Positions 1-64,000 of a stretch of 64,000 nucleotides of DNA are shown one piece after another. The first letter of the stretch is position 1; each line of letters opens with the position of its first letter. The DNA lies in IMG/VR virus record IMGVR_UViG_3300042892_005961, positions 62,001-126,000 of that record. One strand, 5' to 3'. A model generated the notes under the pieces. That model saw nothing but the letters and a program-made list of their open reading frames with translations. It made no database searches and was not told where the DNA came from. The position numbers were made by a program, and so were the translations under genes.

Positions 1-251
1 GCATAATAACCGGATTCATATTTAATATAGTGTAATGAATATATTATTTCATCTTCTTCTAATGTTACATATTTTAATAATGTATCAACTAATATCTTAT
101 TAGTTAAATCACAATAAAATATTTCTTTTAAATGAATTACATTTTTAAAATCGTGATATGATTTTATTTTTTTATTTTCATTTCCAAAATTATAATTTTT
201 TAACATTATATCAATGTCATCATAATTAATTTTATTTTTAAATATATTCAT
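1..251 (-). CDS. Partial CDS running off the window start, probably a 2OG-Fe(II) oxygenase
   Basis: Not in the ORF track. Hand translation from ATG at 251 is open to position 1 (MNIFKNKINYDDIDIMLKNY...SLHYIKYESGYYA). It ends in the YxxG strand that precedes the HxD iron motif in P4H-like oxygenases, and it neighbours two other oxygenases. Confidence 0.5.
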   Translation of the reverse strand, partial: MNIFKNKINYDDIDIMLKNYNFGNENKKIKSYHDFKNVIHLKEIFYCDLTNKILVDTLLKYVTLEEDEIIYSLHYIKYESGYY

Positions 252-257
252 TATGTA

Positions 258-815
258 CTAAATAAGTGTTTTTGTTTTATTAATTCTATATTTGTTACCA
301 ATTGGAAATCCTATATTTTTAACTTCTTCTATATTAAGATAATTAACAATTTTTTTAAATCCATTATTATAATATAATTCTTCGTAAGAAATTGTAAAAA
401 AATCTTTATTAACATATTTTTCTTTAAATTCAGATTTTAATATCTTAAAATATTCTGTTTTTTCTTTGGTAATTGAATTTTCTGATGTTTTATAAACATA
501 TGGTAGATGCCAGTTATCCGTATTTACCGCATTTAAAAATGATTCCAATTGTTCTTGTGTATTTTCTCTATATAGTACAATAATTTTATCGGATACATTT
601 AACAATGAATTCCAATTTAAAGTAGGATAATATATTTCTTTAATACAAAGATGTTTAGTTTTATATTTATAATCTTTTGGGTCAATATTATTTTGAAACC
701 ATTTACTATTAGGATTTTCCGGTTCAAATAGTGTGGTAAAGTTTTTATTAAAATAAAACCAATTCGTAAGATTTGTTGAACCACTTCTCGGTTCTGCTAA
801 AATTGTGATAATCAT
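258..815 (-). CDS. Sulfotransferase-like protein
   Basis: N-terminal ILAEPRSGSTNL matches the 5'-phosphosulfate-binding loop (xxRSGST); LYRENTQEQLES and ISYEEL resemble later sulfotransferase motifs. Confidence 0.6.
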   Translation of the reverse strand: MIITILAEPRSGSTNLTNWFYFNKNFTTLFEPENPNSKWFQNNIDPKDYKYKTKHLCIKEIYYPTLNWNSLLNVSDKIIVLYRENTQEQLESFLNAVNTDNWHLPYVYKTSENSITKEKTEYFKILKSEFKEKYVNKDFFTISYEELYYNNGFKKIVNYLNIEEVKNIGFPIGNKYRINKTKTLI

Positions 816-833
816 ATTAATAATATTTTTATA

Positions 834-1421
834 TTAAAGTATTGTTTTTTTTTCCTTTAAAATCGGAAAATCAAATAATACATTTGCGGCAATTACAATT
901 CTATCGATAGTAGAATTAATTGAAGTATCAGGTCTATGATATACATCTGCAGGGAAAATAACAAGTTCATTTTCTTCTGGTAAAAACATCCTTTGTACAT
1001 TATCTTCTTTATCCATAAAAAATAATTTACCATCGTTCCCAGTTAAATTATTTGGCATTTGTACATAATAAGTGAATGTGCAATTGCTTTCTATTGATTT
1101 TTTTACATGTGGAGCAAACATTGTGTGGTTATGATAATGAGATTGTGTATCCTCATCCCTAGAAATAAAAATCCAAGAATATAAACAATAATCAACTTCT
1201 TCAACTTTTTTATCTTTTTTAAATAATTCTATACATCTCTTAACACCATAATTTAAAATAAAATCAATTTCTTTACATGTTAATACTATGTTAGTTTGAA
1301 TACCTGGTGTCAGATGTGATGGTTCATAATTAAATAATGATACGTTTTGATATATTTTTTTTATCAAAATTTCTTTTTCATATGGATATTTTATTTTTTC
1401 TCTATATATTTTATCAATCAT
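834..1421 (-). CDS. Putative 2OG-Fe(II) oxygenase
   Basis: HYHNH (HxH), TFTYYVQMP, DGKLFF, LVIFPADVYH and RIVIAAN give the DSBH oxygenase layout. Confidence 0.7.
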   Translation of the reverse strand: MIDKIYREKIKYPYEKEILIKKIYQNVSLFNYEPSHLTPGIQTNIVLTCKEIDFILNYGVKRCIELFKKDKKVEEVDYCLYSWIFISRDEDTQSHYHNHTMFAPHVKKSIESNCTFTYYVQMPNNLTGNDGKLFFMDKEDNVQRMFLPEENELVIFPADVYHRPDTSINSTIDRIVIAANVLFDFPILKEKKTIL

Positions 1422-2032
1422 AGTAAACTAATTATATTTTTTGTTTTAAGATTTGTTTCATAAATCCACCCACTTATAGAATATCTTTTATAATTTTTAT
1501 CAATAATTTCATCTACACAATGTAAATCTTTTATATTTTCAACATCAAAAATATTTAAACTATTAAATTTGGGTAATAATTTGTATGTAATATTATTTTT
1601 ATCATCTATGAAGTTTAAGCAACCACCTTTTTTTTCATCTGCATCTTTTGTTAAATTGTAAACAAAAGCATATTTTCTACCCAAAGATACATCGTTATGT
1701 GGAGATAAAAAATGGCCATATGTATATTTTGAGACAAATACACTCTGTGCTGTAAAAAACTTATCTTCTAACAATTTACTAATTTCTAATTCCAAATTTA
1801 ATAGAAAAAATAAGTTTTGTATAAATTCTTTGTTTTCAATACTACTATACCAATATGAAAATTCACCTTCTTTAAATTTTGATTTTTCATATTCATAAGA
1901 TTTTTTATGTTTTGAATTTGTAATCCAATCAGTTTGAGAATCGATTATATCATATACATTATTTGCAATACCATCAGATAAAAAATTTTCTATTTGTATT
2001 GGTTTTTTTTTTAATTCTTCAATATACCCCAT
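1418..2032 (-). CDS. Prolyl-4-hydroxylase-like 2OG-Fe(II) oxygenase
   Basis: KYTYGHFLSPHND (HxD), GGCLNF, distal His in LHCVDEI, and RYSISGW. Confidence 0.75.
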   Translation of the reverse strand: MGYIEELKKKPIQIENFLSDGIANNVYDIIDSQTDWITNSKHKKSYEYEKSKFKEGEFSYWYSSIENKEFIQNLFFLLNLELEISKLLEDKFFTAQSVFVSKYTYGHFLSPHNDVSLGRKYAFVYNLTKDADEKKGGCLNFIDDKNNITYKLLPKFNSLNIFDVENIKDLHCVDEIIDKNYKRYSISGWIYETNLKTKNIISLL

Positions 2033-2043
2033 AATACTTAATT

Positions 2044-2733
2044 TTATACTAAATTACCTTTTTTTACAAATCTTGATTCAAAAGTATCCCACAAAAAAGT
2101 TTTTAGTTCATTATTAACTTCTATTTTATTTTTTATTTTTTTAGTATCGTTCATTTTGGTAATTTCTAATTTTACTCCAAATTTATTGTTTATAAAATTA
2201 ATAAATTTATCAATTTCGGTTATATCAAATTCGTATGTACATTTTTCATTTTCTTTCCAATATTTTTGGGAATTAAAAATATATAAAGTACCAGGTAGAT
2301 TTTTATTTATTTTTATAAATAAACTATTATAATAGTTTTGCACTTCAGACTGGTTTTCAGAATATATAGCATTTGCAAAATTATTATTAAAATGTTTGTA
2401 TATAAATGCATTATCAACATCTTCCCAATTACAAATTAATTCATTATTATGTTGTATTGCAGAAGAATAGAAAAAAAATTCAAATGCACTTAATAATCTA
2501 TCTAACCAATTTCTTGTTATGCAAATAGTATCTTTATGACCAAAATAATCTATACAATCTTTTTTTCTACTATGAAAATGAGGGATAATTTTATTTTTAG
2601 ATTCTTCTATTAAATGTGTTCCACTTATAATTTTTTTTATATTTAAAGATGAATTATAAATTGAGTTTTCAATTGAAACCGATGCGCATCTTGGAATTGA
2701 TATCCAAATTAATTCATTGTTAATAAGAAACAT
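2044..2733 (-). CDS. Sulfotransferase family 2-like protein
   Basis: WISIPRCASVSIE resembles HIPKT(A/G)GTS; ITRNWLDRLLSAF resembles the RxPxxRxxSxY 3'-phosphate motif. Confidence 0.6.
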   Translation of the reverse strand: MFLINNELIWISIPRCASVSIENSIYNSSLNIKKIISGTHLIEESKNKIIPHFHSRKKDCIDYFGHKDTICITRNWLDRLLSAFEFFFYSSAIQHNNELICNWEDVDNAFIYKHFNNNFANAIYSENQSEVQNYYNSLFIKINKNLPGTLYIFNSQKYWKENEKCTYEFDITEIDKFINFINNKFGVKLEITKMNDTKKIKNKIEVNNELKTFLWDTFESRFVKKGNLV

Positions 2734-2744
2734 TTAAATTTAAT

Positions 2745-3008
2745 TTAGATTATATTTTTTTGTTTATTTTCTGAAAAATATTTAAAATCAACATCGTCCC
2801 ATTTTCCTTTAGGACATGCATTTTGTTTTTCAGAAAATATTTTTTTTGAAAGTGGGCAACCACAGGCCGAACAAATAGGTTTTTTAATTACATATTTTTT
2901 ATATTCACATGTACCACATATGTTAGCTCTATTTAATGCAAGTGTTTTTTGGCCTTCATTTGGATTAAAAGAAATAATCCACGCATTAATTATCTCCGCA
3001 ATTTTCAT
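2745..3008 (-). CDS. Small Cys-rich, probably metal-binding phage protein
   Basis: R..ICGTCE ... CSACGCPL ... CPKGKW pattern (CxxC, CxxCGC, CPxxKW). Confidence 0.7.
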   Translation of the reverse strand: MKIAEIINAWIISFNPNEGQKTLALNRANICGTCEYKKYVIKKPICSACGCPLSKKIFSEKQNACPKGKWDDVDFKYFSENKQKNII

Positions 3009-3025
3009 AACCTATTTAATAAAAT

Positions 3026-3103
3026 TTAAGAATTTGAAGTTACAATTAATGAACCTATTTGTGTCATTATTGTATTGATTGTAGTAATTTCTTGTGCTGT
3101 CAT
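3026..3103 (-). CDS. Unannotated 25-aa Thr/Ser-rich peptide MTAQEITTINTIMTQIGSLIVTSNS
   Basis: Hand-translated ATG(3103) to TAA(3026). It fills the gap between two co-oriented genes and has an A-rich upstream region like other starts here. Confidence 0.4.
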   Translation of the reverse strand: MTAQEITTINTIMTQIGSLIVTSNS

Positions 3104-3125
3104 ATTTTAAGTATTTTTAATTATA

Positions 3126-4634
3126 TTATAATGGTAAACAAACCAAACTTGGTGAAAAACAAGGGCCTCCACCATTGTAGGTACAATATTCATACATTTT
3201 GTCGCATCCACCAGCACCAATTCCAAATGTGTTACAAGGTTGACATTGGTAATTATGTTCAATTGCTACAAACATACCATCATTTGTTTTGGTTAGGAAT
3301 AAATGTTCATCTTGAACAGTTATTGTCCATCCGTCAAACCCATTAACACTATTCGTTATATTTGTAACGGTTTTTTCTACCACACTTACTGTTTCTAAAT
3401 CATCTGTCTGAACTAAAAGGATTTTATCACCAATTTGTAACATATCTAATGTAGTATCTTCCAAATTTAAAGCAGTCCATTTAACAATATCTCCTCTTTT
3501 TATTAGATATTGTGATATTGATGTATCTTCCCACGTTGTATTATCATCAAATGTAATAGTTGTCATTGGTGACAAAACATTTGATTTTTGTTTACCTAAA
3601 ACTACATTTGTTGAAAATGTTGAGTTTGATAAAAATTCAGTAAAATTAACACTATATCCTCTAAGTTCATCTGATTCTGTTAAATTTGGTTGATTTTCGT
3701 ATAACTTTATTGTTTTTACCACATCTCCAACTTGTAATTCTAATCCTGTCTTATATGACCCATCTGCCATCATAACCAAATCGTCATCCATTAATTTTGG
3801 TTTATTAATAGTTTGTGTACCTGAAATATATGATTTTCTGAAATTAGGATTTACTTCAAACGTTTCAGTATCGTAAGTGACATCTTCAAATAATTGAACA
3901 TTACCATGTTTAGTATATGCTCCAATTGCAATTGATTCTAATGTAGGTGGATATAATAGATTATATGAACGAACTACTGTTGCAGTATTATTTTCAATTT
4001 TTTCAGCGTTAAAATAATACTCCATTAAAAAATATTCATTAGATACATTTTGTAATACTACATCTAATTGTTCTTGAGTTGCAACTTTAAAAAATTTAGG
4101 ATATTCGTTTCTATCATATACTGGATATTTTGCTTTTAAAACAAAATTTGGGTGAACTCCATTGTCGTTAAATGTTGTAATGTTTGACACTAATTGGTTT
4201 GACTCATCCATATAAGCAAATTGACTACCAAATTCGGTAGATTGTATTAACTTTAAAAAGTTTACCTTATCTTTACAATAAGTTTCATCTACAATTGCGG
4301 TTACATCATATGCACTTCTTATGATTAAATGAGTTTCCGAATCCTCTACATATGGGATAGTAATATTATTTGCAACCTCACTAAATACATATTCTATGTT
4401 TAGTGTCACACATAATTCTTGTAATTTTTTCTCAAATTGTATTATTCCACCAATATATGTTACTTTTGTAAAATTATTAGAAGCTATAAAGTTGGTTAAT
4501 TCGTTTAAATCAAATGTGTTATCAATTTCTGTTTGAGTCATTCGATTCATACCTGCATTAGTATTTATTTCAATTGGTTTTAAATTACCTAATGAATTAT
4601 ATACTAAATCGGTCCCTAATAATACTGTTCTCAT
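3126..4634 (-). CDS. Circularly permuted ATP-grasp-like domain fused to a Hint domain and a Cys-rich C-terminal peptide
   Basis: N-terminal GTDL...PIEINTN (ATP-grasp D..ExN motif at the N-terminus), then FVLKAKYP and FLMEYY. Hint blocks: LVMMADGSYKTGLELQVGDVV, LQIGDKI, WTITVQDEHLF, IEHN. Then a 41-aa tail with 6 Cys. Confidence 0.6.
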   Translation of the reverse strand: MRTVLLGTDLVYNSLGNLKPIEINTNAGMNRMTQTEIDNTFDLNELTNFIASNNFTKVTYIGGIIQFEKKLQELCVTLNIEYVFSEVANNITIPYVEDSETHLIIRSAYDVTAIVDETYCKDKVNFLKLIQSTEFGSQFAYMDESNQLVSNITTFNDNGVHPNFVLKAKYPVYDRNEYPKFFKVATQEQLDVVLQNVSNEYFLMEYYFNAEKIENNTATVVRSYNLLYPPTLESIAIGAYTKHGNVQLFEDVTYDTETFEVNPNFRKSYISGTQTINKPKLMDDDLVMMADGSYKTGLELQVGDVVKTIKLYENQPNLTESDELRGYSVNFTEFLSNSTFSTNVVLGKQKSNVLSPMTTITFDDNTTWEDTSISQYLIKRGDIVKWTALNLEDTTLDMLQIGDKILLVQTDDLETVSVVEKTVTNITNSVNGFDGWTITVQDEHLFLTKTNDGMFVAIEHNYQCQPCNTFGIGAGGCDKMYEYCTYNGGGPCFSPSLVCLPL

Positions 4635-4652
4635 GTTTTTTTGTTATTTATA

Positions 4653-4662
4653 ATAAATACTT
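4653..4662 (-). promoter_or_regulatory. AAGTATTTAT motif (candidate late promoter)
   Basis: Exact copy of the 10-mer also found upstream of fibre genes at 45371, 52660 and 60187; 18 nt upstream of the ATG at 4634. Confidence 0.5.
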
Positions 4663-4876
4663 ATTTTTTATCTTTTAGTCCAAATTTTATCCATTTATAC
4701 CAAATTCTTTCATGAAGATAATATTGAATGGGTTTATATATCAGTTCTACCACCCCGAAAGCCGTACCAACCTTGATTGATCCACTTACCCACCATATTA
4801 TTAAAAACCCAATAAGAGTACTTACAATACGATATGAGATGGTTTTAGCAATATGTCGTTTACGTTCTACTATCAT
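4661..4876 (-). CDS. DUF2061-like small membrane protein
   Basis: RHIAKTISYRIVSTL ... YYLHERIW pattern with two hydrophobic segments; adjacent to APS kinase. Confidence 0.7.
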   Translation of the reverse strand: MIVERKRHIAKTISYRIVSTLIGFLIIWWVSGSIKVGTAFGVVELIYKPIQYYLHERIWYKWIKFGLKDKK

Positions 4877-5259
4877 TTGTCATTCATATCAGGATATTCT
4901 ATAATATCTCCGTTTGAGTCAATATACCCGTTTCTGATACTTGTACCACTAATTTTAGCAACTTCTTCAGGTGGTTCGTGGTAAATAACATCATACCCAA
5001 CTCCTCTACCATAATTAATACTCTCAATATCAGGAATAATGGATATGTTAATTCTATGTGAATTTTCCTTAAAAAACGGTTCGTCCGATAAATCCATCAT
5101 TACTTGTTGAGCCGTTTTAGGGTTATTCTCATCTGTCTCTACATTTCTAATAGCCACCCACACATTCTTCCCCTTTTCTAATTGTTGATTAAGTAACCAT
5201 TCGTGGCCCTTGTGCCAATTCTGCCAGCGTCCTACATACATTGCATATTTCTTACTCAT
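4873..5259 (-). CDS. HIGH-superfamily nucleotidyltransferase (cytidyltransferase-like); candidate minimal ATP sulfurylase
   Basis: GRWQNWHKGH (HxGH) and C-terminal ISGTSIR; overlaps the APS kinase stop codon by 4 nt. Confidence 0.7.
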   Translation of the reverse strand: MSKKYAMYVGRWQNWHKGHEWLLNQQLEKGKNVWVAIRNVETDENNPKTAQQVMMDLSDEPFFKENSHRINISIIPDIESINYGRGVGYDVIYHEPPEEVAKISGTSIRNGYIDSNGDIIEYPDMNDK

Positions 5260-5693
5260 AGTGTTAATTTTTTTAATATTTCATAATAAGAATCTACTTC
5301 GGTTTTATCCGTTGTATCCAAATCTATAAAGTTTTCGGTAGGTGGTTCGTAGTTCTCTACGTGAAACTGATTTCTACCTCTATCCTCTGTCGTGCGTACA
5401 TAAACCTCAATAACATCTTCTCTATTCTTAAAGTCCTCTCTTTGGTCTTTATATGGGGAAACTAAGGATACCAAGACCGTAAACCCCTTTTTATTCAAAA
5501 ATTGAGCGATGTCTTGTGCTCTTTCAATATTTTTTTTCCTTCCCACCTCAGAATAGTCCTTATTTTGGAAAATGTCCCTTAAATCGTCCCCATCTATAAT
5601 AATAGTATTCTCCTTACCAAAATGGGTTAGGAGGTTGTTTACTAACGTAGTTTTACCAGATGCGGGTTGTCCTGTGAACCAATATATTGACAT
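5256..5693 (-). CDS. cysC: Adenylylsulfate (APS) kinase
   Basis: WFTGQPASGKTT P-loop, DGDDLR, VSLVSPY, YEPP. Confidence 0.9.
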   Translation of the reverse strand: MSIYWFTGQPASGKTTLVNNLLTHFGKENTIIIDGDDLRDIFQNKDYSEVGRKKNIERAQDIAQFLNKKGFTVLVSLVSPYKDQREDFKNREDVIEVYVRTTEDRGRNQFHVENYEPPTENFIDLDTTDKTEVDSYYEILKKLTL

Positions 5694-5699
5694 AATACT

Positions 5700-5731
5700 A
5701 TAATATAATCAATTAAAGTGATTTTGAGAAA
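5700..5731 (-). promoter_or_regulatory. Candidate Bacteroidota-type sigma70 promoter TTTC-N20-TATATTAT
   Basis: Same spacing and boxes as at 14765, 35643, 63828 and 63845; the -7-like box ends 6 nt upstream of the cysC ATG. Confidence 0.45.
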
Positions 5732-6447
5732 TAATTCTCAATAAATTTTTCATTTAATGGATCATTTTTTATTCTTTCCATTATTTTATTCGCAATAAAT
5801 TTATTTCCTTCTTCATTTGCGTGTCCCTGTTCATCCCTATTGAACCTTTTTTCTTTAAAAAGATCAATTAAACCAGTAAATAATGTTCTAATATGTAAAC
5901 CAAAATCAACAAATCTACTTAAATCAATTTTTTTATATATCTCCAATTCCGTTATACTATAATCAAATTGCATATAATTGAAAAAATAATAAGGAATGTC
6001 ATGATTTATTAAAAATTGTTGTAAAGAATATATATAATGAATTGTATGCATACTGCCCATCGGTTCATACTTTAAATGGTATTCTGTGTTATCATATAAA
6101 GTTACATATACTGGTTTTTCATCCATTAAACAATGTTCTCGTCTATTTGGTCCCGACCATTGTATTATAACAAAATCAGGTTTTTTACCTGTACTCATTA
6201 ATTTACATATGGATTCCATTGATTGGTGAAATATCTTATCATTACCGACACCAGATATCGCATCATTAACTAAAAAGTCTTTATCTAATGCCTTTATTTC
6301 ACTTAAAGTCAAAGGTAAAATATATTGATTATGATAATAGTTAAATGATTTGGTAAATCCACTCATAAGTTGATTAGGCCAAACATAACTCTCTTTGAGT
6401 GTTGGGTGATCGTCACTATGTGAACAACCATTTGTATATATTAACAT
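5713..6447 (-). CDS. SGNH-hydrolase/acyltransferase-like protein
   Basis: TNGCSHS, NDAISGVGN, and C-terminal GHANEEG catalytic-His motif. Confidence 0.55.
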   Translation of the reverse strand: MLIYTNGCSHSDDHPTLKESYVWPNQLMSGFTKSFNYYHNQYILPLTLSEIKALDKDFLVNDAISGVGNDKIFHQSMESICKLMSTGKKPDFVIIQWSGPNRREHCLMDEKPVYVTLYDNTEYHLKYEPMGSMHTIHYIYSLQQFLINHDIPYYFFNYMQFDYSITELEIYKKIDLSRFVDFGLHIRTLFTGLIDLFKEKRFNRDEQGHANEEGNKFIANKIMERIKNDPLNEKFIENYFSKSL

Positions 6448-6450
6448 AGA

Positions 6451-6567
6451 TTAGTGGTTATAAATAAACGGATCTCTTTTACGTAATTCTTCTAATTTCT
6501 TTTTAAATTCCTTCTTTCTTTTCTTGTCAGCAAAGTATTTCTTCACCCAATTGATTAGTTTTTTCAT
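6451..6567 (-). CDS. Small basic peptide, 38 aa (MKKLINWVKKYFADKKRKKEFKKKLEELRKRDPFIYNH)
   Basis: Hand-translated, below the ORF track cutoff. Starts at a TAATG overlap with the upstream stop and fills the gap exactly. The LRKRDPFIY ending resembles a small conserved phage family (from memory). Confidence 0.65.
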   Translation of the reverse strand: MKKLINWVKKYFADKKRKKEFKKKLEELRKRDPFIYNH

Positions 6568-7259
6568 TATATTATATTTTTAAGTTTATCATTTAATAAG
6601 TATTCGTAAAACATTCTGTTCATTTTTTCACTCCAATGATCGTCGCCAAAAATACCACGTTCACCATTTGAATTAATATAATCATCTTGGAGGGTCTCCC
6701 AAAAATTTATATTTTTTTCCAAGATTTTCCTATCCTCAATGTTACTATTTTCATAGTTTAAATTGTCCCACGAAAAAACATACACATAAGATGGTGTGAT
6801 TTTAATTAAACTATCAATTATTTCAAGATAATTTGAATGTGAAGATTCAGTTGAATTAAAAATCTGACACATTTTTATTAATTCTTCATTTAAATAATCA
6901 AAACCATCTATGTTTTCATTACCTTTTGACTCCGCACCAATAAACTTATTTACAAATTTATAACCATTAACATCAAATTTGTACCAATTATCTTTTTTTA
7001 AAGGTAACCTTGTTCTGTGAAATGCCGGTAAACAAATTATTAAAATGTCATCTTGTTTTAAATTGGGGATTGATATTATCCATTTATCAATTATTGTTTG
7101 TACATCTCTACTTGGTTGTCCGTCCACAATAACGTTATAATTTAATACATTTTCTTCTATTAATCTCGTCCACGTATGTAATTTATTTATTGAAATTAAT
7201 TCATATAATTTGTCCGTTTTCATAACAAAACTATCTCCAATAATTAAAAATCTTTTCAT
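6567..7259 (-). CDS. SGNH-like protein
   Basis: IIGDSF at the N-terminus and GDDHWS near the C-terminus. Confidence 0.55.
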   Translation of the reverse strand: MKRFLIIGDSFVMKTDKLYELISINKLHTWTRLIEENVLNYNVIVDGQPSRDVQTIIDKWIISIPNLKQDDILIICLPAFHRTRLPLKKDNWYKFDVNGYKFVNKFIGAESKGNENIDGFDYLNEELIKMCQIFNSTESSHSNYLEIIDSLIKITPSYVYVFSWDNLNYENSNIEDRKILEKNINFWETLQDDYINSNGERGIFGDDHWSEKMNRMFYEYLLNDKLKNII

Positions 7260-7262
7260 ATT

Positions 7263-8930
7263 TTAATTTTTATACATAACATAATTACCCATTACTAATA
7301 TATCCATATCAGTATCAAAGAAAGTGTCGACGGCATCTTTAGGTGTCAACACCATTGTCTTATCTTTAACATTGAATGAGGTATTCAGTAAAATTGGATA
7401 ACCACTTAATTTTTCAAATTCATTTAGTAAATCATGAATTACAGTGTGTTTATAAACTGTTTGAACTCTCGCACTACCGTCTACATGAGTAACAGCCGGT
7501 AATTTATCTCGATATTCTTCCTTTACTTTAACAACTTGATTCATATAAGGAACATCATCCGTCATCTCGAAGAATTGATCTTGTTTCTCTTTGGTTACCA
7601 TTGGGGCAAATGGTCTAAAACCTTCTCTTTTCTTAATTACCTTATTAATTCTATCTTTCATATTTGGTAATGTTGGATTTGCTAATATTGATCTATTACC
7701 CAACGCTCTTGATCCGAATTCTATATGACCATTAAACCATCCAACAACCTTACCTTCAAATAATTTTTGTGCAATGTGTGTTCTTAATTTATTTTCAGAT
7801 TCAAACTTTTTAAAGTTCTTGGTGCCAATTGCTCGTCTAATATCATCTAAATAATATTCAGGACCTAAAAATGGATTTCTTGTAATTTTACTTCTTACTT
7901 TACGTTCTTTAACTAAGTAATGAACCACAGCACCTATTGCCGACCCTGCGTCAGATGGTGCGGGTGGAATCCAAAGATGATTGAAGTGTGACTTATCAAT
8001 AATTTTACCGTTAGCAGTTCCGTTATAAGCACAACCACCACTTAATGTTAAGTTTGGGCTTTTACTTACGTGTCTAATTGATTTGATAATCTCAAACAAT
8101 ACCTCTTCATATCTTAATTGAACCGCAGCTGCCAAATCTTTATGTGTTTGTTCTAATGTTTCTTCAGGTAATCTTTGTGGAACACTTAATAGTTCCGCAA
8201 GTTTCTCATTAAACATAGACTTATCGGTCTTATTCCAACAAAATACATCCATATTACACACTAACTTACCACTTTTAAATGAAATCAAATCACGTACCTC
8301 TTTAATATACTTTTGAGGGTCACCGTAAGATGCTAATCCCATTACCTTATATTCACCTTCATTTGGTCTAAACCCTAAATAAGAGGTTAATGCGGAGTAA
8401 TAAAGACCCATTGAATGTGGATACTTTGCAAGTGAACTATATTTGATTCCATTGTAATCGGCAACTCCTAATGACACCGTATCAATCTCACCCACACCGT
8501 CAACTGATAAACAAGTTGATTCCTCAAAATGTGATGTATAATGTGCATAATACTGATGAGCTTCATGATGTGTTGAATAAAACACCGTGGAACAAATCTC
8601 TTTTAATTTCTTATCAATTTCTTTTACGTTATTACGTATTTTAAAATAGGACTTTAACGAATATATTGGATTCTTAAACCATTGAGGTTTAATGTTTTCC
8701 ATTACTCGTTGGTATTTTAATTGTGGATCTTCATAATAACAAACCGCCTGTAAGTTCTTAGGTGTAATCTTATATTGTTTATAGATATATTCCAACGCTT
8801 TGGTTGGGAACGAATCATCATGTTTAATACCTGTGAATTTTTCTTCTTCACAAGCGAATATCAATTGGTTATCTCTGAATAAACAAACAGATGAATCGTG
8901 ATAAAATGCGGATATACCTATTATATACAT
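7263..8930 (-). CDS. Carbamoyltransferase (NodU/CmcH/TobZ family)
   Basis: GISAFYHDSS, HHEAH, DGVGE, EGEYKVMGLASYG, LSGGCAYN, PAPSDAGSAIGA, EFGSRALGNRSILA, RPFAP, HVDGSARVQTV, LLNTSFN. Confidence 0.95.
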   Translation of the reverse strand: MYIIGISAFYHDSSVCLFRDNQLIFACEEEKFTGIKHDDSFPTKALEYIYKQYKITPKNLQAVCYYEDPQLKYQRVMENIKPQWFKNPIYSLKSYFKIRNNVKEIDKKLKEICSTVFYSTHHEAHQYYAHYTSHFEESTCLSVDGVGEIDTVSLGVADYNGIKYSSLAKYPHSMGLYYSALTSYLGFRPNEGEYKVMGLASYGDPQKYIKEVRDLISFKSGKLVCNMDVFCWNKTDKSMFNEKLAELLSVPQRLPEETLEQTHKDLAAAVQLRYEEVLFEIIKSIRHVSKSPNLTLSGGCAYNGTANGKIIDKSHFNHLWIPPAPSDAGSAIGAVVHYLVKERKVRSKITRNPFLGPEYYLDDIRRAIGTKNFKKFESENKLRTHIAQKLFEGKVVGWFNGHIEFGSRALGNRSILANPTLPNMKDRINKVIKKREGFRPFAPMVTKEKQDQFFEMTDDVPYMNQVVKVKEEYRDKLPAVTHVDGSARVQTVYKHTVIHDLLNEFEKLSGYPILLNTSFNVKDKTMVLTPKDAVDTFFDTDMDILVMGNYVMYKN

Positions 8931-8933
8931 TAC

Positions 8934-9683
8934 TTACTTTTTATACAAAACCCTTTTTAATTGTTCGGGTCCTATGTGTCTTATTGGGTTATGAACTCCT
9001 AAAGGGTTTGGTGAAAATACATCCTCCATACTAAACTTCATTGCGGTTTCAATATCAGCAACTCCGTTCCCCTCCATATACTTCATAAAATAAATATCCT
9101 CTAAAATATCTTCAGTAATTGGATTATTTTCACAAATTTCAATCATTTTACTAACTGTTCTTAATGATAATCCCCCGTTTCCAACCCATTGATTTTCTTT
9201 GGGTTTTCTCCACGGTGCACCTACATAATCATATTCTAAAAAATCATCTATTCCGCTCCTTAATAATAAGGAATCTGTTTGGAAGATTAAAGCCTTAGTC
9301 CCTTTTACTTGTCTCCAAAACTCAACACTTTCCATATATCTACTATGTTCAGTATGATTAAAGTTATCAATTCCAATATTTGTTAAAACCACATTACCTA
9401 AACTTAACTTAATGTTTTCGACCAATTCTTTATTTTGATTACCGTGAAATATTTGTAACCCCCATTTGATAGGTGAATTTGTTTCATTTAAATAAAACAT
9501 TGTTGATTTAATAACGGTTAACAGATCGGGATGAACTCTGGGTTCTATAATGACCGCATAATAATCTGTTTCCGTTGAGATATGTGGGATATATCCAACG
9601 TGTTTCACATATTCTTCGGTTAGGAACTGTTCCCAAATCTTTTTAGATTCTTCGTTTGATTTCGTCATATATGTGTTTTGCAA
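8934..9683 (-). CDS. DUF5672-like putative glycosyltransferase
   Basis: IIEPRVHP, LIFQTDS, YDYVGAPW, VGNGGLSLR, EDIYF. The real start may be the second Met. Confidence 0.65.
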   Translation of the reverse strand: MQNTYMTKSNEESKKIWEQFLTEEYVKHVGYIPHISTETDYYAVIIEPRVHPDLLTVIKSTMFYLNETNSPIKWGLQIFHGNQNKELVENIKLSLGNVVLTNIGIDNFNHTEHSRYMESVEFWRQVKGTKALIFQTDSLLLRSGIDDFLEYDYVGAPWRKPKENQWVGNGGLSLRTVSKMIEICENNPITEDILEDIYFMKYMEGNGVADIETAMKFSMEDVFSPNPLGVHNPIRHIGPEQLKRVLYKK

Positions 9684-10266
9684 TTATTTTATACCCGTTT
9701 AGATTTGGATGGTAATCTCCTTCATAGAAGTTCTTTTCATCGTTCCATACACTCCTACTACCATATTCCCACACACCGATATTATTTTTAATTTCGTATT
9801 TTCTTAATACATCAGATACGCACCCATCTGGATTTATAAAATATTCAGGTAATTTTTTTGTATCAACATCCTCTTCTCTAAATGACGGATAGAAAGAATT
9901 AAAATAAAAATGTTTATACCCTTCTAATAGTTCTTCCATTAATAGATATATCTCAACCACGTTGTGAATATCTTTTGATTTATAACGATATGGATACGAT
10001 AGCATTATAATTACTATATCGTCTTTGTTTATAAATCCATTCTCAACCGTTTCTTTAAGATCTTTTAAAATATATTCATTACCATAACCACAAACACCTA
10101 AATTGACATATTCACACTTCAATTTATCAGATACCCATCTTGGCCAAGAGTTCATGTCTCTCAGTTTTTGGATAAACATATGTGGAAATGGTTCTTCTTT
10201 ATATTTTACATCTGTTTCAATTCCATGTCCTGCAGTCCAACTATCACCAAACGTAATTAATCTCAT
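9643..10266 (-). CDS. SGNH-like protein
   Basis: TFGDSWTAG, NLGVCGYGN, DYHPNLNGY. Confidence 0.65.
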   Translation of the reverse strand: MRLITFGDSWTAGHGIETDVKYKEEPFPHMFIQKLRDMNSWPRWVSDKLKCEYVNLGVCGYGNEYILKDLKETVENGFINKDDIVIIMLSYPYRYKSKDIHNVVEIYLLMEELLEGYKHFYFNSFYPSFREEDVDTKKLPEYFINPDGCVSDVLRKYEIKNNIGVWEYGSRSVWNDEKNFYEGDYHPNLNGYKIIAKHIYDEIKRRI

Positions 10267-11006
10267 TATATATTTTTTATGATATGGTTATAGAAATAGT
10301 CCGCTTGATTTTTGTGTCCGAACTCTCCCATATGGTCATCAATTACAACACCATTAGTTTCTTCAACAATTCTTGCCTTAAGAACTCCATCAAAGAACAT
10401 TGGTAAGTTTAAATAACCCAACAAGTTTGTTTTGCTACTTTCATTATCTCTTACAACAATACATTTTTTATCATCCTCTTGAATATTATGTTGATTGAAT
10501 ATTGTCTCGTCGGCCGTCCAATAAAAATTATGTGCACCGATGTTATTTAAATATACATTTATAAATCTCATCCATTGGTTTACTTCTAACGCCCATAAAG
10601 GATGAGATCTATTATACATTATTTCTTCTATTGTTCTTTTTGAAAATCCAGTTCCACCAAAATTATTTTCCGAAACTAATATTTGTGTAAAAATATTTTC
10701 ATCTAAATTTACAGATATAAATCTTGTAAGGTTTGTCCATCCAAACACCACAATATCATCTTGTTTTATTAACTCACATACATTAATGAACTGATTGAAA
10801 ATGTTGTAATTAGATGAACCCCCAACGGCACAATTCATTACCTTACAGTTTAATCTTTCCCCAAGTATGGTCGGCCAAACTGGTGGTAAATTACCTCCTC
10901 TCCATTTTTTATATTTATCAAAATCATTTTCAAATGGAAAAAATATTCCATCAATTGGGTCGTACTCCGCAGTAAAACTACATCCAAATGTCCAAAGTGT
11001 TCTCAT
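10266..11006 (-). CDS. SGNH-like protein
   Basis: TFGCSFTA, NCAVGGSSN, DDHMGEFG. Confidence 0.6.
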   Translation of the reverse strand: MRTLWTFGCSFTAEYDPIDGIFFPFENDFDKYKKWRGGNLPPVWPTILGERLNCKVMNCAVGGSSNYNIFNQFINVCELIKQDDIVVFGWTNLTRFISVNLDENIFTQILVSENNFGGTGFSKRTIEEIMYNRSHPLWALEVNQWMRFINVYLNNIGAHNFYWTADETIFNQHNIQEDDKKCIVVRDNESSKTNLLGYLNLPMFFDGVLKARIVEETNGVVIDDHMGEFGHKNQADYFYNHIIKNI

Positions 11007-12319
11007 TATATTAAACTTTCAAAAAATTGATAATCTTTTTCAACAATATTCAACATGTTCCATACTTTTTGTTTATTGTCTTCAAATCTTTGTTTATTGT
11101 TCTTATAGAACTCTTTAACTTGGTCTTGTATTCCGTCTAATCTTTTTATTTCTTCAACAAACATTTCTAATCTTCTCATTTGATTTGGTTCGTTGTCATA
11201 TGAATGATTAATAATATCATCAAAAAAATCAAAATTATATTTCTCTTTCATTGTTTTAATATGATATTGTGTTGCGAGTATCATTGGTAATTGATAATAA
11301 AAAAATGGTCTGTAAGATTTCTCACTAATATGTGTTACGAATAGGTCATCAAAAAATTTAGATTCGGTGACAATATTAATATATGAGTTTTCGTAGTTCA
11401 TTCCAAATTCGGGTATTCTCATCCACGAAGGAAAACCTTCTATGTTTGGTTCTTTAAATAAATTAAACCAATCTTTATTTTTTTCCATATCACTTCTCTT
11501 GAACTTAATATCGTTGAAAAAAATTATTTCATCTTTGAAATATTCTTTTTGTTCTCTTGTAAAAATTTTATCATAATAATGTCCTATTGGAAAACAATCG
11601 TATGGTGGTACCAAAGACCAATTAATTTTTTCTAATAGTCCTTCTTTTTTCAAAAAACATAACAAAGCGTATCTGTGATGTTTTGGTGTTTTATTAAAAC
11701 ACATAAACATTTTACCTTCCTTGTCATCAACCCAATTACATCCTCCTGCATTTGTCAATGAAAAATTAGACGAATGTGCAATGAAATGTAACGTATGTAC
11801 ATTTATTCCACTATTGTGTTTAATTTTAAGGTCATTCAACCTTTCATTATTATTAATTACGTAAAATTGTTTTGGGTCTAAATTTCTATGTTCAAGATAT
11901 TCTAATAATCTAATAAAACCGCTTTCATAATCCGGTTCGTGTTCTGTTATTATAATTACTTTTAAATTTTTACATTTTTGTAAACATTCAATAACCTCTT
12001 CACTTAATGGTGATTTTTCAAACTTCTCTGTGGCCTTTTCTTCATTCTCAACAAATAAATTTATTATATCGATATTACCGTGTGCAATTGGGTAATAAAA
12101 ATTTAAATCAGGTCTAAAATAAACTTCACTTAAATTGTGTGATTTAATTTCAAATTTATTTTGCTCCTTTGTTTCTATTTGAAAATGTAATAATAGATGT
12201 TGGAAATTAAATGTGAACCTATCTCCTCCATTGTATTTGAAGGTATTGGTTTCACTATCCCATCTATCATAACAAAGATTTAATATCTTGTTTTTTTCCT
12301 CCATAATAAATTGTGTCAT
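11006..12319 (-). CDS. GT-B glycosyltransferase, GT10 (fucosyltransferase)-like
   Basis: FMCFNKTPKHHR and YINIVTES...HISEKSYRPF...LP (GT10-type xEN/ES...TEK motif), DHSYD. Probable start at the second Met (MEEKNK). Confidence 0.55.
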   Translation of the reverse strand: MTQFIMEEKNKILNLCYDRWDSETNTFKYNGGDRFTFNFQHLLLHFQIETKEQNKFEIKSHNLSEVYFRPDLNFYYPIAHGNIDIINLFVENEEKATEKFEKSPLSEEVIECLQKCKNLKVIIITEHEPDYESGFIRLLEYLEHRNLDPKQFYVINNNERLNDLKIKHNSGINVHTLHFIAHSSNFSLTNAGGCNWVDDKEGKMFMCFNKTPKHHRYALLCFLKKEGLLEKINWSLVPPYDCFPIGHYYDKIFTREQKEYFKDEIIFFNDIKFKRSDMEKNKDWFNLFKEPNIEGFPSWMRIPEFGMNYENSYINIVTESKFFDDLFVTHISEKSYRPFFYYQLPMILATQYHIKTMKEKYNFDFFDDIINHSYDNEPNQMRRLEMFVEEIKRLDGIQDQVKEFYKNNKQRFEDNKQKVWNMLNIVEKDYQFFESLI

Positions 12320-13442
12320 TTAATTTTCTTTCTCTCCACGGATCCACAACAATACTACCTTCAGGAAATATTGTTTCATTAAAAATACCTCTATGTCCTA
12401 ATAAATAAACCGCCGGTTCTTCAATCTTATCAAAATCAACATTTTCTTTGTAAGTAAAGTTAACATAATAACCAACTAGTACTGAATATGAACCTTCCGT
12501 AAATTCCACACCTGGTTTATAACTTTTACCCATAATAATAATTGGTAAATTGTGTTGTCTTGCTTGTCTAACTAATTTATCGGCTAAGTTTTTCGCTTGA
12601 ACCTCTCTTGTTTTCATTATTGAATCAAATAAATCATATCCCAATCCAAATCTTTGTGAAAGATATCTTAATGCGATATTATCTCTTGGGTGACACGAAC
12701 CTCCGTCACCCATACCCGCTTTCATATATGCGGGACCTGTGATTCTATTGGTACTTCTTTCTAATGCTCCCGTTACTACATCTGTATTCATACTACCGTT
12801 TTTCTCGGCGATGTCTTGAATCATGTTAACCAAAGTTAATTTTGCTGATATAAACGTATTGTAAAATATTTTTATACCCTCCGCTTCATCCCAATTACCA
12901 ATTTCATATCTTGTGCCGTGTGTTACTATTGTATCATAAAAATCTTTCAATATTTTTGCATCCGTTGTTGTTGATCCGTCCTCAGTTCCAATTATAATCA
13001 TTTCAGGATTGACCATATCATGTTTAACGGTACCCATAGCAATTAGATATGGATTATAAATAAATCTATAATTTCTAACTAATGAATAAAATTGACTTCT
13101 TGTTGTACCGGGTAGTACTGTTGATATTAGTACCACCAATTGTGATTTATTTGTATACTCATTTAACTCATTTAAAATACCTTGTACAATTGTATAGTCA
13201 AAATCTTTTGGTGGTAATTGTGCCATTGGTTGACTACCATCATATGCTGGATCATGTGGTGTTGGTACCGCAATGAATATTATTTCTCTATCTTTACAAA
13301 CATCCTCTAAAGATGTTGTCATTGTAAATTTAGTATCGGTGACTAATTTTACATCATAACCTAACACATCGTGACCGGCTTCGTACATTACTTCAGCCGC
13401 ATCTTTACCTAATTTACCAATTCCAATAAATCCTACTTTCAT
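12267..13442 (-). CDS. ugd: UDP-glucose/GDP-mannose dehydrogenase family protein
   Basis: GFIGIGKLG, IAVPTP, STVLPGT, YNPYL, KIFYNTF, GDGGSCHPRD (catalytic Cys), GKSYKP. Confidence 0.85.
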   Translation of the reverse strand: MKVGFIGIGKLGKDAAEVMYEAGHDVLGYDVKLVTDTKFTMTTSLEDVCKDREIIFIAVPTPHDPAYDGSQPMAQLPPKDFDYTIVQGILNELNEYTNKSQLVVLISTVLPGTTRSQFYSLVRNYRFIYNPYLIAMGTVKHDMVNPEMIIIGTEDGSTTTDAKILKDFYDTIVTHGTRYEIGNWDEAEGIKIFYNTFISAKLTLVNMIQDIAEKNGSMNTDVVTGALERSTNRITGPAYMKAGMGDGGSCHPRDNIALRYLSQRFGLGYDLFDSIMKTREVQAKNLADKLVRQARQHNLPIIIMGKSYKPGVEFTEGSYSVLVGYYVNFTYKENVDFDKIEEPAVYLLGHRGIFNETIFPEGSIVVDPWRERKLNDTIYYGGKKQDIKSLL

Positions 13443-13448
13443 ATTATA

Positions 13449-14723
13449 TTATATTTTATTTAAGTCAGACCATATCTCGTCTAATACATCGGATATGTCT
13501 TTGTTTATTTCCATTTCACTATATTTTAAATCATATAGTTCTCTATACTTCAATTGATTGTGTTGACATACTTCTTTCATTTCATTTCTCATCTGATGAA
13601 GTTGTTCCGTTGACAATTCACTCAATCTTTTTAATTCTTTTGATATCATTATAGATCGTTGATCTCTATTTGGTTCATTATCGTAATTCTCATCAAACCA
13701 TTTGTCAAATGTTCTATAACCCTTCTCTTTAAGATATTTCAATGAGTATTGATTACCGTACAATAAGAATGGATGTCCGACCATTAATGGTTTCCAAATT
13801 TTCTCTGAGAAGAATAAAGTGCCGTCGTCAACCAATGATTCTGTAACCATTGAAAGGAATGTTCTCTCATAATCTTCTTTAGTTATATTAACCGCCAAAT
13901 TATAATTCAAATCGTATCTATGATCAATAATAAATGGTGCGTTATCTTTTAAATAATTTAAATGATCTTGATTTAAATAATCGGGTATAGGTTCTCTTAA
14001 TTTATTTAAACTTACTAATCCCTTATCAAAAACACCGTATTCTAATAAATGTGTTAAGAACACTAATCTCTGTGGTCTTGGATTTCTATTATATGATAAA
14101 AATAAATATCTATTATCAATTGGTTTAAAATCAACTGGTGTCATTTCATCATACCTATTCCAAGGTTCAAACGAATGTGTCGGTCTTGCTTGAAAACCTA
14201 ATTCTCTTTCTTTAACAAGTTGGTCAGATATTAGATTACCACAGATTAAATAAACTGAATTAATGGGGAAATCCATATCTTTTCTCCATTTTTCCAAAAT
14301 TTCTAAATCATGATTACCATATGATCCCGAATATCCTTCAAATAAGTAAATTAAGACTATTTTAGACTTTCCATTTCTCACATCATCAATGTATTGTTTT
14401 GACATACACTTAAATCCTATGTCAAAGTTTTCCACAAAAAAATGTAGGTTCCAAACATTAATAATGTATATATGTGGTTGATTATCAATGTTTTCTATTG
14501 GTGTGTATTCAATATCTTTAGAGTAATTAGGGGTTATGATTCCCTTGAATCTTCCGTTATCAAAAAGATCACCGTCTTCACTAAATATATTCCACATACC
14601 CCACATTAAAGGTCTGTGCAATTCCTTTAATTCATTAAGATACCACGTCTTTGATGAACCGTTAGGTCTATAGTAATTAATAATACTATCCCATTGTTCT
14701 AAACTGCAAATGATTTTACCCAT
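13449..14723 (-). CDS. GT10-like glycosyltransferase paralog
   Basis: FLSYNRNPRPQR, SMVTES...FFSEKIWKPL...HPF, DENYD. Confidence 0.55.
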   Translation of the reverse strand: MGKIICSLEQWDSIINYYRPNGSSKTWYLNELKELHRPLMWGMWNIFSEDGDLFDNGRFKGIITPNYSKDIEYTPIENIDNQPHIYIINVWNLHFFVENFDIGFKCMSKQYIDDVRNGKSKIVLIYLFEGYSGSYGNHDLEILEKWRKDMDFPINSVYLICGNLISDQLVKERELGFQARPTHSFEPWNRYDEMTPVDFKPIDNRYLFLSYNRNPRPQRLVFLTHLLEYGVFDKGLVSLNKLREPIPDYLNQDHLNYLKDNAPFIIDHRYDLNYNLAVNITKEDYERTFLSMVTESLVDDGTLFFSEKIWKPLMVGHPFLLYGNQYSLKYLKEKGYRTFDKWFDENYDNEPNRDQRSIMISKELKRLSELSTEQLHQMRNEMKEVCQHNQLKYRELYDLKYSEMEINKDISDVLDEIWSDLNKI

Positions 14724-14764
14724 AAATTATTATGAAATATAAATAAAAAAAACCATAATAACAA

Positions 14765-14795
14765 TTTGTAATTCATTATTTTTTTTGTATATTTT
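14765..14795 (+). promoter_or_regulatory. Candidate Bacteroidota-type promoter TTTG-N19-TATATTTT for the + strand cassette
   Basis: Lies in the divergent gap 14724-14799; matches the TTTG(-33)/TAnnTTTG(-7) consensus with one mismatch and ends 4 nt before ATG 14800. Confidence 0.5.
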
Positions 14796-14799
14796 ATAT

Positions 14800-15771
14800 A
14801 TGAAAATATTAATAACCGGAGGGGCCGGATACCTTGGATCGGTAATTACGGGAAAAATGTTGTCTGAAGGACACGAAGTTGTTGTTCTTGACAAGTTAAT
14901 CTTTAATCAGGTTTCTCTTTTATCATACACCTCAAATCCTAAATTTAAATTTATACATGGTGATGTTCGTAACGTAACCTTATTAGAAAGACTTTGTAAT
15001 GAGTGTGATGTTATAATTCCATTGGCCGCAATTGTAGGGTTTCCAGCATGTGCGTCAGAACCTGAATTGGCGAAAGAAATTAATTTTCAACAAATAGTTA
15101 ATATTGTCAAATTTACAAATGGTAAAAATAAAAAGATATTATATCCAAATACAAATAGTGGGTATGGATTAGGGACGGGACAATTGGAATGTACTGAGGA
15201 ATCTCCATTAACTCCAATATCTGTTTATGGACAAACTAAATGTGAAGCCGAAAACTTTTTAAAAAATTGTACCGATGCGATAATTTTTAGATTAGCAACT
15301 GTATTTGGTGTTTCTCCTCGTATGAGAACTGATTTACTAGTGAACGATTTTACATACAAAGCAATAACTGACAAATATATTGTTGTATTTGAAAAGAATT
15401 TTAAACGTAATTTCATTCACATTCAAGATGTTGCATCGGTTTTCTTATTTATGTTAGAAAATTATGATCTACATAAGGGTGAAATTTTTAATGTCGGTTT
15501 AAGTAATGCTAATTTATCTAAACAAGAATTACTTGAGAGAATACAAACTCATGTAAAGAACTTTGCGGTTTCATATAATGATTATTATGAAGATCCAGAT
15601 AAAAGAGATTATATTGTATCAAATGATAAAATAGAATCAATCGGATGGTTTCCTAAATGGACTATCGATATGGGTATTGAAGAATTAATAATGGCTTACC
15701 AAATGATAGTACCAAGAATGGGTGCTGAATTTAGAAATGGATTTCCATTAGGATACGCAAATCAAACATAA
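14800..15771 (+). CDS. NAD-dependent epimerase/dehydratase (extended SDR)
   Basis: MKILITGGAGYLGS, PLAAIVG, YGQTK (YxxxK), RLATVFG, RNFIHIQDVA. ATG 14800 is preferred over the TTG start at 14785. Confidence 0.9.
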   Translation: MKILITGGAGYLGSVITGKMLSEGHEVVVLDKLIFNQVSLLSYTSNPKFKFIHGDVRNVTLLERLCNECDVIIPLAAIVGFPACASEPELAKEINFQQIVNIVKFTNGKNKKILYPNTNSGYGLGTGQLECTEESPLTPISVYGQTKCEAENFLKNCTDAIIFRLATVFGVSPRMRTDLLVNDFTYKAITDKYIVVFEKNFKRNFIHIQDVASVFLFMLENYDLHKGEIFNVGLSNANLSKQELLERIQTHVKNFAVSYNDYYEDPDKRDYIVSNDKIESIGWFPKWTIDMGIEELIMAYQMIVPRMGAEFRNGFPLGYANQT

Positions 15772-15772
15772 T

Positions 15773-16588
15773 ATGGATTTATCAAAATATAAATATTTTT
15801 ATGTAAATGGGTCATCATACTGTGAAGGTGGTGGTTTAGAGGAACCTGAAATAAGAGATGATAGTGTTATTCCTGAATATCAAAAACAATTTGGGGTTAC
15901 TTGGTCAGATAGATCTGAAGTTAATTTTGGTAAACGATTATCTGATATAATTGGAATACCCTGTATTAATGAGGCTAAGTGCGGTGGTGGGATGGAAAGG
16001 TTGGTTAGAAAGACATATGATTTTATTGATACTCATTGGTACGAAAAAGATGAGTTTTTTTTAATATTGGAAAAACCTGATTCAACAAGATTTGAATTTT
16101 ACTTTAACGAAATTAAAGATTATTATATTGCTAACTCCGTTTTTAAAAATGAAGACTATAACCTTGAATTTTCTTACGCTACAAGATCGTATAATAATAA
16201 ATTACTAAATGAATTTGATAAAAAATATCAAGATAAATTCAAACAATACTTTTTAGATTTTTTTAATTTAGAAGAAAACATTAAAAAGAATGAACTACAA
16301 TTTGTTGGTTTATACTCTTTTTGTAAATTGAATAATATTAAGGTATTTGTTATGTCTCCTAATAACATATATTTTAAAAGATGTTTTAATAGTGAAGACA
16401 TAATTTCATTCACAAAATATAATATTGGTGATGATATCGCTGGATGGTGTAAAAATAATAATTTATTAATTAAAGATGAAATTGGTAATGAGTTTAATGA
16501 TTTTCATCCTGGTTATTTCGGTCATTTAGAATATGCTAAGGAGCTTGCTAAATTTTTAGAAAAAAAAGAAAATAAAAAATTAATATGA
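15773..16588 (+). CDS. SGNH-like protein
   Basis: VNGSSYCEG, NEAKCGGG, DFHPGYFG. Confidence 0.55.
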   Translation: MDLSKYKYFYVNGSSYCEGGGLEEPEIRDDSVIPEYQKQFGVTWSDRSEVNFGKRLSDIIGIPCINEAKCGGGMERLVRKTYDFIDTHWYEKDEFFLILEKPDSTRFEFYFNEIKDYYIANSVFKNEDYNLEFSYATRSYNNKLLNEFDKKYQDKFKQYFLDFFNLEENIKKNELQFVGLYSFCKLNNIKVFVMSPNNIYFKRCFNSEDIISFTKYNIGDDIAGWCKNNNLLIKDEIGNEFNDFHPGYFGHLEYAKELAKFLEKKENKKLI

Positions 16589-17130
16589 GTAATAAATGGG
16601 ATGAGTTCATAGAAACTCCGTCAAAAAAATTCGGGTACCAAGTACCTATGTTTACACCTTCAATTTATAGAGAATATAGAGGTGAGATATTCACTACATT
16701 TCATAGTGAAGAACATCCTGTGATGAAACATATTCATTATGAGAAATCTGAAATTAGTATTCACGGTAGATTCTCAAAATCATACAAGGGAGTGTTAAGA
16801 GGTCTACATTACGATAATAAAACTTGGAAATTAGTACAAGCTGCAGTTGGTGATATATATTTAATAGTATTAGATATGAGACCAACGTCAGACACATTCG
16901 GTGAATGGGAATCCTTTATGATTACCGAGAAAGATAGAAATCAAGTATTGGTTCCGCCAGGTTTTGCGAACGGTCATTACGCGTTAACCGATTGTATGTT
17001 CCATTATAACCTATTTTATAAAGATGGTTATGTGGATGCAAATGAACAAGGTGTTGTTAAATGGAACGATCCTGAATATCAAATGGAATGGCCAACAAAT
17101 AATCCAATATTACAAAAAAGAGACAGATGA
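16585..17130 (+). CDS. rmlC: dTDP-4-dehydrorhamnose 3,5-epimerase family (RmlC-like cupin)
   Basis: EYRGEIF, SKSYKGVLRGLHY, KLVQ...G, DMRPTS, VPPGFANGH, WNDP...WP. Confidence 0.85.
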   Translation: MSNKWDEFIETPSKKFGYQVPMFTPSIYREYRGEIFTTFHSEEHPVMKHIHYEKSEISIHGRFSKSYKGVLRGLHYDNKTWKLVQAAVGDIYLIVLDMRPTSDTFGEWESFMITEKDRNQVLVPPGFANGHYALTDCMFHYNLFYKDGYVDANEQGVVKWNDPEYQMEWPTNNPILQKRDR

Positions 17131-17762
17131 TTAAAAATTTAAACGATGAATTACCAATTGTTAGAGACGCACAATATACAGTTGAGGATTTAATAAAATA
17201 TGAAAAAATGATTGCTGACCATTGGGAAGCTGGTAGAATAAAAGGACCAGTTCATCTTAGTGGTGGTAATGAATCGGAATTACTTGAAATTGGTAAAAGA
17301 ATTAAAACCACTGATTGGGTATTCTCAACATGGAGGTCACATTATCACGCATTAATCAAAGGTGTGTCTCCCGTTTGGTTAGAACAAGAGATTCTTGAAG
17401 GTCGTTCTATAACTATTGTTAGTAAAGAAGATAGATTCTATTCATCTGCAATTGTTGGTGCAATCATACCAATTGCAACAGGTGTGGCATTAGCAAATAA
17501 AAGAGACGGTAAAGATGATAAAGTTTGGTGTTTTATTGGTGACATGGCATTTGAAACTGGTGGTTTTTATGAAATGCACAAATACGCTCAACGTTATGAT
17601 TTACCAATACGTTTTGTTGTTGAGGATAATGGTGTATCAACAAACACCCCTACAGAAGAAACGTGGAACGGAATAAAAAGAGATGTCCCAAGTGATGTTA
17701 TTTGGTATGAATATAAAAAAGAGTGGCCGCACTACGGAACAGGAAAATGGGTGATTTTTTAA
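17127..17762 (+). CDS. TPP-dependent dehydrogenase E1-alpha-like subunit (short)
   Basis: GPVHLSGGNE, STWRSHYH, IVGAIIPIATG, TPP-binding GDM...EDN motif. Only 211 aa. Confidence 0.85.
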   Translation: MIKNLNDELPIVRDAQYTVEDLIKYEKMIADHWEAGRIKGPVHLSGGNESELLEIGKRIKTTDWVFSTWRSHYHALIKGVSPVWLEQEILEGRSITIVSKEDRFYSSAIVGAIIPIATGVALANKRDGKDDKVWCFIGDMAFETGGFYEMHKYAQRYDLPIRFVVEDNGVSTNTPTEETWNGIKRDVPSDVIWYEYKKEWPHYGTGKWVIF

Positions 17763-18934
17763 ATATATTGGTGGGGGATTACGAAGATATTGATGAGAGA
17801 TATTATTATCAAATTAGAGAACCTAAAGAACGTAAATTTAGTAAAATAAAGAATGTTTTGGGATCTATTGGTATTAATAATGTCGTTGAATGTAATTCTA
17901 TTATAAATAATGATCAGAATTACTATTATTTTATTTATCAATTATCTGACTTGAGGTTTTTAGAACTGCCAACATTTTTAAAACCTGAATTTATTGAATT
18001 AATGAAAAACAATAAAAATTTAAATGTTGTCTTTTTAAATGAACATGAATCTGAATCAGAAGAAAATTATATTTTACTTAGTGAATCGGTAATAAAACAA
18101 GAATTAAATCCTAATCAATTTTATTTTATTAATAATAATTCTAATTTAGACTATTATAAATTAAAAAATAATGGTGTTAATGTTTATTCTTTAAGATTTC
18201 TACCTTCCTATTATTCAAAACACATTTTTAAAAATGATATTGATATTGTAACTGATAAAGAATTTTTATTTATGTGTCATAATAAAAGAATTAAACCTCA
18301 TAGATTTGGAATTCTTTTAGAAATGAAAAAATTAAATATTATTAACAATATCGATTGGTCTTTTCTTTTAAATGATGACCCAAATAGAGATTATTATCAG
18401 TTTTTTAAAAAATTATATAGTGACGATGAAATTACTTCTTTATTATCTCACATAGAATATTTTAATGAATTAGGTATCAAAAAAAGTAAATATGAAAATA
18501 ATCAATTAAATGATAATTTACAAAATGATTTTATTTATACCAAAACATTTGAAAATGCGTATATTAATATCGTAACTGAGACTTATTTTGAGGGTAACCG
18601 TGTTCATATTACTGAAAAGTCTTTTAAGCCGTTTAATTTTTATCAATTACCTATTTTTTTAACAACATATGGTCATGTTAAAAAATTAAAAGAAATATAT
18701 AAATTTGATATGTTTGATGACTTTATTGATCACTCATACGATAATGAAATTGATGATAAAAAAAGATTTAGACTTATTGTACGTGAAATTGAAAAATTAA
18801 ATGGTATGGATGTGAAAAATTTTTACAATAAGAATATTGACAGATTAATACAAAATAAAAAAATAATATCTGAGATATCTAATGATACTTGTGATATTGA
18901 ATACTTTAAAAAATTAACAAAGAGTAATGGATAA
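17747..18934 (+). CDS. GT10-like glycosyltransferase paralog
   Basis: FMCHNKRIKPHR, YINIVTET...HITEKSFKPF...LP, DHSYD. Start placed at MGDFLN by alignment with paralogs. Confidence 0.55.
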   Translation: MGDFLNILVGDYEDIDERYYYQIREPKERKFSKIKNVLGSIGINNVVECNSIINNDQNYYYFIYQLSDLRFLELPTFLKPEFIELMKNNKNLNVVFLNEHESESEENYILLSESVIKQELNPNQFYFINNNSNLDYYKLKNNGVNVYSLRFLPSYYSKHIFKNDIDIVTDKEFLFMCHNKRIKPHRFGILLEMKKLNIINNIDWSFLLNDDPNRDYYQFFKKLYSDDEITSLLSHIEYFNELGIKKSKYENNQLNDNLQNDFIYTKTFENAYINIVTETYFEGNRVHITEKSFKPFNFYQLPIFLTTYGHVKKLKEIYKFDMFDDFIDHSYDNEIDDKKRFRLIVREIEKLNGMDVKNFYNKNIDRLIQNKKIISEISNDTCDIEYFKKLTKSNG

Positions 18935-20165
18935 AATTTTAAACACGGTATATGATTCTTGGGATGGTGATGACATGTTACCCAATTTATGTAATACCAC
19001 TAATAGTAATTCATTTAGAACAGTAAAAGGATTATTTAATTTCTATGAAGTTATTGATCAAGTAAGAAATTGTAAGATTGAAGACGTATACAATAACCCA
19101 AATGAGAAATATTTTTATTTTATTAATCCAGTTGGTAATTCCTTATATTTGTTTCACCAATTTAAAAAAATACCTTTACCTGAAAACGTTGTTGAATGTT
19201 TTATGAAATGTGAGAATTTTAACATAGTAATTATAAATGAACACGAGCCAGAAACTAAAGAATATATAAAATTTATTGATGACGATTGTTTAGATAAGGG
19301 TTATGACAGAAAACGGTTTTATATATTAAATAATAACTCTAGGTTAAGTCAACATAAGCAATCTTTAAATTCTGAACTTAATGTTTATTCAACGGGATTT
19401 TTATTAAAATTTATATCTAAACATTTATGTAAATATGACTCTAAATTTATACCGGAGAAAAACTCTGAATTTTTTATGTGTCATAATCGTAGTCCAAAAA
19501 TACATCGTTATGTTTTTATTTGTTTATTATTAAAAAATGGTTTAATTGACGATGTTGATTGGTCTATGGTCATGGGTTGGTATCGTAAAACGAATAGATA
19601 CGGTGGATTCTATGAAGATTTATTAACAAAATATGAGACGCATTTTGTTTATCAAGAACAAATTGCTTATTTGGAAAATGTTGAGGTTAAACGAAGTAAA
19701 TTTGAGGTAGACAAAGATTGGTTTACGTCTGAGGAAATTTCACCTTCTTTTGAGTGGAATCAGATATATGAATTAAAAACGTATGAAAGTTCATACGTTA
19801 ATATTGTTACAGAATCAAATTTCTTGTTTAATGAAATTCACATTACCGAAAAGACACTAAAACCATTTTATTTCTATCAATTTCCTATTTTCTTATCCTC
19901 AATGAACCACATTAAATACATTAAAGAAATGTATGGTTTTGATATGTTTGACGACATACTTGATCATTCTTATGATAATGAGCCTGATAATAAAAAAAGA
20001 TTATTTATGGTATATGATGAAGTAAAAAGACTTAGTAAAAATAAAGACAAACTTATTGAGTTTTATAAAAATAACGAATCGAGGTTTGAAAAAAATAAAC
20101 AAATTGTTATTAATATTTCTAAATTAAATAAAGACTTAGAATATTTTAATAACATAAACAAATAA
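18927..20165 (+). CDS. GT10-like glycosyltransferase paralog
   Basis: FMCHNRSPKIHR, YVNIVTES...HITEKTLKPF...FP, DHSYDNEP. Confidence 0.55.
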   Translation: MDKILNTVYDSWDGDDMLPNLCNTTNSNSFRTVKGLFNFYEVIDQVRNCKIEDVYNNPNEKYFYFINPVGNSLYLFHQFKKIPLPENVVECFMKCENFNIVIINEHEPETKEYIKFIDDDCLDKGYDRKRFYILNNNSRLSQHKQSLNSELNVYSTGFLLKFISKHLCKYDSKFIPEKNSEFFMCHNRSPKIHRYVFICLLLKNGLIDDVDWSMVMGWYRKTNRYGGFYEDLLTKYETHFVYQEQIAYLENVEVKRSKFEVDKDWFTSEEISPSFEWNQIYELKTYESSYVNIVTESNFLFNEIHITEKTLKPFYFYQFPIFLSSMNHIKYIKEMYGFDMFDDILDHSYDNEPDNKKRLFMVYDEVKRLSKNKDKLIEFYKNNESRFEKNKQIVINISKLNKDLEYFNNINK

Positions 20166-20171
20166 TATATT

Positions 20172-21815
20172 ATGAAAAAAGTATTAATAACGGGGTGTTC
20201 TGGTTTGGTTGGAACCTACTTAATAAAAAAATTTTTAAGGGAACGATACCATGTGATTGGTGTTGACATAAATGAACCCAACATTTCAACCAAAAGATTT
20301 TCATTTGAAAAAATGGATCTTACTAAAGAAGATAATATTAGTAATATATTAAATAAATATTCTCCTGATGTTGTTATTAATGCATTTGGAATAAAGGGTT
20401 CTCCTATTAGAGCTAAAACTAAACCTGTTGATTTCTTATACCCGTCTTTTAAAATTAATACGGAATTGATTCATCAATGTTATAAAAGAGATATATGGTT
20501 AGTTTTTATGAGTTCTGTTGGTGTGTATGCTCCCGCTGAAAAATTTGTAGAGGATGATGTATGGAAAACATTACCATCTGAACATGATTGGTTTCCATCT
20601 TGGTCTAAAAGGACTGGTGAATTGTTATTAGAAGCGTATAAAGTTCAATATGGGTATGATAAATGGTCAATTATAAGACCTGCCAATATATTTGGTGAAT
20701 ATGATGACTTTAGTGGTAATGGTACCGTAATATCAACTACAATTAAGAAAATATGGGAATCTGAAGGGACAATGGAATGTTGGGGAGATGGTAGTCCAAC
20801 TAGAGACTTTGTATTTGGTGATGACGTTGCAGATGCAATATATAAAATGTATGAAAATAAAATTAATGATATTGTAAATTTTGGTTCAGGAGAAGAAATT
20901 ACTATTAAATCGATGATTGATGATTTAGTTAAAATTAGTGGTAAAGATATTACCATCACGTGGGATTCAACTAAACCTAATGGTGATCTTAGAAGACAAA
21001 TGGATGTGACTAAACAAAAATCATATGATTTATTACCTTCTAAACCATTTGTAGATGCTCTTAAAAAAACATACTATTATTACATTTCACAATTCCCAAA
21101 TCCAAATTTAGATTTCAATGTAAGAGATTTTTTATCAAAAGGTTACTATGTTGGTAATAGTGGTAAATTATTTAAAGATGTTAATGATTTTAATCGTAAT
21201 GTTGATTTAGTAATTTCTTCATCTAATGATAAAAGTAATTATTTGTATAGATACGAATATGGTGTTGCTAGTGGTGATGATAACTATAAACGTAGTATTA
21301 CCTTAGATGAAGTTCCGGCCAGAGATGAATTTATTAAAAATAACGACGCATTTGTGATTCAAAAGTGGTGGGAAACTCATAACATATCTAAAGATATGAT
21401 GGACGCTAAAATGTATTTTAGAACCTTAATTGATTCATACATACCAAACATTTATCCTGATTTAAAAGATAATATACTACATCAAGATAATTTTACATTA
21501 TACGAGAATGGTGATTTCATTACTCCTCATCAGGATGGTTATAATGCTGCAAGATATTGTGTTGTTTTAATTTACCTTTCAGATGAAAAAGACTATATTG
21601 ATGGTGGTGGTAAATTAATCATTGATGATGGTGATACTAAAGAAGAAGTATTACCGGTAAAATATAATTTTAGTATATTAGATTTTAGTGAAAACAATGT
21701 TAATCATGCGGTTGAGGTAGTTAAAAATAATTTTAGAAGATTCACTTACATTGATTTTATTTATAATGAAAGTGAATTTAAAACATGGCAAAAAAAAGAA
21801 CAAAATAAAATATGA
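20172..21815 (+). CDS. GDP-fucose-synthase-like SDR fused to a C-terminal 2OG-Fe(II) oxygenase
   Basis: N-half: ITGCSGLVG, SWSKR, RPANIFG, WGDGSPTRDF. C-half: PHQDG (HxD), LIYL, GGGKL, NHAVE, RF. Confidence 0.75.
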   Translation: MKKVLITGCSGLVGTYLIKKFLRERYHVIGVDINEPNISTKRFSFEKMDLTKEDNISNILNKYSPDVVINAFGIKGSPIRAKTKPVDFLYPSFKINTELIHQCYKRDIWLVFMSSVGVYAPAEKFVEDDVWKTLPSEHDWFPSWSKRTGELLLEAYKVQYGYDKWSIIRPANIFGEYDDFSGNGTVISTTIKKIWESEGTMECWGDGSPTRDFVFGDDVADAIYKMYENKINDIVNFGSGEEITIKSMIDDLVKISGKDITITWDSTKPNGDLRRQMDVTKQKSYDLLPSKPFVDALKKTYYYYISQFPNPNLDFNVRDFLSKGYYVGNSGKLFKDVNDFNRNVDLVISSSNDKSNYLYRYEYGVASGDDNYKRSITLDEVPARDEFIKNNDAFVIQKWWETHNISKDMMDAKMYFRTLIDSYIPNIYPDLKDNILHQDNFTLYENGDFITPHQDGYNAARYCVVLIYLSDEKDYIDGGGKLIIDDGDTKEEVLPVKYNFSILDFSENNVNHAVEVVKNNFRRFTYIDFIYNESEFKTWQKKEQNKI

Positions 21816-22792
21816 TGAATAAAAATTCCAAAATATTAATCACTGGTGGTTCGGGATTAGTAGGACAAAATTTAACCGAAAGATTACTTAGAGAAGGATA
21901 TACCAATTTAAGAGTAAACCTACATAAAAGAGGTGTTAGAACTACCCACGATGGTGTTGATTACACATACCATGATTTACAAACTTATGAAGGTTGTTTA
22001 ATGGCAACAAAAGAAGTGGATGTGGTATTTCATGCTGCTGCTTCAACATCTAATGCTGTGGACACTGTAGTTGATCCATTAGCTCATGTTACACCAAATG
22101 TTGCAATGAATAACTTCTTAATTGATTCTAGTTGGAGAAATAAGGTTCAACATTACATCTTCTTATCATCTAATACAGTTTATCCACCAAAAGGAGATGA
22201 ACCCGTTGTTGAGACTGATTTCTTATTTAATGAACCATATCCCGTTTACTTCCCTGTGGGTTGGATGAAGAGATATGCTGAGATTCAATGTGAATTGTAT
22301 GGAAAGTATTTACCTGTTAAAATGAAATGTACTGTCGTTAGACCAGCTAATTTGTTTGGTCCTCATGATAAGTATGATTTCAATAAGTGTCACGTTACTC
22401 CAGCAACCATTCGTAAAGTTGCTGACAGAATGAACCCAATTCCAGTGTGGGGTGATGGTAGTGAATTGAGAGATCTATTGTACATTGAAGATTTTGTTGA
22501 GGCATTACAAGTTATTATGGAAAATGAAACTGAAATGTTTGAAGTATATAATGTTGGTTCTAATAAAGTTTATTCAGTATTGGAAGTATTAGATATAATG
22601 AAAACAATTGCGGAACATGATGCACCAATAGAATTTATTAGTGGAAAACCTTCTATGATACCTACACGTAAAATTGATTCTAATAAAATTAAAGAAAAAT
22701 TAGGTTGGGAATCAAAAACATCTTTGTCGGTAGGTTTGAAGAAAGGTTACGATTGGTATAATGAACATAAAGAAGAATTTAATAAAATTTAA
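21812..22792 (+). CDS. GDP-L-fucose-synthase-like epimerase/reductase
   Basis: ITGGSGLVG, HAAA, GWMKR, RPANLFGPHD, WGDGSELRDLLY. Confidence 0.85.
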   Translation: MMNKNSKILITGGSGLVGQNLTERLLREGYTNLRVNLHKRGVRTTHDGVDYTYHDLQTYEGCLMATKEVDVVFHAAASTSNAVDTVVDPLAHVTPNVAMNNFLIDSSWRNKVQHYIFLSSNTVYPPKGDEPVVETDFLFNEPYPVYFPVGWMKRYAEIQCELYGKYLPVKMKCTVVRPANLFGPHDKYDFNKCHVTPATIRKVADRMNPIPVWGDGSELRDLLYIEDFVEALQVIMENETEMFEVYNVGSNKVYSVLEVLDIMKTIAEHDAPIEFISGKPSMIPTRKIDSNKIKEKLGWESKTSLSVGLKKGYDWYNEHKEEFNKI

Positions 22793-22800
22793 TAAATAAA

Positions 22801-23634
22801 ATGAAAGGATTACTATTTGGGGGTTGTTCATTTACATGGGGTCAGGGGTTATATTTCTATTCGGATTTACCTGGTTTAGTTTACCCCCCAAATGAAACAA
22901 CATATGAAAGACATCATTTAACTGACGCACATTTAAAATTTAAAGATACAATTCGTCATCCAAGATTGATTGCAAATCATTTTAATACATTTGAAGTTGT
23001 AAAAAATCTTAATGGTGGTTCTGAAGATGAAACGTTTGATTTTTTTAACATTATTTTTGACCGTAACACAAAAGGTCGAGAACATTTATCATATGAAAAA
23101 TATTCATATGAAGATATTGATTATATTATAATTCAATTAAGTCAAGTTTCGAGAAATAAATTTTGGTTTACTTTGAATGGTAAAAGACAATTCTGTGGTG
23201 CTTGGGTAGGTGGTGATAACAAGATAAATTTTGGATACAATATTGAAAATTTATTTATATGGATGGAACAAAATAATATGTCTGTTGATGAATGGTTTGA
23301 ATTACATAAAGATTTACAAGTAAAACGTTTAAAAAAAGAATTGATATTTTATGAAGAAAAGGGAATAAAACCAATTATATTTGCTTGGACGGACGAATTA
23401 CTTAGTAGAATTAAAAAAGATGATTATCTTTATAGTAAATTTATTAACATTGAATATAATGGGGAACCGTTTGAGACAATAGAAAATTTACAGAGGAGAC
23501 ATGGTAATATGGAAATCAAAAGTGACTTTAATAACTTCACAAATACCCCTCCGATGGATCACCACCCGTCAAAAGAGTGTCATCAAATATTTGCACAAAA
23601 CATAATAAAAAGAATAGAAAAAGATTTAATATGA
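22801..23634 (+). CDS. SGNH-like protein
   Basis: FGGCSFTWG, NLNGGS, DHHPSKEC. Confidence 0.55.
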   Translation: MKGLLFGGCSFTWGQGLYFYSDLPGLVYPPNETTYERHHLTDAHLKFKDTIRHPRLIANHFNTFEVVKNLNGGSEDETFDFFNIIFDRNTKGREHLSYEKYSYEDIDYIIIQLSQVSRNKFWFTLNGKRQFCGAWVGGDNKINFGYNIENLFIWMEQNNMSVDEWFELHKDLQVKRLKKELIFYEEKGIKPIIFAWTDELLSRIKKDDYLYSKFINIEYNGEPFETIENLQRRHGNMEIKSDFNNFTNTPPMDHHPSKECHQIFAQNIIKRIEKDLI

Positions 23635-24179
23635 GTTCACCACAATACACCCCGTACAAGGACGCACTAACTAATTCAATGACTTACCTTGGTCAACAGG
23701 AAGATACCGTTTTTATAGGTCAACAAGTCCTTTGGCACGGTAATCCTATGAGCACCACAATAGGTGAAGTTCCTAAAGATAAACTAATTGAACTTCCCGT
23801 TATGGAAGAATCTCAAATGGGTATGTCATTAGGAATGGCAATGGCGGGTAAGTTTGTTGTTACATTCTACCCTCGTTGGGATTTTGTGATATGTGCAACA
23901 AATCAATTGGTAAATCATGTTGATAAAATTGGGTTAATGAGTCAAGGTAAATGGAAACCTAATATGATTGTTCGTTTAGGTAAAGGTTCTGATAAACCAT
24001 TAGATCCGGGTCACCAACATAGAGGTAACTATTTTGAAGAATTTAAATCTATGTGTCCTAATACTAAATTTTGGGATTTAAAGAATTATTCAGAGATTGA
24101 ATCAATTTATAAAAACGCATATACTGAAGGTGGTATTCATGTTATAGTTGAATATCCTGAGTTATATTACGAATCATAA
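23631..24179 (+). CDS. TPP-dependent E1-beta/transketolase pyrimidine-binding subunit (short)
   Basis: VFIGQ, ELPVMEESQMGMSLGMA, NQLVNH, GHQH. Start at the ATGA overlap at 23631. Lacks the C-terminal transketolase domain. Confidence 0.8.
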   Translation: MSSPQYTPYKDALTNSMTYLGQQEDTVFIGQQVLWHGNPMSTTIGEVPKDKLIELPVMEESQMGMSLGMAMAGKFVVTFYPRWDFVICATNQLVNHVDKIGLMSQGKWKPNMIVRLGKGSDKPLDPGHQHRGNYFEEFKSMCPNTKFWDLKNYSEIESIYKNAYTEGGIHVIVEYPELYYES

Positions 24180-24204
24180 AAAAAGGGACTTAATGTCCCT
24201 TTTT
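24178..24204. terminator. Bidirectional intrinsic terminator
   Basis: AAAAAAA-GGGAC-TTAAT-GTCCC-TTTTT between convergent genes. Confidence 0.8.
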
Positions 24205-24206
24205 AT

Positions 24207-24638
24207 TTATCCTTCCATTTCTTCATCTTTCTTTGGCCAACTAACTTCCCAATCTTTAAAATCTGCAGCAATACAATCAATTTTATAATCTTTTCTACCA
24301 CCAACAACTTCTTGTATTTTATTCTTTGCAGTATTCCTAATACCATTTAATCCGTGTGTCAATGCCAACATACTTGGTCCTTCTTTTCCACTTCTTACAT
24401 TAGATTCATTATGCCAAATGTGTAAATTCATCTGTGCACATACAATAACAGCTCTTAACATTTCACCAGTAATTACAACATCTTTTTCACTTAATATAAG
24501 TTGTATATCATGTGTAATGTCTGCAATTTCTTGAGCATACTCTTCTTTGTGTTCGGTTATAAAAACCTCTTTTAATTGTACAATTGATAATCTATCAAGT
24601 AATTCCGATAATGTCGGTAAAAATCTTCTTTGTTTCAT
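24207..24638 (-). CDS. Helical hypothetical protein (DUF6165-like N-terminus)
   Basis: PTLSELLDRLSIVQLKE N-terminal helix; a family often found in glycan clusters (from memory). Confidence 0.5.
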   Translation of the reverse strand: MKQRRFLPTLSELLDRLSIVQLKEVFITEHKEEYAQEIADITHDIQLILSEKDVVITGEMLRAVIVCAQMNLHIWHNESNVRSGKEGPSMLALTHGLNGIRNTAKNKIQEVVGGRKDYKIDCIAADFKDWEVSWPKKDEEMEG

Positions 24639-25936
24639 TATATTAATGATTTATATTTTAGTTTATTTGTTTCTTCATTACAATATCTTTTCATTTCTAA
24701 ATACGCATCAGGAAATCTAAATAATTTCTCAATCAATGCATTATAATTATATTCAATCGTATCTTCCATTGATTTAAACCACCCAATTTTATCTTCTATA
24801 TTAACCACCTTTCTAATTGATTCAATTAGATATTGAAGTCTCTCATGTGTTGGTAATGTGTCATATCCTTCATCTATAAAACCATCAAAAGTCTTATATC
24901 CAATTTTTCTCATCATATTAAGACTATCTTTATTACCCATTATCATATATGGGTGTCTACAAGCTAATACTTTAAATGTTTTTTCACTTAAGAACATTGT
25001 TTGATCACTATCACCACAATGTGCTTCACTAATGACCGTAACAAATGTATCCAAACAAATATCATCATTAAAACGATTAATGTAGAAACTATCATCTAAC
25101 TCATTATTAGGTTTTTCATAAACTAATAAAGGTAGTCCTTTAGTAATTTCATTCAATAATTCTTCTTCCATATGTTTCCCTTCCCATTGATACCAATGTT
25201 TTGGAAAATCATTCATACTAACTAATCCGTCTTTTAATAAACCAGAATGATAAAGATAATTGTAGAACCAAACTCTCTGTGGTCTAATTCTTTTATTTAA
25301 ACACGCAAACGATTTTAATTTTTCAGGATGTGTAAGTTTATAATTAATATGATCTTGAAATGTTGGTAACGGATGTGCTTTCTCACCTTTAGATCGACCA
25401 TAACAAGTCATACCCATATCTAATTCAAAATGTGGGTATGGTATAACCTTTAATTTTTCAATTATATTATTATCTTCACACCATTTATCATAAACCACAT
25501 CTGCAATCATATTACCTGTTACATATATGATACGTTTTGGTGATACATCCCACTCTTGACATTGTTTATGAAAATAATCCCACAGCCATGATGTTTGATA
25601 ACCTTCTAAACTTTGATCTAACATTAAGAATGCTTTTTTATCTCTTAAATCTTTTAAGTATTTTTCATTAAGATGAAAAAAGAAACTTTTGACTCTTGGG
25701 TTATAACCTGTCCAATCATCGGGACTATGATTTACCGAAACTGGTATAATATATCCGTTTTTTTCGTCACTAGCGGGATAATATTGTAATTCACTATGTT
25801 TGTCATGTGCTTGAACGTATATCTGTGTTGCAGTTAATAATGCTGAAATACCAAACCTACCAATACCAGATGGATTAATATCATTACATGATGTAAAATT
25901 TGCTAACTTTTCTGTGTCCTCAAATAAGAAATCCAT
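24638..25936 (-). CDS. GT10-like glycosyltransferase paralog
   Basis: FACLNKRIRPQR, TVISEA...FLSEKTFKVL...HPY, DEGYD. Confidence 0.55.
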   Translation of the reverse strand: MDFLFEDTEKLANFTSCNDINPSGIGRFGISALLTATQIYVQAHDKHSELQYYPASDEKNGYIIPVSVNHSPDDWTGYNPRVKSFFFHLNEKYLKDLRDKKAFLMLDQSLEGYQTSWLWDYFHKQCQEWDVSPKRIIYVTGNMIADVVYDKWCEDNNIIEKLKVIPYPHFELDMGMTCYGRSKGEKAHPLPTFQDHINYKLTHPEKLKSFACLNKRIRPQRVWFYNYLYHSGLLKDGLVSMNDFPKHWYQWEGKHMEEELLNEITKGLPLLVYEKPNNELDDSFYINRFNDDICLDTFVTVISEAHCGDSDQTMFLSEKTFKVLACRHPYMIMGNKDSLNMMRKIGYKTFDGFIDEGYDTLPTHERLQYLIESIRKVVNIEDKIGWFKSMEDTIEYNYNALIEKLFRFPDAYLEMKRYCNEETNKLKYKSLI

Positions 25937-25938
25937 TA

Positions 25939-27393
25939 TTAAATTGGTTTATTATAATTTTCTTTATCTGAAACATATACACCTGGCTCAAAATGAGTTA
26001 TTCTACCATCAGTCATTGCCACATACGGAATTGTATTATCAATTACTAATGAATTGTACCAATCTTCCAATTCAGGGAACGTCTCAACAAAATTCTTATT
26101 TCTACGAATATCATATTGAACATAAAAACTTTTAAAATCATGATATTGCATTGACATATCCATTTCACTTGTATTATGACCTCTATTAACAACTTCGATA
26201 TAATCAATTAATCTTTGAATTTGTGCTCCTTCATTCATATTAATTAATGGATTCTTTTTATGTTTTCTCCACCACATTGATAACTTACCATGTAAATCAT
26301 GCTTGACGTCATCTGGTAATGTAAGTGGTGACATAAATGCTGGCCATCTTAATATGTTAAAATCTACAACTGGTTTATGTGTTCCGTATTTTTCTTTTAA
26401 TTTCAACATATCATCTAAAAATTCGGTAATGCTAAATAAACACAAACTATTAATTGTCATCATGATAACAACTTGTCTAATTTTAGCACTCTCAATTACT
26501 TTAACTAAATTACTTCTCCATAGTTCATAATTTAATCCATCTCTAATATATTCCGCTTGCTCACCATAAGCTTCACAACTTGTATACAAATCGAATTCTT
26601 TGATATCTAATTCGTGAGATATACTAATTAACCTATTCACAGTCGTTTCGTTAAGACCTAGGTTAGAATTGACTGCAAGTCGTAAATTAGGGGATGGGTA
26701 TTGTTTCATTATATCCATGAACTGCCAAAAATTACGTGACTGTGATGGTTCTCCACCAGTTATACGTATTTCCATTAATTTTTGAGACAATTCAGGCCAC
26801 CATTTTAAGAAAGCATCCACATATGGATTGTTTTCATTGTATTTACCATAAATCTCTGACCAAGAACCATCTGCGTAATATGCACCTGCACTTGTGGTTT
26901 TAAAATTTTGATATGGTCCGTTATCTCTAATATCTTTACCCCATGTTGTTGAGTATCCTGAATTACAATATGAACATGCAAAATTACATGTTCTATCAAA
27001 ACTAACCTCCATAGTTTGAGGTATAATGTCAGCATCCCAAGGTAATTCATTTAACGCCGCAATATCTTCAGGACTATATATTTGACTTTTATATACCCTA
27101 TCGGAAATATTATTTCTACCAATATCCTCAATCTTCCAACAGTAAGAACATTCCGCCGGTTTAACACCCTCTAACATCATTTTACGGATTTCCTTTTTGA
27201 AATCGGTATTATGTAATGCTGCAGGGTTGGTTTTAATTGCTTCAACATCTATTGGATGTGGTAATGGTAGGTGACATGAATTTGTAAACCCATGACCTAA
27301 ATGTAAACTTACGTTTAACCATTTAGCAGCACAAAAACTACAACTTACTTTATTTAAATGTTCATCTCTCCAATCACTTAAGTGTTCTGACAT
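25939..27393 (-). CDS. Radical SAM enzyme with an extra N-terminal Cys cluster
   Basis: CNFACSYC, ITGGEP, NSN; N-terminal CAAKW...SCH and CSYCW. Confidence 0.85.
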   Translation of the reverse strand: MSEHLSDWRDEHLNKVSCSFCAAKWLNVSLHLGHGFTNSCHLPLPHPIDVEAIKTNPAALHNTDFKKEIRKMMLEGVKPAECSYCWKIEDIGRNNISDRVYKSQIYSPEDIAALNELPWDADIIPQTMEVSFDRTCNFACSYCNSGYSTTWGKDIRDNGPYQNFKTTSAGAYYADGSWSEIYGKYNENNPYVDAFLKWWPELSQKLMEIRITGGEPSQSRNFWQFMDIMKQYPSPNLRLAVNSNLGLNETTVNRLISISHELDIKEFDLYTSCEAYGEQAEYIRDGLNYELWRSNLVKVIESAKIRQVVIMMTINSLCLFSITEFLDDMLKLKEKYGTHKPVVDFNILRWPAFMSPLTLPDDVKHDLHGKLSMWWRKHKKNPLINMNEGAQIQRLIDYIEVVNRGHNTSEMDMSMQYHDFKSFYVQYDIRRNKNFVETFPELEDWYNSLVIDNTIPYVAMTDGRITHFEPGVYVSDKENYNKPI

Positions 27394-27439
27394 ATTGGTG
27401 TTTTTTTTATAATATAAACTTTATTATTGACATATGAAA

Positions 27440-28177
27440 TTATATAATAAATTCTTTTGGTACCTTTTCTAAGAAATTACTATTTTTAGATTCATCGTAT
27501 ACTATACCTAAATTATTAACTGTTTTAAAATCATATAAACAGACGATATCATCATAAAATCTATTTTTTAAAATTACATCGGTTTCCTTTTCATATATAC
27601 TTTTAGAATCTTTAATGTTTGAAGTTTTACTTATTAATGAAAAATGATTCATTTCTATTTTAGTAAAACCTCCAAATGTGTTTGGATGTGGACTTGGACT
27701 GCAACAACCGATAAATAATCCAGGTCTTTTGTAGTCATCGACAAACTCATTGGTGAAATCAATATGATTGTCCTCAACAAAGTTTTTATAAACGGTTATT
27801 CTATTTTCATCTCTAATAATACTAACGGTCATTCCTTTTTCAATATCTTCTTTAGTTACTGATTTAAATACAACATTATTATAACAATCTTCAGATTCAG
27901 TGGTTGTCCAAAATTCAAAACATAACTCCCCTTGTGGTTTATTATAGCTTAATCCCATATTTTTACCTGATTTACCAAATATCATACGAACATCCTCACC
28001 CTCGTAGTTGTCTTCTATTTTAAAATTACATGTAATAATAAAATTTTCGTTGTAAAAAAAATCAGTTACTGATTGATTTTCAGATTTATTGAATTCGGTC
28101 ACATATTGATTTTCGTGGTGTGTAGATAAGTCCCATTGAAACTTTAACCAATACGGTTCTCTATAATTTATTGTCAT
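27440..28177 (-). CDS. Stand-alone LamG/ConA-like domain protein, homologous to the two N-terminal repeats of the next gene
   Basis: IFGKSGKNMGLSY, FEFWT, LFIGCCSP and EMNHFS align with repeats in 28161-30983. Confidence 0.55.
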   Translation of the reverse strand: MTINYREPYWLKFQWDLSTHHENQYVTEFNKSENQSVTDFFYNENFIITCNFKIEDNYEGEDVRMIFGKSGKNMGLSYNKPQGELCFEFWTTTESEDCYNNVVFKSVTKEDIEKGMTVSIIRDENRITVYKNFVEDNHIDFTNEFVDDYKRPGLFIGCCSPSPHPNTFGGFTKIEMNHFSLISKTSNIKDSKSIYEKETDVILKNRFYDDIVCLYDFKTVNNLGIVYDESKNSNFLEKVPKEFII

Positions 28178-30983
28178 TTTCTATTTTTTTAATAAAGTTA
28201 GTTAATTCAGGATAGTACTCTTGGCAATTCATACCTCTTCTTACTTCATATTCTTTTATGAATTTCAAGAAATCTTTTTTATTATCGTCAAATAAACTCA
28301 TTTCAGTTTCATAGTCTGTCACAAATATATCTCTTAATCTTACAATCTTTTCTATTTCTTGTGTTGAGAATCCTACGTCTTCAATTGTTTGTTGTTCGTA
28401 AAAATTAAGACTCCTATATGTTGAGTTGAACTTCATGTATTTAATCCACCTATTAAAATATTCAACATCTATATAATCTTTTAATATTCTAAATGTCATA
28501 AAAGATGGGTGACGAAGATATGATGTGTCTAAAATTATTGCTGAGTTCCAATACCTCTTAGTGTTGAAATGTTTAATTTTATATTCGTGTATCTTTTTAA
28601 TTAATTTCTCATAAGAGAATATACTGAACACATTGAACGTTGACATTACAACAATTGTTACTTTATCTAGTACTGTTAATATCTTATCGATGTTTGAAAA
28701 TAATCTATCAAATTCTAATCCAAATCTTGTGTATTCGGCTTGTTTACCATAACCCTCACATGATGTGAATAATACAACTTCTTTGACTCTATCTTCTGAT
28801 ATTATTTTTTCAAGTTTCAATATTAATCTATCAATCAATTCATCGTTAACCCCCAAATTACTATTGATTGATAATTTTAATTCTTTATTGGGTGTTTCAG
28901 ATTCGATAATATAATCCAATACTTTCCATGTGTCTTTAGATAATAAAGGTTCTCCTCCTGTTATTCTAAAAGTATCTAACGTTGAGTATAATTCAGGGAA
29001 CCATTGCCAAAACGCCTCGACGTATGGATTTTCTTCTGTTTGTCTATATGGTTTAGTTCCTCTATCCTCCATTCTTTTTGTCCCATTATATTCGTGTGTC
29101 TCTAAACTATATCCGCCGTATTCATTTATTTCTTCCATCCACTTAGAAGAATATTCAGGACCACAATACGCACATTTAAAATTACACGTATTAGAAAAAC
29201 TAACTTCGGCATATTTTGGATTATAGTTATCTCTCCAATGTGAATTGGCAATCTCATCAAAATAAGGTTCAGACCACGGTTCTGATGATTTAAAAAATCT
29301 ATCAGAGAAAGAATCTGAATTATCTTCAACGTTCCAACAATATTGACATTCTGAAGGTCGTTTACCTTCTAACATTTCTTTTCTTGCTTGTTTTTTAACT
29401 ACACTATTATGTAACGATGTTGGATTTCTTTTAATCTCATCTAAACCTATCTTATGTGGTTCAGGATGGTGACAACTATGTGTCGTACCATTATGTAAGT
29501 GCATTGTTACTTGTGTCCATTTAGCTAAACAAAATCCACAACCGACTTTATTTAACTTATCTTTCATTTGATTAAAATCTACCATTTTTTTAAATGATAA
29601 AAGATCAACCATTTCAATTGAGGTTTCTTTATTTAAATTATCGAAAATTTCAAGGTCTTCAGTCCTTTTAAAATTAAAATATGTTAGTAGATTATCAGAT
29701 TTAATATTCTTCTCAAGATCTTCAATACTCATTATACCATAATAGACACTAAAATGATTTAATTCCATTTCTGTAAAACATCTATGACTTTCCAATAAAG
29801 AGCTTGGATTGTGGCAACCAAAATAAATTGGTTCTGTATTATAATCTGTCAATAAATCTTCAGTCACCTCAATTCTATCAATTAATTTGAAATTGTGATA
29901 TAATTCAAAATATGAATTTTTTTCATAGATAATTGAAATCGTTAAACCATTATGTAAATTATTTTGATTTATCTTATAATCTTTATGACAATGAAATTGG
30001 GTATCTGTTTCATTTTTTTGTGTCCAATATTCAAAAACAAATTTTTCCACTTCATAATCAAAACTAATACCAAAGTTTTTACCTGGTATACCTAAGAATC
30101 CTATTTTTTGATCTTGGGTATATTGTCTTTCAACTTTAAAAGTAATGTTAAGTGAATAACTTTTATTACTTAATACGTTTTGTAATTCTTTTGTTTTTAA
30201 GATAAAAGGTTTTTGGTGTTCTATCTTTAAACCCGGTACCCTTATTTTCTTATGTTTAATTCTGTCAGCAACACTACTATTTAAATCACTTAATGATATC
30301 TTAATAAGTTTGTCTTTTTGATTTTGAATAATGTTGTATTCCAAATCTTCTTTATGAACCAAATATTTTTCCTTAAAATCAAAATAACATGATAAATTAT
30401 CGTTTTTTATTTTACTATTGTTATAGAATTTTTCAATATCAACTATATCATTTACACCATTAAAAATACTAAAATGAAGTACATCCATTTCAGTAAAACA
30501 TCTATGTCTTTCATTGTCAGCATCGGGATTGTGGCAACCCATATATAACGGTTGGGTTAAGTAATCTTCAAATAATGGACCGTCTAATTCAATTTCAAAA
30601 AATAAATAAAAATTATGATATAACTCAAACTTTAAATTTTCTTTATCATATATCAAAGTAAATACTATACCGTTTTCAATGTCATTTCTATTAATATGAA
30701 AATCTTTGTAACAATGAAAAGTGTCCTTTCCTTTATTCCCCTTTGTCCAAAATTCAAATACAAATGTCTCGACCTCAAAATCGTAACTAATCCCAAAGTT
30801 TTTACCTGGCATTCCAAAGAATCCTATTTTTTCACTATCATCGTGAAATTTATCTACCTTAAATTCTATTGTTAACGTTGTACTTTCCGTTAATAATGGA
30901 TTTATTTTATCGCTATTAATATTTGGTAACTCTAATAACCAGGGTTTTTCGTATTCTAAAAACATTCTATTTTGTTTTAACAT
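28161..30983 (-). CDS. Two LamG-like repeats fused to a radical SAM domain
   Basis: Repeats G(M/I)PGKNFGIS...FE(F/Y)WT...GCHNP...HRCFTEM...HFS occur twice. Then CLAKW...SCHHP, CQYCW, CNFKCAYC and ITGGEP, paralogous to 25939-27393. Confidence 0.85.
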   Translation of the reverse strand: MLKQNRMFLEYEKPWLLELPNINSDKINPLLTESTTLTIEFKVDKFHDDSEKIGFFGMPGKNFGISYDFEVETFVFEFWTKGNKGKDTFHCYKDFHINRNDIENGIVFTLIYDKENLKFELYHNFYLFFEIELDGPLFEDYLTQPLYMGCHNPDADNERHRCFTEMDVLHFSIFNGVNDIVDIEKFYNNSKIKNDNLSCYFDFKEKYLVHKEDLEYNIIQNQKDKLIKISLSDLNSSVADRIKHKKIRVPGLKIEHQKPFILKTKELQNVLSNKSYSLNITFKVERQYTQDQKIGFLGIPGKNFGISFDYEVEKFVFEYWTQKNETDTQFHCHKDYKINQNNLHNGLTISIIYEKNSYFELYHNFKLIDRIEVTEDLLTDYNTEPIYFGCHNPSSLLESHRCFTEMELNHFSVYYGIMSIEDLEKNIKSDNLLTYFNFKRTEDLEIFDNLNKETSIEMVDLLSFKKMVDFNQMKDKLNKVGCGFCLAKWTQVTMHLHNGTTHSCHHPEPHKIGLDEIKRNPTSLHNSVVKKQARKEMLEGKRPSECQYCWNVEDNSDSFSDRFFKSSEPWSEPYFDEIANSHWRDNYNPKYAEVSFSNTCNFKCAYCGPEYSSKWMEEINEYGGYSLETHEYNGTKRMEDRGTKPYRQTEENPYVEAFWQWFPELYSTLDTFRITGGEPLLSKDTWKVLDYIIESETPNKELKLSINSNLGVNDELIDRLILKLEKIISEDRVKEVVLFTSCEGYGKQAEYTRFGLEFDRLFSNIDKILTVLDKVTIVVMSTFNVFSIFSYEKLIKKIHEYKIKHFNTKRYWNSAIILDTSYLRHPSFMTFRILKDYIDVEYFNRWIKYMKFNSTYRSLNFYEQQTIEDVGFSTQEIEKIVRLRDIFVTDYETEMSLFDDNKKDFLKFIKEYEVRRGMNCQEYYPELTNFIKKIENDNKL

Positions 30984-32412
30984 TTATAAACATTGTATTT
31001 GGGTATATCGTCTCATCAACACTTATGATATCCAATACGTCTAATATTTTATTTAATCCGTCTTCTTTATAATCTATCTTTTTTTGTTGCATTTCAGTAA
31101 CAAATCTTTTCTCATTTCTTGCGGTCGTTTCTCCTTTTGCCCATTTATCAATTCCATCAACTTTAATAAATCCTTCATCCTCATGAAACATACACTTAAA
31201 GTTACCTTCTCTTCTTATTGGAATAATATTATCTACAACTTCGATATTTTCTTTAGTAATTTCAGTATTAAGATTTTCACATATTATGTTATTTACCTTA
31301 TCTAAATAACCATTCTCAAAATCCATATGTAAAACCAAACTTTTTTCTTTACTAACCGACGTTTTTATATTTTTATAACACTTGTCATATATTTTAACTT
31401 CAGCAATTTGACCTTTAAAATATGTTTTTTGGTTGCTACAAAACCCTAATATAAATGGATTGGTGTTATCGTGTTTTTTAAGGTTTTCTCCGACCATGAA
31501 TGGTTTATTCTCTTTAACATCGTTTACGTTAGTAACTAATTCATTGTTAACAAAGAAATACATTTCTTTTGTTTTATTATCAAATGAAACTGTCACCCAC
31601 GTCCATTCATTTTCAAATTTCTTAACCCAATTATTATGATAATTTTCGTTTTTATCAAAAACTGTCATGTTAACCGTCCTTGAATTATTAAAGGATAACC
31701 CCCATGTCCAAGATTCGTGTTTTCTTAATATTGGGTATTCAATAAATTTCTTTTCTTTGTCACCAACCAACCAAATAGGCACTTTCTCTTGTTGTTGTTC
31801 TGCTTTAAATAATACAGAAATAGTATGATTACCAGATAAACATTTACTTATCTTTTCGTTTGTTGGTATAACCACTAATGAATCATCTCCATTAAAATTT
31901 ACAACCGATTTTTCTTTATGTGATTTAAAAATCTTACCATCTTTATAACCCTCAAAATAACACCTCCAAAAAAGATCATCATCTTCTTGACCCCAATCCC
32001 AATATTCGTTTGAATAACCATTGGTTTGATACGCTTGTTCTTTGGTAAATAAAACAACACCTCCAAAGTATTGATCATACCCTAATGTGTAATTATACTT
32101 TGATAATTTGGTTGCAATATGAACTGGTGATTTTTCAGGATAGGAGTAATCACAAATTAAATTATCTTTATCGATTGCTAACATATCCACGTCGTGCCAA
32201 GCTACATAATCACAACCATCTTCAAAAGCATAATGTGCTGCAATGTTTTTTGTTGCCCCTCTATTAAATAATTTATCATCAACTTGATGTCCAACATAAA
32301 ATTTATGTTCTATTCCTTTTTCGTTTAAATATTTTGATAAATGTGGTATCAAATTCTCAATGTGTTCCTTTCTATTTCTGTACGGTATACAAATACCTAA
32401 TTTATGACTCAT
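30967..32412 (-). CDS. GT7 (beta-1,4-galactosyltransferase-like) glycosyltransferase with an inserted LamG domain
   Basis: IPYRNR, FNRG, HDVD, YFGGV, NGYSNEYWDWGQEDDDL; then a LamG segment (FKGQIAEVKIYD); the GT7 tail resumes at RREGNFKCMFH. Confidence 0.8.
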   Translation of the reverse strand: MSHKLGICIPYRNRKEHIENLIPHLSKYLNEKGIEHKFYVGHQVDDKLFNRGATKNIAAHYAFEDGCDYVAWHDVDMLAIDKDNLICDYSYPEKSPVHIATKLSKYNYTLGYDQYFGGVVLFTKEQAYQTNGYSNEYWDWGQEDDDLFWRCYFEGYKDGKIFKSHKEKSVVNFNGDDSLVVIPTNEKISKCLSGNHTISVLFKAEQQQEKVPIWLVGDKEKKFIEYPILRKHESWTWGLSFNNSRTVNMTVFDKNENYHNNWVKKFENEWTWVTVSFDNKTKEMYFFVNNELVTNVNDVKENKPFMVGENLKKHDNTNPFILGFCSNQKTYFKGQIAEVKIYDKCYKNIKTSVSKEKSLVLHMDFENGYLDKVNNIICENLNTEITKENIEVVDNIIPIRREGNFKCMFHEDEGFIKVDGIDKWAKGETTARNEKRFVTEMQQKKIDYKEDGLNKILDVLDIISVDETIYPNTMFINVKTK

Positions 32413-33824
32413 ATTCCAACTGTTACAAATGTTATGTTATTTTCGTTTGTTATTCCGTGTTCTACAAAATTTAAATCTGATAATCCATCGTTATATAATA
32501 ATTCGTGATTTGTAGATACTTCATTTATAAATCGTAGTTGATTCCATCTAGTAGATTGATCTTTCCATTTGTTATCTAAAAATCCATTTTCTTCGTGAGG
32601 TAAACTTTCAAATAGAGATTTTCTCCTATGTGGAACATATAATTCGTATATACTATCTACTATTAAGTCTGTAATTTCACAATTAATGATTTCACCATCA
32701 TTATTATTTCCTGATAAATCTTTTAATTTATAACCTTTTATTATCTTAGTGTCATAATATAATTTAAGGGAATCCGCAGATTTGTAATCACCAAAATTTT
32801 GTGTTAAACCCTTAAATTTATTTTTTGATATTTCCATTATTTCATTATCATCTAAAACGATATCATAAACGGCAAAAGCATCAAAATATCCTTTAAAATA
32901 TTTTGGTTCATATTCATTGTTAAGGTCACCTGTTCCAATATAAAAAAATGGTTGTTTTTGGTATTGATGTAGTTTTCCTGAAAATTCTACTTTACCAATA
33001 ATATCCCCGTCTTGGTATACTTTAATAATCTTATCTACGTCATTAATTGTAATGGAAATATTTGTCTTATAATTTTTCTTTATTTTAGAATTGACATAAA
33101 GTACATTATGTTTATTATCAAAAGTACAAATATTATATCTGGAAAATGAGTTGAATGATATTGAAAAATCATATCCTGGTATTGTAAATATATTAAATTG
33201 ATCCACTTCTTTTGTATGGTCACATATTATATCATCAGGATAAAAGGAAATAAATAATGTAATATCCTTATTAAAGTTAAGATTATTTATACCTTTTACG
33301 TAAGCATCTTTTCCATTAAATTTTAATACAGAACCTGATGTTCCCATATTGTCTAAATAAAGTGTATTTAAATCTAAATTATTTTTTATACATCTCAATA
33401 ATAAATCGGTGTCTTCATAACCCCACCCCCAATACTTGTTAGAATACCCGTTTATTTTTTTAAAATCTTTAACATTAAACATTGTAACTCCTCCAAAATA
33501 GGTATCGAATAATTCCCTATCTTGGTTTGAAAAATTGGTGGCTAAGTGTGTGGGTGTAATAGAATAACTATAATCTACATCAATCGGTAACATGTCTATA
33601 TCATGAAAAACAACATACTTACATTTAAGTTTCTCAGCATAAGTAAATCCTATATTTAATAACATTCCTCTATTGAATAATTTAGCATCATCTTGTTCAA
33701 CTATAATAATTTCATAAGGAATATTCTTTTCATTAAGATATTTTGTAATTCTTTCTTTAAAAATGTCAAGTTGATCGTATCTATTTCTAAATGGAACAAC
33801 CACTCCGATTTTTTTATTTCGCAT
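32409..33824 (-). CDS. GT7-like glycosyltransferase with an inserted LamG domain (paralog)
   Basis: VPFRNR, FNRGMLLN, HDID, YFGGV, NGYSNKYWGWGYEDTDL; LamG segment (FKGYFDAFAVYD); the GT7 tail resumes at RRKSLFESLPH. Confidence 0.8.
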   Translation of the reverse strand: MRNKKIGVVVPFRNRYDQLDIFKERITKYLNEKNIPYEIIIVEQDDAKLFNRGMLLNIGFTYAEKLKCKYVVFHDIDMLPIDVDYSYSITPTHLATNFSNQDRELFDTYFGGVTMFNVKDFKKINGYSNKYWGWGYEDTDLLLRCIKNNLDLNTLYLDNMGTSGSVLKFNGKDAYVKGINNLNFNKDITLFISFYPDDIICDHTKEVDQFNIFTIPGYDFSISFNSFSRYNICTFDNKHNVLYVNSKIKKNYKTNISITINDVDKIIKVYQDGDIIGKVEFSGKLHQYQKQPFFYIGTGDLNNEYEPKYFKGYFDAFAVYDIVLDDNEIMEISKNKFKGLTQNFGDYKSADSLKLYYDTKIIKGYKLKDLSGNNNDGEIINCEITDLIVDSIYELYVPHRRKSLFESLPHEENGFLDNKWKDQSTRWNQLRFINEVSTNHELLYNDGLSDLNFVEHGITNENNITFVTVGI

Positions 33825-34062
33825 TTTTCTTTACTTTCTTATCGTCAGTTTTAATTTCTTCTTCTTCTTTGAATGGAATTTCTTTCACTATTTTATTATG
33901 AAATTCAGCCAAATAATATTGGACTCTATTTCCCCATTCATCTTTATCTATTTCCTCAAACCACACAGTTAATGCGTCTAATGAATTAGCGATTTTTTCT
34001 AATGCCTTGATTTTACGTGTTTCAAGTTCAAGTTCAATTTTATCTTTTTCTTCCTTTGTCAT
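33814..34062 (-). CDS. Hypothetical acidic/basic helical protein
   Basis: 82-aa ORF coupled to both neighbours; no recognisable motif. Confidence 0.6.
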   Translation of the reverse strand: MTKEEKDKIELELETRKIKALEKIANSLDALTVWFEEIDKDEWGNRVQYYLAEFHNKIVKEIPFKEEEEIKTDDKKVKKNAK

Positions 34063-34916
34063 ATTGATATGATTTTTTTAATTAATTTATTCCAATTTTT
34101 ATAACGGTTATATTCGGGTTTATCTAATCCTAATTCAAACATAAAATCAGGATTTAATAAATCTATTTTAAAATTTGTCTTCTTTAATTCTTTATACATT
34201 TGAAAATATTCACTTGAAAATGCGTACTCTTCATTTAGGTTTGCAACATTCATTACTCTATCTATCGATGTTGAATCCCATTTAAAGTGATGAACTTGTA
34301 CCGAGTGTGTATCCACCGGTGCAATTAATGGATGACTCCATCCTTGCCATCTCCATGTTGTGTGGTCATCGATTTTAGCGTAATGTTGTCCTGCCGTCAC
34401 ATCAACATATCCTTTCATAATACAAATCTTATTTGGACACGCATTACTCATTGGATATCTAAAAAAACCAGCATTAGGAAATTGTTCCCATATAGATATG
34501 TCATTAACTAACTCACTAAACTCACCTCCACTACCTATTCTATCAATAAAACCACCTCTTACAATATCCCAATTATTTTCTTGACAATCATATATTATTT
34601 TACGTAAATCATCATTAGGATATAAATGGAATTCATCAATATCGGCAATAACATACCAATTATCTTTTTGTTTTGCTTTAGCAAAATTATAAAGTTGTGT
34701 TACTTTTTCCCAATCAAATACTCTTTCTTGAACGGTTATAACAACATTAACTTTTTCGTAGTTTTTAATTACTTGATTAATTTCTTCGGTTAAATTTGGA
34801 TATAACTCCGTTTCATAAACGGCAATCAAAATTTCATCAACATGTTTTTGATAATGTTCAATGAAATGTGGAAGTAAGTTAATTCCGTGACCTATGACTG
34901 TTAATAATTTAATCAT
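34059..34916 (-). CDS. GT-A fold glycosyltransferase (GT2-like)
   Basis: LLPHFIEHY, WYVIADIDEF (DxD), HHFKW. Confidence 0.65.
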   Translation of the reverse strand: MIKLLTVIGHGINLLPHFIEHYQKHVDEILIAVYETELYPNLTEEINQVIKNYEKVNVVITVQERVFDWEKVTQLYNFAKAKQKDNWYVIADIDEFHLYPNDDLRKIIYDCQENNWDIVRGGFIDRIGSGGEFSELVNDISIWEQFPNAGFFRYPMSNACPNKICIMKGYVDVTAGQHYAKIDDHTTWRWQGWSHPLIAPVDTHSVQVHHFKWDSTSIDRVMNVANLNEEYAFSSEYFQMYKELKKTNFKIDLLNPDFMFELGLDKPEYNRYKNWNKLIKKIISI

Positions 34917-35641
34917 TTCTTATTAATTACCGTTATACCACTTGAAGATGGTTTGTTAGGTAATATACGAAAATTATATAAATTAATCAAATTATATGAT
35001 GGGTTTTTTTCTAATTCCTTAACTAATTTTGATGGTCCATCAAATCTATGATGGTCTTTTTTTGAATCTTCAGATATTAATAGATTTTCCTCGTAATTCG
35101 GATCGGTATCGTGTATAACGATAATTCCTTTATCAGATAAAATATTTGAATATAAATCAAAATCCAATTTAACTCCCTCATAGGAATGGTCACCATCAAT
35201 AAATAAAACATCTATCTTTATATCTTGTAAAACAAAGAAATTATAATAAGCATCTTCTGATGTTGATTTAATTAATCGTGGTTGGAATTGTTTGTGATAG
35301 TATGAGTTTTCATCCTCTAAATCATTTGGACCTCCAATACCGTTACATGCGTCAACGATATATGTTACACCAATGTCTCCCCAATTAATATCAGGGTTAC
35401 CTTCAAATATTCCTTGTTTGTGTAAATCAATTCTTGCTTGTGTCATAATACGGGGTATAAACCCACCTCCCGACCCGATACAGACACAGGTTTTTGCTCT
35501 CATATGTTGTATCAGTGAATAAACAATAAGACCGTCACCCATATGTTCTGTCGTTGCACCATGTGTCCATCTATAAGGGACTGAATCACCCCCATTTGTT
35601 GTGATATTTCCTGTTATGAAATCTTGATTGGTTATCATCAA
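34913..35641 (-). CDS. Class I SAM-dependent methyltransferase (Methyltransf_24-like)
   Basis: VCIGSGGG, DVLFIDGDHSYEGVKLDF, GIIVIHD. Confidence 0.8.
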   Translation of the reverse strand: MMITNQDFITGNITTNGGDSVPYRWTHGATTEHMGDGLIVYSLIQHMRAKTCVCIGSGGGFIPRIMTQARIDLHKQGIFEGNPDINWGDIGVTYIVDACNGIGGPNDLEDENSYYHKQFQPRLIKSTSEDAYYNFFVLQDIKIDVLFIDGDHSYEGVKLDFDLYSNILSDKGIIVIHDTDPNYEENLLISEDSKKDHHRFDGPSKLVKELEKNPSYNLINLYNFRILPNKPSSSGITVINKK

Positions 35642-35642
35642 G

Positions 35643-35674
35643 ATAATATACGAAAAATATTTCTATAAACCAAA
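35643..35674 (-). promoter_or_regulatory. Candidate Bacteroidota-type promoter TTTG-N20-TATATTAT
   Basis: Minus strand reads TTTG GTTTATAGAAATATTTTTCG TATATTAT immediately before the methyltransferase start. Confidence 0.5.
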
Positions 35675-36787
35675 CCTTGATTTTTGTGCGTTGTAATTTA
35701 GTAAAACTTCGGAGTCTGATAATTGTCTATTATATATTCTTGAAAGAGACATACGTCCATTTAAGGGTTGGATAAAATTGGGATCATCATAACTTATTCC
35801 TAAATCAACAGGTTTACTGCTATTACATACATTGTTTATGTGGCTTCCATATAATAAATTAGTCCAAGACTGTGAAACGCCATTTCTATGTATTTTCATT
35901 GTTGTGTATCCCGCCGACCCTTTTGAAAAACATAAATGATACCATTGACCAGTAGTTATAATACCGGTCGAAGTCAAAGCACCTTCTAAACATTGTCCAT
36001 ACACTTGGGATGAATAATAACCACTAATTTTTCCATCACTACCAACCGATAGTGAAAATACCGGCCAATAATCATTATCGGTATTTTTTTTAATGATTGA
36101 TGGGTTTGACGATAATGAATTAAAGTACACCCACGATTCTAATGTGAATTCAGACGTTCCGTGGTCAACATCTGTGGTTCTAACATAATCATTAGTCCCA
36201 TCAAATACAATATATCCACTATTACCACTATTAAATGTTGGACCATTTGTTAACGTACCCGCATTTCCGTTATTACTTAAATCTGTCCATTTTGTAGCAA
36301 AATCATAGGATATTGTTCCAATTATATAATCACCTGTATCTGAACAATTGTCACTTGTATATCTGACAATTGTGTGTTCTGCACCACCACTATCAATTAA
36401 TATTATTCTAGATACTCTCGGGTGATGACTTACTACCGCAGAACCTTCAACATATCTCCAATATCTGCGAGCTCCTACTGAATTTAAACCGATACCTGAA
36501 CCTGTTTGGAATCCACATGATGTGTTGTTTGACATGACACCAGTGAAGGCTGTTGTCCAACTTGAGTTATCATCACTATATTGTACAGTATAATTTGAAC
36601 TTCTTAACCCACCTCCATAACTAGAATATATTTTAACACCAACAATTACCGGTGCAGTATTATATGAATTTTTATTACCAGCATCTAAATGCATTACCAA
36701 TCCATCCATTGATAATTGTTTTATTACTTCACTGGTGGGACCTATTGAAGTTTTGTATAATTTATTTCCGTTTAAATCTAATGGCAT
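35663..36787 (-). CDS. LamG/ConA-like virion adhesin with an inserted discoidin-like domain
   Basis: LVMHLDAGNKNSY ... WTDLSNNGN, FDGTNDY, WYHL, RIYNRQLS...NYNAQKSRFGL. The insertion contains VQYSDDNSSW and RYWR. Confidence 0.75.
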   Translation of the reverse strand: MPLDLNGNKLYKTSIGPTSEVIKQLSMDGLVMHLDAGNKNSYNTAPVIVGVKIYSSYGGGLRSSNYTVQYSDDNSSWTTAFTGVMSNNTSCGFQTGSGIGLNSVGARRYWRYVEGSAVVSHHPRVSRIILIDSGGAEHTIVRYTSDNCSDTGDYIIGTISYDFATKWTDLSNNGNAGTLTNGPTFNSGNSGYIVFDGTNDYVRTTDVDHGTSEFTLESWVYFNSLSSNPSIIKKNTDNDYWPVFSLSVGSDGKISGYYSSQVYGQCLEGALTSTGIITTGQWYHLCFSKGSAGYTTMKIHRNGVSQSWTNLLYGSHINNVCNSSKPVDLGISYDDPNFIQPLNGRMSLSRIYNRQLSDSEVLLNYNAQKSRFGL

Positions 36788-36789
36788 AA

Positions 36790-37374
36790 TTAAAAAATAT
36801 AAATGTCAGATACAATTGTTTTTGCTGGTCCGTTACATGCCCTTCCGTGAGTTGGTCCTGCTGAAGAAATTCCATTTCTTCTACTTAACATATAAAATGA
36901 ACGTGAAGCAGAATATGCATATCCTCCATGCATAAAATTTGTAGAATCATTATCACATGCACCTGATTTTTTAGTATATTGTGAATACTCAAAACAATTT
37001 AAAAAATCAAATATCCTATCTCCACTTGCTGAATCCCAAGTTAACATACCAGATGATGGTGAATATCCATCTGCGTTAAAGTTCCAACAACTTGCATACC
37101 CTTCACAATAATATTTACAAATTAAATAAGACCATTTATATTCTGATTTTATTTTAATTGCAAATCCACTACTATCACACCCACTATTTCCATGTTGAAA
37201 ATCTAAATAATAACCACCAGAATCAGTACCAATCGCGTTTATTGAATATGTACCACTATAATTTATGGTGTCAATCATATCGGCGGTAACTCGTCTAAAT
37301 GATTTATTCATTATCAATCCATCAGGTGATAATGCAGTAGATGATAAAGTATTTCCAGCTATATTAAATCCCAT
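36790..37374 (-). CDS. Putative adhesin/fibre-tip protein
   Basis: Gly/Ser/Cys-rich, with an N-terminus like its neighbours (MGFNIAGNTLSS). Confidence 0.5.
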   Translation of the reverse strand: MGFNIAGNTLSSTALSPDGLIMNKSFRRVTADMIDTINYSGTYSINAIGTDSGGYYLDFQHGNSGCDSSGFAIKIKSEYKWSYLICKYYCEGYASCWNFNADGYSPSSGMLTWDSASGDRIFDFLNCFEYSQYTKKSGACDNDSTNFMHGGYAYSASRSFYMLSRRNGISSAGPTHGRACNGPAKTIVSDIYIF

Positions 37375-37385
37375 AATATTTAATT

Positions 37386-38111
37386 TTATATTCCAAATCT
37401 TCCTTTTAATGCATTAAAATTCGATAGTACTTCCGCTCCCGCTAATGCTCTATTATATATTTTAATAACGGCAATACCACCACTAAATTGTCTACCAGAA
37501 CTTTCTCTACCTATTACCCATGTTGGGTTTGATGTTGATGTTCCTGTTACACCAAATACCTTTCCATAGTTTCCATCTGTCCATTGATGTACGTTTGTGT
37601 TATCCCAAACACAACAGAAATGATGCCATCCACCTCTACTTACCGCCGAAGTGCTTTCATGATAACCTTCGGGAGCGTGTGAATACCAATAGTTGGATTG
37701 TTTCATTGTATCTTTGGTTATACTCATATATGCCGCACCACCATCTCTTGCTAAAATTATAGTTCCTCTATCACCCGATGTTATTTCACTCGCAGCAGGA
37801 TATATCCACGCTTCTAATGTTAGAGATGTTGTTGGAAATCCCGTCATACTATTTCCTTGCATATAGTGACCATCGGATGTTAAGTTGAATGCTGTTCTAC
37901 CTCCAACTGATGTCCATCCAGGTGAACCAATGATAGTTACATTATTTCCATATGTACTTAAATCGGTCCAAGTAGTTCCACTACCTGGATAGGAATTTAT
38001 ATTACCCGCATCTAAGTGACATATTAATCCAGTCTCTATTACATTTTTAGTAAAAGAACCACTACTTAATGATGTTGAACTAATAATATTACCCCCTACA
38101 TTTATCGGCAT
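37386..38111 (-). CDS. LamG/ConA-like virion adhesin
   Basis: LICHLDAGNINSYPGSGTTWTDLS, LEAWIYP, WHHFCCVWD, KIYNRAL...NFNALKGRFGI. Confidence 0.8.
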   Translation of the reverse strand: MPINVGGNIISSTSLSSGSFTKNVIETGLICHLDAGNINSYPGSGTTWTDLSTYGNNVTIIGSPGWTSVGGRTAFNLTSDGHYMQGNSMTGFPTTSLTLEAWIYPAASEITSGDRGTIILARDGGAAYMSITKDTMKQSNYWYSHAPEGYHESTSAVSRGGWHHFCCVWDNTNVHQWTDGNYGKVFGVTGTSTSNPTWVIGRESSGRQFSGGIAVIKIYNRALAGAEVLSNFNALKGRFGI

Positions 38112-38311
38112 TATATTTCTTTTATTTTTAAATTTCTACCAACGTACCTATTATCTAATTGTAATTCTATTTTTTTGTTTTCAGCTTCTTCTAATGTTTC
38201 AAATTGAAATTTTTCATCTCCATCTATGCAAGTGCACCAATCAATATACTGCATATCTTCAGGTGTGCTTTCTAATACAGGTAATAATTGTTTTAATATA
38301 ATATATCTCAT
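38111..38311 (-). CDS. Small hypothetical protein (possible fibre chaperone)
   Basis: 66-aa ORF in the adhesin block, preceded by an AAATATTTAT motif. Confidence 0.55.
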   Translation of the reverse strand: MRYIILKQLLPVLESTPEDMQYIDWCTCIDGDEKFQFETLEEAENKKIELQLDNRYVGRNLKIKEI

Positions 38312-38332
38312 ATTTTATAAATATTTGTTTTA

Positions 38333-39544
38333 TTAATCTATACTTAACCAAACATATGCAGGTAAAAAGTTAGCTACACTATTTCCCAATGCCCAAGATA
38401 TAATTCCTGATGTTGTTGTTCTAGGATTATTACCACCCGCCACTCCTAAACCAAATCCTGAGTCAGCTCCACCTGATGAAGTTCTATTAAAGAACGCAGC
38501 AGCTTCATCCATTGGTGCACCTATCCATGCTCCCGCTCTACCTGTACTTTGCAAACTACTAAATGTTCCCAAATGTTCTGTTGTTAATCCAAACCCATAT
38601 GCATTTCCTGTATTAGCTGCGGATGTAGAGTTAGATGAAACATTTGCAAACGAACCCAAACCATAATAATTTAAAATTGTTTCTGCTCCACCAAAATCAG
38701 TAAAATTAGAACCTAAAAAATTTGTCATTCCATGATATGTGGTAGAAACTGTTGTTGAAAGTTGAGGGTCTGTACTATCCGGACCTACACCTGAACCATT
38801 TCCAACAGATATACTACTAAATACACTATATAGACTTGTTTTTTGTGCGTTCCATTGCATAATAGGAGGGATTCTATTTCCCATTTCATATAATAATCTT
38901 GTAAACGGAAAAGAATTCCAAGCACCATATTTTGCCATTCTTCCACTTTGTAAATTAAAATCACTTTGATTTACTAAAGTGTTGTTTTGCCATAATGGAC
39001 TTCCCGCCGGCATATCATGTATATTGTGACATTTTAATGCTAATACCCAATTTCGTTGTTGATGCCAATTAAATTTAACATACCCTAAAAATATTTGACT
39101 TCCAAAGTTTAACCAATATACACCAGGTCTTTGATTATATGTGGTTGATGCTGAAGATAGAGATGTGATTGCCGTTGCTGGTGTATTTTCGGCCTTAATA
39201 TTTAATGGTGTTGCAGTACTATTCATATAAACACCCGTATTGTCAACTATCAACGGTGTGTTCCAAGAAATTGTGGCATCCGCAGTTCCATTACCCGCAG
39301 TACTAAATGAAATTCCACCATTATCTAGTCCTAATGCTAATGCTGGTTGTGATGAGTTTCTATATGCAAATACTCCACTTGCATTTGTATATGCGTTTGA
39401 TGATAAATAAAATTGATTTTGACTATTTGTATTTGAGAATAATATTTGACCTCTTGGGAGCATTATACCTCCGTATTGTGACGGTCCAACATATGAATAA
39501 TTTGTCGCACCTGCAATAATATTACTATTTGTAATTAATGGCAT
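38333..39544 (-). CDS. Tail fibre/receptor-binding protein
   Basis: FYLSSNAY...FAYR fibre segment; PGVYWLN...WVLALK resembles a degenerate fibrinogen-like lectin N-terminus; Gly/Ser/Asn-rich C-terminal head. Confidence 0.55.
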   Translation of the reverse strand: MPLITNSNIIAGATNYSYVGPSQYGGIMLPRGQILFSNTNSQNQFYLSSNAYTNASGVFAYRNSSQPALALGLDNGGISFSTAGNGTADATISWNTPLIVDNTGVYMNSTATPLNIKAENTPATAITSLSSASTTYNQRPGVYWLNFGSQIFLGYVKFNWHQQRNWVLALKCHNIHDMPAGSPLWQNNTLVNQSDFNLQSGRMAKYGAWNSFPFTRLLYEMGNRIPPIMQWNAQKTSLYSVFSSISVGNGSGVGPDSTDPQLSTTVSTTYHGMTNFLGSNFTDFGGAETILNYYGLGSFANVSSNSTSAANTGNAYGFGLTTEHLGTFSSLQSTGRAGAWIGAPMDEAAAFFNRTSSGGADSGFGLGVAGGNNPRTTTSGIISWALGNSVANFLPAYVWLSID

Positions 39545-39547
39545 CTT

Positions 39548-39814
39548 TTATGGTTTAGGGTATTGCTGTTTAACTTGTTGTATTGATTGGTACCATTCAC
39601 CGTTACTTGTTAAACTACCGCTCACATTTAATTCATGCCACAACATATCTAATTGATTACCCAATGATGGGTATATTTGTTGTCTATCTCTTTGATATTG
39701 TGTTGCGTAATGTTCAGCTAAACCAACATAGAAACCATATCTTTGGTCTTCTGTAAGTGGTGTTCCATCAACTGGACTTAATAATGGTTCTCCTTTATCT
39801 AATTCGTGTATCAT
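39548..39814 (-). CDS. Tail fibre assembly-like protein
   Basis: YQRDRQQIYPSLGNQLDMLWH...VKQQYPKP pattern typical of small fibre-associated phage proteins. Confidence 0.6.
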   Translation of the reverse strand: MIHELDKGEPLLSPVDGTPLTEDQRYGFYVGLAEHYATQYQRDRQQIYPSLGNQLDMLWHELNVSGSLTSNGEWYQSIQQVKQQYPKP

Positions 39815-39823
39815 ATTATATAA

Positions 39824-40264
39824 TTATTTTACTCTTGTTAAAATTGATGATTCGTATCCTGCTGAATTTAATATTCTTATATTAAAATAAACGGTTAATC
39901 CATTTTGTCCTGATGTGTTGGTAAATCTTAACCAATTTCTATCAACATTACCTTCTTGATGATGAGATACTGAATAATCTCCCCACGATAAAATCGGTGT
40001 GTGTTGTAATCCATATCTTGATACATCAAACTCAAATATTCCATATCTCCAAGTGCCCGTTGTAAAATTAAAAAAATTACAAAGACCTATTGTTCTTACA
40101 TACCCACTCGTATTACATATTAAATCAACCGAAGAACCATTATTAATTGTTGCAGTTCCTACCCATTCATTCATACCACCAAATTGATTACTCATTAACA
40201 TTCTTGGTGATGTTATTGACGTTGCACTTAATTCTGGTGATGTTGTTGATATTAAATTTGCCAT
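39824..40264 (-). CDS. Small fibre-tip protein, paralog 1 of 3
   Basis: Shares SRYGL, WLRFTN and SILTR motifs with the next two ORFs. Confidence 0.55.
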   Translation of the reverse strand: MANLISTTSPELSATSITSPRMLMSNQFGGMNEWVGTATINNGSSVDLICNTSGYVRTIGLCNFFNFTTGTWRYGIFEFDVSRYGLQHTPILSWGDYSVSHHQEGNVDRNWLRFTNTSGQNGLTVYFNIRILNSAGYESSILTRVK

Positions 40265-40265
40265 A

Positions 40266-40733
40266 TTATCTTACTCTTTGGGTTAAATGTGATGATACAA
40301 AATCACCGGGTCCTTGTACATTCAATACAAAGTAATATGTCCCATTACCCCATTCAGAACCTATCGTATTGTAAAATCTACAATAATTCGTTCCATATGA
40401 TGGATTATGTCTAGCCACAGACCACGTACCAGTACTTGTTAGTGTTTGAATATTAAAACCATATTCTGATAATTGAAAATAAAAACTACCACAATGTATT
40501 TGAGATTGGAATACTACCCAACTACAAAATCCATACATACGGTTATGAACTCCCGTATTACCAAATAGGTCAACATAGTTTGTTGCACTATTGACCGATG
40601 TTGGTATTGATACTCCTCCGCTATACTCCCTCATCATATGATTATAACTCGTATTATTCAATATACGCGGAGATGTAAAACTCGTAGATGCAGTTAATGT
40701 ACCATTTATTGTTGTATTTTGTAAAGTTGCCAT
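40266..40733 (-). CDS. Small fibre-tip protein, paralog 2 of 3
   Basis: MATLQNTTING N-terminus; SEYGF, CRFYN, SHLTQR. Confidence 0.55.
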   Translation of the reverse strand: MATLQNTTINGTLTASTSFTSPRILNNTSYNHMMREYSGGVSIPTSVNSATNYVDLFGNTGVHNRMYGFCSWVVFQSQIHCGSFYFQLSEYGFNIQTLTSTGTWSVARHNPSYGTNYCRFYNTIGSEWGNGTYYFVLNVQGPGDFVSSHLTQRVR

Positions 40734-41203
40734 TAAACGTATCTTGTTAAAATTGGTGATGTTATCGCATTGGCGTTTGGTGCAAATAATGTTATATTAA
40801 CTAAACATGTGGCATTTCCCCACGATACATTATATTGGTTTGTAAATCTTAACCAACTTTTAGAAGCACTCGTTGGGTCTTGATAATATGAAAATGTTAT
40901 TAATTGGTCGTTAGTTGGTCCTGATGTTGTTTGTAAACCATATTGTGATAATGCAAACCAAACATTTTGAGTACCATTATAACTTTGATATGATAAAAAA
41001 CTAATATACCCCGTTACCCATTGCCAATTATTATTATTACAAAGTACATCCGTATATGGTGTCGCAGTATAGTAAGGTGAAGTTACGGAAACATTACCAC
41101 CCCATTGTTGTAAAGCCATTGCATTAGAACAAATTGTACTACTCGCATTTGACGTAGATGTTGCATTGTATGTTGTTACCGTTGTACCTATTAATGTTGC
41201 CAT
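40733..41203 (-). CDS. Small fibre-tip protein, paralog 3 of 3
   Basis: MATLIGTT N-terminus; SQYGL, WLRFTN, PILTR. Confidence 0.55.
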   Translation of the reverse strand: MATLIGTTVTTYNATSTSNASSTICSNAMALQQWGGNVSVTSPYYTATPYTDVLCNNNNWQWVTGYISFLSYQSYNGTQNVWFALSQYGLQTTSGPTNDQLITFSYYQDPTSASKSWLRFTNQYNVSWGNATCLVNITLFAPNANAITSPILTRYV

Positions 41204-41814
41204 TATTTATTTGATTTAAGTTCTTCAATTTCTTTTTTCAAATCTTTTATTGCTTCAATTAAAACCGCGGTAATCCTACCATAAGAAACTGAATCCGGCT
41301 CTCCTTCTTCATTTTTTAAAACAACCTCAGGTAATATTTCATTTAATTCTTCCGCTATTAAACCTAATTCTTTTAATCCTGTATCTTTTTTGGTATATGT
41401 TACACCTCTCATTTGAAGAACTTTATCTAAACCATATTTAACGGTTTCAATATTATCTTTATATCGTACTGATGAATTTTCAGTGATAGTACCTGAAAAT
41501 GTGGCATTTTGATTAAATGTCATTTGTGCACTACTATTCCAACTAAATAAACTATTATATTCAGTATTAGCAGCATTTGGAGTTTTAAAAGAACCCGCAT
41601 TTCTCCAAATATATTCAGTACCATTCCCACCAAATGAGCTACCTGCATTACCTGATACGTCAACATTAAAAGCTAATGTAACAGCATCGGTTTGGTAATT
41701 CGTTCCAGTGGACCCTACCAATAATGTTCTATAAGATGTGGAATACCCAAAATAAGAACCTGTTAATGCATTTCTACCACTTATTGTTACTAATCCATTA
41801 TTATTTAGTGGCAT
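41203..41814 (-). CDS. Tail fibre protein with a C-terminal peptidase S74 intramolecular chaperone
   Basis: SSVRYKDNIE...LDKVLQMRGVTY...GLIAEEL...P..V...VSYG..TAVLIEAIKDL plus a coiled coil. Confidence 0.85.
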   Translation of the reverse strand: MPLNNNGLVTISGRNALTGSYFGYSTSYRTLLVGSTGTNYQTDAVTLAFNVDVSGNAGSSFGGNGTEYIWRNAGSFKTPNAANTEYNSLFSWNSSAQMTFNQNATFSGTITENSSVRYKDNIETVKYGLDKVLQMRGVTYTKKDTGLKELGLIAEELNEILPEVVLKNEEGEPDSVSYGRITAVLIEAIKDLKKEIEELKSNK

Positions 41815-41817
41815 CTC

Positions 41818-44800
41818 TTATGATTTTTTAGGAGTTGCGATATTAGGGTCAACTTCAGTTAAAGCAAACTTATATACTTTACCCTTCTTATTATTATATA
41901 AGAATAAATCATCTTCACCCTCTACTATTGTCCAATCACCAATTCCGTTATTTAAAGATAAATCCGATGTATAAACTGTACTCCAACGAGCGGCCGCCGA
42001 ACCTAAATCTCTTGTTCCATTTGCCTCAGGTAAAACGTTACCTGCCACCGTTAATGTTGATCCGTCAAATGTTAAATTGGCTTCAGCATTTAATGTAACA
42101 CCACCGGCACTTGTCATTATTCTATTATCAACCGCATTTGTAATTGTTGTTGTACCACTAGAACCTGAAGAACCGTTACTACCACTAGAACCTGAAGTTC
42201 CAGAACTACCGTTAGAACCTGAAGAACCACTAGTTCCTGATGACCCTGAACTACCCGATGTTCCACTAGAACCTGAAGATCCGTTAGATCCACTAGAACC
42301 TGATGTACCACTAGACCCTGAAGAACCATTTGAACCTGATGTTCCTGAAGATCCACTAGTACCTGAAGTTGCCGCAGTATATGATGTTCCGTTTATTGAT
42401 AATGAACCAGTTATACTTAAACTACCCGTAACTTGATGTGTGTCATCTAATGTGTCTCCAAACTTTGTTGATCCTGAAGAATACATAACAGATGATGTAA
42501 CATATGTCATGAAAAGTTCGTCAGCCGTAATTGCTCCCTTAACTTTAAAAGAACCTGTAATCTCAACATTTTTAGTTGCCGACCATATAGACCCTGTTTG
42601 TGCGAATATTGAATCTCCCGATGAACCACTTGAACCATTGGAACCTGAACTACCTGATGTTCCACTTGATCCTGAAGTACCTGAAGTACCACCTGAACCA
42701 GACGATCCTGATCCACCACTAGAACCTGATGTACCTGATGTTGCGGACGTATATGATAGACCACCAATTGTAACTCCATTTGTAAAATTAGCTGAACCCG
42801 ATACGATAATATCGTCACCAAAAACAACACTATTACCACCTGAACTTAATATTTTAGATCCGTCTTGTAGTACAATATTTCCTCTAACATCAACCGAACC
42901 CGTCGTTGGGTCAATTAATATATTACCTCCACCTGATGATTTCAATTGAATATCTCCATCCACAGTTTGGAATGTGATTGTATCTGTACCTTGTTCTAAA
43001 ATCTTAATTGATTGACCGTTGTCAGTTGTAATCTGTAATTCTTGGTTTGTACTACCCAAAACTTTTTGTCCGTCAATGTATAATGATGCACTTGATAAGT
43101 ATAAGTGTCTAAATGGATTTGACTCACTACCTAAATCAAAAGAACCACTACCCACAGGTACAATTGACCCACTGAATGTTTGTGTTCCTTTAAACGTATT
43201 TGAACCTGTTGTTGCAAAACCTAAATTTGTTCCTTGAACACTTGAACTTACTATATTACTACTTAATAGAGCTGAAGATAAATCAACCGCTCCACTTACC
43301 ATATGTCCTCCTCTAACAACGTTCACACTACCTGAAACTGCAAGTGGGAAATAAACATTAAGATTATTATTATCAACAGATTCTATTCTACTTGGTATGA
43401 TTATACTTCTACTATCATCCCAAACCGTAACAACAGGGAAATCAATACCTAAATTATGAAATACAGACCATGTTGTTAATGATGCAAATGTTTGTGTTGC
43501 TCCACCAATACCATCTCTACCACTTGTTCCTGATGTACCATTTGATCCTGATGAACCCGAACCTCCACTTGTTCCTGAAGAACCGTTAATACCACTAGTT
43601 CCTGAAGAACCATTAATACCACTCGTACCTGATGAACCGCTAGTTCCAGATGAACCACTTGTACCTGACGTACCCGCAGTTCCCGCTCCACCAACTGTTA
43701 CACTTATTGTTCCCTCTTGTGCAAATGGGAAATATACACTTATATTATTTGTGTCTGTTGAAATTATTTCACTTGGGATTACAATACGTCCGTCATTATC
43801 AAATACTTGAACTGATGGATATCTAACACCCATTTGGTGATTAAATGACCATGTGGCTGCTGCAACACTAACGTTTTGTGTTTTTGTTTGTCCGTTTAAT
43901 ACAACGGCGTTTAAAGCATGTGATGCCGTTAATGCGTATGATGAACTTGCAATTGTTGTTGTTGAACTTGATACGTATGAATTAAACCATGACTCATCTA
44001 ACTTACCTGTTCCAACAACTGCACCATTAACGTATAATGATCCAGTAATCTTTACAGATCCAGTAAAATTGTGATTATCATCTAATGTATTACCAAATGC
44101 CGTAGATCCTGATTCAAATAATACTGAAGATGTAACTAATGCCGTATGAATTTCTTTTGCTGTAAGTGTTCCTGTAATTGTTAAATCACCATTAACTTTT
44201 GCATTATTTGTTGTTTCCCAAACTGAACCTGTTAAAGCAAATAAACTATCTCCTGATGATCCTGATGAACCACTTGTTCCTGTTGTACCACTTGACCCTG
44301 CTGTTCCTGAAGAACCTGCTGTTCCTGAAGAACCGCTAGATCCTGATGTACCTGATGAACCGTTACTTCCACTAGTTCCTGATGAACCACTAGTTCCTGA
44401 AGAACCTGAAGTTCCTGTGGATCCACTAGACCCTGATGTACCTGAAGAACCATTAGATCCGCTAGAACCTGATGTTCCCGCAGTTCCTGAACTTCCTGAT
44501 GAACCATTTGAACCTGACGTACCTGAAGAACCACTAGATCCTGATGTTCCTGAACTACCTGAAGAACCACTAGTTCCTGTAGAACCGCTAGATCCTGATG
44601 TTCCTGAACTACCTGAAGAACCTGACGTTCCAGAAGAACCATTACTACCCGATGTTCCTGATGAACCATTAGATCCTGAAGTTCCACTAGAACCACTTGT
44701 ACCACTTGTTCCCGATGTTGTGGACGTATATTCGGTTCCATTTATATTAAATGAACCTGTTAAATTAATTGAACCTGATAAAATTAAATTATTGTTTTCA

Positions 44801-45309
44801 TCAAGTAACATTTGTCTGTTACCATTTCTACTGAAAACTAAACCATCAATATCAGTTGTTGCACCTCTTGCAGCACCTATCGTCCAATTCTCTCCACTCC
44901 AATTAAAACGAACACCCGATGCGACTCTATTTGGTGTGTTAAATCCTGCTGCATTATAAATTGAACTATCAGGAACAAATGCTTGAACATTTGCAACGGG
45001 GTCCGAACCTGATACTACTAATGATGTTAATGATGTATTCCCTAAAACTCTTAAAGAACCTGACGTATTTAAAGATCCTGTAATATTTTCTGTTCCAATT
45101 AAATTGAAACTACCACTAAGATTTAATGAACCTGTGTTCTGAGCATTTGTAGTAACTATTTCCTCAATAGAGGTAGAAGCCGATCCTGATTTGGCAAAGT
45201 ATAATTTACCGTCGGTTGTGTTTATTGCTATTTCCCCTAATTGTAATTGGGAGTTAGTAGGTCTATTCCCACCAGTGGAACTTCTACGTAGTTTTACTAT
45301 TTGACTCAT
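41818..45309 (-). CDS. Long tail fibre, 1163 aa, with Gly-X-Y Ser/Thr tracts
   Basis: Mtd-N-like N-terminus (KLRRS...GEIAINTTDGKLY), several G(S/T)S tracts and repeated TGSL beta modules; C-terminal DLSLNNGIGDWTIVEGEDDLFLYN fibre domain. Confidence 0.8.
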   Translation of the reverse strand: MSQIVKLRRSSTGGNRPTNSQLQLGEIAINTTDGKLYFAKSGSASTSIEEIVTTNAQNTGSLNLSGSFNLIGTENITGSLNTSGSLRVLGNTSLTSLVVSGSDPVANVQAFVPDSSIYNAAGFNTPNRVASGVRFNWSGENWTIGAARGATTDIDGLVFSRNGNRQMLLDENNNLILSGSINLTGSFNINGTEYTSTTSGTSGTSGSSGTSGSNGSSGTSGSNGSSGTSGSSGSSGTSGSSGSTGTSGSSGSSGTSGSSGSSGTSGSNGSSGSSGTAGTSGSSGSNGSSGTSGSSGSTGTSGSSGTSGSSGTSGSNGSSGTSGSSGSSGTAGSSGTAGSSGTTGTSGSSGSSGDSLFALTGSVWETTNNAKVNGDLTITGTLTAKEIHTALVTSSVLFESGSTAFGNTLDDNHNFTGSVKITGSLYVNGAVVGTGKLDESWFNSYVSSSTTTIASSSYALTASHALNAVVLNGQTKTQNVSVAAATWSFNHQMGVRYPSVQVFDNDGRIVIPSEIISTDTNNISVYFPFAQEGTISVTVGGAGTAGTSGTSGSSGTSGSSGTSGINGSSGTSGINGSSGTSGGSGSSGSNGTSGTSGRDGIGGATQTFASLTTWSVFHNLGIDFPVVTVWDDSRSIIIPSRIESVDNNNLNVYFPLAVSGSVNVVRGGHMVSGAVDLSSALLSSNIVSSSVQGTNLGFATTGSNTFKGTQTFSGSIVPVGSGSFDLGSESNPFRHLYLSSASLYIDGQKVLGSTNQELQITTDNGQSIKILEQGTDTITFQTVDGDIQLKSSGGGNILIDPTTGSVDVRGNIVLQDGSKILSSGGNSVVFGDDIIVSGSANFTNGVTIGGLSYTSATSGTSGSSGGSGSSGSGGTSGTSGSSGTSGSSGSNGSSGSSGDSIFAQTGSIWSATKNVEITGSFKVKGAITADELFMTYVTSSVMYSSGSTKFGDTLDDTHQVTGSLSITGSLSINGTSYTAATSGTSGSSGTSGSNGSSGSSGTSGSSGSNGSSGSSGTSGSSGSSGTSGSSGSNGSSGTSGSSGSNGSSGSSGTTTITNAVDNRIMTSAGGVTLNAEANLTFDGSTLTVAGNVLPEANGTRDLGSAAARWSTVYTSDLSLNNGIGDWTIVEGEDDLFLYNNKKGKVYKFALTEVDPNIATPKKS

Positions 45310-45330
45310 ATATATGTGTTCTAAATCCTT

Positions 45331-45367
45331 GTGATATATATCACGGTTAAAGACCTATGTAGGTCTT
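45331..45367. repeat. Two adjacent inverted repeats in the fibre gene leader
   Basis: GTGATATATATCAC (45331-45344, perfect palindrome) and AAGACCT-ATGT-AGGTCTT (45350-45367). Confidence 0.75.
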
Positions 45368-45370
45368 ATG

Positions 45371-45380
45371 ATAAATACTT
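45371..45380 (-). promoter_or_regulatory. AAGTATTTAT motif (candidate late promoter)
   Basis: Exact 10-mer just downstream of a terminator and upstream of the 1163-aa fibre gene. Confidence 0.55.
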
Positions 45381-45390
45381 GTTATAAATA

Positions 45391-45419
45391 AAAAAGGAGA
45401 CTTTTTATAGTCTCCTTTT
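45391..45419 (-). terminator. Intrinsic terminator
   Basis: AAAAGGAGACT-6nt-AGTCTCCTTTT stem followed by a T run on the minus strand. Confidence 0.8.
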
Positions 45420-45422
45420 GTT

Positions 45423-45593
45423 TTAATTTACGTTTTCAATTGAAAGAACTGTTCCTTCCTGTCTTCCAACATATTTGTTTACTTCTATCGTTGTAATGTT
45501 TAGTGCCTCTTCTATTGAGTTACCAACGGCACTACAATGATATGTTATTTTTTCTTCACCTACTTGATATTCTACTTTAAATCTATGTCTCAT
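45423..45593 (-). CDS. Small hypothetical protein, 56 aa (MRHRFKVEYQVGEEKITYHCSAVGNSIEEALNITTIEVNKYVGRQEGTVLSIENVN)
   Basis: Hand-translated, below the ORF track cutoff; fills the gap between the mucin-like gene and the terminator. Confidence 0.65.
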   Translation of the reverse strand: MRHRFKVEYQVGEEKITYHCSAVGNSIEEALNITTIEVNKYVGRQEGTVLSIENVN

Positions 45594-45618
45594 TTTAATT
45601 TAATTTTATTTAATTTTA

Positions 45619-48600
45619 TTAAGGTTGTTCAGCACAAACACTTTTGTCCGATACTATTCCTGTATATGAAATTCTTCCTGAATATGGTGATCCTCCACTA
45701 TTTAAAGAAAACGCATGAGTTTCATTTTCACCGGTATATACGTTTACTAAATTAGGATCTGTAAAGAATTGTTCTACATTAAATGGTTGATCTGCTGTTG
45801 CATATACTGTAGTGTAGAAATCCATACCGTAATTTTGACAAGCCAAACTCGATGATGTATAAGATGGTCCTAATTGATAAGCATATGATGTTGCAGGTAC
45901 AGGTGTTGCAGTTGGTTCTGCTGTTGGTGGGAATGGTGTTGGTGTTGGTGATTGTGTTGGTTCATTTGTAGGAACTTGTGTTGGTTCTGCTGTTGGTGGG
46001 AATGGTGTTGGTGTTGGTGATTGTGTTGGTACGTTAGTTGGTACTGCTGTTGGTTCTGGTGTATTAGTTGGTACCGCTGTTGGTATATTTGTAGGTACTG
46101 CTGTTGGTACGTTAGTTGGTTCAGGTGTTGCTGTTGCTGGTAATGGTGTTGGTGTTGCTGTAGGTGCCGCCGGACAAGCTGTACAAGCTGTTTGTGCTGT
46201 TCCTGTTTGTGCCGAACCATCTCTCATAAACTCTCTTTCATCTGTACCATTAGAAACCCAGAATGTGGTGTTATTAGTCATATCACCATACACGTTACCA
46301 TACAATGTGGATGATAAACCTTTTATTTGAGTTAAGTTACATAATGATGTACCCTGTACGGTAATATTAACATTACCATATTCACCACCAGTACATGCTG
46401 TTGGTCCGTTAACTAAACTAACATAACCACTAAACGTAGTTTCAAATGGAGTTGGTTGTGGTGTTGGTGTTGCAGTTGCTGGTACAGGTGTATTTGTTGG
46501 TATTGCTGTTGGTACCGCTGTTGGTACCGCTGTTGGTACCGCTGTTGGTTCTGGTGTTGGTGTTGGTGATTGTGTTGGTACGTTAGTTGGTACTGCTGTT
46601 GGTTCTGGTGTATTAGTTGGTACCGCTGTTGGTATATTTGTAGGTACTGCTGTTGGTACGTTAGTTGGTACTGCTGTTGGTTCTGGTGTATTAGTTGGTA
46701 CTGCTGTTGGTACTGCTGTTGGTACTGCTGTTGGTTCAGGTGTTGCTGTTGCTGGTAATGGTGTTGGTGTTGATGTTGATGGATTAGCGCAGTCGCCGTT
46801 TACAGTACAAGGTGTTCCATTATCTACCACAGTCAATAATCCAATGTCGTCAGATATTATATCAGTACCTGACTGTATACATACCACTCTATTTGCACCA
46901 TTTGCAACCGACCATGAAACTAAACTACCATCTGAACATCTATTATATTCAAATATTATATTTCTATCTCCAGACTCATTATAAACTGTAACACATTCAC
47001 ACGATACCGGTGTTGGTGTTGGTGTTTCTGTTGCTGGTAATGGTGTTGGTGTTGGTGTATCTGTTGCCGGTAACGGTGTTGGTGTTGGTGATTCTGTTGG
47101 TGCGTTTGTTGGTTCAGCTGTTGGTGTTGGTGTTGGTGTTGGGGCCGATATTGTAGAACAATCTATTACTGTAGAAATCATACCATCATTATCCACAGTT
47201 ACAATATAACTAATATTTGCACCTTGCGTTGTTACTAATTTGTAAATATATCCATTAGGTACTAAGTATTGATTTTTAGTACATTCATTTGAGAATAGAT
47301 AATTACCGGTTTCTAAAGTTGATCCACCGACTATGTAATATACAGTATCAGTATCTGATTGGCATACATCATATAAACTATTTGGATTATACGTTTGTTT
47401 CGCATTAAATGCAATTGGAGGTAGTATTGTTGCACAATCATTAACAGATGTCACCATACCAGTATTATCCACTGTTACCAAATATGTTATATCTGAACCA
47501 TCAGTTGTTATTAATTTATAGAGATAATTGTTTGGAACTACTTGAGTTAAAGTTGAATCGGTGTATAAATAAATTCCTGGATCATTAATACTACCTGAAT
47601 TTATTGCATATACATTATTCGTACCTCCTGATGTACAAGCACAGTATAAACTTTCAGTACCATCAATTTGTAAACCATTGAACTCCGTTAATGAAACTGG
47701 TGTAGAAGTTGGTGTCGGTGTAACCGTTGGTGTTGATGTTGCCGGTAATGGTGTAGGTGTATCTGTTGGATTAGGTGTAGGTGTTGGTGTTGGTCCACTT
47801 ACATTTAAACAATTTATTAAACTGTATATTTCTCCATTTGGACCTCCATCAATAACGTATTTATTTATCGCATCTTCAATAATGTAGTAATCTCCCCCTA
47901 TTAAACCAAATATTGAAGTAAGTCCAGAATCACTATATAAAATATGTCCTGTATTTAATGATGGATATTCTGTGTAAACAGTATTATTAACTGATCCATT
48001 TTGACACGCAAAATAAGGTTCAAAATATCCTGTGACATCTATTTGATAAGAATATGACACAATTGTTGGTGTAGGTGTTGGTGTACTTGTTGCTGGTATT
48101 GGTGTTGGTGTTGGTGTATCTGTTGGTGTTGGCGTATCTGTTGGTACTTGTGTTGGTGTTGGTGTATCTGTTGGATTAGGTGTTGGGGTACTTGTTGCTG
48201 GTATTGGTGTTTCTGTTGGTGTAGGAGTTGTAGTTGTTGCATTGATACAATCAACACAATTAGGGTAGAACGTAATTGGAAAACTTCCGTCATCAGGTGT
48301 TGCATCAATTTTATTAACAATAGTATAACACTCGCTTAAAGTTGCACCTGTAAATTCTAAAAAGAAAGTATCGCCCGGTGCTAAGGTTGAACTTATTAAA
48401 TTTGCAATAAGTGTATTTGAACTAGTACATCCTGAGATGGTATAAGTTGTTACCGAAGTTAAATCTTGAGTTGGTGATGGTGTCGGCGTATCTGTTGGAT
48501 TAGGTGTTGGTGTACTTGTTGCCGGTACTGGTGTTGGTGTTGGCGTTGCCGTTGCGACAATTACCGTTGGTGTTGGTGTTGCAGTTGCACATGGAATACT

Positions 48601-48786
48601 AAAAGTACAAGTTTGACTAAAATCAGTAAAGTATAATGAATAATCACCTAAGTAGTTATCACTTACATAATTGTAAGGAACAACATGTGAACCTAAGTTA
48701 ATAGTTCCCCCACTACATGGTGAAAATGTAATTGTAGCAGTTTGACCACTATAATTTGTTGTTAATATCTGAACTGTTGTTGCCAT
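45619..48786 (-). CDS. Mucin-like Pro/Thr-rich virion protein with interspersed Cys-containing domains
   Basis: Many PTPTP / ATPTP / TAVP linkers separate roughly 60-90 aa domains containing paired Cys; no signal peptide evident. Confidence 0.7.
46003..46120 (+). repeat. 118-bp direct repeat, copy 1 (copy 2 at 46552-46669)
   Basis: Read-through comparison shows identical sequence 549 bp apart within the PT-rich gene. Confidence 0.8.
46552..46669 (+). repeat. 118-bp direct repeat, copy 2
   Basis: Identical to 46003-46120. Confidence 0.8.
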
Positions 48787-48805
48787 TTTATATCTATCTT
48801 TATTT

Positions 48806-49198
48806 TTATATTATATTATAAGTTATATCACAAGTCATATCAAATGGTACTACATTATATGTAATATCACAAGATGGTACGGATGGTGTTGGTGTTGGTG
48901 TACTAGTTGATACTGATGTAGGTTGTGGTGTTGGCGTTGGTGTATCAGTTGCCGGTAAAGGTGTTTCTGTATTTGTTGGTGTAGGTGTCGGAGTATCTGT
49001 TGGATTAGGAGTTGGTGTACTTGTTGCCGGTAATGGTGTAGCGGTACTAGTAGGTTGTGGTGTTGGTGTATCGGTTGCCGGTAAAGGAGTAGGTGTATTT
49101 GTAACTACATTAGTTGGCGCAGGTGTTGGAGTAGGTGTAGGTGTTCCATTATTAGTATTTGGAACTATTCTAAGTTTTCCTGAAAATTGTATACCCAT
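48806..49198 (-). CDS. Short Pro/Thr-rich protein
   Basis: About 90 aa of PT repeats between a short N-terminal strand and a duplicated C-terminal CDITYN motif. Confidence 0.7.
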
Positions 49199-49206
49199 AG
49201 TACTCT

Positions 49207-49216
49207 ATAAATAGTT
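49207..49216 (-). promoter_or_regulatory. AACTATTTAT motif variant (candidate late promoter)
   Basis: One mismatch to AAGTATTTAT; lies between a terminator and the next ATG. Confidence 0.45.
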
Positions 49217-49233
49217 TATTTTTCTAATAAGAC

Positions 49234-49267
49234 AAAAAAAAAGGAAGATTTTTTAGATCTTCCTTTT
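49234..49267 (-). terminator. Intrinsic terminator
   Basis: AAAAGGAAGAT-7nt-ATCTTCCTTTT stem with a long T run on the minus strand, downstream of the 1116-aa fibre gene. Confidence 0.8.
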
Positions 49268-49287
49268 AATTTTTTTGTTACGTTTTT

Positions 49288-52200
49288 TTAGAACGTTCCA
49301 CCGTCTATTGTATTTGTGAATGTTAAACTACCATCTGAGGTTTTATAACCTAATATTGTTGTCACCACATCACTCGTATCTGTTGTTGGTACCTCACCAA
49401 ATATGTCGTTAGCATTTTTAAATGTAACATTTGATCTTGTACTACTTATCAAGTCATTACCGTTAGTTGATACTTTTAACGTACCCGCTACTACTGTGTT
49501 TCCTGATACCGATTCAACTGTGAATTTATCTGTATTGAATTGTAATGTTGTACCACTATATTTCAATAAACTATCACCGATTGTGTTGTCTGAAGATGCA
49601 ATTGGGAATGTTCCACTTGTTAAACTTGTTTCACTTCCTAATGCTCCTGCGGTTGTTCCAATTACTTTACTTGAGTTATTTGAACCGTCAACTGTTAACC
49701 AATCATTATTAGTTGAATCCCATAACAATGAACCTGATTGATCCGCTGAACCTGAATCATATCCACTGATACCTGCGTATCTTTGGAATGGTGAGTAAGC
49801 GTTTACTAAGATAATATTATCACCGATTGCAACTGTACTTGATTGGATGTTTACATTTGTAGAAGAACCTAATACTTGTAAGTTTCCTGATACAAATAAA
49901 TCTCCACCTAAACTTGTTGCTGAACCTGAACTTACAGTTAATGAACCTGTGATTGAAGTGTTAGAATTAACTTGTAGACCTGCTGCTGTTACTGATGCTG
50001 TTACCGCACCACTTGCAATTTTGTCTAATTGTAATCCTGTTACACCACTTGCCGGTATGTTATATAAACCATTACCGTCTCCTATGAATGAACCTGTGAA
50101 TACTGAAGAAGTAACTGGTTGATTAAACTTAACACTTAAGTTTGTCTCCCAAACTGAACCTGTAAGTGCAAATATACTATCTCCTGAAGATCCTGATGTT
50201 CCTGAAGAACCAGACGTACCACTTGTACCACTTGAACCTGCAGTTCCTGAAGATCCACTTGTACCCGAAGTACCTGATGATCCGTCACTACCTGAAGTTC
50301 CTGACGCACCATCTACACCACTTGTTCCTGAAGAACCACTAGATCCTGACGTTCCGCTTGTTCCGCTAGAACCTGAAGTTCCACTTGTTCCTGAACTTCC
50401 TGATGTACCACTTGTACCTGATGTTCCGTCAGAACCGCTAGAACCTGAAGTTCCACTTGTTCCTGAAGAACCACTAGTACCTGAAGTGCCTGATGATCCA
50501 TCACTACCTGAAGAACCTGATGTACCTGAAGTTCCTGAACTACCTGATGTACCAGATGTTCCTGAAGATCCATCACTACCTGACGATCCACTTGTTCCTG
50601 AAGAACCATTAGATCCTGAAGTACCTGAAGTACCTGAACTTCCACTTGTTCCTGAAGAACCATCACTACCTGAAGAACCTGATGTACCTGATGTACCTGC
50701 AGTTCCTGAAGTTCCTGATGAACCGTCAGAACCGCTAGATCCTGAAGTACCTGAAGTACCTGAAGAACCTGATGTTCCAGCACTTCCGCTTGTACCTGAT
50801 GAACCGTCACTACCTGATGATCCACTTGTTCCTGAAGAACCATTACCACCGACAGTTGCGATTACTGTACCCGTTTGAGCCTCGTTAAAATATACTTTTA
50901 AGTTATTACTATCAATAACTTCAATTTCTGTTGGGATTACAACTTTATCACTATTATCAAATACATTGATTGCCGGATATTTGTATCCTAAATTGTGGTT
51001 GAATGACCATGTTGTTGATGCTGAACCAACTACTAATGTTTTAGTTTGACCTGAAACAATTACTGCGTTTTCTGCATAAACAGCATAAGATGCTGAAGTT
51101 GCAAATGATGATGTTCCAGCAAATTGAGATGTTGAACTTGAAACATATGAATTAAATGCTGATTCATCTAACTTACCTGTTCCAACTGTAACACCGTTCA
51201 ACATTAATGAACCTGTAATATTAACAGAACCTGTAAACTCGTGTGTGTCGTCTGATGTATCACCAAATTTGGTTGAACCTGATGTATACATTATTGAAGA
51301 ACTTACGTAATCAATATTTAATTGTCTTGCAGTTAAAATACCGTTAATAAATGTATCACCATTTACTCTGAATGTTCCGTCAGATGCGATAGATGCACTT
51401 ACTGAACCGCTAACTATTTTATTTAATTCTAAACCTGTTACACCCGAAGCTGGAATGTTGTATAAACCTGCACCATCACCTTTAAATGAACCTGTGAACG
51501 CAGATGCCGTTACCGGTTGATTAAATTTAACACTTAAGTTTGTTTCCCAAACTGATCCTGTAAGAGCAAATATACTATCTCCTGAAGAGCCTGATGTACC
51601 TGATGTTCCTGAAGTACCCGATGTACCACTTGTACCTGATGTTCCGTCAGATCCGCTAGATCCCGAAGTTCCACTTGTTCCTGATGAACCACTAGATCCT
51701 GAAGTTCCTGAAGTACCTGAACTTCCACTTGTTCCTGAAGATCCGTCTGATCCACTTGAACCTGATGTACCTGATGTACCTGCAGTTCCTGAAGTTCCTG
51801 AAGAACCGTCAGAACCGCTAGATCCTGAAGTACCTGAAGAACCTGAAGTTCCGCTAGTTCCTGAAGTACCCGATGATCCATCAGAACCGCTAGATCCTGA
51901 AGTTCCACTTGTTCCTGAAGAACCACTAGTACCTGAAGTACCTGAAGAACCGTCAGAACCGCTAGATCCTGAAGTGCCCGCAGTTCCTGAAGAACCACTA
52001 GTACCTGATGTACCTGATGATCCATCACTACCTGAAGAACCTGAAGTTCCACTTGTTCCTGAAGAACCATCAGAACCACTAGATCCTGAAGTACCCGATG
52101 TACCTGAAGTACCTGCAGTTCCAGAAGAACCACTAGAACCTGAAGTACCTGAAGTACCTGAACTATTTGAAGTGTATTCTAATCCATTTAAAAAGAAACT

Positions 52201-52638
52201 ACCAGTTATGTTCATTGAACCACTGATATTAACTTGACTACCAAACGTTGCAGTTGTACCCGTTAAACTAGTAATTGTAACACCACTGATAGTATTACCT
52301 TCAATGTTACCTACTAAGTTTAATGAGCTATTACCAACGTTATCGCTGTTTAATATGTATAATTTCTTTTCAGAACTGGCATAGAATGGTGTACCATCTA
52401 AACCAGAACCATATGTACCAGCAGCAATCGTTGGTGCGTTAGCTCCTTGATATATCTTGGAGACTGCCTTAAATGCTCCTGCAACCCCTTCGTCACCAAG
52501 AGCTGGTGAACCGATAAAGATAAATGGACCCTGTAAGTCACTTATCGAACCGGTTGCGATGATTAATTCACCATTTCTAGCTGTTGTATTTTTGAGGGTT
52601 GCTAACGAACCCCTCCTGTGTTTAATGATTTGTGCCAT
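49288..52638 (-). CDS. Long tail fibre, 1116 aa, with Gly-X-Y Ser/Thr tracts
   Basis: QIIKHRRGS...GEL N-terminus, tracts of about 65 and 74 Gly-X-Y triplets, TWSFNHNLG domain, C-terminal IDGGTF. Confidence 0.8.
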   Translation of the reverse strand: MAQIIKHRRGSLATLKNTTARNGELIIATGSISDLQGPFIFIGSPALGDEGVAGAFKAVSKIYQGANAPTIAAGTYGSGLDGTPFYASSEKKLYILNSDNVGNSSLNLVGNIEGNTISGVTITSLTGTTATFGSQVNISGSMNITGSFFLNGLEYTSNSSGTSGTSGSSGSSGTAGTSGTSGTSGSSGSDGSSGTSGTSGSSGSDGSSGTSGTSGSSGTAGTSGSSGSDGSSGTSGTSGSSGTSGTSGSSGSDGSSGTSGTSGTSGSSGTSGSSGSDGSSGTSGTAGTSGTSGSSGSDGSSGTSGSSGTSGTSGSSGSSGTSGTSGSSGSDGTSGTSGTSGTSGTSGTSGSSGDSIFALTGSVWETNLSVKFNQPVTASAFTGSFKGDGAGLYNIPASGVTGLELNKIVSGSVSASIASDGTFRVNGDTFINGILTARQLNIDYVSSSIMYTSGSTKFGDTSDDTHEFTGSVNITGSLMLNGVTVGTGKLDESAFNSYVSSSTSQFAGTSSFATSASYAVYAENAVIVSGQTKTLVVGSASTTWSFNHNLGYKYPAINVFDNSDKVVIPTEIEVIDSNNLKVYFNEAQTGTVIATVGGNGSSGTSGSSGSDGSSGTSGSAGTSGSSGTSGTSGSSGSDGSSGTSGTAGTSGTSGSSGSDGSSGTSGSSGTSGTSGSNGSSGTSGSSGSDGSSGTSGTSGSSGTSGTSGSSGSDGSSGTSGTSGSSGTSGTSGSSGSDGTSGTSGTSGSSGTSGTSGSSGTSGTSGSSGSSGTSGVDGASGTSGSDGSSGTSGTSGSSGTAGSSGTSGTSGSSGTSGSSGDSIFALTGSVWETNLSVKFNQPVTSSVFTGSFIGDGNGLYNIPASGVTGLQLDKIASGAVTASVTAAGLQVNSNTSITGSLTVSSGSATSLGGDLFVSGNLQVLGSSTNVNIQSSTVAIGDNIILVNAYSPFQRYAGISGYDSGSADQSGSLLWDSTNNDWLTVDGSNNSSKVIGTTAGALGSETSLTSGTFPIASSDNTIGDSLLKYSGTTLQFNTDKFTVESVSGNTVVAGTLKVSTNGNDLISSTRSNVTFKNANDIFGEVPTTDTSDVVTTILGYKTSDGSLTFTNTIDGGTF

Positions 52639-52659
52639 CTACGTGTGTTTGTTTAGTTT

Positions 52660-52669
52660 ATAAATACTT
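52660..52669 (-). promoter_or_regulatory. AAGTATTTAT motif (candidate late promoter)
   Basis: Exact 10-mer 21 nt upstream of the ATG at 52638. Confidence 0.55.
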
Positions 52670-52728
52670 TATTTTTAATCATCTTCGAGTTTTTTCTATT
52701 AAATTTCTATATTTTTTTTTTTCACATA

Positions 52729-55700
52729 TTAAAAACCACCTAAATCCAATACAATATTATTTTGTTCTTGTGATATTACCCTTTGTCCTCCCATTGATAT
52801 TGAAGCAGAGATAATTTGTGATTGAATTTGAGCTTGCATCATTGCCATAGCACCTGATATAATAAGTGATTCTCTTAATGGATCAGTTGATGTTAATGTT
52901 GTTGTTCCACGTACTGTTAAATCTCCATCAATAATAACTGAACCTGTTGTACGTAATGAACCTGTAAAATCATGTTTATCATCTAATGTATCACCGAATT
53001 TTGTTGATCCTGATTGATAAAGAATTGAAGATGTTACATAATCAATGTTTAATTGTTTTGCTGTGATTGTACCATCAATTACTACATCTGTATTAACTTT
53101 TAATTTTCCATCAGCTAATGATGCACTTACACTACCACTAACAATTCTATCTAAGTTAAGTCCTGTAATTCCTGATGATGGAATATTATATAATCCAGCT
53201 CCATCACCAACAAACGAACCACTAATTGTTCCGTTGTTTACGGTTAAATCACCTGTGTTAATTGTTAAATCACTATTTGTTAAATCAGCTTGACCGTTGA
53301 AGATGTATAAATTAGAACCGCTTGTTAAATAAAGTGAAGAACTGTCAGTCATTATAGTATTACTATCTGTAATACCAAATTCTGATGTAATTCTTAATGA
53401 ACCTGTAATTTCTACATCGTTTGTTGTTGCCCATACGCTACCTGTTAGAGCGAATAAAGAATCTCCACTAGATCCTGACGAACCATCTGATCCACTTGAA
53501 CCTGAAGTTCCTGAAGTTCCATCTGAACCTGATGAACCACTTGTTCCTGATGTACCATCACTACCCGAAGAACCTGAAGTTCCTGAAGAACCACTTGTTC
53601 CTGAAGTTCCGTCCGATCCACTAGAACCTGAAGTTCCACTTGTACCATCCGATCCACTAGAACCTGAAGTACCACTTGTCCCTGATGTTCCCGCAACTTG
53701 TCCAACTGATGTTAAAACAAAAGAATATGCGGTATTACCTTCAGTATACCAAATAACAGTATGAGATGTTGAATCTTGGTTATCAACCAATACTGTAACC
53801 AACATTCTATTTGTTGGGTCGATGGTTGTTGTTGGTAAAACTAAATCGGTTTGTACTTCTGTAGATGTAACTGAATCGGTCCAACCTATGTAAGATGGTG
53901 TACTTACTAATACTGGACCTATTGGTGTACCTGTAGAATCCGTTAATTGTATACTAACTTGAGCAAATAAATGATCGTTTGATGCTTGTTTTAGGAAGTG
54001 TAAATGAAATCTTTGCGTTCCACCTGGTATAACATTAAATCCTAATTCAGGTGTAATAAATGTTGATACTACACTATCGTTAGTATTACCTGGTAAATTA
54101 ATTGTAACTCCTGTTTGTGAAGCTGATGAAGGATATATATCTAAATCTCTGTATGTGTTAATTCCCGATAATTCTGATTGATTAAAATAATACACTTGAC
54201 CAGCAGATATACCTGTTGCACCTGATGTACCACTAGATCCTGAAGTACCATCTGAACCTGAAGAACCAGATGTTCCTGAAGAACCTGATGTACCTGAAGA
54301 ACCATCTGATCCTGAAGAACCACTTGTCCCTGAAGTTCCATCAGATCCGCTAGAACCTGATGTACCACTAGACCCATCACTACCACTAGATCCTGAAGTA
54401 CCTGACGAACCGTCACTACCACTAGATCCTGAAGTACCACTAGATCCATCACTACCTGAAGAACCGCTAGTTCCTGATGTACCATCTGATCCACTTGAAC
54501 CTGAAGTACCACTTGTTCCTGCTCCACCAACAGATGCAACTACATGTCCTGCCGTTGCGACGTTGAAATATACTTCAATTAAATCTTGATTTACACTTCT
54601 TATTGTTTCAGGGATTACTATGTAACCGTTATCATCAAAAACATTAATAACAGGGTATCTTTCATGTAAATTGTGTGTGAAAGACCACGTTGTTGAAGGT
54701 GAAGAAACGTATAATTGTTTATTAGCCCCTGATACTATTACTGCATTTTCCGCAAATATCGCGTATGATGATGTTCCTGCAAATTGTGATGTATTTGAAC
54801 CTGTATATGTGTTAAACGCCGATTCATCTAATTTACCCGTACCAATTGCTTGACCGTTTAATGTTATTGAACCTGTTATATTAACTGAACCCGTAAAATT
54901 ATGTGTATCATCAAATGTGTCTCCGAATTTTGTTGATCCTGAAGAATAGAGAACAGATGAAGAAACCAATGTAATATTATATTCTTCCGCCGTTAGTACA
55001 CCTTTAATTTTTACTGAACCCGTAATTTCAACATTGTTTGTTGTTGTCCATGTTCCTGGTGTTATCTCAGCAAATAAACTATCTCCTGATGTACCATCGC
55101 TACCCGAAGAACCTGATGTACCGCTAGTTCCTGAAGTACCATCGGAACCTGATGTACCTGATGAACCGTCACTACCTGATGAACCTGATGTACCTGAACT
55201 ACCATCCGAACCACTTGTTCCACTAGATCCATCTGAACCACTTGTTCCTGATGTACCATCTGAACCTGAAGAACCACTTGTTCCCGATGTTCCTGAAGTC
55301 ATTGCTGAGAATGAAACACCATCTATAATTAAACTTCCACTTGTAATATTAAGAGATCCCGTTATTGAAGTATTAGTGTTAATATGTAAACCATCTAAAT
55401 CAATTGAAGCTGTATTACTACCACTACCGATTAAATTTAATTGTAATCCTGTAACACCTGATGCTGGTATGTTAATTAAATTACTACCATCACCATAGAT
55501 GTAAGCTCCACTTATTATTCCACCGTCAACATATATGTTTGAACCACTCGTCATGTATAATGACGAACTATCTGTCATTATAATATTAGCATCAACAACT
55601 CCTAATTGGGAAGTTATTGATAATGATCCCGTAATTTCTACGTCATTTGTTGTTGCCCAAACGCTACCCGTTAGAGCAAATAAACTATCACCTGAAGTAC

Positions 55701-58671
55701 CATCTGAACCTGATGAACCTGAAGTACCACTCGTACCATCTGAACCTGAAGTTCCTGATGAACCATCCGTACCATCGACACCCGAAATACCTGAAGTACC
55801 ATCACTACCTGAGGTTCCTGAAGAACCGTCTGAACCCGATGTACCCGATGTACCATCACTACCACTAGATCCTGATGTGCCTGAAGACCCGTCACTACCT
55901 GAAGAACCTGAAGTTCCTGATGTACCATCACTACCACTAGATCCTGAAGTACCTGAACTACCATCCGAACCACTTGTTCCTGATGTACCATCTGAACCAC
56001 TAGATCCTGATGTACCTGAAGACCCGTCACTACCTGAAGAACCTGAAGTTCCTGATGAACCACTTGTACCTGATGTACCAGAAGTCATCGCTGAGAATGA
56101 AACTCCGTCTATTATTAAACTACCACTTGAAATATTAACTGATCCTGATATAAAAACCGAACCCGTAAACTCGTGTGTGTCGTCCGATGTATTACCAAAT
56201 TTATTTGAACCTGATGTATAAAGAATTGAGGAACTTACATAATTAATATTTAATTGTTTTGCGGTTAATATACCATCAATATACGTGTCTCCATTAACCC
56301 TAAATGTTCCATCGGATTGAATAGAAGCGCTTACTGAACCACTTACTATTTGATTTAGTGCTAAATTTGTTACACCACTTGCCGGTATATTATATAATCC
56401 CGCACCATCACCAAAGAAGGCGGCAGTAATGTAACCACCATTTTCTATAATGATATTACTACCACTTGTTAATATAAGTGATGAACTGTCAGTTAAAAAT
56501 AAACTTGAATCAAATACACCTGAACCGTTGGATACTATTAATGAACCCGTAATAGATGTGTTGGTGTTAATATTAAATCCATCTAAACTAACCGAAGCCG
56601 TATTACTACCACTTGTAATTTTATTTAATTCTAATCCTGTTACACCTGAAGCTGGAATATTATATAATCCCGCACCATCACCAAAGAAGGACGCAGTAAT
56701 GTAACCACCATTTTCTATAATGATATTACTACCACTATTTAAAACCATTGAACTACTATCAGTCAAATACAAGAAAGAATTAACCGCATTAGTACCTTGA
56801 CTAACCGTTAACGAACCTGTAATTGATGTATCGGTATTAATGTTAAATCCATCTAAATTAATTGAGGCGGTATTACTACCACTTACTATTTGATTTAACT
56901 GTAAACCTGTAACTCCTGATGCTGGTATGTTAATTAAGTTTGAACCGTCTCCATAGATATAGGCTCCACTTATTATTCCACCATCTACATATATGTTTGA
57001 ACCACTTGTAAGATAAAGTGATGAACTATCTGTCATTATAATATTACTATCTGTAATACCTAATTCAGAAGTTATACTTAAACTACCTGTGATTTGAATA
57101 TCATTTGTTGTTGCCCAAAAAGATCCTGTTTGAGCAAATAAACTGTCTCCTGAAGTACCATCAGAACCACTTGTTCCTGAAGTTCCACTAGTTCCTGATG
57201 TTCCTGATGTACCATCACTTCCTGAAGTACCTGATGTTCCGTCACTACCTGAAGTGCCACTAGTACCATCACTACCGCTTGAACCTGAAGTGCCTGAAGA
57301 CCCGTCACTACCTGAAGAACCACTTGTTCCCGAAGTACCATCACTACCACTAGAACCTGAAGTACCTGATGAACCGTTCGTACCATCCACACCGCTTATA
57401 CCACTTGAACCACTAGTTCCTGAGGTACCATCTGAACCTGAAGTTCCACTTGTTCCATCTGATCCCGATGAACCACTAGTTCCCGATGTACCGTCTGATC
57501 CACTTGAACCCGAGGTACCTGAAGAACCATCCGAACCACTTGATCCCGATGTACCTGAACTACCATCACTACCTGAAGTGCCTGAAGTTCCTGAAGTACC
57601 ATCTGAACCACTTGTTCCTGATGATCCACTTGTTCCCGCAGTTCCACTAGTTCCTGATGTCATTGCAGAGAATGGAACACCATCTATAACTAAACTACCA
57701 CTTGAAATATTAACTGAACCACTGATGAACAATGAACCTGTAAATTCATGTGTGTCATCCGATGTATTACCAAATTTATTTGAACCTGATGTATAAAGTA
57801 TTGAAGAACTTACATAATCAATATTTAATTGTTTTGCGGTAATAATACCATCAACATTTAACGAACCTGTAATCTGTACGTCATTTGTTGTTGCCCAAAA
57901 AGATCCTGTTTGTGCAAATAAACTATCTCCTGATGTACCATCAGAACCACTTGTACCTGAAGAACCCGATGTACCTGATGAACCATCACTACCGCTAGAA
58001 CCTGATGAACCATCTGAACCACTAGTTCCTGAAGAACCATCCGTACCATTTACACCACTTATACCACTTGAACCACTAGTTCCCGAGGTACCGTCCGAAC
58101 CTGAAGAACCTGAAGTTCCGTCTGATCCCGAAGAACCAGAAGAACCGCTTGTACCTGCCGTACCCGCAGAACCAAACCCACCTGTTGATAGGTCTTTTAT
58201 TGAGTCTCCTAAGATATCATCAATCCAATAACCTAAATCGGGAAACGATAATTGATTTTTAGTTAAATTACCCAATTTTGCGACTCCATCAACATATTCA
58301 TAAAAAATACCATAACTTTCTTCAGTCGGTATATTATCTTGTGCAGATGAATTTATATAGATTTCTAAATTGGTATCTTCAAACTCAATATCTGCATTTT
58401 GATTATCATTAACAGTTATAGATTTAACTGTATAAATTTTACCTGTTGGTAATGCAAATTTCCATCCTATTTGTATATCATTTGCATTATATAAATCGTA
58501 ATTTGGTTCGTTCGTTGGATATGTGGCGTCCTGTGGTGTGATATCAACATTACATATAAATGAAAGGTATACCCCGTTATATGAATCGCCAGAAGTCCAA
58601 GTTGTTGAGATTGTTGTACTTCCAAACTTAATTTTACCAATTATTATTTTATCGGGAGTTCCTATTGCCAT
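52729..58671 (-). CDS. Giant fibre protein, 1980 aa, with multiple Gly-X-Y Ser/Thr tracts
   Basis: Several G(S/T)(S/D) tracts alternate with repeated GDSLFA(L/Q)TGS.W.TTN and DGAGLYNIPASGVTGL modules; C-terminal DLGGF. Confidence 0.8.
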   Translation of the reverse strand: MAIGTPDKIIIGKIKFGSTTISTTWTSGDSYNGVYLSFICNVDITPQDATYPTNEPNYDLYNANDIQIGWKFALPTGKIYTVKSITVNDNQNADIEFEDTNLEIYINSSAQDNIPTEESYGIFYEYVDGVAKLGNLTKNQLSFPDLGYWIDDILGDSIKDLSTGGFGSAGTAGTSGSSGSSGSDGTSGSSGSDGTSGTSGSSGISGVNGTDGSSGTSGSDGSSGSSGSDGSSGTSGSSGTSGSDGTSGDSLFAQTGSFWATTNDVQITGSLNVDGIITAKQLNIDYVSSSILYTSGSNKFGNTSDDTHEFTGSLFISGSVNISSGSLVIDGVPFSAMTSGTSGTAGTSGSSGTSGSDGTSGTSGTSGSDGSSGTSGSSGSDGSSGTSGSSGSDGTSGTSGSSGSDGTSGTSGSDGTSGTSGSSGISGVDGTNGSSGTSGSSGSDGTSGTSGSSGSDGSSGTSGSSGSDGTSGTSGSDGTSGTSGSDGTSGTSGTSGTSGTSGSDGTSGDSLFAQTGSFWATTNDIQITGSLSITSELGITDSNIIMTDSSSLYLTSGSNIYVDGGIISGAYIYGDGSNLINIPASGVTGLQLNQIVSGSNTASINLDGFNINTDTSITGSLTVSQGTNAVNSFLYLTDSSSMVLNSGSNIIIENGGYITASFFGDGAGLYNIPASGVTGLELNKITSGSNTASVSLDGFNINTNTSITGSLIVSNGSGVFDSSLFLTDSSSLILTSGSNIIIENGGYITAAFFGDGAGLYNIPASGVTNLALNQIVSGSVSASIQSDGTFRVNGDTYIDGILTAKQLNINYVSSSILYTSGSNKFGNTSDDTHEFTGSVFISGSVNISSGSLIIDGVSFSAMTSGTSGTSGSSGTSGSSGSDGSSGTSGSSGSDGTSGTSGSDGSSGTSGSSGSDGTSGTSGSSGSDGSSGTSGSSGSDGTSGTSGSDGSSGTSGSDGTSGISGVDGTDGSSGTSGSDGTSGTSGSSGSDGTSGDSLFALTGSVWATTNDVEITGSLSITSQLGVVDANIIMTDSSSLYMTSGSNIYVDGGIISGAYIYGDGSNLINIPASGVTGLQLNLIGSGSNTASIDLDGLHINTNTSITGSLNITSGSLIIDGVSFSAMTSGTSGTSGSSGSDGTSGTSGSDGSSGTSGSDGSSGTSGSSGSDGSSGTSGSDGTSGTSGTSGSSGSDGTSGDSLFAEITPGTWTTTNNVEITGSVKIKGVLTAEEYNITLVSSSVLYSSGSTKFGDTFDDTHNFTGSVNITGSITLNGQAIGTGKLDESAFNTYTGSNTSQFAGTSSYAIFAENAVIVSGANKQLYVSSPSTTWSFTHNLHERYPVINVFDDNGYIVIPETIRSVNQDLIEVYFNVATAGHVVASVGGAGTSGTSGSSGSDGTSGTSGSSGSDGSSGTSGSSGSDGSSGTSGSSGSDGSSGTSGSSGSDGTSGTSGSSGSDGSSGTSGSSGTSGSSGSDGTSGSSGTSGATGISAGQVYYFNQSELSGINTYRDLDIYPSSASQTGVTINLPGNTNDSVVSTFITPELGFNVIPGGTQRFHLHFLKQASNDHLFAQVSIQLTDSTGTPIGPVLVSTPSYIGWTDSVTSTEVQTDLVLPTTTIDPTNRMLVTVLVDNQDSTSHTVIWYTEGNTAYSFVLTSVGQVAGTSGTSGTSGSSGSDGTSGTSGSSGSDGTSGTSGSSGTSGSSGSDGTSGTSGSSGSDGTSGTSGSSGSDGSSGSSGDSLFALTGSVWATTNDVEITGSLRITSEFGITDSNTIMTDSSSLYLTSGSNLYIFNGQADLTNSDLTINTGDLTVNNGTISGSFVGDGAGLYNIPSSGITGLNLDRIVSGSVSASLADGKLKVNTDVVIDGTITAKQLNIDYVTSSILYQSGSTKFGDTLDDKHDFTGSLRTTGSVIIDGDLTVRGTTTLTSTDPLRESLIISGAMAMMQAQIQSQIISASISMGGQRVISQEQNNIVLDLGGF
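56387..56736 (+). repeat. Near-identical 80-bp duplication (56387-56466 and 56657-56736)
   Basis: Two mismatches, 270 bp (90 codons) apart, encoding SGSNIIIENGGYITA.FFGDGAGLYNI. Confidence 0.75.
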
Positions 58672-58687
58672 TCTATTTTTGTCTTTT

Positions 58688-60166
58688 TTAACTTATTAAT
58701 CCGAATGTTATTATACAAGTTGATTGAGCCGAACTTGAATATATAGCTCTGTCATACACTAAACCATATAAATCTAACGTTGTCCAATTTGAGGTTGATA
58801 ATGTTTGTATTGCAGACACAGTATTTGTTTGTGGAATTGTACTTCTACCTACAGGTGGAATACTAACAACATTACCATTTGTATTTCCGTGAACCATAAT
58901 ATTAACCAAAGGTTGTACTTGTTTACTTCCAGGTCTTGTTATTGTTAATCTTGAATTTGAAGGACAACTAAATACCCAACCTAAACCTTCTAACGTTGTT
59001 TTATTTTCACCATTAGGTCCCAACACATTCGCAATTGGCGTTCCCGCAGTATCGATATTACCTCCAGTTGTATTTAATGTAATTTGATACATTAATGCGG
59101 CACCCGCTGCTCCCACACCTGAGGAACCTGACGTTCCACTTGTACCAGTTGCTCCACTTGTTCCTGATGAACCACTTGTTCCTGATGTTCCCGTTAAACC
59201 TGAGGTACCTGAAGTACCTGCCGTTCCTGAAGAACCATTAGTTCCTGCAATACCAGATGTACCTGAAGTACCACTAGATCCGTTAGATCCACTTGTACCA
59301 TCCGTACCTCCACCACCTCCACCAACTATTGTAACAGTAACATTACCCGCACCATTATCTGTAACGGTTGCTCCATCAAATGTGATTTGATCTACTCCGT
59401 TAACTAATGTTGATCCGTCACCAACTTTAAGTGTCGTTGTTCCACCTCCTTCTCCTCCACTTATTGAACTATATAAGTTAATTGACCAACTATTATGATC
59501 ACTACCTCCCACATGTTCTAAAATTCTTATTACTAATTGTGTACCTGAATAACTAACAACACGTCCTATTAAATAATTTAATATATTACTCGCAGCAATT
59601 ACAAGTTGACCCGTGGTGTAAGATAAATTACTATCAACTGTGAAAGTAAGATCTTCTCCATCGTATTCGTCAATATCAGTAATGTATGTTGTTGATGATG
59701 TTTGATAAACATTTCCAGATGTACCTGAAGTGCCTGATGTACCTCTAGCACCGGAAGTACCTGATGAACCACTTGAACCGTGATTACCTGAAATACCGCT
59801 TGTTCCTGAAGAACCACTAGACCCGTTTGATCCTGACGTTCCACTTATACCTGAAGATCCTGATGTTCCCGAAGTTCCTGAAGAACCTGTTAAACCTGAA
59901 GAACCACTTGTACCAGATGTACCACTAGTACCTCTTGCACCTGAAGATCCTGAAGATCCCGAAGATCCTGAAGTACCTGACAAACCTGAAGAACCTGATG
60001 TGCCTGAAGATCCTGTGGTTAAATCAGTTAAACTTGTTCCTGAAACATATAAATTATCTGCGTAGACCGCATTTAATGGAGTTGTGGATGAACCGAGATC
60101 AATTGTGGTACCTGGTGTGACTGTTTCTGTATCAATCTGAGTCCAATTTATTCTTTGTAGTGCCAT
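58688..60166 (-). CDS. Fibre/collar-type protein with Gly-X-Y Ser/Thr tracts
   Basis: Two G(S/T)S tracts (with GAR and GLT triplets) flanking a beta domain. Confidence 0.7.
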   Translation of the reverse strand: MALQRINWTQIDTETVTPGTTIDLGSSTTPLNAVYADNLYVSGTSLTDLTTGSSGTSGSSGLSGTSGSSGSSGSSGARGTSGTSGTSGSSGLTGSSGTSGTSGSSGISGTSGSNGSSGSSGTSGISGNHGSSGSSGTSGARGTSGTSGTSGNVYQTSSTTYITDIDEYDGEDLTFTVDSNLSYTTGQLVIAASNILNYLIGRVVSYSGTQLVIRILEHVGGSDHNSWSINLYSSISGGEGGGTTTLKVGDGSTLVNGVDQITFDGATVTDNGAGNVTVTIVGGGGGGTDGTSGSNGSSGTSGTSGIAGTNGSSGTAGTSGTSGLTGTSGTSGSSGTSGATGTSGTSGSSGVGAAGAALMYQITLNTTGGNIDTAGTPIANVLGPNGENKTTLEGLGWVFSCPSNSRLTITRPGSKQVQPLVNIMVHGNTNGNVVSIPPVGRSTIPQTNTVSAIQTLSTSNWTTLDLYGLVYDRAIYSSSAQSTCIITFGLIS

Positions 60167-60188
60167 GTAAAAGTAAAGTCTTTTACAT
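60165..60188 (-). promoter_or_regulatory. Start-codon-sequestering hairpin overlapping the candidate late promoter
   Basis: mRNA AUGUAAAAG-ACUUUA-CUUUUACAU(G): a 9-bp stem whose 3' arm includes the AU of the start codon. Confidence 0.5.
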
Positions 60189-60196
60189 AAATACTT
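60187..60196 (-). promoter_or_regulatory. AAGTATTTAT motif (candidate late promoter)
   Basis: Exact 10-mer between a terminator and the first structural gene. Confidence 0.55.
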
Positions 60197-60215
60197 TTAT
60201 TCCACTAATAGGCAT

Positions 60216-60245
60216 AAAAAAAAGGGTTTCAAACCCTTTTTTTTT
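60216..60245 (-). terminator. Intrinsic terminator
   Basis: A8-GGGTT-TCA-AACCC-T9 overlapping the glutaredoxin stop codon. Confidence 0.75.
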
Positions 60246-60519
60246 ATAATGTGTATTTTTTTATGATTTCAATACCTTCATCTCGATTATTAAAATCTTT
60301 TCCAGGTATAAAAACTAACCCTTCATCTGTGTTTTCTTTAGTAATATAGATAGTTGGAATTACATTTTGTTTTGTTTGTTCAACAACTTGGTTCCACACT
60401 TTTTTATTTTGACTTATCTCTATTTCATTAAATGATATTTGTAACTCATTTAATTCTTTTTTAAGATCATGACAATGTCCACATCCGTTCATAGTAAACA
60501 ATACTATATTATTAGACAT
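60244..60519 (-). CDS. Glutaredoxin-like protein
   Basis: LFTMNGCGHC (CxxC) and VIPTIYI cis-Pro motif. Confidence 0.8.
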   Translation of the reverse strand: MSNNIVLFTMNGCGHCHDLKKELNELQISFNEIEISQNKKVWNQVVEQTKQNVIPTIYITKENTDEGLVFIPGKDFNNRDEGIEIIKKYTL

Positions 60520-60522
60520 ATA

Positions 60523-60828
60523 TTATAATGTATCTAAAATTTTACTATATACACTGTCAACGTTAGCCCCAACTGATCTGTTTATTAATGTATCCCCCTC
60601 GTAAATCATAATGGTAGGTACAGTACTAATACCTAATTCCATTACTGCGTCTTGGTTTTCATCAACATTTACTTTAACAAATGTAATATCTGAATATTTG
60701 TTAGATAAGTTAGATAATCTTGGTGTTAGTGCTCTACATGGTGAACACCAATCGGCTGTGTACTGAACTAATAATTTTTTTCCTTCTGATTGTAATTGTG
60801 CAACTTGTGCGGATGTTACGTATTCCAT
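60523..60828 (-). CDS. trxA: Thioredoxin
   Basis: ADWCSPC, KVNVDE, GISTVPT. Confidence 0.9.
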   Translation of the reverse strand: MEYVTSAQVAQLQSEGKKLLVQYTADWCSPCRALTPRLSNLSNKYSDITFVKVNVDENQDAVMELGISTVPTIMIYEGDTLINRSVGANVDSVYSKILDTL

Positions 60829-60837
60829 TTGTTAATT

Positions 60838-61920
60838 TTAAAATCCTATTTTATTTCCTTTTGTGGATGTTTTATAGACTTCTGTGTCTATGTTATAAAT
60901 ATCAGCTAAAACCATACCTTCCTCAACTACTTGATTTTTTTCTAAATGTTTTAATAATTTATTGGTTTCCTCCACCGATAACTTCTCAAACTTATGTTCG
61001 GCAATTAAACGACCCTTACGAAGTAGTGCTTGATCAATTTTCTCTCTCTTCATGTTGAAGGTTGCAATAACTTGAATATTTAAACAATCCCCCAAAATAC
61101 CGTCAGTTAGATTAAGGATATTAGATACACCTGCCGGTGACCCGTTACCTTCACGATCACTAATAACTCGTTCAGCATCCTCAATTATTAAAACTGAGTT
61201 TTTGTGGTCCATCAAGAATGGTATAATAGTTGGTTCAGATAACATCTCCGCCATCGATGGTGGAATGAATAAAATATCTTTATCTTTAACCAAAGTAGTC
61301 AAATGTTTAATATAAGATGTCTTACCAGTACCAGGATCTCCGTGAAGTAAAATTATCCCCTTATCGTTATTTTTATTCAATCTTTCAACAATAACCTCAT
61401 GAATCTTATTAAAATCACTTCCATAATTTAATTCTAAATCTGTAGGTGGAACATATAAATCGTATTCTTCAGTATCTAAATGACCCATATCACTTTTAAC
61501 AAGTTGAATATTCGCTTTCTTTTTTGCAACCTCATACTTTTTGAATACACTAAAATCAATTTGTTCTTTAATACCTCCCTTAGTTCCATCGTAAGCAAAT
61601 TCAATATGAACCTGATTTTCTTTTGGTTCTTTATGTCCTCTACTTGACTTGTATGTTCTTACAAAAATTCCTGCAACATCATTCACAAATAAAGATTGTG
61701 TTGATGATTCATAAGTTTTAGATTTGATATTAATTTTTATAACTTCGGTGAACCCGTTCTTTTTTATTTCTTCAATAATATCAGGTTCATACAACAAACT
61801 TATATCCGTAAACTTTGATGGTAATTTGTCATACTTAATAACATAGTATTGTTCTGTTGGTATTTCATTTCCATAAACGGTATCGTAAATGGAATAATTA
61901 GTTGGTAAGTTCTTATTCAT
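60838..61920 (-). CDS. AAA+ ATPase
   Basis: Walker A GDPGTGKT, Walker B LIIEDAE, LNLTDG, ATFN, ALLRKGR. Confidence 0.9.
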   Translation of the reverse strand: MNKNLPTNYSIYDTVYGNEIPTEQYYVIKYDKLPSKFTDISLLYEPDIIEEIKKNGFTEVIKINIKSKTYESSTQSLFVNDVAGIFVRTYKSSRGHKEPKENQVHIEFAYDGTKGGIKEQIDFSVFKKYEVAKKKANIQLVKSDMGHLDTEEYDLYVPPTDLELNYGSDFNKIHEVIVERLNKNNDKGIILLHGDPGTGKTSYIKHLTTLVKDKDILFIPPSMAEMLSEPTIIPFLMDHKNSVLIIEDAERVISDREGNGSPAGVSNILNLTDGILGDCLNIQVIATFNMKREKIDQALLRKGRLIAEHKFEKLSVEETNKLLKHLEKNQVVEEGMVLADIYNIDTEVYKTSTKGNKIGF

Positions 61921-61928
61921 ATAATATT

Positions 61929-62264
61929 TTAATTAAGACAAATTGAACCGAAATTGGAGAATTCAATAAACACCCCATTATCGTAATCAAAGTCTTCTTT
62001 TTTAAATTGTATTCCGTTTTTAAATTTTGTTTTACTAATGACACTAATCGCCGCAATTGTTTTTCTTAATAATTCAAATTGTTCTCTGTCCAATGTTGCT
62101 GTTCCATTTTTTTCATAGTTCTTCTGTGCAATCTCAGTCATATGTTTGTAAAACAATTCTTCATCTGAATTACTTAAAAAAAATTCTTTTGCTTCTAAAT
62201 TGGTTTCAAAGTAATTTTTAACCGATTGAAGATATATTAAAACTTCAGGCGATAATTTATCCAT
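61929..62264 (-). CDS. Hypothetical protein
   Basis: 111-aa ORF in the co-oriented operon; no motif recognised. Confidence 0.6.
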   Translation of the reverse strand: MDKLSPEVLIYLQSVKNYFETNLEAKEFFLSNSDEELFYKHMTEIAQKNYEKNGTATLDREQFELLRKTIAAISVISKTKFKNGIQFKKEDFDYDNGVFIEFSNFGSICLN

Positions 62265-62788
62265 TAAGGTTTCTGTATTTGGTCCAAAGTTAACGAAACT
62301 GCAGTATTTCTTCCAAATATTTTTATTTCTACGTCAACACGATCACCTTTTACTTCTTTAATAATACCACTAAATTCTTTGAATGGTCCTTCACATACTA
62401 TAATAGATTCTCCTGTATCAAATTTTAATTTTTTACTTTCAATATGTTCTTCTAATGTATCATCTTTCAATATACGTCTAACGTCAGTATCTTTTAATAA
62501 CATTGGCATCCTATCACCCATCATACCCATAATATTAGGTATTAAAGATATTACCTTCAAATCATCATTTTCTAATTGTTTAAGAGATTCAAAATAAAGA
62601 TATCCACTATATAATACTTTTTCTCTAATAACTTTTTTATTTTTAACTACAACGAATTCTTTCTCAGTAGGACAAACAAATCTTACAATTTTATTTATTC
62701 TACCTAAACCAATATCTTTATTGAATTGTTCAGTTAATGATCTTTCTTTACCGGGTAAAACTTTTACCACGTACCATGCTGTATTCAT
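62264..62788 (-). CDS. nusG: NusG-family transcription elongation/antitermination factor
   Basis: NGN domain WYVVKVLPGKE...LYSGYLYF and KOW domain GESIIVCEGPFKEFSG...IFGRNT. Confidence 0.9.
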   Translation of the reverse strand: MNTAWYVVKVLPGKERSLTEQFNKDIGLGRINKIVRFVCPTEKEFVVVKNKKVIREKVLYSGYLYFESLKQLENDDLKVISLIPNIMGMMGDRMPMLLKDTDVRRILKDDTLEEHIESKKLKFDTGESIIVCEGPFKEFSGIIKEVKGDRVDVEIKIFGRNTAVSLTLDQIQKP

Positions 62789-62793
62789 GTCCT

Positions 62794-63807
62794 TTATTTT
62801 ATATCCTTTAATTTATTCTTTAGTTCCGTTTCTAATTTTTTTAATCTTTTTTCTTCTTCTTTTCTTTCTTTTTCTACTTGTCTTGCCTTTTTTAAAATAT
62901 CTCTTATTTTTCTTTCTTCTATCAATCTGTGTTTTTTCTCTTCTTTACCTTCAACTTGTGGAGCCTTATAATTCATAATCAATAATTCCGTTCCTTCATT
63001 TTGTGTTCCGTCTTTCTTAGCTGCAGCCGCTTTCTTAAAATTCTCGGTTCTCCATTCAAATTGATCTTTTGGAAACCATTCAACTAATTGAGGGAAATTG
63101 TAATATGATAAACTAAATTTACCTTCAATACTTTTCATACACTCCGCTAATCTAATATGATCGTTAACATCAAAATCGTGATTAGAATAATAGTTCTCAG
63201 TTTTCCAATATGGTGGATCCATATAGAAATATGTTGTCGGTGAATCATATTGTTTTACAACATCACAAAAATCTTTGTTCTCAACAAAACTAATACGATC
63301 AATGTGTTCTCTATATTTTGGGTTCTTTAACTTATCCATAAAAATTAAAACCTTACAACGATAGGCACCTTTATAATCTGTATATGAAGATGTTTCAGGT
63401 TTTGACCCTGAGAATACTTGTGTCAACACATACACATACTTACAAGTTATTTCTAAACTATTCTCTTCTGTTATAACTAATTCAGGATTAAATACTTCTT
63501 TCTGATATTGATTAAACATTTGTTCATATTCAGGTGGTGTGTCTTCAACTCCAACCGTTTGACATGGGTACGTTGATAACGCCTGATGTAAAACATCATA
63601 TTGTTTAGTCCACTTCATTAAGTTCGCATTAAGACGATTAAAGTCATTATAAACGACCGTTTTTAGATTTGGGAACTTGGTCAAATCCATATTAAAAAAT
63701 ACCCAAAACATACCACTAAAACCTTCTACGTATGTTTCAATATCTGTGGGTATATGTGGAACAATCCATTTACCTATTCGTGCCTTTCCTCCAATGTAAC
63801 TAATCAT
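62794..63807 (-). CDS. Dam-like N6-adenine DNA methyltransferase (D12 class) with a charged C-terminal tail
   Basis: SYIGGK, YVEGFSG, VYNDFN, catalytic DPPY; Lys/Glu-rich last ~45 aa. Confidence 0.85.
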   Translation of the reverse strand: MISYIGGKARIGKWIVPHIPTDIETYVEGFSGMFWVFFNMDLTKFPNLKTVVYNDFNRLNANLMKWTKQYDVLHQALSTYPCQTVGVEDTPPEYEQMFNQYQKEVFNPELVITEENSLEITCKYVYVLTQVFSGSKPETSSYTDYKGAYRCKVLIFMDKLKNPKYREHIDRISFVENKDFCDVVKQYDSPTTYFYMDPPYWKTENYYSNHDFDVNDHIRLAECMKSIEGKFSLSYYNFPQLVEWFPKDQFEWRTENFKKAAAAKKDGTQNEGTELLIMNYKAPQVEGKEEKKHRLIEERKIRDILKKARQVEKERKEEEKRLKKLETELKNKLKDIK

Positions 63808-63827
63808 TAATCATTTATTTATATCAA

Positions 63828-63876
63828 AAAATATAACCAAAATATTTGATAAAGAGAAATTTAAAGTATATATTTT
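63828..63876. promoter_or_regulatory. Back-to-back candidate promoters: minus TTTC-N20-TATATTTT (63859 to 63828) and plus TTTG-N20-TATATTTT (63845-63876)
   Basis: Both sit in the divergent gap and match the recurring box/spacer pattern. Confidence 0.5.
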
Positions 63877-63879
63877 ATT

Positions 63880-64000
63880 ATGGCTTGTAAAACATGTAAA
63901 GAAAAGGGTGATATCAAAGATGCTGGTAGTTTTGTACCTACAGGAGTTATCGTATTTGCGATAATTTGGACCTGTTTTGGTATCTATGGTGTTTATTCTT
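63880..64000 (+). CDS. Partial small membrane protein (MACKTCKEK...VIVFAIIWTCFGIYGVYS)
   Basis: Hand-translated from ATG 63880, open to the window end; N-terminal CxxC and one hydrophobic helix. Confidence 0.6.
   Translation, partial: MACKTCKEKGDIKDAGSFVPTGVIVFAIIWTCFGIYGVYS

What the first reader, a model, noticed from the sequence alone, without database searches (positions are those of the whole stretch)
5713..35641. About 30 kb autonomous glycan synthesis and decoration cluster in a phage
Seen: activated-sugar enzymes (Ugd, three SDRs, RmlC, TPP pair), about nine candidate glycosyltransferases of four types, and tailoring enzymes for carbamoylation, methylation, acylation/deacylation (six SGNH), radical SAM chemistry and (nearby) sulfation. 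No flippase, Wzy polymerase or undecaprenyl-phosphate transferase is visible. Established: giant eukaryotic viruses glycosylate their own virions, but phage examples on this scale are poorly characterised. Inference: cytoplasmic, lipid-carrier-independent glycosylation of virion proteins, rather than host O-antigen conversion or DNA modification.
Basis: partly seen in the sequence, partly recalled or inferred. Interest (0 to 1): 0.7.

Follow-up and report, generated by a model that had tools for sequence, protein, structure and literature searches.

The report
Lake jumbo phage's own glycan factory
An uncultured freshwater jumbo phage devotes at least 30 kb to soluble sugar-building enzymes beside its tail-fibre genes, probably to coat its own proteins with an elaborate glycan, though what the glycan is attached to has not been shown.

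Summary
In window 5713-35641, 27 of 29 genes are assignable to glycan chemistry:
- a nucleotide-sugar dehydrogenase, three SDRs, RmlC and a split TPP E1 pair;
- a NodU-type carbamoyltransferase and a methyltransferase;
- two twitch radical-SAM enzymes and six divergent SGNH-like proteins;
- nine glycosyltransferase candidates: five GT-B paralogues of a Pfam-less family, two animal-type GT7 enzymes, one GT2-like, one DUF5672.

The contig is a 63% fragment of a lake-water myovirus of about 335 kb, not a cellular locus. Six genomes of the lineage lack a flippase, a polymerase or any polytopic glycan-export protein; three searched by family also lack priming transferases and an integrase. So synthesis is cytoplasmic and not phage-exported.

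"Autonomous" is overstated, because there is no sugar-1-phosphate nucleotidyltransferase. Sulfation rests on one kinase only.

New findings:
- A core of about 10 kb (methyltransferase, GT2-like, two GT7-lectin fusions, lectin-radical-SAM) is kept in 41-46 of 46 related viral contigs. It is flanked by a variable sugar island.
- A second glycan block lies outside the window.
- All six genomes examined carry very long Ser/Thr-rich repeats in large, probably fibrous proteins.

Virion-protein glycosylation is the best reading (about 0.45) but is unproven. Host-envelope remodelling remains a live rival.

The parts
2044..2733 (-). 229-aa unknown protein, first gene of a three-gene cassette that is duplicated in the genome
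   Evidence: Paralogue at genome 26138-26860; no family hit.
2745..3008 (-). 87-aa Cys-rich protein (CxxC...CxxCxC...C), partner of the ATP-grasp-Hint gene
   Evidence: Sequence. Paralogue upstream. Kept next to the core in G002 and in the distant L136.
3126..4634 (-). 502-aa protein: ATP-grasp-like N-terminal half, Hint/BIL (intein-like) C-terminal half, Cys-rich disordered tail
   Evidence: AF2 model, pLDDT 76.6. Foldseek hits BIL2 6y75 (E 2e-8, TMt 0.74), inteins, Hedgehog Hint and the ATP-grasp YgiC. 653 unnamed homologue clusters. Syntenic with the core in distant relatives.
4661..4876 (-). 71-aa protein with hydrophobic segments, travels with the two genes that follow
4873..5259 (-). 128-aa HxGH nucleotidyltransferase-like protein (weak match)
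   Evidence: GRWQNWHKGH motif. CTP_transf_like E 0.018, below cut-off. 85% identical copy beside the APS-kinase-like gene in L025.
5256..5693 (-). APS-kinase-like P-loop kinase
   Evidence: PF01583, 65 bits. Below the NCBIfam equivalog cut-offs.
5713..6447 (-). DUF6071 protein, SGNH-like
   Evidence: PF19547, 28.8 bits. Hit by the HMM of the SGNH-like paralogues at 5e-8. Motifs.
6567..7259 (-). SGNH-like protein (GDS...DDH)
   Evidence: Paralogy; HMM 5e-66; motifs.
7263..8930 (-). O-carbamoyltransferase (NodU/CmcH family)
   Evidence: PF02543 and PF16861, E 1e-60 and 4e-66. NodU model 173 bits, below equivalog cut-off. Recurs beside the core in distant relatives.
8934..9683 (-). DUF5672 protein, candidate glycosyltransferase (not tested)
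   Evidence: PF18922, 102.7 bits; no PHROG.
9643..10266 (-). GDSL/SGNH-like hydrolase
   Evidence: PF13472 28.3 bits and PF00657 21.8 bits, both just below cut-off. FGDS and DYH motifs.
10266..11006 (-). SGNH-like paralogue. The family has 10 copies in this record and 14 in G001.
11006..12319 (-). GT-B glycosyltransferase of a Pfam-less, phage-dominated family (paralogue 1 of 5)
12267..13442 (-). Nucleotide-sugar 6-dehydrogenase (Ugd-like, divergent)
   Evidence: PF03721 and PF00984. TIGR03026 144 bits, below cut-off. 64-69% identical copies beside the core in distant relatives.
13449..14723 (-). GT-B glycosyltransferase (paralogue 2 of 5, the one modelled)
   Evidence: AF2 pLDDT 77, pTM 0.82. 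All top Foldseek hits are GT-B enzymes: VldE, SdgB, GtfA, SPY, a chlorovirus GT. Atlas neighbours are Uroviricota clusters; the nearest named family is GT10.
14785..15771 (+). Extended SDR (GalE/RmlB/UXS-like)
   Evidence: PF01370, 118 bits.
15773..16588 (+). DUF6071-like / SGNH-like protein
   Evidence: Weak PF19547. Paralogue at genome 29633-30394. Motifs.
16585..17130 (+). NDP-4-keto-6-deoxyhexose 3,5-epimerase (RmlC-like)
   Evidence: PF00908, 110.6 bits. TIGR01221 105 bits, below cut-off.
17127..17762 (+). TPP-binding E1-alpha-like half enzyme
   Evidence: PF00676 and PF02775.
17723..18934 (+). GT-B glycosyltransferase (paralogue 3 of 5)
18927..20165 (+). GT-B glycosyltransferase (paralogue 4 of 5)
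   Evidence: No match in 50,697 GenBank phage records.
20172..21815 (+). Fusion of an Fcl-like SDR with a 2OG-Fe(II) oxygenase
   Evidence: PF01370 at residues 4-237 and PF13640 at 441-529.
21812..22792 (+). Extended SDR (closest to GDP-fucose synthase)
22801..23634 (+). 277-aa protein, SGNH-like by motif only (GCS...DHH)
   Evidence: Three tandem copies in L016 and L017.
23577..24179 (+). E1-beta-like (transketolase Pyr-domain) half enzyme
   Evidence: PF02779. About 87% identical in 10 related loci.
24180..24204 (.). Bidirectional hairpin terminator where the + block meets the - strand genes
   Evidence: 10-bp stem with T tracts on both strands.
24207..24638 (-). Conserved 143-aa protein of unknown function
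   Evidence: About 91% identical in 13 loci; no family.
24638..25936 (-). GT-B glycosyltransferase (paralogue 5 of 5)
25939..27393 (-). Twitch-domain radical-SAM enzyme (conserved core)
   Evidence: NF033640, 297 bits against cut-off 170. Present in 42 of 46 loci, with 1-5 paralogues per locus.
27440..28177 (-). 245-aa protein related to the lectin-like N-terminal part of the next gene
   Evidence: BLAST to residues 273-446 of w28161.
28161..30983 (-). 940-aa fusion: LamG/ConA-like N-terminal half plus twitch radical-SAM C-terminal half (conserved core)
   Evidence: NF033640, 307 bits, at residues 484-930. The N-terminal half matches Laminin_G_3 clusters at 0.94-0.96. 42 of 46 loci.
30967..32412 (-). 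GT7 (beta4GalT-like) catalytic domain fused to a LamG lectin-like domain (conserved core)
   Evidence: PF13733, PF02709, PF13385. Beta4GalT7 3lw6, E 6e-31. 46 of 46 loci. 1,679 unnamed clusters.
32409..33824 (-). Second GT7-LamG fusion (conserved core)
   Evidence: The alignment keeps the VPFRNR, FNRG, HDIDMLP and WGWGYED motifs. 46 of 46 loci.
33814..34062 (-). Conserved 82-aa acidic/basic helical protein
   Evidence: 42 of 46 loci, about 80% identity; sequence.
34059..34916 (-). GT2-like protein (weak match), conserved core
   Evidence: PF13704, E 1.4e-3, below cut-off. 43 of 46 loci. No PHROG.
34913..35641 (-). Methyltransf_24 SAM-dependent methyltransferase (conserved core)
   Evidence: PF13578, 46 bits. 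41 of 46 loci, about 78% identity.
35663..36787 (-). LamG protein (with a weak F5/8-type-C match), probably virion-associated
   Evidence: PF13385, 65 bits. Matches the C-terminus of PHROG 8510, 'virion structural protein'.
37386..38111 (-). LamG-domain protein
41203..41814 (-). Tail-fibre C-terminal domain protein
   Evidence: PHROG tail-fibre families, E down to 1e-26.
41818..45309 (-). Collagen-like tail fibre, 336 residues of proline-free G-(S/T)-(S/N) repeats
49288..52638 (-). Collagen-like tail fibre, 420 residues of G-(S/T)-(S/D) repeats
52729..58671 (-). 1,980-aa collagen-like fibre protein, 648 residues of G-(S/T)-(S/D) repeats
58688..60166 (-). Collagen-like tail fibre, 171 repeat residues

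Best explanation
SHOWN
- The window is part of an uncultured lake-water myovirus of about 335 kb.
- The phage encodes a large set of soluble enzymes. They take host NDP-sugars and tailor them: 6-oxidation to a uronic acid, 4-keto/epimerase/reductase steps, and probably a two-carbon branch from the split TPP enzyme.
- Nine glycosyltransferase candidates in the window, and at least fifteen in the record, would link the sugars. The product could then be decorated by O-carbamoylation, methylation, probable O-acyl editing (SGNH-like proteins) and radical-SAM chemistry.
- No lipid-carrier priming enzyme, flippase, polymerase or exporter is encoded anywhere in the lineage.
- A core of about 10 kb is kept throughout the lineage: methyltransferase, GT2-like, two GT7-LamG fusions, LamG-radical-SAM. 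The sugar-nucleotide island beside it varies between relatives.

INFERRED
- Both the GT7 transferases and a radical-SAM enzyme carry lectin-type LamG domains. The core lies directly downstream of the tail-fibre genes on the same strand, with no terminator found between them.
- I therefore think the enzymes act in the cytoplasm, late in infection, on a macromolecular acceptor made by the phage.
- The most likely acceptors are the very long Ser/Thr-rich tracts of its fibre and other virion proteins, giving a strain-variable glycan coat on the virion.
- On this view the GT7 pair would add beta-1,4-linked hexose or hexosamine units. The lectin domains would hold the enzymes on the growing glycoprotein, as in animal ppGalNAc-transferases. 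The radical-SAM enzymes would edit sugars that are already attached.
For: Phage identity and completeness:
- Searches give the phage hallmark genes. Searches show the record is a 63% fragment, colinear with G001 (335,630 bp, estimated 100% complete).

Enzyme inventory:
-.
- The GT-B fold of the five-paralogue family.
- GT7 catalytic motifs are intact and the best solved relative is beta4GalT7.

No membrane machinery:
- No protein with more than 4 predicted TM segments in G000, G001, G002 (not printed for G002) or G004.
- The only such protein in G003 and G006 is a DUF401 transporter.
- No Wzx, Bac_transf or WecA/MraY families.

Other absences:
- No integrase.
- No NTP_transferase.

Conserved core and variable island:
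-.

Lectin fusions:
-.

Context:
- The next genes downstream are LamG proteins that match a virion structural PHROG, followed by four collagen-like fibres. No - strand terminator was found between the fibres and w24207.

Ser/Thr-rich tracts in all six genomes examined:
- G-(S/T)-S collagen-like repeats in G000, G001 and G003.
- (T-P-T-x)n repeats in G002, G003 and G004. In G002 they lie in the 2,703-aa orthologue of a baseplate-module protein.
- Ser-rich heptad-like repeats in G006.

Precedents:
- Mycobacteriophage capsid and tail-tube O-glycans (Freeman 2023, as cited in PMC12619734).
- Giant-virus glycosylation that is partly independent of the host, and glycosylation of viral collagen-like proteins (PMC9614988).
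- Glycosylated collagen-like BclA (PMC8968730).
Against: - No data show sugar on any virion protein.
- Ser/Thr-rich and collagen-like fibres are common in phages that have no glycosyltransferase arrays, as the many PHROG hits show. Their presence is therefore not specific.
- The narrower idea that collagen repeats are the acceptor fails as a general rule. G002 keeps the core but has no G-X-Y run at all.
- Soluble glycosyltransferases could equally extend host undecaprenyl-linked intermediates.
- The conserved neighbours (a Cys-rich small ORF and the ATP-grasp-Hint protein) and the twitch radical-SAM paralogue arrays fit peptide or protein maturation as well as sugar chemistry.
- Several assignments are below family cut-offs: GT2-like, SGNH, the APS-kinase-like protein, and all SDR subtypes.
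- The sigma-70 promoter scan gave no more sites than shuffled sequence, and the terminator scan only slightly more (8 against 6.0 +/- 2.4), so co-transcription with the fibre genes is not demonstrated.
Confidence: 0.45

Rival explanations
1. Host-envelope remodelling. The soluble phage enzymes build on the host's own undecaprenyl-linked O-antigen, capsule or glycoprotein intermediates. The host's flippase or ABC exporter then puts the altered glycan on the infected cell. That could block superinfection or stop progeny sticking to debris. This is the usual, untested reading of the 'LPS' clusters in cyanophages.
For: - Cytoplasmic glycosyltransferases of O-antigen pathways are also soluble or peripheral, so missing phage membrane genes do not exclude this.
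- T4-like cyanophages carry 22-24 comparable genes, and their authors interpret them this way (PMC12801897).
- A conserved core next to a variable sugar island resembles the layout of cellular O-antigen and capsule loci.
- The host is probably a Bacteroidota member, a group rich in surface glycans. The evidence is a related contig binned with a Flavobacteriaceae MAG and a Bacteroidota-style signal peptide on a relative's protein.
Against: - There is no integrase, so a long-term benefit from serotype conversion is unlikely.
- At least 15 glycosyltransferases with no primer or exporter would need host exporters to accept a largely foreign glycan.
- Lectin-domain fusions on transferases and on a radical-SAM enzyme are unusual for lipid-linked assembly.
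- The core is embedded next to the tail-fibre genes.
Confidence: 0.25
2. A non-virion product. The module makes a soluble oligosaccharide or glyco-peptide, or it modifies a phage or host protein other than a virion component. On this view the radical-SAM enzymes, the ATP-grasp-Hint protein and the Cys-rich small ORF act on a peptide, as in RiPP-like maturation with glycosylation. Alternatively the enzymes build a free, orthosomycin-like oligosaccharide.
For: - The Cys-rich ORF and the ATP-grasp-Hint gene stay beside MTase, GT2-like, GT7 x2 and radical SAM even in relatives with only 40-59% identical GT7.
- Radical-SAM paralogues expand to 4-5 per locus.
- The Hint domain keeps its terminal ...EHN and four invariant Cys in a disordered tail.
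- From my own knowledge: a split E1-alpha/beta pair, 2OG oxygenases, many methyltransferases and glycosyltransferases, and a radical-SAM epimerase also occur together in avilamycin-type oligosaccharide clusters.
Against: - No scaffold-forming enzyme (PKS or NRPS) and no recognisable precursor peptide was found.
- The Hint domain lacks the usual N-terminal Cys/Ser nucleophile.
- LamG domains and the structural-gene context point to a macromolecular phage target.
Confidence: 0.15
3. DNA hypermodification. The sugars are attached to bases of the phage genome, as in T4 glucosyl-hmC or in the oligosaccharide-bearing thymidines of SP-15, YerA41 and Carin-5.
For: - Phages with oligosaccharide-modified thymidine do carry a gene block for nucleotide-sugar modification plus glycosyltransferases (PMC12686479).
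- Phage glycosyltransferases that modify DNA are diverse (Pyle 2024, as cited).
Against: - No ThyA-family hydroxymethylase in G000 or in the complete G001.
- The cluster adjoins the tail fibres, and the DNA polymerase is more than 100 kb away. In YerA41 and Carin-5 the block neighbours the polymerase.
- The genome assembles at even depth of about 47x from ordinary shotgun runs, and 19 lake runs hold it. Hypermodified genomes of that kind resist standard sequencing.
- Lectin-fused GT7 enzymes have no precedent on DNA.
Confidence: 0.05

Closest known systems
Giant-virus glycosylation machinery (chlorovirus PBCV-1 capsid glycans; mimivirus fibril glycans and glycosylation of collagen-like proteins by L230)
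   Same: - Virus-encoded nucleotide-sugar tailoring enzymes, several soluble glycosyltransferases and methyltransferases, acting without ER/Golgi or lipid-carrier export (PMC9614988).
- Partial reliance on host NDP-sugars.
- Collagen-like virion proteins are present.
   Different: - The host here is a bacterium and the virus is a tailed phage.
- The enzyme families differ: GT7-LamG fusions, a Pfam-less GT-B family, twitch radical SAM, a carbamoyltransferase.
- No glycan has been observed on these virions.
Mycobacteriophage virion O-glycosylation (Freeman et al. 2023)
   Same: Phage-encoded cytoplasmic glycosyltransferases decorate capsid and tail-tube proteins, shielding them from recognition (as summarised in PMC12619734).
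   Different: - From my own knowledge, those phages carry only a few glycosyltransferase genes and use host sugars unmodified.
- Here there are about 30 genes in the window, and more than 40 in the record, including sugar-nucleotide chemistry.
- The likely acceptors are long internal repeats, not C-terminal tails.
'LPS / cell-wall synthesis and modification' clusters of T4-like cyanophages (P-SSM2, S-SCSM1, S-SCSM2R)
   Same: - 22-24 genes with up to 13 glycosyltransferases, NDP-sugar epimerases and RmlC, in aquatic myoviruses.
- The function has not been tested (PMC12801897).
   Different: - An unrelated phage lineage. The family-B polymerase is only 24% identical to any GenBank phage, and there is no match of the GT7-LamG or a GT-B paralogue in 50,697 GenBank phage records.
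- The lineage-wide GT7-lectin / radical-SAM-lectin core is not among the genes listed for those cyanophages in the passages I read.
- At least 15 glycosyltransferase candidates in a 63% fragment exceeds the 13 reported there as possibly the marine record.
Animal beta-1,4-galactosyltransferases (CAZy GT7), especially beta4GalT7 of the proteoglycan linker; and ppGalNAc-transferases as an architectural analogue
   Same: - The catalytic N-terminal 150 residues align at E 6e-31 and keep the nucleotide-binding, DxD and WGWGxED motifs.
- Like ppGalNAc-transferases, the catalytic domain is fused to a lectin-type domain.
   Different: - The C-terminal third of the GT7 catalytic domain is replaced by a LamG domain.
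- Donor and acceptor are unknown.
- The protein is soluble and cytoplasmic, not a Golgi type-II membrane protein.
Serine-rich-repeat and SD-repeat protein glycosylation in Gram-positive bacteria (GtfA/B, SdgA/B); BclA collagen-like glycoprotein
   Same: - Soluble GT-B enzymes glycosylate long Ser-rich repeats in the cytoplasm.
- SdgB and GtfA are among the top structural matches of the phage GT-B model.
- BclA is a glycosylated collagen-like filament (PMC8968730).
   Different: - The fold match is generic GT-B (TM 0.3-0.4).
- There is no sequence-level kinship and no accessory secretion system.
Moraphages, freshwater jumbo phages with four core glycosyltransferase orthogroups (PMC12619734)
   Same: Freshwater phages of 200-307 kb with a PolB, predicted Bacteroidota hosts and several core glycosyltransferases of unknown role.
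   Different: I could not test whether this lineage is the same one, because no moraphage sequences were available to me. That paper does not mention radical SAM, carbamoyltransferase or methyltransferase genes.

Membership tests
Wzx/Wzy- or ABC-transporter-dependent O-antigen/capsule locus | Priming phosphoglycosyl transferase on undecaprenyl phosphate (WbaP/Bac_transf or WecA/MraY family) | tested here: not met
   PF02397 is absent from G001 and G002. PF00953 is absent from G000, G001 and G002. The same searches find these families in 10 and 12 of 14 control genomes.
Wzx/Wzy- or ABC-transporter-dependent O-antigen/capsule locus | Polytopic flippase, polymerase or permease (10 or more TM segments) | tested here: not met
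   PF01943 is absent. A hydropathy scan finds no protein with more than 4 TM segments in G000, G001, G002 (not printed for G002) or G004. The single 8-TM protein of G003 and G006 is a DUF401 transporter.
Wzx/Wzy- or ABC-transporter-dependent O-antigen/capsule locus | Nucleotide-sugar synthesis genes plus several glycosyltransferases in one locus | tested here: met
Serotype-converting phage gtrABC / temperate O-antigen modification | Membrane GtrA/GtrB/Gtr(type) proteins and a temperate lifestyle (integrase) | tested here: not met
   No such membrane proteins. No PF00589 integrase in G000, G001 or G002. Serine recombinases were not searched.
Phage DNA glycosylation (T4-type, or SP-15/YerA41/Carin-5-type) | Hydroxymethyl-pyrimidine synthesis (ThyA-family hydroxymethylase) | tested here: not met
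   PF00303 is absent from G000 and from the complete G001. One copy is present in G002.
Phage DNA glycosylation (T4-type, or SP-15/YerA41/Carin-5-type) | Glycan genes beside the replisome; DNA that resists standard sequencing | tested here: not met
   The cluster adjoins the tail fibres and the polymerase is more than 100 kb away. Depth is an even 47x or so in shotgun contigs, and 19 runs hold the sequence. The comparison is with PMC12686479. Depth in contigs is only indirect evidence.
Virus-encoded virion-protein glycosylation (mycobacteriophage / giant-virus kind) | Virus-encoded soluble glycosyltransferases with no lipid-carrier route | tested here: met
Virus-encoded virion-protein glycosylation (mycobacteriophage / giant-virus kind) | Plausible acceptor tracts in structural proteins, and linkage to structural genes | tested here: inconclusive
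   Ser/Thr-rich repeats occur in large proteins of 6 of 6 genomes, and the core lies next to the fibre genes. Such repeats are not specific to glycosylated phages, and only some of these proteins are shown to be structural.
Virus-encoded virion-protein glycosylation (mycobacteriophage / giant-virus kind) | Glycan demonstrably attached to virion proteins | not testable with these tools
   This needs virions or viral-fraction glycoproteomics.
CAZy GT7 (beta4GalT family) | GT-A catalytic domain with the FNR(A/G)xLxNxG, DxD and WGWGxED(D) motifs | tested here: met
   PF13733 and PF02709 are above cut-off in both proteins. PDB beta4GalT7 and beta4GalT1 match at E 1e-25 to 6e-31, and the motifs are visible in the alignment. 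The C-terminal metal-binding loop region is not aligned.
Twitch-domain radical-SAM subfamily NF033640 | Full-length match above the curated cut-off | tested here: met
   296.6 and 307 bits against a cut-off of 170. The substrate of this subfamily is unknown to me.
SGNH/GDSL hydrolases | Block I GDS(L), and block V with the catalytic Asp/His, above the family threshold | tested here: inconclusive
   Only w9643 approaches the Pfam cut-offs (28.3 against 32.9 bits). The others share G-[D/C/S]-S and D-x-H (not D-x-x-H) motifs and paralogy. A PDB profile search found nothing. No structure was modelled.
PAPS-dependent sulfation pathway | ATP sulfurylase, APS kinase and a sulfotransferase | tested here: not met
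   There is only an APS-kinase-like protein, below equivalog cut-offs, plus a weak HxGH nucleotidyltransferase. PF13469 and PF00685 are absent. Other sulfotransferase families were not searched.

The most novel reading that the evidence does not exclude
An abundant, wholly uncultured lineage of freshwater jumbo phages carries a eukaryote-like, lipid-carrier-independent O-glycosylation system. Lectin-tethered GT7 transferases and lectin-tethered radical-SAM sugar editors would build a strain-variable, mucin- or proteoglycan-like coat on hundreds of Ser/Thr sites in the phage's own fibres. An ATP-grasp-Hint protein may take part in attaching or processing the product. That would amount to a phage 'glycocalyx' on the scale seen so far only in giant viruses.
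Probability: 0.3. Interest if true: 0.85.

Novelty: new variant of a known kind. Interest (0 to 1): 0.62.

Why it matters
Glycans on phage particles have been demonstrated only for a few mycobacteriophages, which carry a handful of transferases. Large "LPS-like" clusters in cyanophages have stayed uninterpreted for twenty years.

This lineage offers a sharper test case:
- It has a conserved, recognisable core: GT7-lectin x2, lectin-radical-SAM, methyltransferase, GT2-like.
- Complete genomes of the lineage encode no export machinery.
- Obvious candidate acceptors are present.
- The core GT7-LamG protein is widespread in environmental data: 1,679 clusters of that protein, and 19 lake runs spanning 2020-2024.

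If the virion reading is right, phage particles in lakes carry variable glycan coats. Those coats could affect adsorption, aggregation, grazing and recognition by host defences.

The work also defines three things that current family databases miss:
- a GT-B family with about 12,000 representatives;
- a lectin-radical-SAM fusion;
- an ATP-grasp-Hint protein.

Tried and rejected
1. **Collagen-specific glycosylation as the universal role of the core.** Rejected. G002 keeps the core but has no G-X-Y run. I replaced it with the weaker observation that every genome has Ser/Thr-rich repeats of some kind.
2. **Cellular capsule locus, or a true provirus.** Rejected. IMG/VR labels the record 'provirus', but it is colinear end to end with a relative estimated 100% complete, and its sequence runs across that relative's contig ends. 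It has no integrase.
3. **The 8-TM protein found in G003 and G006 as a hidden flippase or priming transferase.** Rejected. Its homologues carry DUF401/CitMHS transporter domains.
4. **Sequence searches of solved structures.** The GT-B family, the radical-SAM enzyme, the SGNH-like family and the ATP-grasp-Hint protein gave nothing useful. Only fold comparison worked.
5. **Cultured or deposited relatives.** Megablast of the structural region found only collagen-repeat similarity to 735-kb uncultured phages. tblastn of the GT7-LamG protein and of a GT-B paralogue found no GenBank phage.
6. **Equivalog-level naming of the SDRs, Ugd, RmlC, NodU and APS kinase.** Every one is below the curated cut-offs, so the actual sugars cannot be named.
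7. **Sigma-70 promoter scan.** No more sites than in shuffled sequence.
8. **Metatranscriptome.** It holds only short contigs of relatives on the GT7 genes, and DNA carry-over cannot be excluded.
9. **Complex prediction.** Not run. Enzyme-substrate contacts with low-complexity repeats would not give an interpretable verdict.
10. **Papers linking twitch radical SAM, glycosyltransferases and phages.** None found.

Full report
**What the window is.** The window is bases 62001-126000 of a single 211,168-bp, 31% G+C virus record. IMG/VR labels the record 'provirus', and CheckV puts it at 63% complete.

It is a tailed phage. It carries a tail sheath, a baseplate wedge, a family-B DNA polymerase, a ribonucleotide reductase, DnaB and SbcC. 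Tail-fibre genes lie inside the window. The polymerase is only 24% identical to the nearest GenBank phages.

The record is colinear, at 80-93% nucleotide identity, with a 335,630-bp viral contig (G001) that CheckV rates 100% complete. Its sequence runs straight across that contig's two ends. So the record is a fragment of a genome of about 335 kb. The 'provirus' label is probably an artefact of the cell-like sugar genes. No tyrosine integrase is present in this record or in two relatives.

The sequence occurs in 19 lake-water shotgun runs dated 2020-2024. A related 248-kb contig was binned with a Flavobacteriaceae MAG. Relatives encode a protein with a Bacteroidota-style signal peptide. Both are weak hints that the host belongs to the Bacteroidota.

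**The observation.**
- a nucleotide-sugar 6-dehydrogenase;
- three extended SDRs, one fused to a 2OG-Fe(II) oxygenase;
- an RmlC-type epimerase;
- a split TPP enzyme made of E1-alpha-like and E1-beta-like halves;
- a NodU/CmcH-type O-carbamoyltransferase;
- a Methyltransf_24 methyltransferase;
- two radical-SAM proteins, both of the twitch-domain subfamily NF033640.

All of these sit below NCBIfam equivalog cut-offs, so the actual sugars cannot be named.

**The glycosyltransferases.** Five paralogous proteins of about 420 residues have no Pfam, NCBIfam, PHROG or PDB sequence match. A profile built from them finds 12,192 representatives in a library of 1.8 billion proteins. An AlphaFold model (pLDDT 77, pTM 0.82) matches only GT-B glycosyltransferases. 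The nearest language-model clusters are phage ones, with GT10 as the closest named family.

**Claims that hold only in part.** The 'six SGNH' claim rests on weak evidence. One protein has a sub-threshold GDSL hit. The rest are tied to it by paralogy, by an HMM I built from the paralogues, and by shared terminal motifs. The family has 10 copies in this record and 14 in G001.

'Sulfation' rests on one APS-kinase-like protein. No sulfotransferase of the two main families is present.

**The cluster is bigger than reported.** Outside the window, at genome 40534-50905, lies a second block. It holds two GT4 and four GT2 transferases, two more SDRs, two methyltransferases, a polysaccharide deacetylase and a PhyH oxygenase. 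That makes at least 15 glycosyltransferase candidates in a 63% fragment. A recent cyanophage paper describes 13 as possibly the highest count in a marine phage (PMC12801897).

**No membrane machinery, checked in complete genomes.** A hydropathy scan finds no protein with more than four predicted transmembrane segments in this record, in G001, in G002 (93% complete) or in G004. G003 (97% complete) and G006 have one 8-TM protein each, and its homologues carry DUF401/CitMHS transporter domains.

Profile searches find no Wzx, Bac_transf or WecA/MraY family member, although the same searches hit most control genomes. The pathway is therefore cytoplasmic and not exported by the phage.

It is not autonomous, however. 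No sugar-1-phosphate nucleotidyltransferase is encoded in the three genomes searched. The phage must draw on host NDP-sugars.

**Anatomy across the lineage.** The GT7 protein has relatives of 53-97% identity on 46 IMG/VR contigs of up to 335 kb. It falls into 1,679 unnamed protein clusters on contigs of up to 351 kb. It has no match in 50,697 GenBank phage records.

Within 10 kb of it, 41-46 of the 46 loci keep the same run of genes:
- methyltransferase;
- GT2-like protein;
- an 82-residue protein;
- GT7-LamG;
- a second GT7-LamG;
- a twitch radical-SAM gene.

Genes beyond that run vary. Radical-SAM paralogues number one to five. GT-B copies range from zero to seven. The dehydrogenase and the carbamoyltransferase recur beside the core in distant relatives.

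So the 30 kb is a conserved core of about 10 kb plus a variable sugar island. Between this record and G001 the whole island is one 28.4-kb block at 92.9% identity, higher than the 80-89% typical of the flanking blocks.

**The core enzymes.** Both GT7 domains align to animal beta4GalT7 and beta4GalT1 (E down to 6e-31). They keep the nucleotide-binding, DxD and WGWGxED motifs, so they are probably active inverting transferases. After about 160 residues the GT7 domain gives way to a LamG (concanavalin-like) domain.

The 940-residue radical-SAM protein also has a LamG-like N-terminal half. A free-standing copy of that region lies next to it.

Lectin-type domains fused to both a transferase and a radical-SAM enzyme suggest that both work on an assembled macromolecule, not on a free nucleotide sugar. 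That is my inference.

**What is the acceptor?** Reading along the - strand, the order is tail fibres, then small proteins, then two LamG proteins that match a 'virion structural protein' PHROG, then the core. The gaps between genes are short. The only strong hairpin is the bidirectional one at w24180-24204, where the inverted + block begins.

The four fibre proteins contain 1,575 residues of proline-free G-(S/T)-(S/D/N) collagen-like repeats. I first considered collagen-specific glycosylation, by analogy with BclA and with mimivirus L230 (PMC8968730 and PMC9614988). G002 keeps the core yet has no G-X-Y run at all, so that narrow form fails.

G002 does carry about 1,000 residues of (T-P-T-x)n repeats in the 2,703-residue orthologue of a baseplate-module protein. 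G003, G004 and G006 carry collagen-like, T-P-T-type or Ser-rich heptad-like tracts in large proteins.

Every genome examined therefore offers hundreds of clustered Ser/Thr sites in large, probably fibrous proteins. This fits virion O-glycosylation. It is not specific evidence, because such repeats are common in phage fibres generally.

**Rivals.**
- *Host-envelope remodelling.* The phage enzymes could use the host's own carrier and exporters. This reading stays open, and it is the usual (untested) interpretation of cyanophage clusters. Against it: there is no integrase, the number of foreign transferases is large, the enzymes carry lectin fusions, and the core sits among structural genes.
- *DNA hypermodification.* This is unlikely. 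There is no ThyA-family hydroxymethylase in this record or in G001. The cluster is far from the polymerase. The genome assembles at even depth from ordinary shotgun data, whereas oligosaccharide-modified genomes such as Carin-5 resist sequencing and keep their sugar genes beside the polymerase (PMC12686479).
- *A non-virion product.* This rival arises from an unexpected neighbour. A 502-residue protein just upstream (w3126-4634) models as an ATP-grasp-like domain fused to a Hint/BIL intein-like domain. It has a conserved ...EHN end and a Cys-rich tail. It is paired with an 87-residue Cys-rich ORF. The pair stays beside the core even in a relative whose GT7 is only 40% identical. Twitch radical-SAM enzymes, Cys-rich peptides and an ATP-grasp domain are also the pattern of peptide maturation systems. 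Part of the 'glycan' core may therefore act on a protein or peptide. I could not resolve this.

**Verdict.**
- Phage origin, and cytoplasmic synthesis independent of a lipid-carrier route of the phage's own, are well supported.
- A DNA target is unlikely.
- The virion-protein target is the best available reading (about 0.45) but is unproven.
- 'Autonomous' and 'sulfation' are overstated.

In kind, this is a new variant of virus-encoded glycosylation. It is set apart by its scale, by a lineage-wide core of lectin-fused GT7 and radical-SAM enzymes, and by enzyme families that current databases do not describe.

Noticed in passing
window 2044-4634; second copy at genome 26138-28793 (L002:8138-10793): A duplicated three-gene cassette: a 229-240-aa unknown protein, an 87-89-aa Cys-rich protein, and a 502-508-aa ATP-grasp-like + Hint/BIL protein. 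The Hint domain keeps a terminal ...EHN and four invariant Cys in a disordered tail, but has no N-terminal Cys/Ser nucleophile. The cassette stays beside the glycan core in very distant relatives. Its function is unknown.
   Followed up: partly
genome 40534-50905 (L003:4534-14905), outside the window: A second glycan block on the + strand: two GT4, four GT2, two SDRs, Methyltransf_24 and another methyltransferase, a polysaccharide deacetylase and a PhyH dioxygenase.
   Followed up: partly
window 11006-12319, 13449-14723, 17723-20165, 24638-25936: The five GT-B paralogues belong to a family with 12,192 representatives at 50% clustering. The family has no Pfam, NCBIfam or PHROG model, and its nearest clusters are all from tailed phages. 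Copy number ranges from 0 to 7 among the relatives searched.
   Followed up: yes
window 7253-35686 against G001 278346-249941: The whole sugar island is a single 28.4-kb alignment block at 92.9% identity. Most of the rest of the two genomes aligns at 80-89%, and the fibre genes at 68-80%. This may reflect recent exchange of the island or stronger constraint on it.
   Followed up: no
L025, L038, L042 (about 11.4-19.7 kb in each locus): Tandem arrays of four or five twitch radical-SAM paralogues lie directly after the GT7 pair in some relatives. This window has two.
   Followed up: no
whole record G000: IMG/VR classes the record as 'provirus'. It is colinear with a complete relative across that relative's contig ends and has no integrase. 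The label is probably caused by the cell-like sugar genes.
   Followed up: yes
window 45619-48786 against genome 148212-149522 and 157676-159808: A segment of about 95 residues is 82-91% identical between a 1,055-aa protein in the fibre region and two proteins 40 kb away. This points to domain shuffling among tail-module proteins.
   Followed up: no
G001 104977-106557 (L061:4977-6557); orthologues in G003, G004, G006: A protein of about 500 aa with a Bacteroidota-style signal peptide, a long Ala/Ser/Pro then Glu/Lys low-complexity linker, and a C-terminal domain that looks by eye like an outer-membrane beta-barrel. It lies in the part of the genome missing from this record.
   Followed up: no
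G003 230328-231335 (L102:10328-11335); G006 247794-248801: An 8-TM DUF401/CitMHS-type transporter is encoded by some relatives. It has 1,093 homologue clusters and appears to be an auxiliary transporter, not glycan export machinery.
   Followed up: yes
window 834-2032: Two 2OG-Fe(II) oxygenases of the prolyl-hydroxylase-like families lie just upstream. Together with the oxygenase fused to the SDR at w20172 and a paralogue at genome 7127-7777, they form another expanded family.
   Followed up: no
window 4661-5693: A trio of genes travels together and is 67-86% identical in the distant L025: a small hydrophobic protein, an HxGH nucleotidyltransferase-like protein and an APS-kinase-like protein. 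It may activate something other than sulfate.
   Followed up: partly
G002 102906-103946 (L073, L074): The only ThyA-family gene found in the lineage sits in a 430-aa open frame. The profile matches it in two pieces separated by about 45 residues, which suggests an insertion.
   Followed up: no
L136 (93-kb contig binned in an 'Anaeromicropila' MAG): The same module order (MTase, GT2-like, GT7 x2, radical SAM, Cys-rich ORF, ATP-grasp-Hint) occurs at 31-57% identity on a contig assigned to a Firmicutes MAG. The module therefore reaches beyond the freshwater lineage.
   Followed up: partly

What the first reader, a model, noticed from the sequence alone, without database searches (positions are those of the whole stretch)
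14800..24179. Inverted cassette that looks like a branched-chain sugar pathway with a split, minimised TPP enzyme
Seen: the only + strand block (own promoter, bidirectional terminator) holds an SDR, RmlC, a 211-aa E1-alpha-like gene, a 182-aa E1-beta-like gene 5.9 kb away lacking its C-terminal domain, two fucose-synthase-like reductases, two GTs and two SGNH proteins. No E2/E3 genes are present. Established: TPP enzymes such as YerE add C2 branches to NDP-4-keto-deoxysugars (yersiniose). Inference: it makes an unusual branched NDP-sugar and its transferases, as an exchangeable module for glycan variation.
Basis: partly seen in the sequence, partly recalled or inferred. Interest (0 to 1): 0.62.

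Follow-up and report, generated by a model that had tools for sequence, protein, structure and literature searches.

The report
Phage sugar cassette with minimal thiamine enzyme
A freshwater jumbo phage carries a ten-gene sugar-nucleotide operon built around a stripped-down two-piece thiamine enzyme that most likely adds a carbon branch to a GDP-4-keto sugar; the same uncharacterised core module is found in dozens of related phage contigs, in cyanophages and in a few bacterial genome bins.

Summary
Window 14785-24179 is the only + strand gene block: ten tightly packed genes ending at a 10-bp-stem hairpin between convergent stop codons.

The inventory is right, with corrections.
- The first SDR closely matches PDB 6VO6. 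From memory this is Cj1427, the Campylobacter GDP-heptose C4-dehydrogenase.
- The "RmlC" scores best against GDP-4-keto-heptose 3/3,5-epimerases.
- The two unknowns of about 400 aa are GT-B glycosyltransferases. The two of about 275 aa are SGNH-type.

The 211-aa (ThDP-binding) and 182-aa (pyrimidine-binding) proteins are halves of one enzyme.
- They are fused into 402-aa proteins in cyanophages S-SM2 and P-TIM68 (PHROG 34187).
- Their genes are adjacent in 10 related phage loci and in bacterial MAG contigs.
- Beta follows alpha on the same strand in all 63 phage loci that reach far enough.
- The 5.9-kb gap is a variable gene slot between them (18 bp to 9.3 kb).

Best reading (confidence about 0.55): a minimal E1-derived carboligase of the AviB1/AviB2 and KbDH type acts on a GDP-4-keto sugar. 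No biochemistry exists. Promoter claims are unverifiable. I rate it a new variant of a known kind.

The parts
14724..14799 (.). Divergent AT-rich spacer between the - strand GT-B paralog gene and ORF1. It holds one TATAAATA (14738-14745, + strand).
   Evidence: sequence; promoter-like motifs occur at chance frequency, so promoter function is not shown.
14800..15771 (+). ORF1, 323 aa from ATG (328 aa from TTG 14785). Extended SDR, probably a GDP-sugar C4-dehydrogenase of the Cj1427 type.
   Evidence: PDB 6vo6_A: E 2.7e-102, 346 bits, over 309 residues, shared YPNTNSGYG active-site stretch. The next best PDB hit scores 84 bits. Pfam Epimerase. 6VO6 = Cj1427 is from my own memory, not from a tool.
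15773..16588 (+). ORF2, 271 aa. Divergent SGNH-like protein; a lineage-specific insertion between ORF1 and ORF3.
   Evidence: Weak DUF6071 hit. Aligns with the ORF9 family, keeping the Ser, GG and D-x-H positions. Present only in L004 and L072 of 71 loci. A contig joint 15768->16581 lacking it appears in 3 lake runs.
16585..17130 (+). ORF3, 181 aa. Cupin NDP-4-keto-sugar 3- or 3,5-epimerase of the GDP-4-keto-heptose epimerase type.
   Evidence: Best PDB hits are C. jejuni GDP-D-glycero-4-keto-D-lyxo-heptose 3-/3,5-epimerases (8dcl, 7m14, 8dco; about 120 bits), against about 82 bits for dTDP RmlC. Pfam PF00908.
17127..17762 (+). ORF4 'alpha', 211 aa. The ThDP (PP) domain half of an E1-alpha-like enzyme. 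Invariant G138-D139-M140 ... E166-D167-N168 cofactor/Mg motif.
   Evidence: E1_dh 62 bits on profile positions 8-172/300 and PDH_E1_alph_y 94 bits. Human PDH E1 alpha is the best PDB hit. Conservation. Aligns to residues 1-199 of the 402-aa S-SM2 fusion protein and to positions 2-198 of PHROG 34187.
17747..18934 (+). ORF5, 395 aa from ATG (403 aa from GTG 17723). GT-B glycosyltransferase paralog.
   Evidence: 37% identical to ORF6 and 36% to the - strand gene 11006-12319. Member of alignment A1.
18927..20165 (+). ORF6, 412 aa. GT-B fold glycosyltransferase; no Pfam family; carries an HITEK motif.
   Evidence: AlphaFold2 pLDDT 90.1. Foldseek hits are all GT-B glycosyltransferases. VIA Z 9-11.6 to GT-B enzymes, including GT10 fucosyltransferases (Z 9.0-9.9; H. 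pylori 5zoi has the highest identity at 13%). Atlas lead to PF00852 at 0.79 only.
20172..21815 (+). ORF7, 547 aa. N-terminal GDP-fucose-synthase-like SDR fused to a C-terminal 2OG-Fe(II) oxygenase domain (about 420-547).
   Evidence: In many relatives the two parts are separate genes.
21812..22792 (+). ORF8, 326 aa. GDP-mannose-3,5-epimerase / GDP-fucose-synthase-like SDR (reductase or epimerase-reductase).
   Evidence: PDB 2c59 107 bits and 1bsv 105 bits. NCBIfam GDPFucSynFcl 140 bits, below its cut-off.
22801..23634 (+). ORF9, 277 aa. SGNH/GDSL-fold carbohydrate esterase or O-acyltransferase-like protein.
   Evidence: AlphaFold2 pLDDT 91.8. Foldseek matches CE2 acetyl-xylan esterases at E 1.5e-5, plus GDSL lipases and PatB. 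Invariant S10, G72, G73, H255. Atlas neighbours carry DUF6071 / Lipase_GDSL.
23631..24179 (+). ORF10 'beta', 182 aa. The pyrimidine-binding (Pyr) domain half of an E1-beta-like enzyme, with invariant cofactor-activating Glu59 (P-V-M-E-E). No Transketolase_C domain.
   Evidence: Transket_pyr positions 5-167/174 and PDH E1 beta models. PDB E1 beta chains. Conservation. Aligns to residues 231-398 of the S-SM2 fusion and to positions 237-401 of PHROG 34187. It is the only Transket_pyr domain in the record.
24180..24204 (.). Palindromic hairpin: 10-bp stem, 5-nt loop, T-runs on both strands, between convergent stop codons. Bidirectional terminator-like.
24207..24638 (-). 143-aa conserved protein of unknown function that travels with the alpha/beta module in relatives, on either strand.
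   Evidence: 66-98% identical copies lie next to the module in most phage loci. No Pfam or PHROG hit.
11006..14723 (-). Left flank: GT-B paralog (11006-12319), UDP-glucose/GDP-mannose dehydrogenase-family gene (12267-13442), GT-B paralog (13449-14723).
24638..25936 (-). Right flank: fifth paralog of the same GT-B family (432 aa).
   Evidence: 24% identity to 13449-14723. Row of alignment A1.

Best explanation
The block is one operon for remodelling a host-supplied GDP-manno-type sugar (GDP-heptose or GDP-mannose) and transferring the product.

Core pathway, four genes:
1. ORF1, a Cj1427-type NAD enzyme, oxidises C4 to give a GDP-4-keto sugar that keeps its C6 oxygen.
2. ORF3 epimerises C3 and/or C5.
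3. The alpha (PP domain) and beta (Pyr domain) proteins assemble into a minimal E1-derived ThDP enzyme. It has lost the parts that serve E2/lipoamide. It decarboxylates a 2-oxo acid, most likely pyruvate, and adds the resulting acyl-anion equivalent to the C4 carbonyl. The product is a 4-C-acetyl (tertiary alcohol) branched GDP-sugar, as proposed for AviB1/AviB2 and Pau11/Pau12 and shown in vitro on sugar analogues for KbDH alpha/beta.

Accessory genes fill the variable slot between alpha and beta. They then tailor the product (two fucose-synthase-like SDRs, a 2OG-Fe(II) oxygenase, two SGNH acyl-esterase/transferase-like proteins) and transfer it (two GT-B glycosyltransferases). The acceptor is unknown: virion fibres or the host surface.

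Shown: gene content, domain truncation, cofactor motifs, the fusion, co-occurrence and synteny. Inferred: every catalytic step, the donor acid, the nucleotide and the acceptor.
For: Alpha and beta are halves of one enzyme:
- They align end to end on the 402-aa cyanophage S-SM2 protein: alpha on residues 1-199 (42% identity), beta on 231-398 (33%). They also align end to end on PHROG 34187.
- In 63 of 71 related phage loci beta follows alpha on the same strand. The other 8 run out of sequence first.
- The two genes are 18-22 bp apart in 8 loci (165 bp in 2 more) and 13-53 bp apart in MAG contigs binned to CPR bacteria and Rhabdochlamydiaceae.

The enzyme looks catalytically competent and free-standing:
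- The G-D-M ... E-D-N motif and Glu59 are invariant.
- The C-terminal half of E1 alpha and the Transketolase_C domain of E1 beta are absent.
- No E2 is found in the record.

It is coupled to a 4-keto sugar:
- ORF1 scores 346 bits against 6VO6.
- ORF3 scores best against GDP-4-keto-heptose epimerases.
- Homologues of ORF1, ORF3, alpha and beta stay together in phages and in MAG contigs.
- Parcubacteria contig L088 adds GMD, a GHMP kinase, a nucleotidyltransferase and a split transketolase. The cyanophage fusions sit in heptose-type clusters.
- Ten phage loci have alpha and beta less than 200 bp apart; at least eight of them read ORF1-ORF3-alpha-beta with no cassette homologue of the reductases nearby. 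Something other than a C4-reductase must therefore consume the keto intermediate.

Precedent:
- E1 alpha/beta-like pairs install C2 branches on keto sugars from pyruvate. Pau11 inactivation abolishes paulomycin production. AviB1/B2 act together with the non-haem iron enzyme AviO2 (PMC4425429, PMC4753412).
- KbDH alpha/beta was tested in vitro, and about 120 gene clusters carry such a pair (PMC12247030).
Against: - No biochemical, structural or expression data exist for this family. No RNA run holds the stretch.
- The complex prediction could not be run.
- The pair is far shorter (211 + 182 aa) than the characterised AviB/Pau proteins (325 + 345 aa). Its membership of that clade was not tested by phylogeny.
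- The identity of 6VO6 as Cj1427 rests on my memory.
- No genes for making GDP-heptose were found in the 211-kb record, which is only 63% complete. The substrate is therefore open.
- The window's own cassette holds two possible C4-reductases. An ordinary oxidise-epimerise-reduce route could run in parallel, with the ThDP enzyme doing something else.
Confidence: 0.55

Rival explanations
1. Same enzyme architecture and same keto-sugar acceptor, but a different donor or branch. The pair would work like the proposed split-gene transketolases of miharamycin and amipurimycin (hydroxyacetyl transfer). Alternatively it would use another 2-oxo acid such as hydroxypyruvate, 2-oxobutyrate or 2-oxoglutarate, giving a branch other than acetyl.
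For: Alpha also scores on DXP_synthase_N and transketolase models, and DXS chains appear among the PDB hits. The cyanophage fusions are annotated 'transketolase central region'. Split transketolases have been proposed to branch keto sugars (PMC12247030). Cj1427-type enzymes handle 2-oxoglutarate (PMC10680097).
Against: The best scores by a wide margin are PDH E1 alpha and beta: 94 bits on TIGR03182 against 32 bits on a transketolase model, and 61 bits on E1 against 27 bits on DXS. According to the review, the E1-type sugar-branching enzymes known so far use pyruvate only (PMC12247030).
Confidence: 0.17
2. The ThDP enzyme does not branch C4. It would elongate or rearrange the sugar chain instead, for example by acyloin condensation with a sugar aldehyde to give a higher-carbon sugar. 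Or it would act on a non-sugar 2-oxo acid that supplies a decoration. Meanwhile ORF1, ORF3 and ORF8 would form an ordinary oxidise-epimerise-reduce route to a GDP-L-sugar, as in C. jejuni.
For: The window holds all three C. jejuni-type steps: dehydrogenase, epimerase and fucose-synthase-like reductase. A 2OG oxygenase, radical SAM enzymes and a carbamoyltransferase nearby show that other decorations are made.
Against: The loci where alpha and beta are adjacent show no homologue of the cassette's reductases nearby, yet keep alpha and beta. Alpha and beta are the most conserved and most constant members of the module.
Confidence: 0.15
3. The pair is a conventional pyruvate/acetoin dehydrogenase E1 (an auxiliary metabolic gene) that works with the host's E2 and E3.
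For: The best family matches are PDH E1 alpha and beta. Some source annotations call the homologues 'pyruvate dehydrogenase E1 component alpha subunit'.
Against: - All scores lie far below the curated cut-offs (94 against 394 bits; 36 against 321 bits).
- The C-terminal half of E1 alpha and the whole C-terminal domain of E1 beta are missing.
- No E2 is found in the record.
- The genes sit inside sugar-nucleotide operons in phages and in MAG contigs binned to bacteria.
- The genes are fused in cyanophages.
Confidence: 0.03
4. The pair is a catalytically dead or purely structural remnant, and the cassette's products do not depend on it.
For: Extreme truncation relative to every characterised E1.
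Against: Cofactor-binding and activating residues are invariant across 30 sequences down to 56-61% identity. There are thousands of full-length homologues of constant length. Pairing is strict.
Confidence: 0.03

Closest known systems
E1 alpha/beta-type ('alphaKADH2') sugar C-branching ThDP enzymes: AviB1/AviB2 (avilamycin), Pau11/Pau12 (paulomycin), KbDH alpha/beta (kibdelomycin)
   Same: A two-gene PP-domain plus Pyr-domain enzyme of the E1 family, encoded without E2/E3 inside a sugar pathway that generates a keto sugar. A non-haem iron oxygenase and ketoreductase-type tailoring enzymes lie nearby, as with AviO2 and Pau7 (PMC4425429, PMC4753412, PMC12247030).
   Different: - About 60% of the size: 211 + 182 aa against 325 + 345 aa. 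It lacks the C-terminal half of E1 alpha and the Transketolase_C domain of E1 beta.
- Found in phages and in MAG contigs binned to CPR bacteria and Chlamydiae, not in actinomycete antibiotic clusters.
- Partnered with GDP-type (Cj1427/Cj1430-like) enzymes rather than TDP/UDP-deoxysugar enzymes.
- Exists as a single-chain fusion in cyanophages.
- Clade membership not tested.
Campylobacter jejuni capsular GDP-heptose modification pathway (Cj1427 C4-dehydrogenase, Cj1430 C3/C5-epimerase, Cj1428 C4-reductase)
   Same: ORF1 scores 346 bits against 6VO6. ORF3 scores best against the C. jejuni epimerase structures. ORF7-N and ORF8 are fucose-synthase-like, as the C4-reductases are (PMC10680097).
   Different: C. 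jejuni has no ThDP enzyme in this pathway; there the keto group is simply reduced. The phage record shows no GmhA, kinase or nucleotidyltransferase, so the substrate may be GDP-mannose rather than GDP-heptose.
YerE (yersiniose) and YerE-like decarboxylase-family ThDP lyases
   Same: The proposed reaction type: transfer of activated acetaldehyde from pyruvate to the C4 carbonyl of an NDP-4-keto sugar (PMC12247030).
   Different: YerE is a single-chain acetolactate-synthase-like flavoprotein acting on CDP-3,6-dideoxy-4-keto-glucose. The phage proteins belong to the E1/transketolase lineage (E1_dh, Transket_pyr).
Cyanophage 'transketolase central region-containing protein' (S-SM2 SSM2_198, P-TIM68 AIR93527; PHROG 34187, unknown function)
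   Same: Direct homologues, 42% and 33% identical to alpha and beta, inside phage sugar clusters.
   Different: They are single 381-402-aa fusions in heptose-type clusters that also carry an isomerase, a kinase and a nucleotidyltransferase. Here the enzyme is split into two genes that bracket a variable slot.

Membership tests
E1 alpha/beta-type sugar-branching ThDP enzymes (alphaKADH2: AviB1/B2, Pau11/12, KbDH) | Separate PP-domain subunit with a GDG-type ThDP/Mg motif and Pyr-domain subunit with the cofactor-activating Glu, both of the E1 lineage | tested here: met
   E1_dh and Transket_pyr hits, and PDH E1 alpha/beta as best NCBIfam and PDB matches. Invariant G-D-M...E-D-N and Glu59.
E1 alpha/beta-type sugar-branching ThDP enzymes (alphaKADH2: AviB1/B2, Pau11/12, KbDH) | Encoded without E2/E3, inside a sugar pathway that makes a keto sugar | tested here: met
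   No PF00198 in the record. ORF1 (C4-dehydrogenase-like) and ORF3 (4-keto-sugar epimerase-like) lie in the same operon and stay syntenic in phages and MAG contigs.
E1 alpha/beta-type sugar-branching ThDP enzymes (alphaKADH2: AviB1/B2, Pau11/12, KbDH) | Full-length E1 architecture (alpha about 325 aa; beta about 345 aa with C-terminal domain) | tested here: not met
   Alpha is 211 aa and covers E1_dh positions 8-172/300. Beta is 182 aa with no Transketolase_C. Pau11/12 sizes come from PMC4425429.
E1 alpha/beta-type sugar-branching ThDP enzymes (alphaKADH2: AviB1/B2, Pau11/12, KbDH) | Groups phylogenetically with the characterised branching enzymes rather than with metabolic E1s | not tested
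   No reference sequences of AviB, Pau or KbDH could be fetched with the tools.
E1 alpha/beta-type sugar-branching ThDP enzymes (alphaKADH2: AviB1/B2, Pau11/12, KbDH) | Pyruvate-dependent acetyl transfer to a keto sugar | not testable with these tools
   Needs an enzyme assay.
YerE-like decarboxylase-family lyases | Single chain with TPP_enzyme_N / M / C domains (acetolactate-synthase-like) | tested here: not met
   Only a partial TPP_enzyme_C hit (32 bits) over the shared cofactor motif. There are no TPP_enzyme_N or M hits. The best hits are E1_dh and Transket_pyr.
2-oxo-acid dehydrogenase complex E1 (PDH/BCKDH/AcoAB) | Scores above the curated family cut-offs, has the E1 beta C-terminal domain, and has an E2 partner | tested here: not met
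   94 bits against a 394-bit cut-off, and 36 against 321. No Transketolase_C. No E2 in the record.
Cj1427-type GDP-heptose C4-dehydrogenase (ORF1) | Close full-length similarity to the solved enzyme, including the active-site stretch that replaces the dehydratase Asp-Glu | tested here: met
   346 bits over 309 residues against 6vo6_A, with shared YPNTNSGYG and Y-x-x-x-K. That 6VO6 is Cj1427 comes from memory. Substrate and 2-oxoglutarate dependence were not tested.
GDP-4-keto-heptose C3/C5 epimerases (ORF3) | Scores higher against the GDP-heptose epimerase structures than against dTDP RmlC | tested here: met
   About 120 bits (8dcl, 7m14, 8dco, 8db5) against about 82 bits for RmlC entries.
GT10 alpha-1,3-fucosyltransferases (ORF5/ORF6) | Pfam PF00852 match, or clearly best structural match to GT10 | tested here: inconclusive
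   No Pfam hit. The fold is GT-B, with FUT9, H. pylori FucT and FUT11 at Z 9.4-9.9, but other GT-B families score Z 10-11.6. Atlas lead of 0.79 only.
SGNH/GDSL hydrolases (ORF9, ORF2) | SGNH fold with block I Ser, block II Gly and block V Asp/His | tested here: met
   Fold match to CE2 and GDSL enzymes. Invariant S10, G72/G73, H255. The Asp is spaced D-x-H rather than D-x-x-H. ORF2 is judged by alignment only; the profile comparison is circular because ORF2 is in A2.

The most novel reading that the evidence does not exclude
A previously unrecognised class of minimal ThDP carboligases: about 390 residues in total, PP and Pyr domains only, either split or fused. It derives from E1 and is dedicated to making C-branched GDP-heptose or GDP-hexose sugars. 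It is carried mainly by aquatic phages (freshwater jumbo phages, cyanomyoviruses) and sporadically by MAG contigs binned to CPR bacteria and Chlamydiae. In the jumbo-phage lineage the two subunit genes act as the fixed brackets of a hypervariable slot of tailoring and transferase genes, which diversifies a phage-made glycan.
Probability: 0.4. Interest if true: 0.75.

Novelty: new variant of a known kind. Interest (0 to 1): 0.62.

Why it matters
- ThDP enzymes that add carbon branches to keto sugars are sought as biocatalysts for chiral tertiary alcohols. Only a handful have been characterised, all of them large enzymes from bacterial pathways (PMC12247030). A naturally minimised two-domain version could define the smallest functional E1-type carboligase. 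It already exists as thousands of natural variants and as a ready-made single-chain fusion.
- It would extend the Cj1427-type 'oxidise C4 without dehydration' route beyond Campylobacter capsules to a new fate for the keto intermediate.
- Abundant lake and ocean phages would be shown to synthesise exotic branched sugars and to vary the tailoring genes in a defined slot. That bears on phage-host recognition and on virion or host-surface glycosylation.
- The proposal can be tested directly with four recombinant proteins.

Tried and rejected
There is therefore no structural test of the heteromer.
- Megablast of the cassette against cultured phages found nothing.
- Sigma-70-like promoters (80 found, 77.6 expected) and the T4 late motif TATAAATA (19 found, 17.9 expected) are at chance. 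I do not claim a promoter.
- No inverted repeats flank the cassette that could explain an inversion. The only long inverted matches are between paralogous glycosyltransferase genes.
- PMC7509852 and PMC7500870 (the Cj1427 structure and function papers) are not held, and a full-text search for '6VO6' gave nothing relevant. The 6VO6 = Cj1427 link therefore stays a recollection.
- No literature was found linking phage, heptose, 4-keto and thiamine.
- GDP-heptose precursor genes (SIS_2, NTP_transferase, GHMP kinase) and a Terminase_6N large terminase were not found in the 63%-complete record. Absence from the whole genome is not shown.
- NCLDV capsid was considered because of the eukaryote-like GT7 genes and collagen repeats. 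It was not found, but that search rang in no control genome either, so it says little. A tail sheath is present, so I treat the virus as a tailed phage.
- Phosphonopyruvate/sulfopyruvate-decarboxylase-type split enzymes were considered and rejected, because they belong to the TPP_enzyme_N/C lineage and not to E1/Transket_pyr.
- The profile comparison of ORF2 with A2 is circular and is not used as evidence.

Full report
**What the window is**

The window is bases 62001-126000 of a 211,168-bp IMG/VR virus record that CheckV rates 63% complete.
- The record encodes a tail sheath and a family-B DNA polymerase that is at most about 25% identical to any cultured phage.
- No NCLDV capsid was found, although that search rang in no control genome.
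- The nearest relative is a 335,630-bp contig (L004).
- Near-identical copies of the cassette occur in lake-water and freshwater metagenomes of 19 studies.

I therefore treat it as an uncultured freshwater jumbo tailed phage. Window positions 1-35,600 form a large glycan island. It holds 2OG oxygenases, a carbamoyltransferase, DUF5672, GDSL/DUF6071 proteins, a UDP-glucose-dehydrogenase-family gene, radical SAM proteins, two GT7+LamG proteins and a methyltransferase. After it come LamG proteins and collagen-repeat tail-fibre genes.

**Checking the observation**

- Ten + strand ORFs run from 14785/14800 to 24179 with overlaps or gaps of 9 nt or less. Every other + strand ORF of 100 aa or more lies inside a longer - strand ORF.
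- GC skew flips sign over exactly this block.
- A 10-bp-stem palindromic hairpin (24180-24204) fills the 27 bp between the convergent stops.
- The 'own promoter' is not verifiable. Sigma-70-like sites and TATAAATA occur at chance frequency. One TATAAATA sits in the divergent spacer (14738-14745).
- The gene inventory is correct, with one omission: ORF7 carries a C-terminal 2OG-Fe(II) oxygenase domain.

**The four genes without Pfam hits**

- ORF5 and ORF6 are paralogs of each other and of three - strand neighbours at 11006-12319, 13449-14723 and 24638-25936.
  - An AlphaFold2 model of ORF6 (pLDDT 90) is a GT-B glycosyltransferase.
  - All Foldseek hits are GT-B enzymes.
  - VIA-align gives Z 9-11.6, with GT10 fucosyltransferases among them but not clearly on top.
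- The ORF9 model (pLDDT 92) matches CE2 acetyl-xylan esterases and GDSL enzymes. Its Ser10, Gly72/73 and His255 are invariant.
- ORF2 aligns to the same catalytic positions and has a weak DUF6071 hit.

So 'two GTs and two SGNH proteins' is supported at fold level.

**The ThDP enzyme**

- Alpha (211 aa) covers only positions 8-172 of the 300-position E1_dh profile. Beta (182 aa from ATG 23631) is a bare Transket_pyr domain.
- Their best family and PDB matches are heterotetrameric PDH E1 alpha and beta, far below the curated cut-offs.
- Across 30 phage homologues down to 56-61% identity, the G-D-M ... E-D-N cofactor motif of alpha and the activating Glu59 of beta are invariant.
- The two proteins align end to end on the 402-aa 'transketolase central region-containing protein' of cyanophage S-SM2: alpha on residues 1-199 at 42% identity, beta on 231-398 at 33%. 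P-TIM68 carries an annotated 381-aa counterpart; only alpha was compared with it. Both halves also align end to end on PHROG 34187, a family of unknown function. This is a Rosetta-stone fusion.
- Beta is the only Transket_pyr domain in the record, and no E2 is present.

**Comparative genomics**

Alpha has 4,734 metagenomic homologues. The top 120 are all 209-211 aa long and 78-98% identical.

Of 71 IMG/VR loci, 63 have beta downstream on the same strand. The other 8 end before one is reached. The alpha-beta gap varies as follows:

| Gap | Loci | Content |
|---|---|---|
| 18-22 bp | 8 | none |
| 165 bp | 2 | none |
| about 1-2.7 kb | 12 | mostly a single SDR-sized or glycosyltransferase gene |
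| 4.7-9.3 kb | 41 | GT-B paralogs (single or fused to 840-900 aa), a fucose-synthase-like SDR, separate or fused 2OG oxygenase(s), a second SDR, one or two SGNH genes |

The constant core is ORF1, ORF3, alpha and beta, usually with the 143-aa protein encoded at 24207-24638.

Evidence that the module recombines and varies:
- Against its closest relative the window is 95-100% identical from 17.8 to 27.6 kb, but only 75-87% identical from 15.05 to 17.75 kb.
- In independent lake runs the exact sequence is present alongside many divergent contigs over ORF1 and ORF3. A variant lacking ORF2 (joint 15768->16581) is also present.
- The orientation of the module relative to its neighbours differs among relatives.
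- No flanking inverted repeats were found.

Prokaryotic genome bins were also scanned.
- Alpha and beta are adjacent genes next to ORF1-like, ORF3-like and fucose-synthase-like genes in MAG contigs binned to Parcubacteria/Paceibacteria and Rhabdochlamydiaceae.
- One Parcubacteria contig adds GDP-mannose 4,6-dehydratase, a NUDIX hydrolase, a GHMP kinase, a nucleotidyltransferase and a split transketolase.
- The distribution is sporadic. Only the query genome among 401 sampled genomes of that phylum has beta.
- Binning of these MAG contigs was not verified.

**Which sugar chemistry**

- ORF1 scores 346 bits over 309 residues against PDB 6VO6, and more than half of the aligned residues are identical. 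It shares the YPNTNSGYG stretch where 4,6-dehydratases have Asp-Glu.
- From memory, 6VO6 is Cj1427, the NAD-dependent GDP-D-glycero-D-manno-heptose C4-dehydrogenase that uses 2-oxoglutarate to reoxidise its bound NADH (function described in PMC10680097). I could not confirm the PDB code with the tools.
- ORF3 scores about 120 bits against C. jejuni GDP-4-keto-heptose 3- and 3,5-epimerases, against about 82 bits for RmlC.
- ORF8 and the N-terminus of ORF7 resemble GDP-mannose 3,5-epimerase and GDP-fucose synthase.
- The cyanophage fusions also sit in heptose-type clusters with an isomerase, a kinase and a nucleotidyltransferase.
- The record itself shows no such precursor genes, so the phage probably uses a host GDP-sugar.

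**Mechanism proposed**

ORF1 makes the GDP-4-keto sugar and ORF3 epimerises it. The alpha-beta enzyme decarboxylates pyruvate and adds the hydroxyethylidene-ThDP carbanion to C4, giving a 4-C-acetyl branched GDP-sugar. The slot genes then reduce, oxidise or acylate the product and transfer it.

Three points support this.
- The synteny is strict across lineages.
- The loci with alpha and beta adjacent show no homologue of the cassette's reductases nearby to consume the keto group.
- There is precedent in E1 alpha/beta-like pairs that branch keto sugars: AviB1/AviB2 with the non-haem iron AviO2, Pau11/Pau12 (325 and 345 aa), and KbDH alpha/beta in vitro (PMC4425429, PMC4753412, PMC12247030).

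Loss of the E1 alpha C-terminal half and of the E1 beta C-terminal domain fits an enzyme that no longer serves a lipoyl-E2. This last point is an inference from established E1 structure-function knowledge.

Every catalytic step is inferred. There is no assay, no structure and no RNA evidence.

**Comparison with known systems and verdict**

The module works like the alphaKADH2 sugar-branching enzymes. It fails their full-length architecture test, and its phylogenetic placement is untested. It is not a YerE-type enzyme and not a dehydrogenase-complex E1. Homologues have sat in cyanophage genomes for years under an uninformative name, and the PHROG family is 'unknown function'.

I rate it a new variant of a known kind. 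Interest is moderate to high, because it is abundant, minimal, directly testable and tied to phage glycan diversification. Confidence in the branching mechanism is about 0.55.

Noticed in passing
window 11006-12319(-), 13449-14723(-), 17747-18934(+), 18927-20165(+), 24638-25936(-): Five paralogs of one Pfam-less GT-B glycosyltransferase family lie within 15 kb, on both strands. In relatives two copies are fused into 840-900-aa proteins (e.g. L037:10618-13137, L013:10621-13311).
   Followed up: partly
window 24207-24638 (-): A 143-aa protein with no family hit is 66-98% identical across relatives. It always sits beside the alpha/beta module, on either strand, so it may be a functional partner.
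   Followed up: partly
window 30967-32412 and 32409-33824 (-): Two tandem proteins combine a eukaryote-type GT7 (beta-1,4-galactosyltransferase family) domain with a LamG/concanavalin-like domain. This is unusual for a tailed phage.
   Followed up: no
window 25939-27393 and 28161-30983 (-): Two large radical SAM proteins (484 and 940 aa) lie in the glycan island. In many relatives a homologue of the first lies between the ORF1 and ORF3 homologues, inside the module.
   Followed up: no
window 15773-16588 (ORF2): Presence/absence polymorphism. ORF2 is found in only 2 of 71 related loci. Contigs joining 15768 directly to 16581 occur in three independent lake runs.
   Followed up: yes
window 15050-17750 versus L004: Recombination mosaic. 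This tract is 75-87% identical to the closest relative, while the next 10 kb is 95-100% identical.
   Followed up: yes
window 45619-48786 (-) and composition 46001-50000: A 1055-aa ORF without any Pfam or PHROG hit lies between collagen-repeat fibre genes. GC skew is positive here although the gene is on the - strand, the opposite of the rest of the - strand genes.
   Followed up: no
G000:C1:43437-43616 (outside the window; L003): The only Gp23 (T4 major capsid) Pfam match in the record is a 60-residue stretch in a 98-aa open frame. No Terminase_6N large terminase was found in the 63%-complete record.
   Followed up: no
L081 (contig of single-cell genome AG-333-A04, Pelagibacteraceae) and L076 (Pelagibacterales MAG, GC 27%): Low-GC contigs with the alpha (L076) or alpha-beta (L081) genes are binned with SAR11-type genomes. 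L076 shows the phage-like gene order. They may be phage DNA and hint at a SAR11/LD12-type host for part of this phage group.
   Followed up: no
window 7263-8930 (-), 834-2032 (-), 8934-9683 (-): A NodU/CmcH-like carbamoyltransferase (PHROG 1601), two stand-alone 2OG-Fe(II) oxygenases and a DUF5672 protein extend the glycan-tailoring island well beyond the reported cassette.
   Followed up: no

What the first reader, a model, noticed from the sequence alone, without database searches (positions are those of the whole stretch)
30967..33824. Two eukaryote-type GT7 galactosyltransferases, each split by an inserted LamG domain
Seen: both keep the GT7 motifs through WG.ED, then about 230 aa of LamG/ConA-like sequence (approx. 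31230-31930 and 32650-33340), then resume the GT7 His-containing tail. Established: GT7 includes beta4GalT7, which galactosylates Xyl-O-Ser at Ser-Gly sites of proteoglycans. Inference: the lectin insert confers processivity or acceptor targeting. With Ugd, PAPS enzymes, sulfotransferases and hundreds of Ser-Gly dipeptides on the fibres, a proteoglycan-mimicking coat is conceivable. No xylosyltransferase was recognised in this window.
Basis: partly seen in the sequence, partly recalled or inferred. Interest (0 to 1): 0.66.

Follow-up and report, generated by a model that had tools for sequence, protein, structure and literature searches.

The report
Phage GT7 glycosyltransferases with LamG insert
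Two adjacent genes of an uncultured jumbo phage from lake water encode sugar-adding enzymes of the beta-4-galactosyltransferase family (GT7), each interrupted by a lectin-like beta-sandwich domain. The design is real, common in uncultured phages and unstudied, but the suggested proteoglycan mimicry is not supported.

Summary
Window 30967-32412(-) (GT-A, 481 aa) and 32409-33824(-) (GT-B, 471 aa) are tandem, overlapping paralogues with 30% identity. Both match Pfam Glyco_transf_7N, Glyco_transf_7C and Laminin_G_3.

An MSA-based AlphaFold model (pLDDT 88) aligns with bovine b4GalT1 at Z 27.6, over 218 residues spanning model 1-481. Residues about 163-393 form a LamG/pentraxin-like sandwich (Z 17-20). 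With the insert removed, both proteins align collinearly with compact, uninterrupted bacterial GT7 proteins, including the invariant tail His.

The host genome is a tailed jumbo phage (211 kb held, relatives about 335 kb) from lake water, not a giant virus. The architecture occurs on at least 549 IMG/VR contigs and in Atlas clusters that are 100% viral. It lies in a conserved cassette: methyltransferase, GT2-like, 82-aa protein, GT-B, GT-A, twitch radical-SAM.

"Eukaryote-type" is misleading, because the phage enzymes nest among bacterial compact GT7s. The proteoglycan reading is unsupported. The b4GalT7 xyloside-pocket residues Tyr194 and Arg226 are replaced, and the Ser-Gly dipeptides are a by-product of G-X-Y repeats (no acid-flanked SGxG).

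A relative of the insert domain is also fused twice to the neighbouring radical-SAM enzyme, which favours a shared targeting module. The most likely role is cytoplasmic glycan building on Ser/Thr-rich virion fibres. That role is inferred, not shown.

The parts
32409..33824 (-). GT-B: GT7 glycosyltransferase with LamG-like insert (471 aa)
   Evidence: ORF. Pfam 7N, 7C and Laminin_G_3. PDB b4GalT7 E 1.3e-26. About 2000 homologous 90% clusters.
33369..33824 (-). GT-B N-terminal GT7 core (aa 1-152): PFRNR, FNRG, HDIDM, YFGG and WGYEDTD motifs
32652..33368 (-). GT-B inserted LamG-like beta-sandwich (aa ~153-391)
   Evidence: Pfam Laminin_G_3 at 28.8 bits. Alignment with GT-A.
32412..32651 (-). GT-B C-terminal GT7 tail (aa ~392-471) with the invariant His and the DGLS motif
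30967..32412 (-). GT-A: GT7 glycosyltransferase with LamG-like insert (481 aa)
   Evidence: ORF. Pfam. PDB b4GalT7 E 6e-31. AF2 model pLDDT 88. VIA-align Z 27.6 to b4GalT1.
31933..32412 (-). GT-A N-terminal GT7 core (aa 1-160): PYRNR, FNRG, HDVDM (D74, D76), Y115-FGG, W140-G-Q-E143-D144-D-D
31231..31932 (-). GT-A inserted LamG/pentraxin-like beta-sandwich (aa ~161-394)
   Evidence: Pfam Laminin_G_3 E 5.8e-10. VIA-align PAPP-A LamG Z 20.4, 4dqa Z 20.0, pentraxins Z 17 on model 163-394.
30970..31230 (-). GT-A C-terminal GT7 tail (aa 395-481): invariant P398 and H410, a low-confidence lid region at 411-440, DGLN, and a final strand
33814..34062 (-). Conserved 82-aa acidic protein directly upstream, overlapping the GT-B start
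   Evidence: Present in 72 of 80 related loci. No family match.
34059..34916 (-). 285-aa protein with a weak GT2-like match; a conserved cassette member
   Evidence: Pfam Glyco_tranf_2_4 E 0.0014, below the cut-off. Present in 71 of 80 loci.
34913..35641 (-). Methyltransf_24 class I methyltransferase; a conserved cassette member
   Evidence: Pfam E 1e-11. Present in 68 of 80 loci.
28161..30983 (-). 940-aa twitch radical-SAM enzyme with two N-terminal ~200-aa domains homologous to the GT7 insert
   Evidence: NCBIfam NF033640 at 307 bits. Internal repeat 48% identical. hhalign to the GT insert prob 97.9%, E 3e-13.
27440..28177 (-). 245-aa stand-alone copy of the same domain family
   Evidence: BLASTP to both radical-SAM N-domains, E 1e-17 to 3e-19. 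hhalign.
25939..27393 (-). Second twitch radical-SAM enzyme (484 aa)
   Evidence: NCBIfam NF033640 at 297 bits. Present in 76 of 80 loci.
41818..60166 (-). Candidate substrates. Tail-fibre genes with Ser/Thr-rich collagen-like repeats at 41818-45309, 49288-52638, 52729-58671 and 58688-60166, plus a Pro/Thr-linker protein at 45619-48786.
   Evidence: Pfam Collagen. PHROG tail fibre. Composition. The link to the GTs is inferred from position only.

Best explanation
GT-A and GT-B are soluble, catalytically competent, metal-dependent inverting GT7 glycosyltransferases of an uncultured freshwater jumbo tailed phage.

**Origin.** They descend from the compact prokaryotic form of GT7. An ancestor acquired a LamG-like beta-sandwich in the loop between the helix that follows the WGxEDD catalytic loop and the strand that leads to the metal-binding His and the mobile lid. 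The gene then probably duplicated, and the two copies diverged most in the insert.

**Donor.** The conserved Tyr of YFGG suggests a UDP-hexose donor without a 2-acetamido group, such as UDP-Gal or UDP-Glc. This is an inference from b4GalT1 Tyr289.

**Role of the insert.** The insert acts as an acceptor- or scaffold-recognition module. The same domain family is fused to the neighbouring twitch radical-SAM enzyme, so chemically different enzymes of one operon are brought to one substrate.

**Pathway.** With the methyltransferase, the GT2-like protein and the large nucleotide-sugar cluster nearby, the pair most likely adds two successive sugars to a glycan built in the cytoplasm on phage structural proteins. 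The candidates are the Ser/Thr-rich collagen-like tail fibres and the Pro/Thr-linker protein encoded just upstream on the same strand.

**Shown:** architecture, motifs, fold, distribution, synteny, shared module. **Inferred:** activity, donor, role of the insert, acceptor.
For: - **GT7 membership and intact catalytic residues.** Pfam 7N and 7C. PDB E 6e-31. Z 27.6 to b4GalT1. R12, R14, D74, D76, Y115-F-G-G, W140, G141, E143, D144 and H410 are invariant in 113 sequences of both paralogues.
- **Insert.**
- **Lid.** The lid-like region 411-440 has lower pLDDT.
- **Soluble enzymes.** No TM segment was found, and the protein starts at the first core strand.
- **Natural and maintained.** About 1700 and 2000 homologous clusters. 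At least 549 IMG/VR contigs. Identical DNA in independent lake metagenomes.
- **Conserved cassette**.
- **Shared module.** The radical-SAM N-domains and p245 match the GT insert (prob 97.9%, E 3e-13) but not the neighbouring generic LamG_3 proteins (prob 0.6%).
- **The insert is the fastest-evolving part.** Within-clade identity is 55% and 53% for the insert against 82% and 66% for the core. Between the paralogues it is 20% against 43%.
- **Context.** All genes from 24207 to 63807 lie on the minus strand behind the tail-fibre genes. The fibres have 57% Ser+Thr in their repeats. A PT-rich protein is present. A nucleotide-sugar cluster, Ugd, a carbamoyltransferase and an APS kinase are nearby.
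- **No export machinery.** No polytopic Wzx/Wzy-like protein was found in the 211 kb held.
- **Precedent.** A substrate-binding domain confers specificity on the cytoplasmic O-glycosyltransferase FlmG (PMC7591256). Virion glycosylation by phage-encoded GTs is cited in PMC12619734.
Against: - No biochemical data exist. No cultured phage carries the gene.
- The acceptor is inferred from gene position and composition only.
- The bacterial compact GT7 examined lies beside a GT2 and a Wzi capsule-assembly gene. The ancestral acceptor is therefore probably a saccharide, not a protein.
- The genome is only 63% complete, so the absence of export machinery is weak evidence.
- RNA-library contigs cover parts of both genes but do not prove transcription.
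- Monophyly of GT-A plus GT-B has only SH-aLRT 70 in a quick tree.
Confidence: 0.45

Rival explanations
1. The enzymes remodel a host envelope polysaccharide (O-antigen, capsule or EPS repeat unit) during infection, for example to block superinfection or adsorption of progeny to debris. The LamG insert then acts as a carbohydrate-binding module for the lipid-linked or polymeric acceptor.
For: The nearest non-phage relatives are bacterial compact GT7s, and in Peristeroidobacter soli one lies next to a GT2 and a Wzi capsule-assembly gene. LamG/ConA-like folds often bind sugars, and the match to 4dqa, a putative carbohydrate-binding protein, has Z 20. The window carries many sugar-nucleotide genes.
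Against: No initiating phosphoglycosyltransferase, flippase, polymerase or ABC exporter was recognised in the 211 kb. The cassette sits in the late structural gene block, downstream of the fibre genes on the same strand. The same domain on a radical-SAM enzyme is harder to explain for a lipid-linked glycan.
Confidence: 0.25
2. The enzymes are b4GalT7-like galactosyltransferases acting on Xyl-O-Ser at Ser-Gly sites of the fibres, starting a proteoglycan-like, uronic-acid-containing sulfated chain.
For: b4GalT7 is marginally the best PDB sequence hit (E 6e-31 against 1.5e-28 for b4GalT1). Ugd-like, APS kinase and a very weak sulfotransferase match are in the window. There are 482 SG dipeptides in the fibres.
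Against: In the phmmer alignment to human b4GalT7, Tyr194 aligns with Leu (GT-A) or Glu (GT-B) and Arg226 aligns with Gln or Tyr. Tyr194 has an indispensable hydroxyl, since Y194F is inactive (PMC4367269). The YFGG motif is b4GalT1-like. No xylosyltransferase was recognised, and no SDR reaches a UDP-xylose synthase cut-off. SG arises from G-X-Y periodicity: 397 SG..G, three SG.G, and no acid-flanked SGxG.
Confidence: 0.05
3. The enzymes glycosylate hypermodified bases in phage DNA as protection from restriction.
For: Phage GTs commonly do this (discussed in PMC12619734). A DNA methyltransferase lies in the window at 62794-63807.
Against: No thymidylate-synthase-like hydroxymethylase was found in the 211 kb. 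GT7 enzymes are not known DNA glycosyltransferases (my own knowledge). The cassette lies among fibre and sugar-pathway genes, not replication genes. A lectin-like insert and a methyltransferase/radical-SAM partnership fit glycan tailoring better.
Confidence: 0.03
4. The insert has no substrate-recognition role. It is a structural or oligomerisation domain, or it anchors the enzymes to the virion or an assembly scaffold, and acceptor choice lies wholly in the GT7 cleft.
For: LamG_3 domains are frequent in phage structural proteins (BFVD matches), and six LamG_3 matches occur in this genome. No conserved ligand-binding residues were identified in the insert; only structural-looking invariants were seen (G175, F202, G323, G334).
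Against: The insertion point is next to the His-bearing lid. The insert diverges fastest between paralogues that otherwise keep identical catalytic residues, which is the pattern expected for a specificity module. A related domain is on a radical-SAM enzyme of the same operon.
Confidence: 0.12

Closest known systems
Animal beta-1,4-galactosyltransferases b4GalT1 and b4GalT7 (CAZy GT7; PDB 1tvy, 1o0r, 3lw6, 4irq)
   Same: GT-A fold with 30-40% identity over the core. They share the PFRNR, FNR, DVD, (Y/F)xGG and WGxEDD motifs, the C-terminal His on a mobile lid and the DGLN motif.
   Different: The phage proteins have no membrane anchor, no stem and lack the first ~45 residues of the 7N domain. 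A ~235-aa LamG-like domain is inserted before the lid. The b4GalT7 xyloside-pocket residues Tyr194 and Arg226 are not conserved. The proteins are cytoplasmic and phage-encoded.
Compact bacterial GT7-like proteins (for example in Steroidobacter agaridevorans, S. flavus, Peristeroidobacter soli, Rhodoplanes tepidamans and many MAGs)
   Same: They have the same truncated N-terminus and the same motifs. After removal of the insert the alignment is collinear through the tail, with the invariant His. Identity to the phage core is 33-44%, and the phage clades nest among them.
   Different: They are uninterrupted and 210-300 aa long, with Pfam 7C matched to position 77 of 78. The one context examined is a capsule/EPS-type locus. 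None has the insert.
Giant-virus GT7 proteins (Mimivirus LCMiAC01 galactosyltransferase, a Megaviridae GT7-like protein, Aureococcus anophagefferens virus putative b4GalT) in BFVD
   Same: They are viral GT7 cores with 26-31% identity over ~155-164 aligned columns.
   Different: They match the N-core only. No LamG insert was seen, and they belong to a different virus realm.
Glycosyltransferases with appended recognition domains: FlmG of Caulobacter (N-terminal flagellin-binding domain; PMC7591256) and, from my own knowledge, ppGalNAc-transferases with a C-terminal ricin-type lectin domain
   Same: The logic is the same: a non-catalytic binding domain sets the acceptor choice of a soluble or luminal O-glycosyltransferase.
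   Different: In those enzymes the domain is appended at a terminus. Here it is inserted inside the catalytic domain next to the lid. The catalytic families also differ (GT-B-type or GT27 against GT7). The function here is untested.
Glycosylated collagen-like surface fibres: Bacillus BclA (GxT repeats O-glycosylated) and Mimivirus fibrils (my own knowledge, not tested here)
   Same: These are Ser/Thr-rich collagen-like filaments on a particle surface, with dedicated sugar pathways encoded nearby.
   Different: No evidence was obtained that the phage fibres are glycosylated. The enzymes involved in those systems are not GT7.

Membership tests
CAZy GT7 / Pfam Glyco_transf_7N + Glyco_transf_7C | Both Pfam domains score above their gathering scores | tested here: met
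   GT-A: 7N 58.3 bits (cut-off 27) and 7C 66.7 bits (cut-off 23). GT-B: 70.1 and 71.3 bits.
CAZy GT7 / Pfam Glyco_transf_7N + Glyco_transf_7C | GT-A fold superposable on solved GT7 structures, C-terminal part included | tested here: met
   VIA-align to 1tvy_A: Z 27.6, rmsd 2.1, 218 residues aligned, model 1..481 against chain 178..399. b4GalT7 (4m4k): Z 26.3. This is a predicted model, pLDDT 88.
CAZy GT7 / Pfam Glyco_transf_7N + Glyco_transf_7C | Catalytic and metal-binding motifs: DxD, WGxEDD with an Asp base, and a C-terminal His | tested here: met
   D74, D76, W140, G141, E143, D144 and H410 are invariant in 113 sequences. The His aligns with the invariant His of bacterial GT7s. Equivalence to b4GalT1 D252/D254, D318 and H347 comes from established knowledge.
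CAZy GT7 / Pfam Glyco_transf_7N + Glyco_transf_7C | Inverting beta-1,4 transfer from a UDP-sugar | not testable with these tools
   This needs an enzyme assay.
Eukaryotic Golgi-type GT7 | Type II membrane anchor, stem region and full-length 7N domain | tested here: not met
   No TM-like segment was found. The Pfam 7N match starts at profile position 46-47 of 134. The model starts at bovine residue 178. Bacterial compact GT7s share this truncated form.
b4GalT7 subfamily (xylosylprotein 4-beta-galactosyltransferase) | Xyloside pocket: Tyr194, Tyr196, Tyr199, Trp224, Arg226, Asp228, Asp229 (human numbering, PMC4367269) | tested here: not met
   From the phmmer alignments to 4irp_A: Tyr194 aligns with Leu110 (GT-A) or Glu (GT-B). 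Arg226 aligns with Gln or Tyr. Asp229 aligns with Asp (GT-A) or Thr (GT-B). Tyr196, Tyr199, Trp224 and Asp228 are kept or conservatively replaced. Y194F abolishes activity in the human enzyme.
b4GalT7 subfamily (xylosylprotein 4-beta-galactosyltransferase) | Pathway partners: a protein xylosyltransferase and a UDP-xylose supply | tested here: not met
   No such family was found among the window ORFs scanned. All SDRs score below the UDP-xylose synthase cut-off (77 bits against 294). The genome is 63% complete, so absence is not proven.
Laminin_G_3 / concanavalin A-like lectin superfamily (the insert) | Pfam PF13385 above the gathering score | tested here: met
   GT-A scores 40.0 bits against 27.6. 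GT-B scores 28.8 against 27.6, which is borderline. Profile comparison with the neighbouring LamG_3 proteins gives prob 96.7%, E 3.5e-10.
Laminin_G_3 / concanavalin A-like lectin superfamily (the insert) | Beta-sandwich jelly-roll fold | tested here: met
   PAPP-A LamG Z 20.4, 4dqa Z 20.0 and pentraxins Z 17, all on model 163-394.
Laminin_G_3 / concanavalin A-like lectin superfamily (the insert) | Sugar or Ca2+ binding | not tested
   No ligand-site analysis was possible without the model coordinates.

The most novel reading that the evidence does not exclude
Freshwater jumbo phages coat their Ser/Thr-rich collagen-like tail fibres with a phage-made glycan that is methylated and possibly uronic, carbamoylated or sulfated. 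The glycan is assembled in the cytoplasm by a conserved cassette. In that cassette, one family of LamG-like domains docks chemically unrelated enzymes onto the same fibre substrate: it is inserted into two GT7 transferases and fused twice to a twitch radical-SAM enzyme. This would be a phage counterpart of giant-virus fibril glycans, built around a new recognition-module principle for protein glycosylation.
Probability: 0.22. Interest if true: 0.8.

Novelty: new variant of a known kind. Interest (0 to 1): 0.55.

Why it matters
GT7 is known almost entirely from animal Golgi enzymes. Here a compact prokaryotic form, carrying a lectin-like domain spliced in next to the catalytic lid, proves abundant in uncultured lake phages, with thousands of sequence clusters.

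If the insert sets acceptor choice, it offers two things. One is a natural, modular way to retarget a well-understood galactosyltransferase, which is useful for glyco-engineering. The other is a handle on virion glycosylation in environmental jumbo phages, a process documented so far in only a few cultured phages. Finding the same module on a radical-SAM enzyme suggests a general docking principle within one operon.

The work also corrects two tempting readings. The genes are not evidence of eukaryote-to-virus transfer, and they are not evidence of proteoglycan mimicry.

Tried and rejected
- **Single-sequence AlphaFold of GT-A.** It gave an unusable model (pLDDT 32). The MSA-based run was used instead.
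- **Tail searches against the PDB.** Sequence searches with the tail alone and with a tail profile found no GT7. The tail's identity rests on the structure model and on bacterial homologues.
- **MAFFT with the intact insert.** It misaligned the bacterial tails against the start of the insert. It was redone with the insert excised in the script.
- **Cultured phages.** blastn and tblastn against 50,697 cultured-phage records found no match.
- **Insert-only homologue search.** It returned only fragments of the same family, so no donor of the insert was identified.
- **Moraphage lead (PMC12619734).** No HSP70 was found in the 211 kb. Membership is undecided.
- **DNA-glycosylation idea.** No thymidylate-synthase-like gene was found.
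- **PHROG scan of ten large ORFs outside the window.** It gave only replication genes, so capsid and terminase were not identified. The DnaB helicase has no close cultured relative, at most 30% identity.
- **Literature searches.** Searches for GT7 or Glyco_transf_7C in phages found nothing relevant.
- **Not run.**
  - The big representative-protein search was left out because the family scans did not leave the protein open.
  - Complex prediction was left out because no binding claim is made.
  - No phylogeny with eukaryotic and NCLDV GT7 sequences was built, because none were available by reference with names.

Full report
**What is in the sequence.** GT-B is 32409-33824 (471 aa) and GT-A is 30967-32412 (481 aa). 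The GT-B stop and the GT-A start share ATGA. GT-B starts inside the end of an 82-aa ORF, and GT-A ends 17 nt inside the next ORF, so the genes are packed like an operon.

Both proteins match Pfam Glyco_transf_7N, Glyco_transf_7C and Laminin_G_3 above the curated cut-offs. The 7C match stops at profile position 61-64 of 78, just before the LamG match begins. The two proteins are 30% identical over their whole length, insert included. The best solved relatives by sequence are Drosophila and human b4GalT7 (E 6e-31, 2e-29) and b4GalT1 (about 1e-28). These alignments cover only aa 3-156.

**Is the domain really inserted?** A single-sequence fold failed. With a 113-sequence alignment of both paralogue families (A1), AlphaFold gave pLDDT 88.4 and pTM 0.80.
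- Foldseek, being local, aligned GT7 structures to about 156 columns and LamG/pentraxin/PAPP-A folds to the middle.
- VIA-align bridged the insert. Bovine b4GalT1 (1tvy_A) gave Z 27.6, rmsd 2.1, with 218 residues aligned, model 1..481 against chain 178..399. b4GalT7 gave Z 26.
- PAPP-A LamG (Z 20.4), BACOVA_03559 (4dqa, Z 20.0) and pentraxins (Z 17) covered model residues about 163-394.
- The region 411-440 has lower confidence (pLDDT 63-74), as expected for the mobile lid that follows the metal-binding His in b4GalT1.

The tail by itself is not recognisable against the PDB by sequence. Sequence-level support came from bacteria instead. A scan of 185,579 species genomes found about 70 genomes with compact, uninterrupted GT7 proteins. 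These are 210-300 aa long, and their Pfam 7C match reaches position 77 of 78. A profile of the phage tail hits the C-termini of these proteins (best E 7e-6 in a 73-sequence set).

With the insert excised, GT-A and GT-B align collinearly with them. The alignment runs through the RRxGxF..L.H motif, the conserved Asn, DGL(S/N)xL and the last strand. The insert therefore sits between the helix after WGxEDD and the strand carrying the lid His. That is GT-A aa 161-394 (window 31231-31932) and GT-B aa about 153-391 (32652-33368).

**Catalytic competence.** Across 113 sequences of both paralogues, the following are invariant: R12 and R14 (PFRNR), F49-N-R-G, D74 and D76 (DVD), Y115-F-G-G, W140, G141, E143, D144, P398, H410, W424 and G452. 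From the published b4GalT1 work (established knowledge), these correspond to the UDP-binding, metal-binding (D254, H347) and catalytic-base (D318) residues.

The Tyr of YFGG corresponds to bovine Tyr289, which disfavours 2-acetamido donors. This points to UDP-Gal or UDP-Glc, as an inference. Neither protein has a TM-like segment, and both begin directly with the first core strand, so they are soluble cytoplasmic enzymes.

**What genome is this?** The window is bases 62001-126000 of a 211-kb IMG/VR record, 31% G+C, classed provirus and 63% complete.
- Genes are tightly packed. Neighbours are PHROG tail fibres, a Peptidase_S74 chaperone, an antiterminator and a DNA methyltransferase.
- An 85-97% identical cassette lies on a 335,630-bp contig.
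- No cultured phage is close.
- Atlas clusters with this architecture are 100% viral, Uroviricota.
- The DNA recurs in lake-water metagenomes from at least a dozen studies that are not its possible source.
- Independent DNA contigs reproduce it without frameshifts. Short contigs from two lake metatranscriptome libraries lie on both genes, which is compatible with transcription but does not prove it.

So this is an uncultured freshwater jumbo tailed phage, not an NCLDV. Three of the six MAG-binned full-length copies carry Flavobacteriales-type labels. That is a host lead only. The moraphage lineage (PMC12619734) is a possible relative but was not confirmed.

**Distribution and synteny.** Each paralogue has about 1700-2000 homologous 90% clusters, all unnamed. 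At least 549 IMG/VR contigs encode relatives.

In the 80 best loci the order is conserved: Methyltransf_24, 285-aa GT2-like, 82-aa protein, GT-B, GT-A, twitch radical-SAM. The counts are 68, 71, 72, 80, 80 and 76 of 80, and most of the misses occur where the flank is cut. A fibre homologue lies upstream in 31 loci.

The insert evolves faster than the core. Within-clade identity is 55% and 53% against 82% and 66%. Between the paralogues it is 20% against 43%. Searching with the insert alone found only fragments of the same family.

**A shared module.** The adjacent 940-aa protein is a twitch radical-SAM enzyme (NF033640, 307 bits). It is preceded by two ~200-aa domains that are 48% identical to each other and homologous to the next gene's 245-aa product. 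Pfam sees nothing in these domains.

| Profile-profile comparison | Probability | E-value | Aligned columns |
|---|---|---|---|
| Radical-SAM N-domains and p245 vs GT7 insert | 97.9% | 3e-13 | 176 |
| Radical-SAM N-domains and p245 vs neighbouring LamG_3 proteins | 0.6% | 0.089 | 41 |
| GT7 insert vs neighbouring LamG_3 proteins | 96.7% | 3.5e-10 | 156 |

Four consecutive gene products thus carry one subfamily of beta-sandwich attached to different chemistries. This is the strongest argument that the insert is a targeting or docking module.

**Context and likely substrate.** All genes from 24207 to 63807 are on the minus strand. Upstream are four fibre proteins with collagen-like repeats of the G-(S/T)-(S/D) type, 57% Ser+Thr, with no Pro or Lys in the repeats. 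There is also a 1055-aa protein made of Cys-containing modules joined by Pro/Thr linkers.

Convergent with the cassette is a nucleotide-sugar cluster: four SDR epimerase/dehydratases (one fused to a 2OG oxygenase), an RmlC-like protein and a split TPP enzyme. Further on are Ugd-like, carbamoyltransferase, DUF5672, GDSL, APS kinase and P4H-type 2OG oxygenases.

No polytopic exporter or initiating transferase was recognised in the 211 kb. No hydroxymethylase for DNA hypermodification was found either. I therefore favour cytoplasmic O-glycosylation of virion fibres. Only position and composition support this.

- *"Eukaryote-type".* This is not apt. Bacterial compact GT7s are as close as the animal enzymes (33-44% identity against 35-40%) and share the truncated N-terminus. 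In a quick ML tree, phage A (SH-aLRT 100) and phage B (99) nest among them. A plus B together has only 70, and no eukaryotic sequences were included.
- *Bacterial context.* One bacterial homologue lies beside a GT2 and a Wzi capsule gene, so the ancestral acceptor was probably a saccharide.
- *Proteoglycan idea.* Human b4GalT7 needs Tyr194 (Y194F is dead) and uses Arg226 in its xyloside pocket (PMC4367269). In the alignments these positions are Leu or Glu and Gln or Tyr. The local motif LxY.QYFGG resembles b4GalT1.
- *Missing partners.* No xylosyltransferase or convincing UDP-xylose synthase was found.
- *Ser-Gly sites.* Of the 482 SG dipeptides, 397 occur as SG..G, which is triplet periodicity. 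Three occur as SG.G, and none of those has flanking acids.

This is a new variant of a known enzyme kind. It is abundant in nature and not described in the literature searched. Its function is testable with ordinary biochemistry.

Noticed in passing
window 28161-30983 (-) and 27440-28177 (-): A twitch radical-SAM enzyme carries two N-terminal ~200-aa domains. Pfam does not recognise them, but they are homologous to the GT7 insert and to the stand-alone 245-aa neighbour. A second twitch radical-SAM lies at 25939-27393.
   Followed up: partly
window 45619-48786 (-): A 1055-aa protein built of small Cys-containing modules joined by long Pro/Thr linkers (Thr 20%, Pro 14%). It has no family match and sits between collagen-like fibre genes. 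The local GC and AT skew is reversed there (46-50 kb).
   Followed up: partly
window 14785-24179 (+): A plus-strand nucleotide-sugar cluster: four SDR epimerase/dehydratases (one fused to a 2OG-Fe(II) oxygenase), an RmlC-like cupin, a split TPP enzyme (E1_dh at 17127-17762, Transket_pyr at 23577-24179) and several ORFs with no family. It suggests an unusual, possibly branched, deoxy sugar.
   Followed up: partly
window 258-13442 (-): Further glycan-tailoring candidates: an APS kinase (5256-5693), a very weak sulfotransferase match (258-815), two P4H-type 2OG oxygenases (834-2032), a carbamoyltransferase (7263-8930), DUF5672 (8934-9683), a GDSL-like protein (9643-10266) and a Ugd-like dehydrogenase (12267-13442).
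   Followed up: partly
window 35663-36787 (-) and 37386-38111 (-); G000:C1:210059-211162: Stand-alone Laminin_G_3 proteins lie just upstream of the cassette, one with a weak F5/8 type C match. Two more LamG_3 matches lie at the end of the contig, making six LamG_3 matches in the genome.
   Followed up: no
L131 (Peristeroidobacter soli) 3877-7739; L093-L169: Compact uninterrupted GT7 proteins are widespread in bacteria: Steroidobacteraceae, Acidobacteriota, Planctomycetota, Waddliaceae and others. In P. soli the gene lies between a GT2 and a Wzi capsule-assembly gene.
   Followed up: partly
G000 whole record; L008 6104-7252 (-): IMG/VR classes the 211-kb record as a provirus at 63% completeness. 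No capsid or terminase was identified by the PHROG scan of ten large ORFs. A 382-aa protein with four hydrophobic segments carries a TacA-like antitoxin match. The published moraphage lineage of lake and marine jumbo phages, with core glycosyltransferases and many antitoxins, may be related.
   Followed up: partly
window 41203-41814 (-): A 203-aa protein with a Peptidase_S74 intramolecular chaperone domain lies directly after the 1163-aa collagen-like fibre gene.
   Followed up: no
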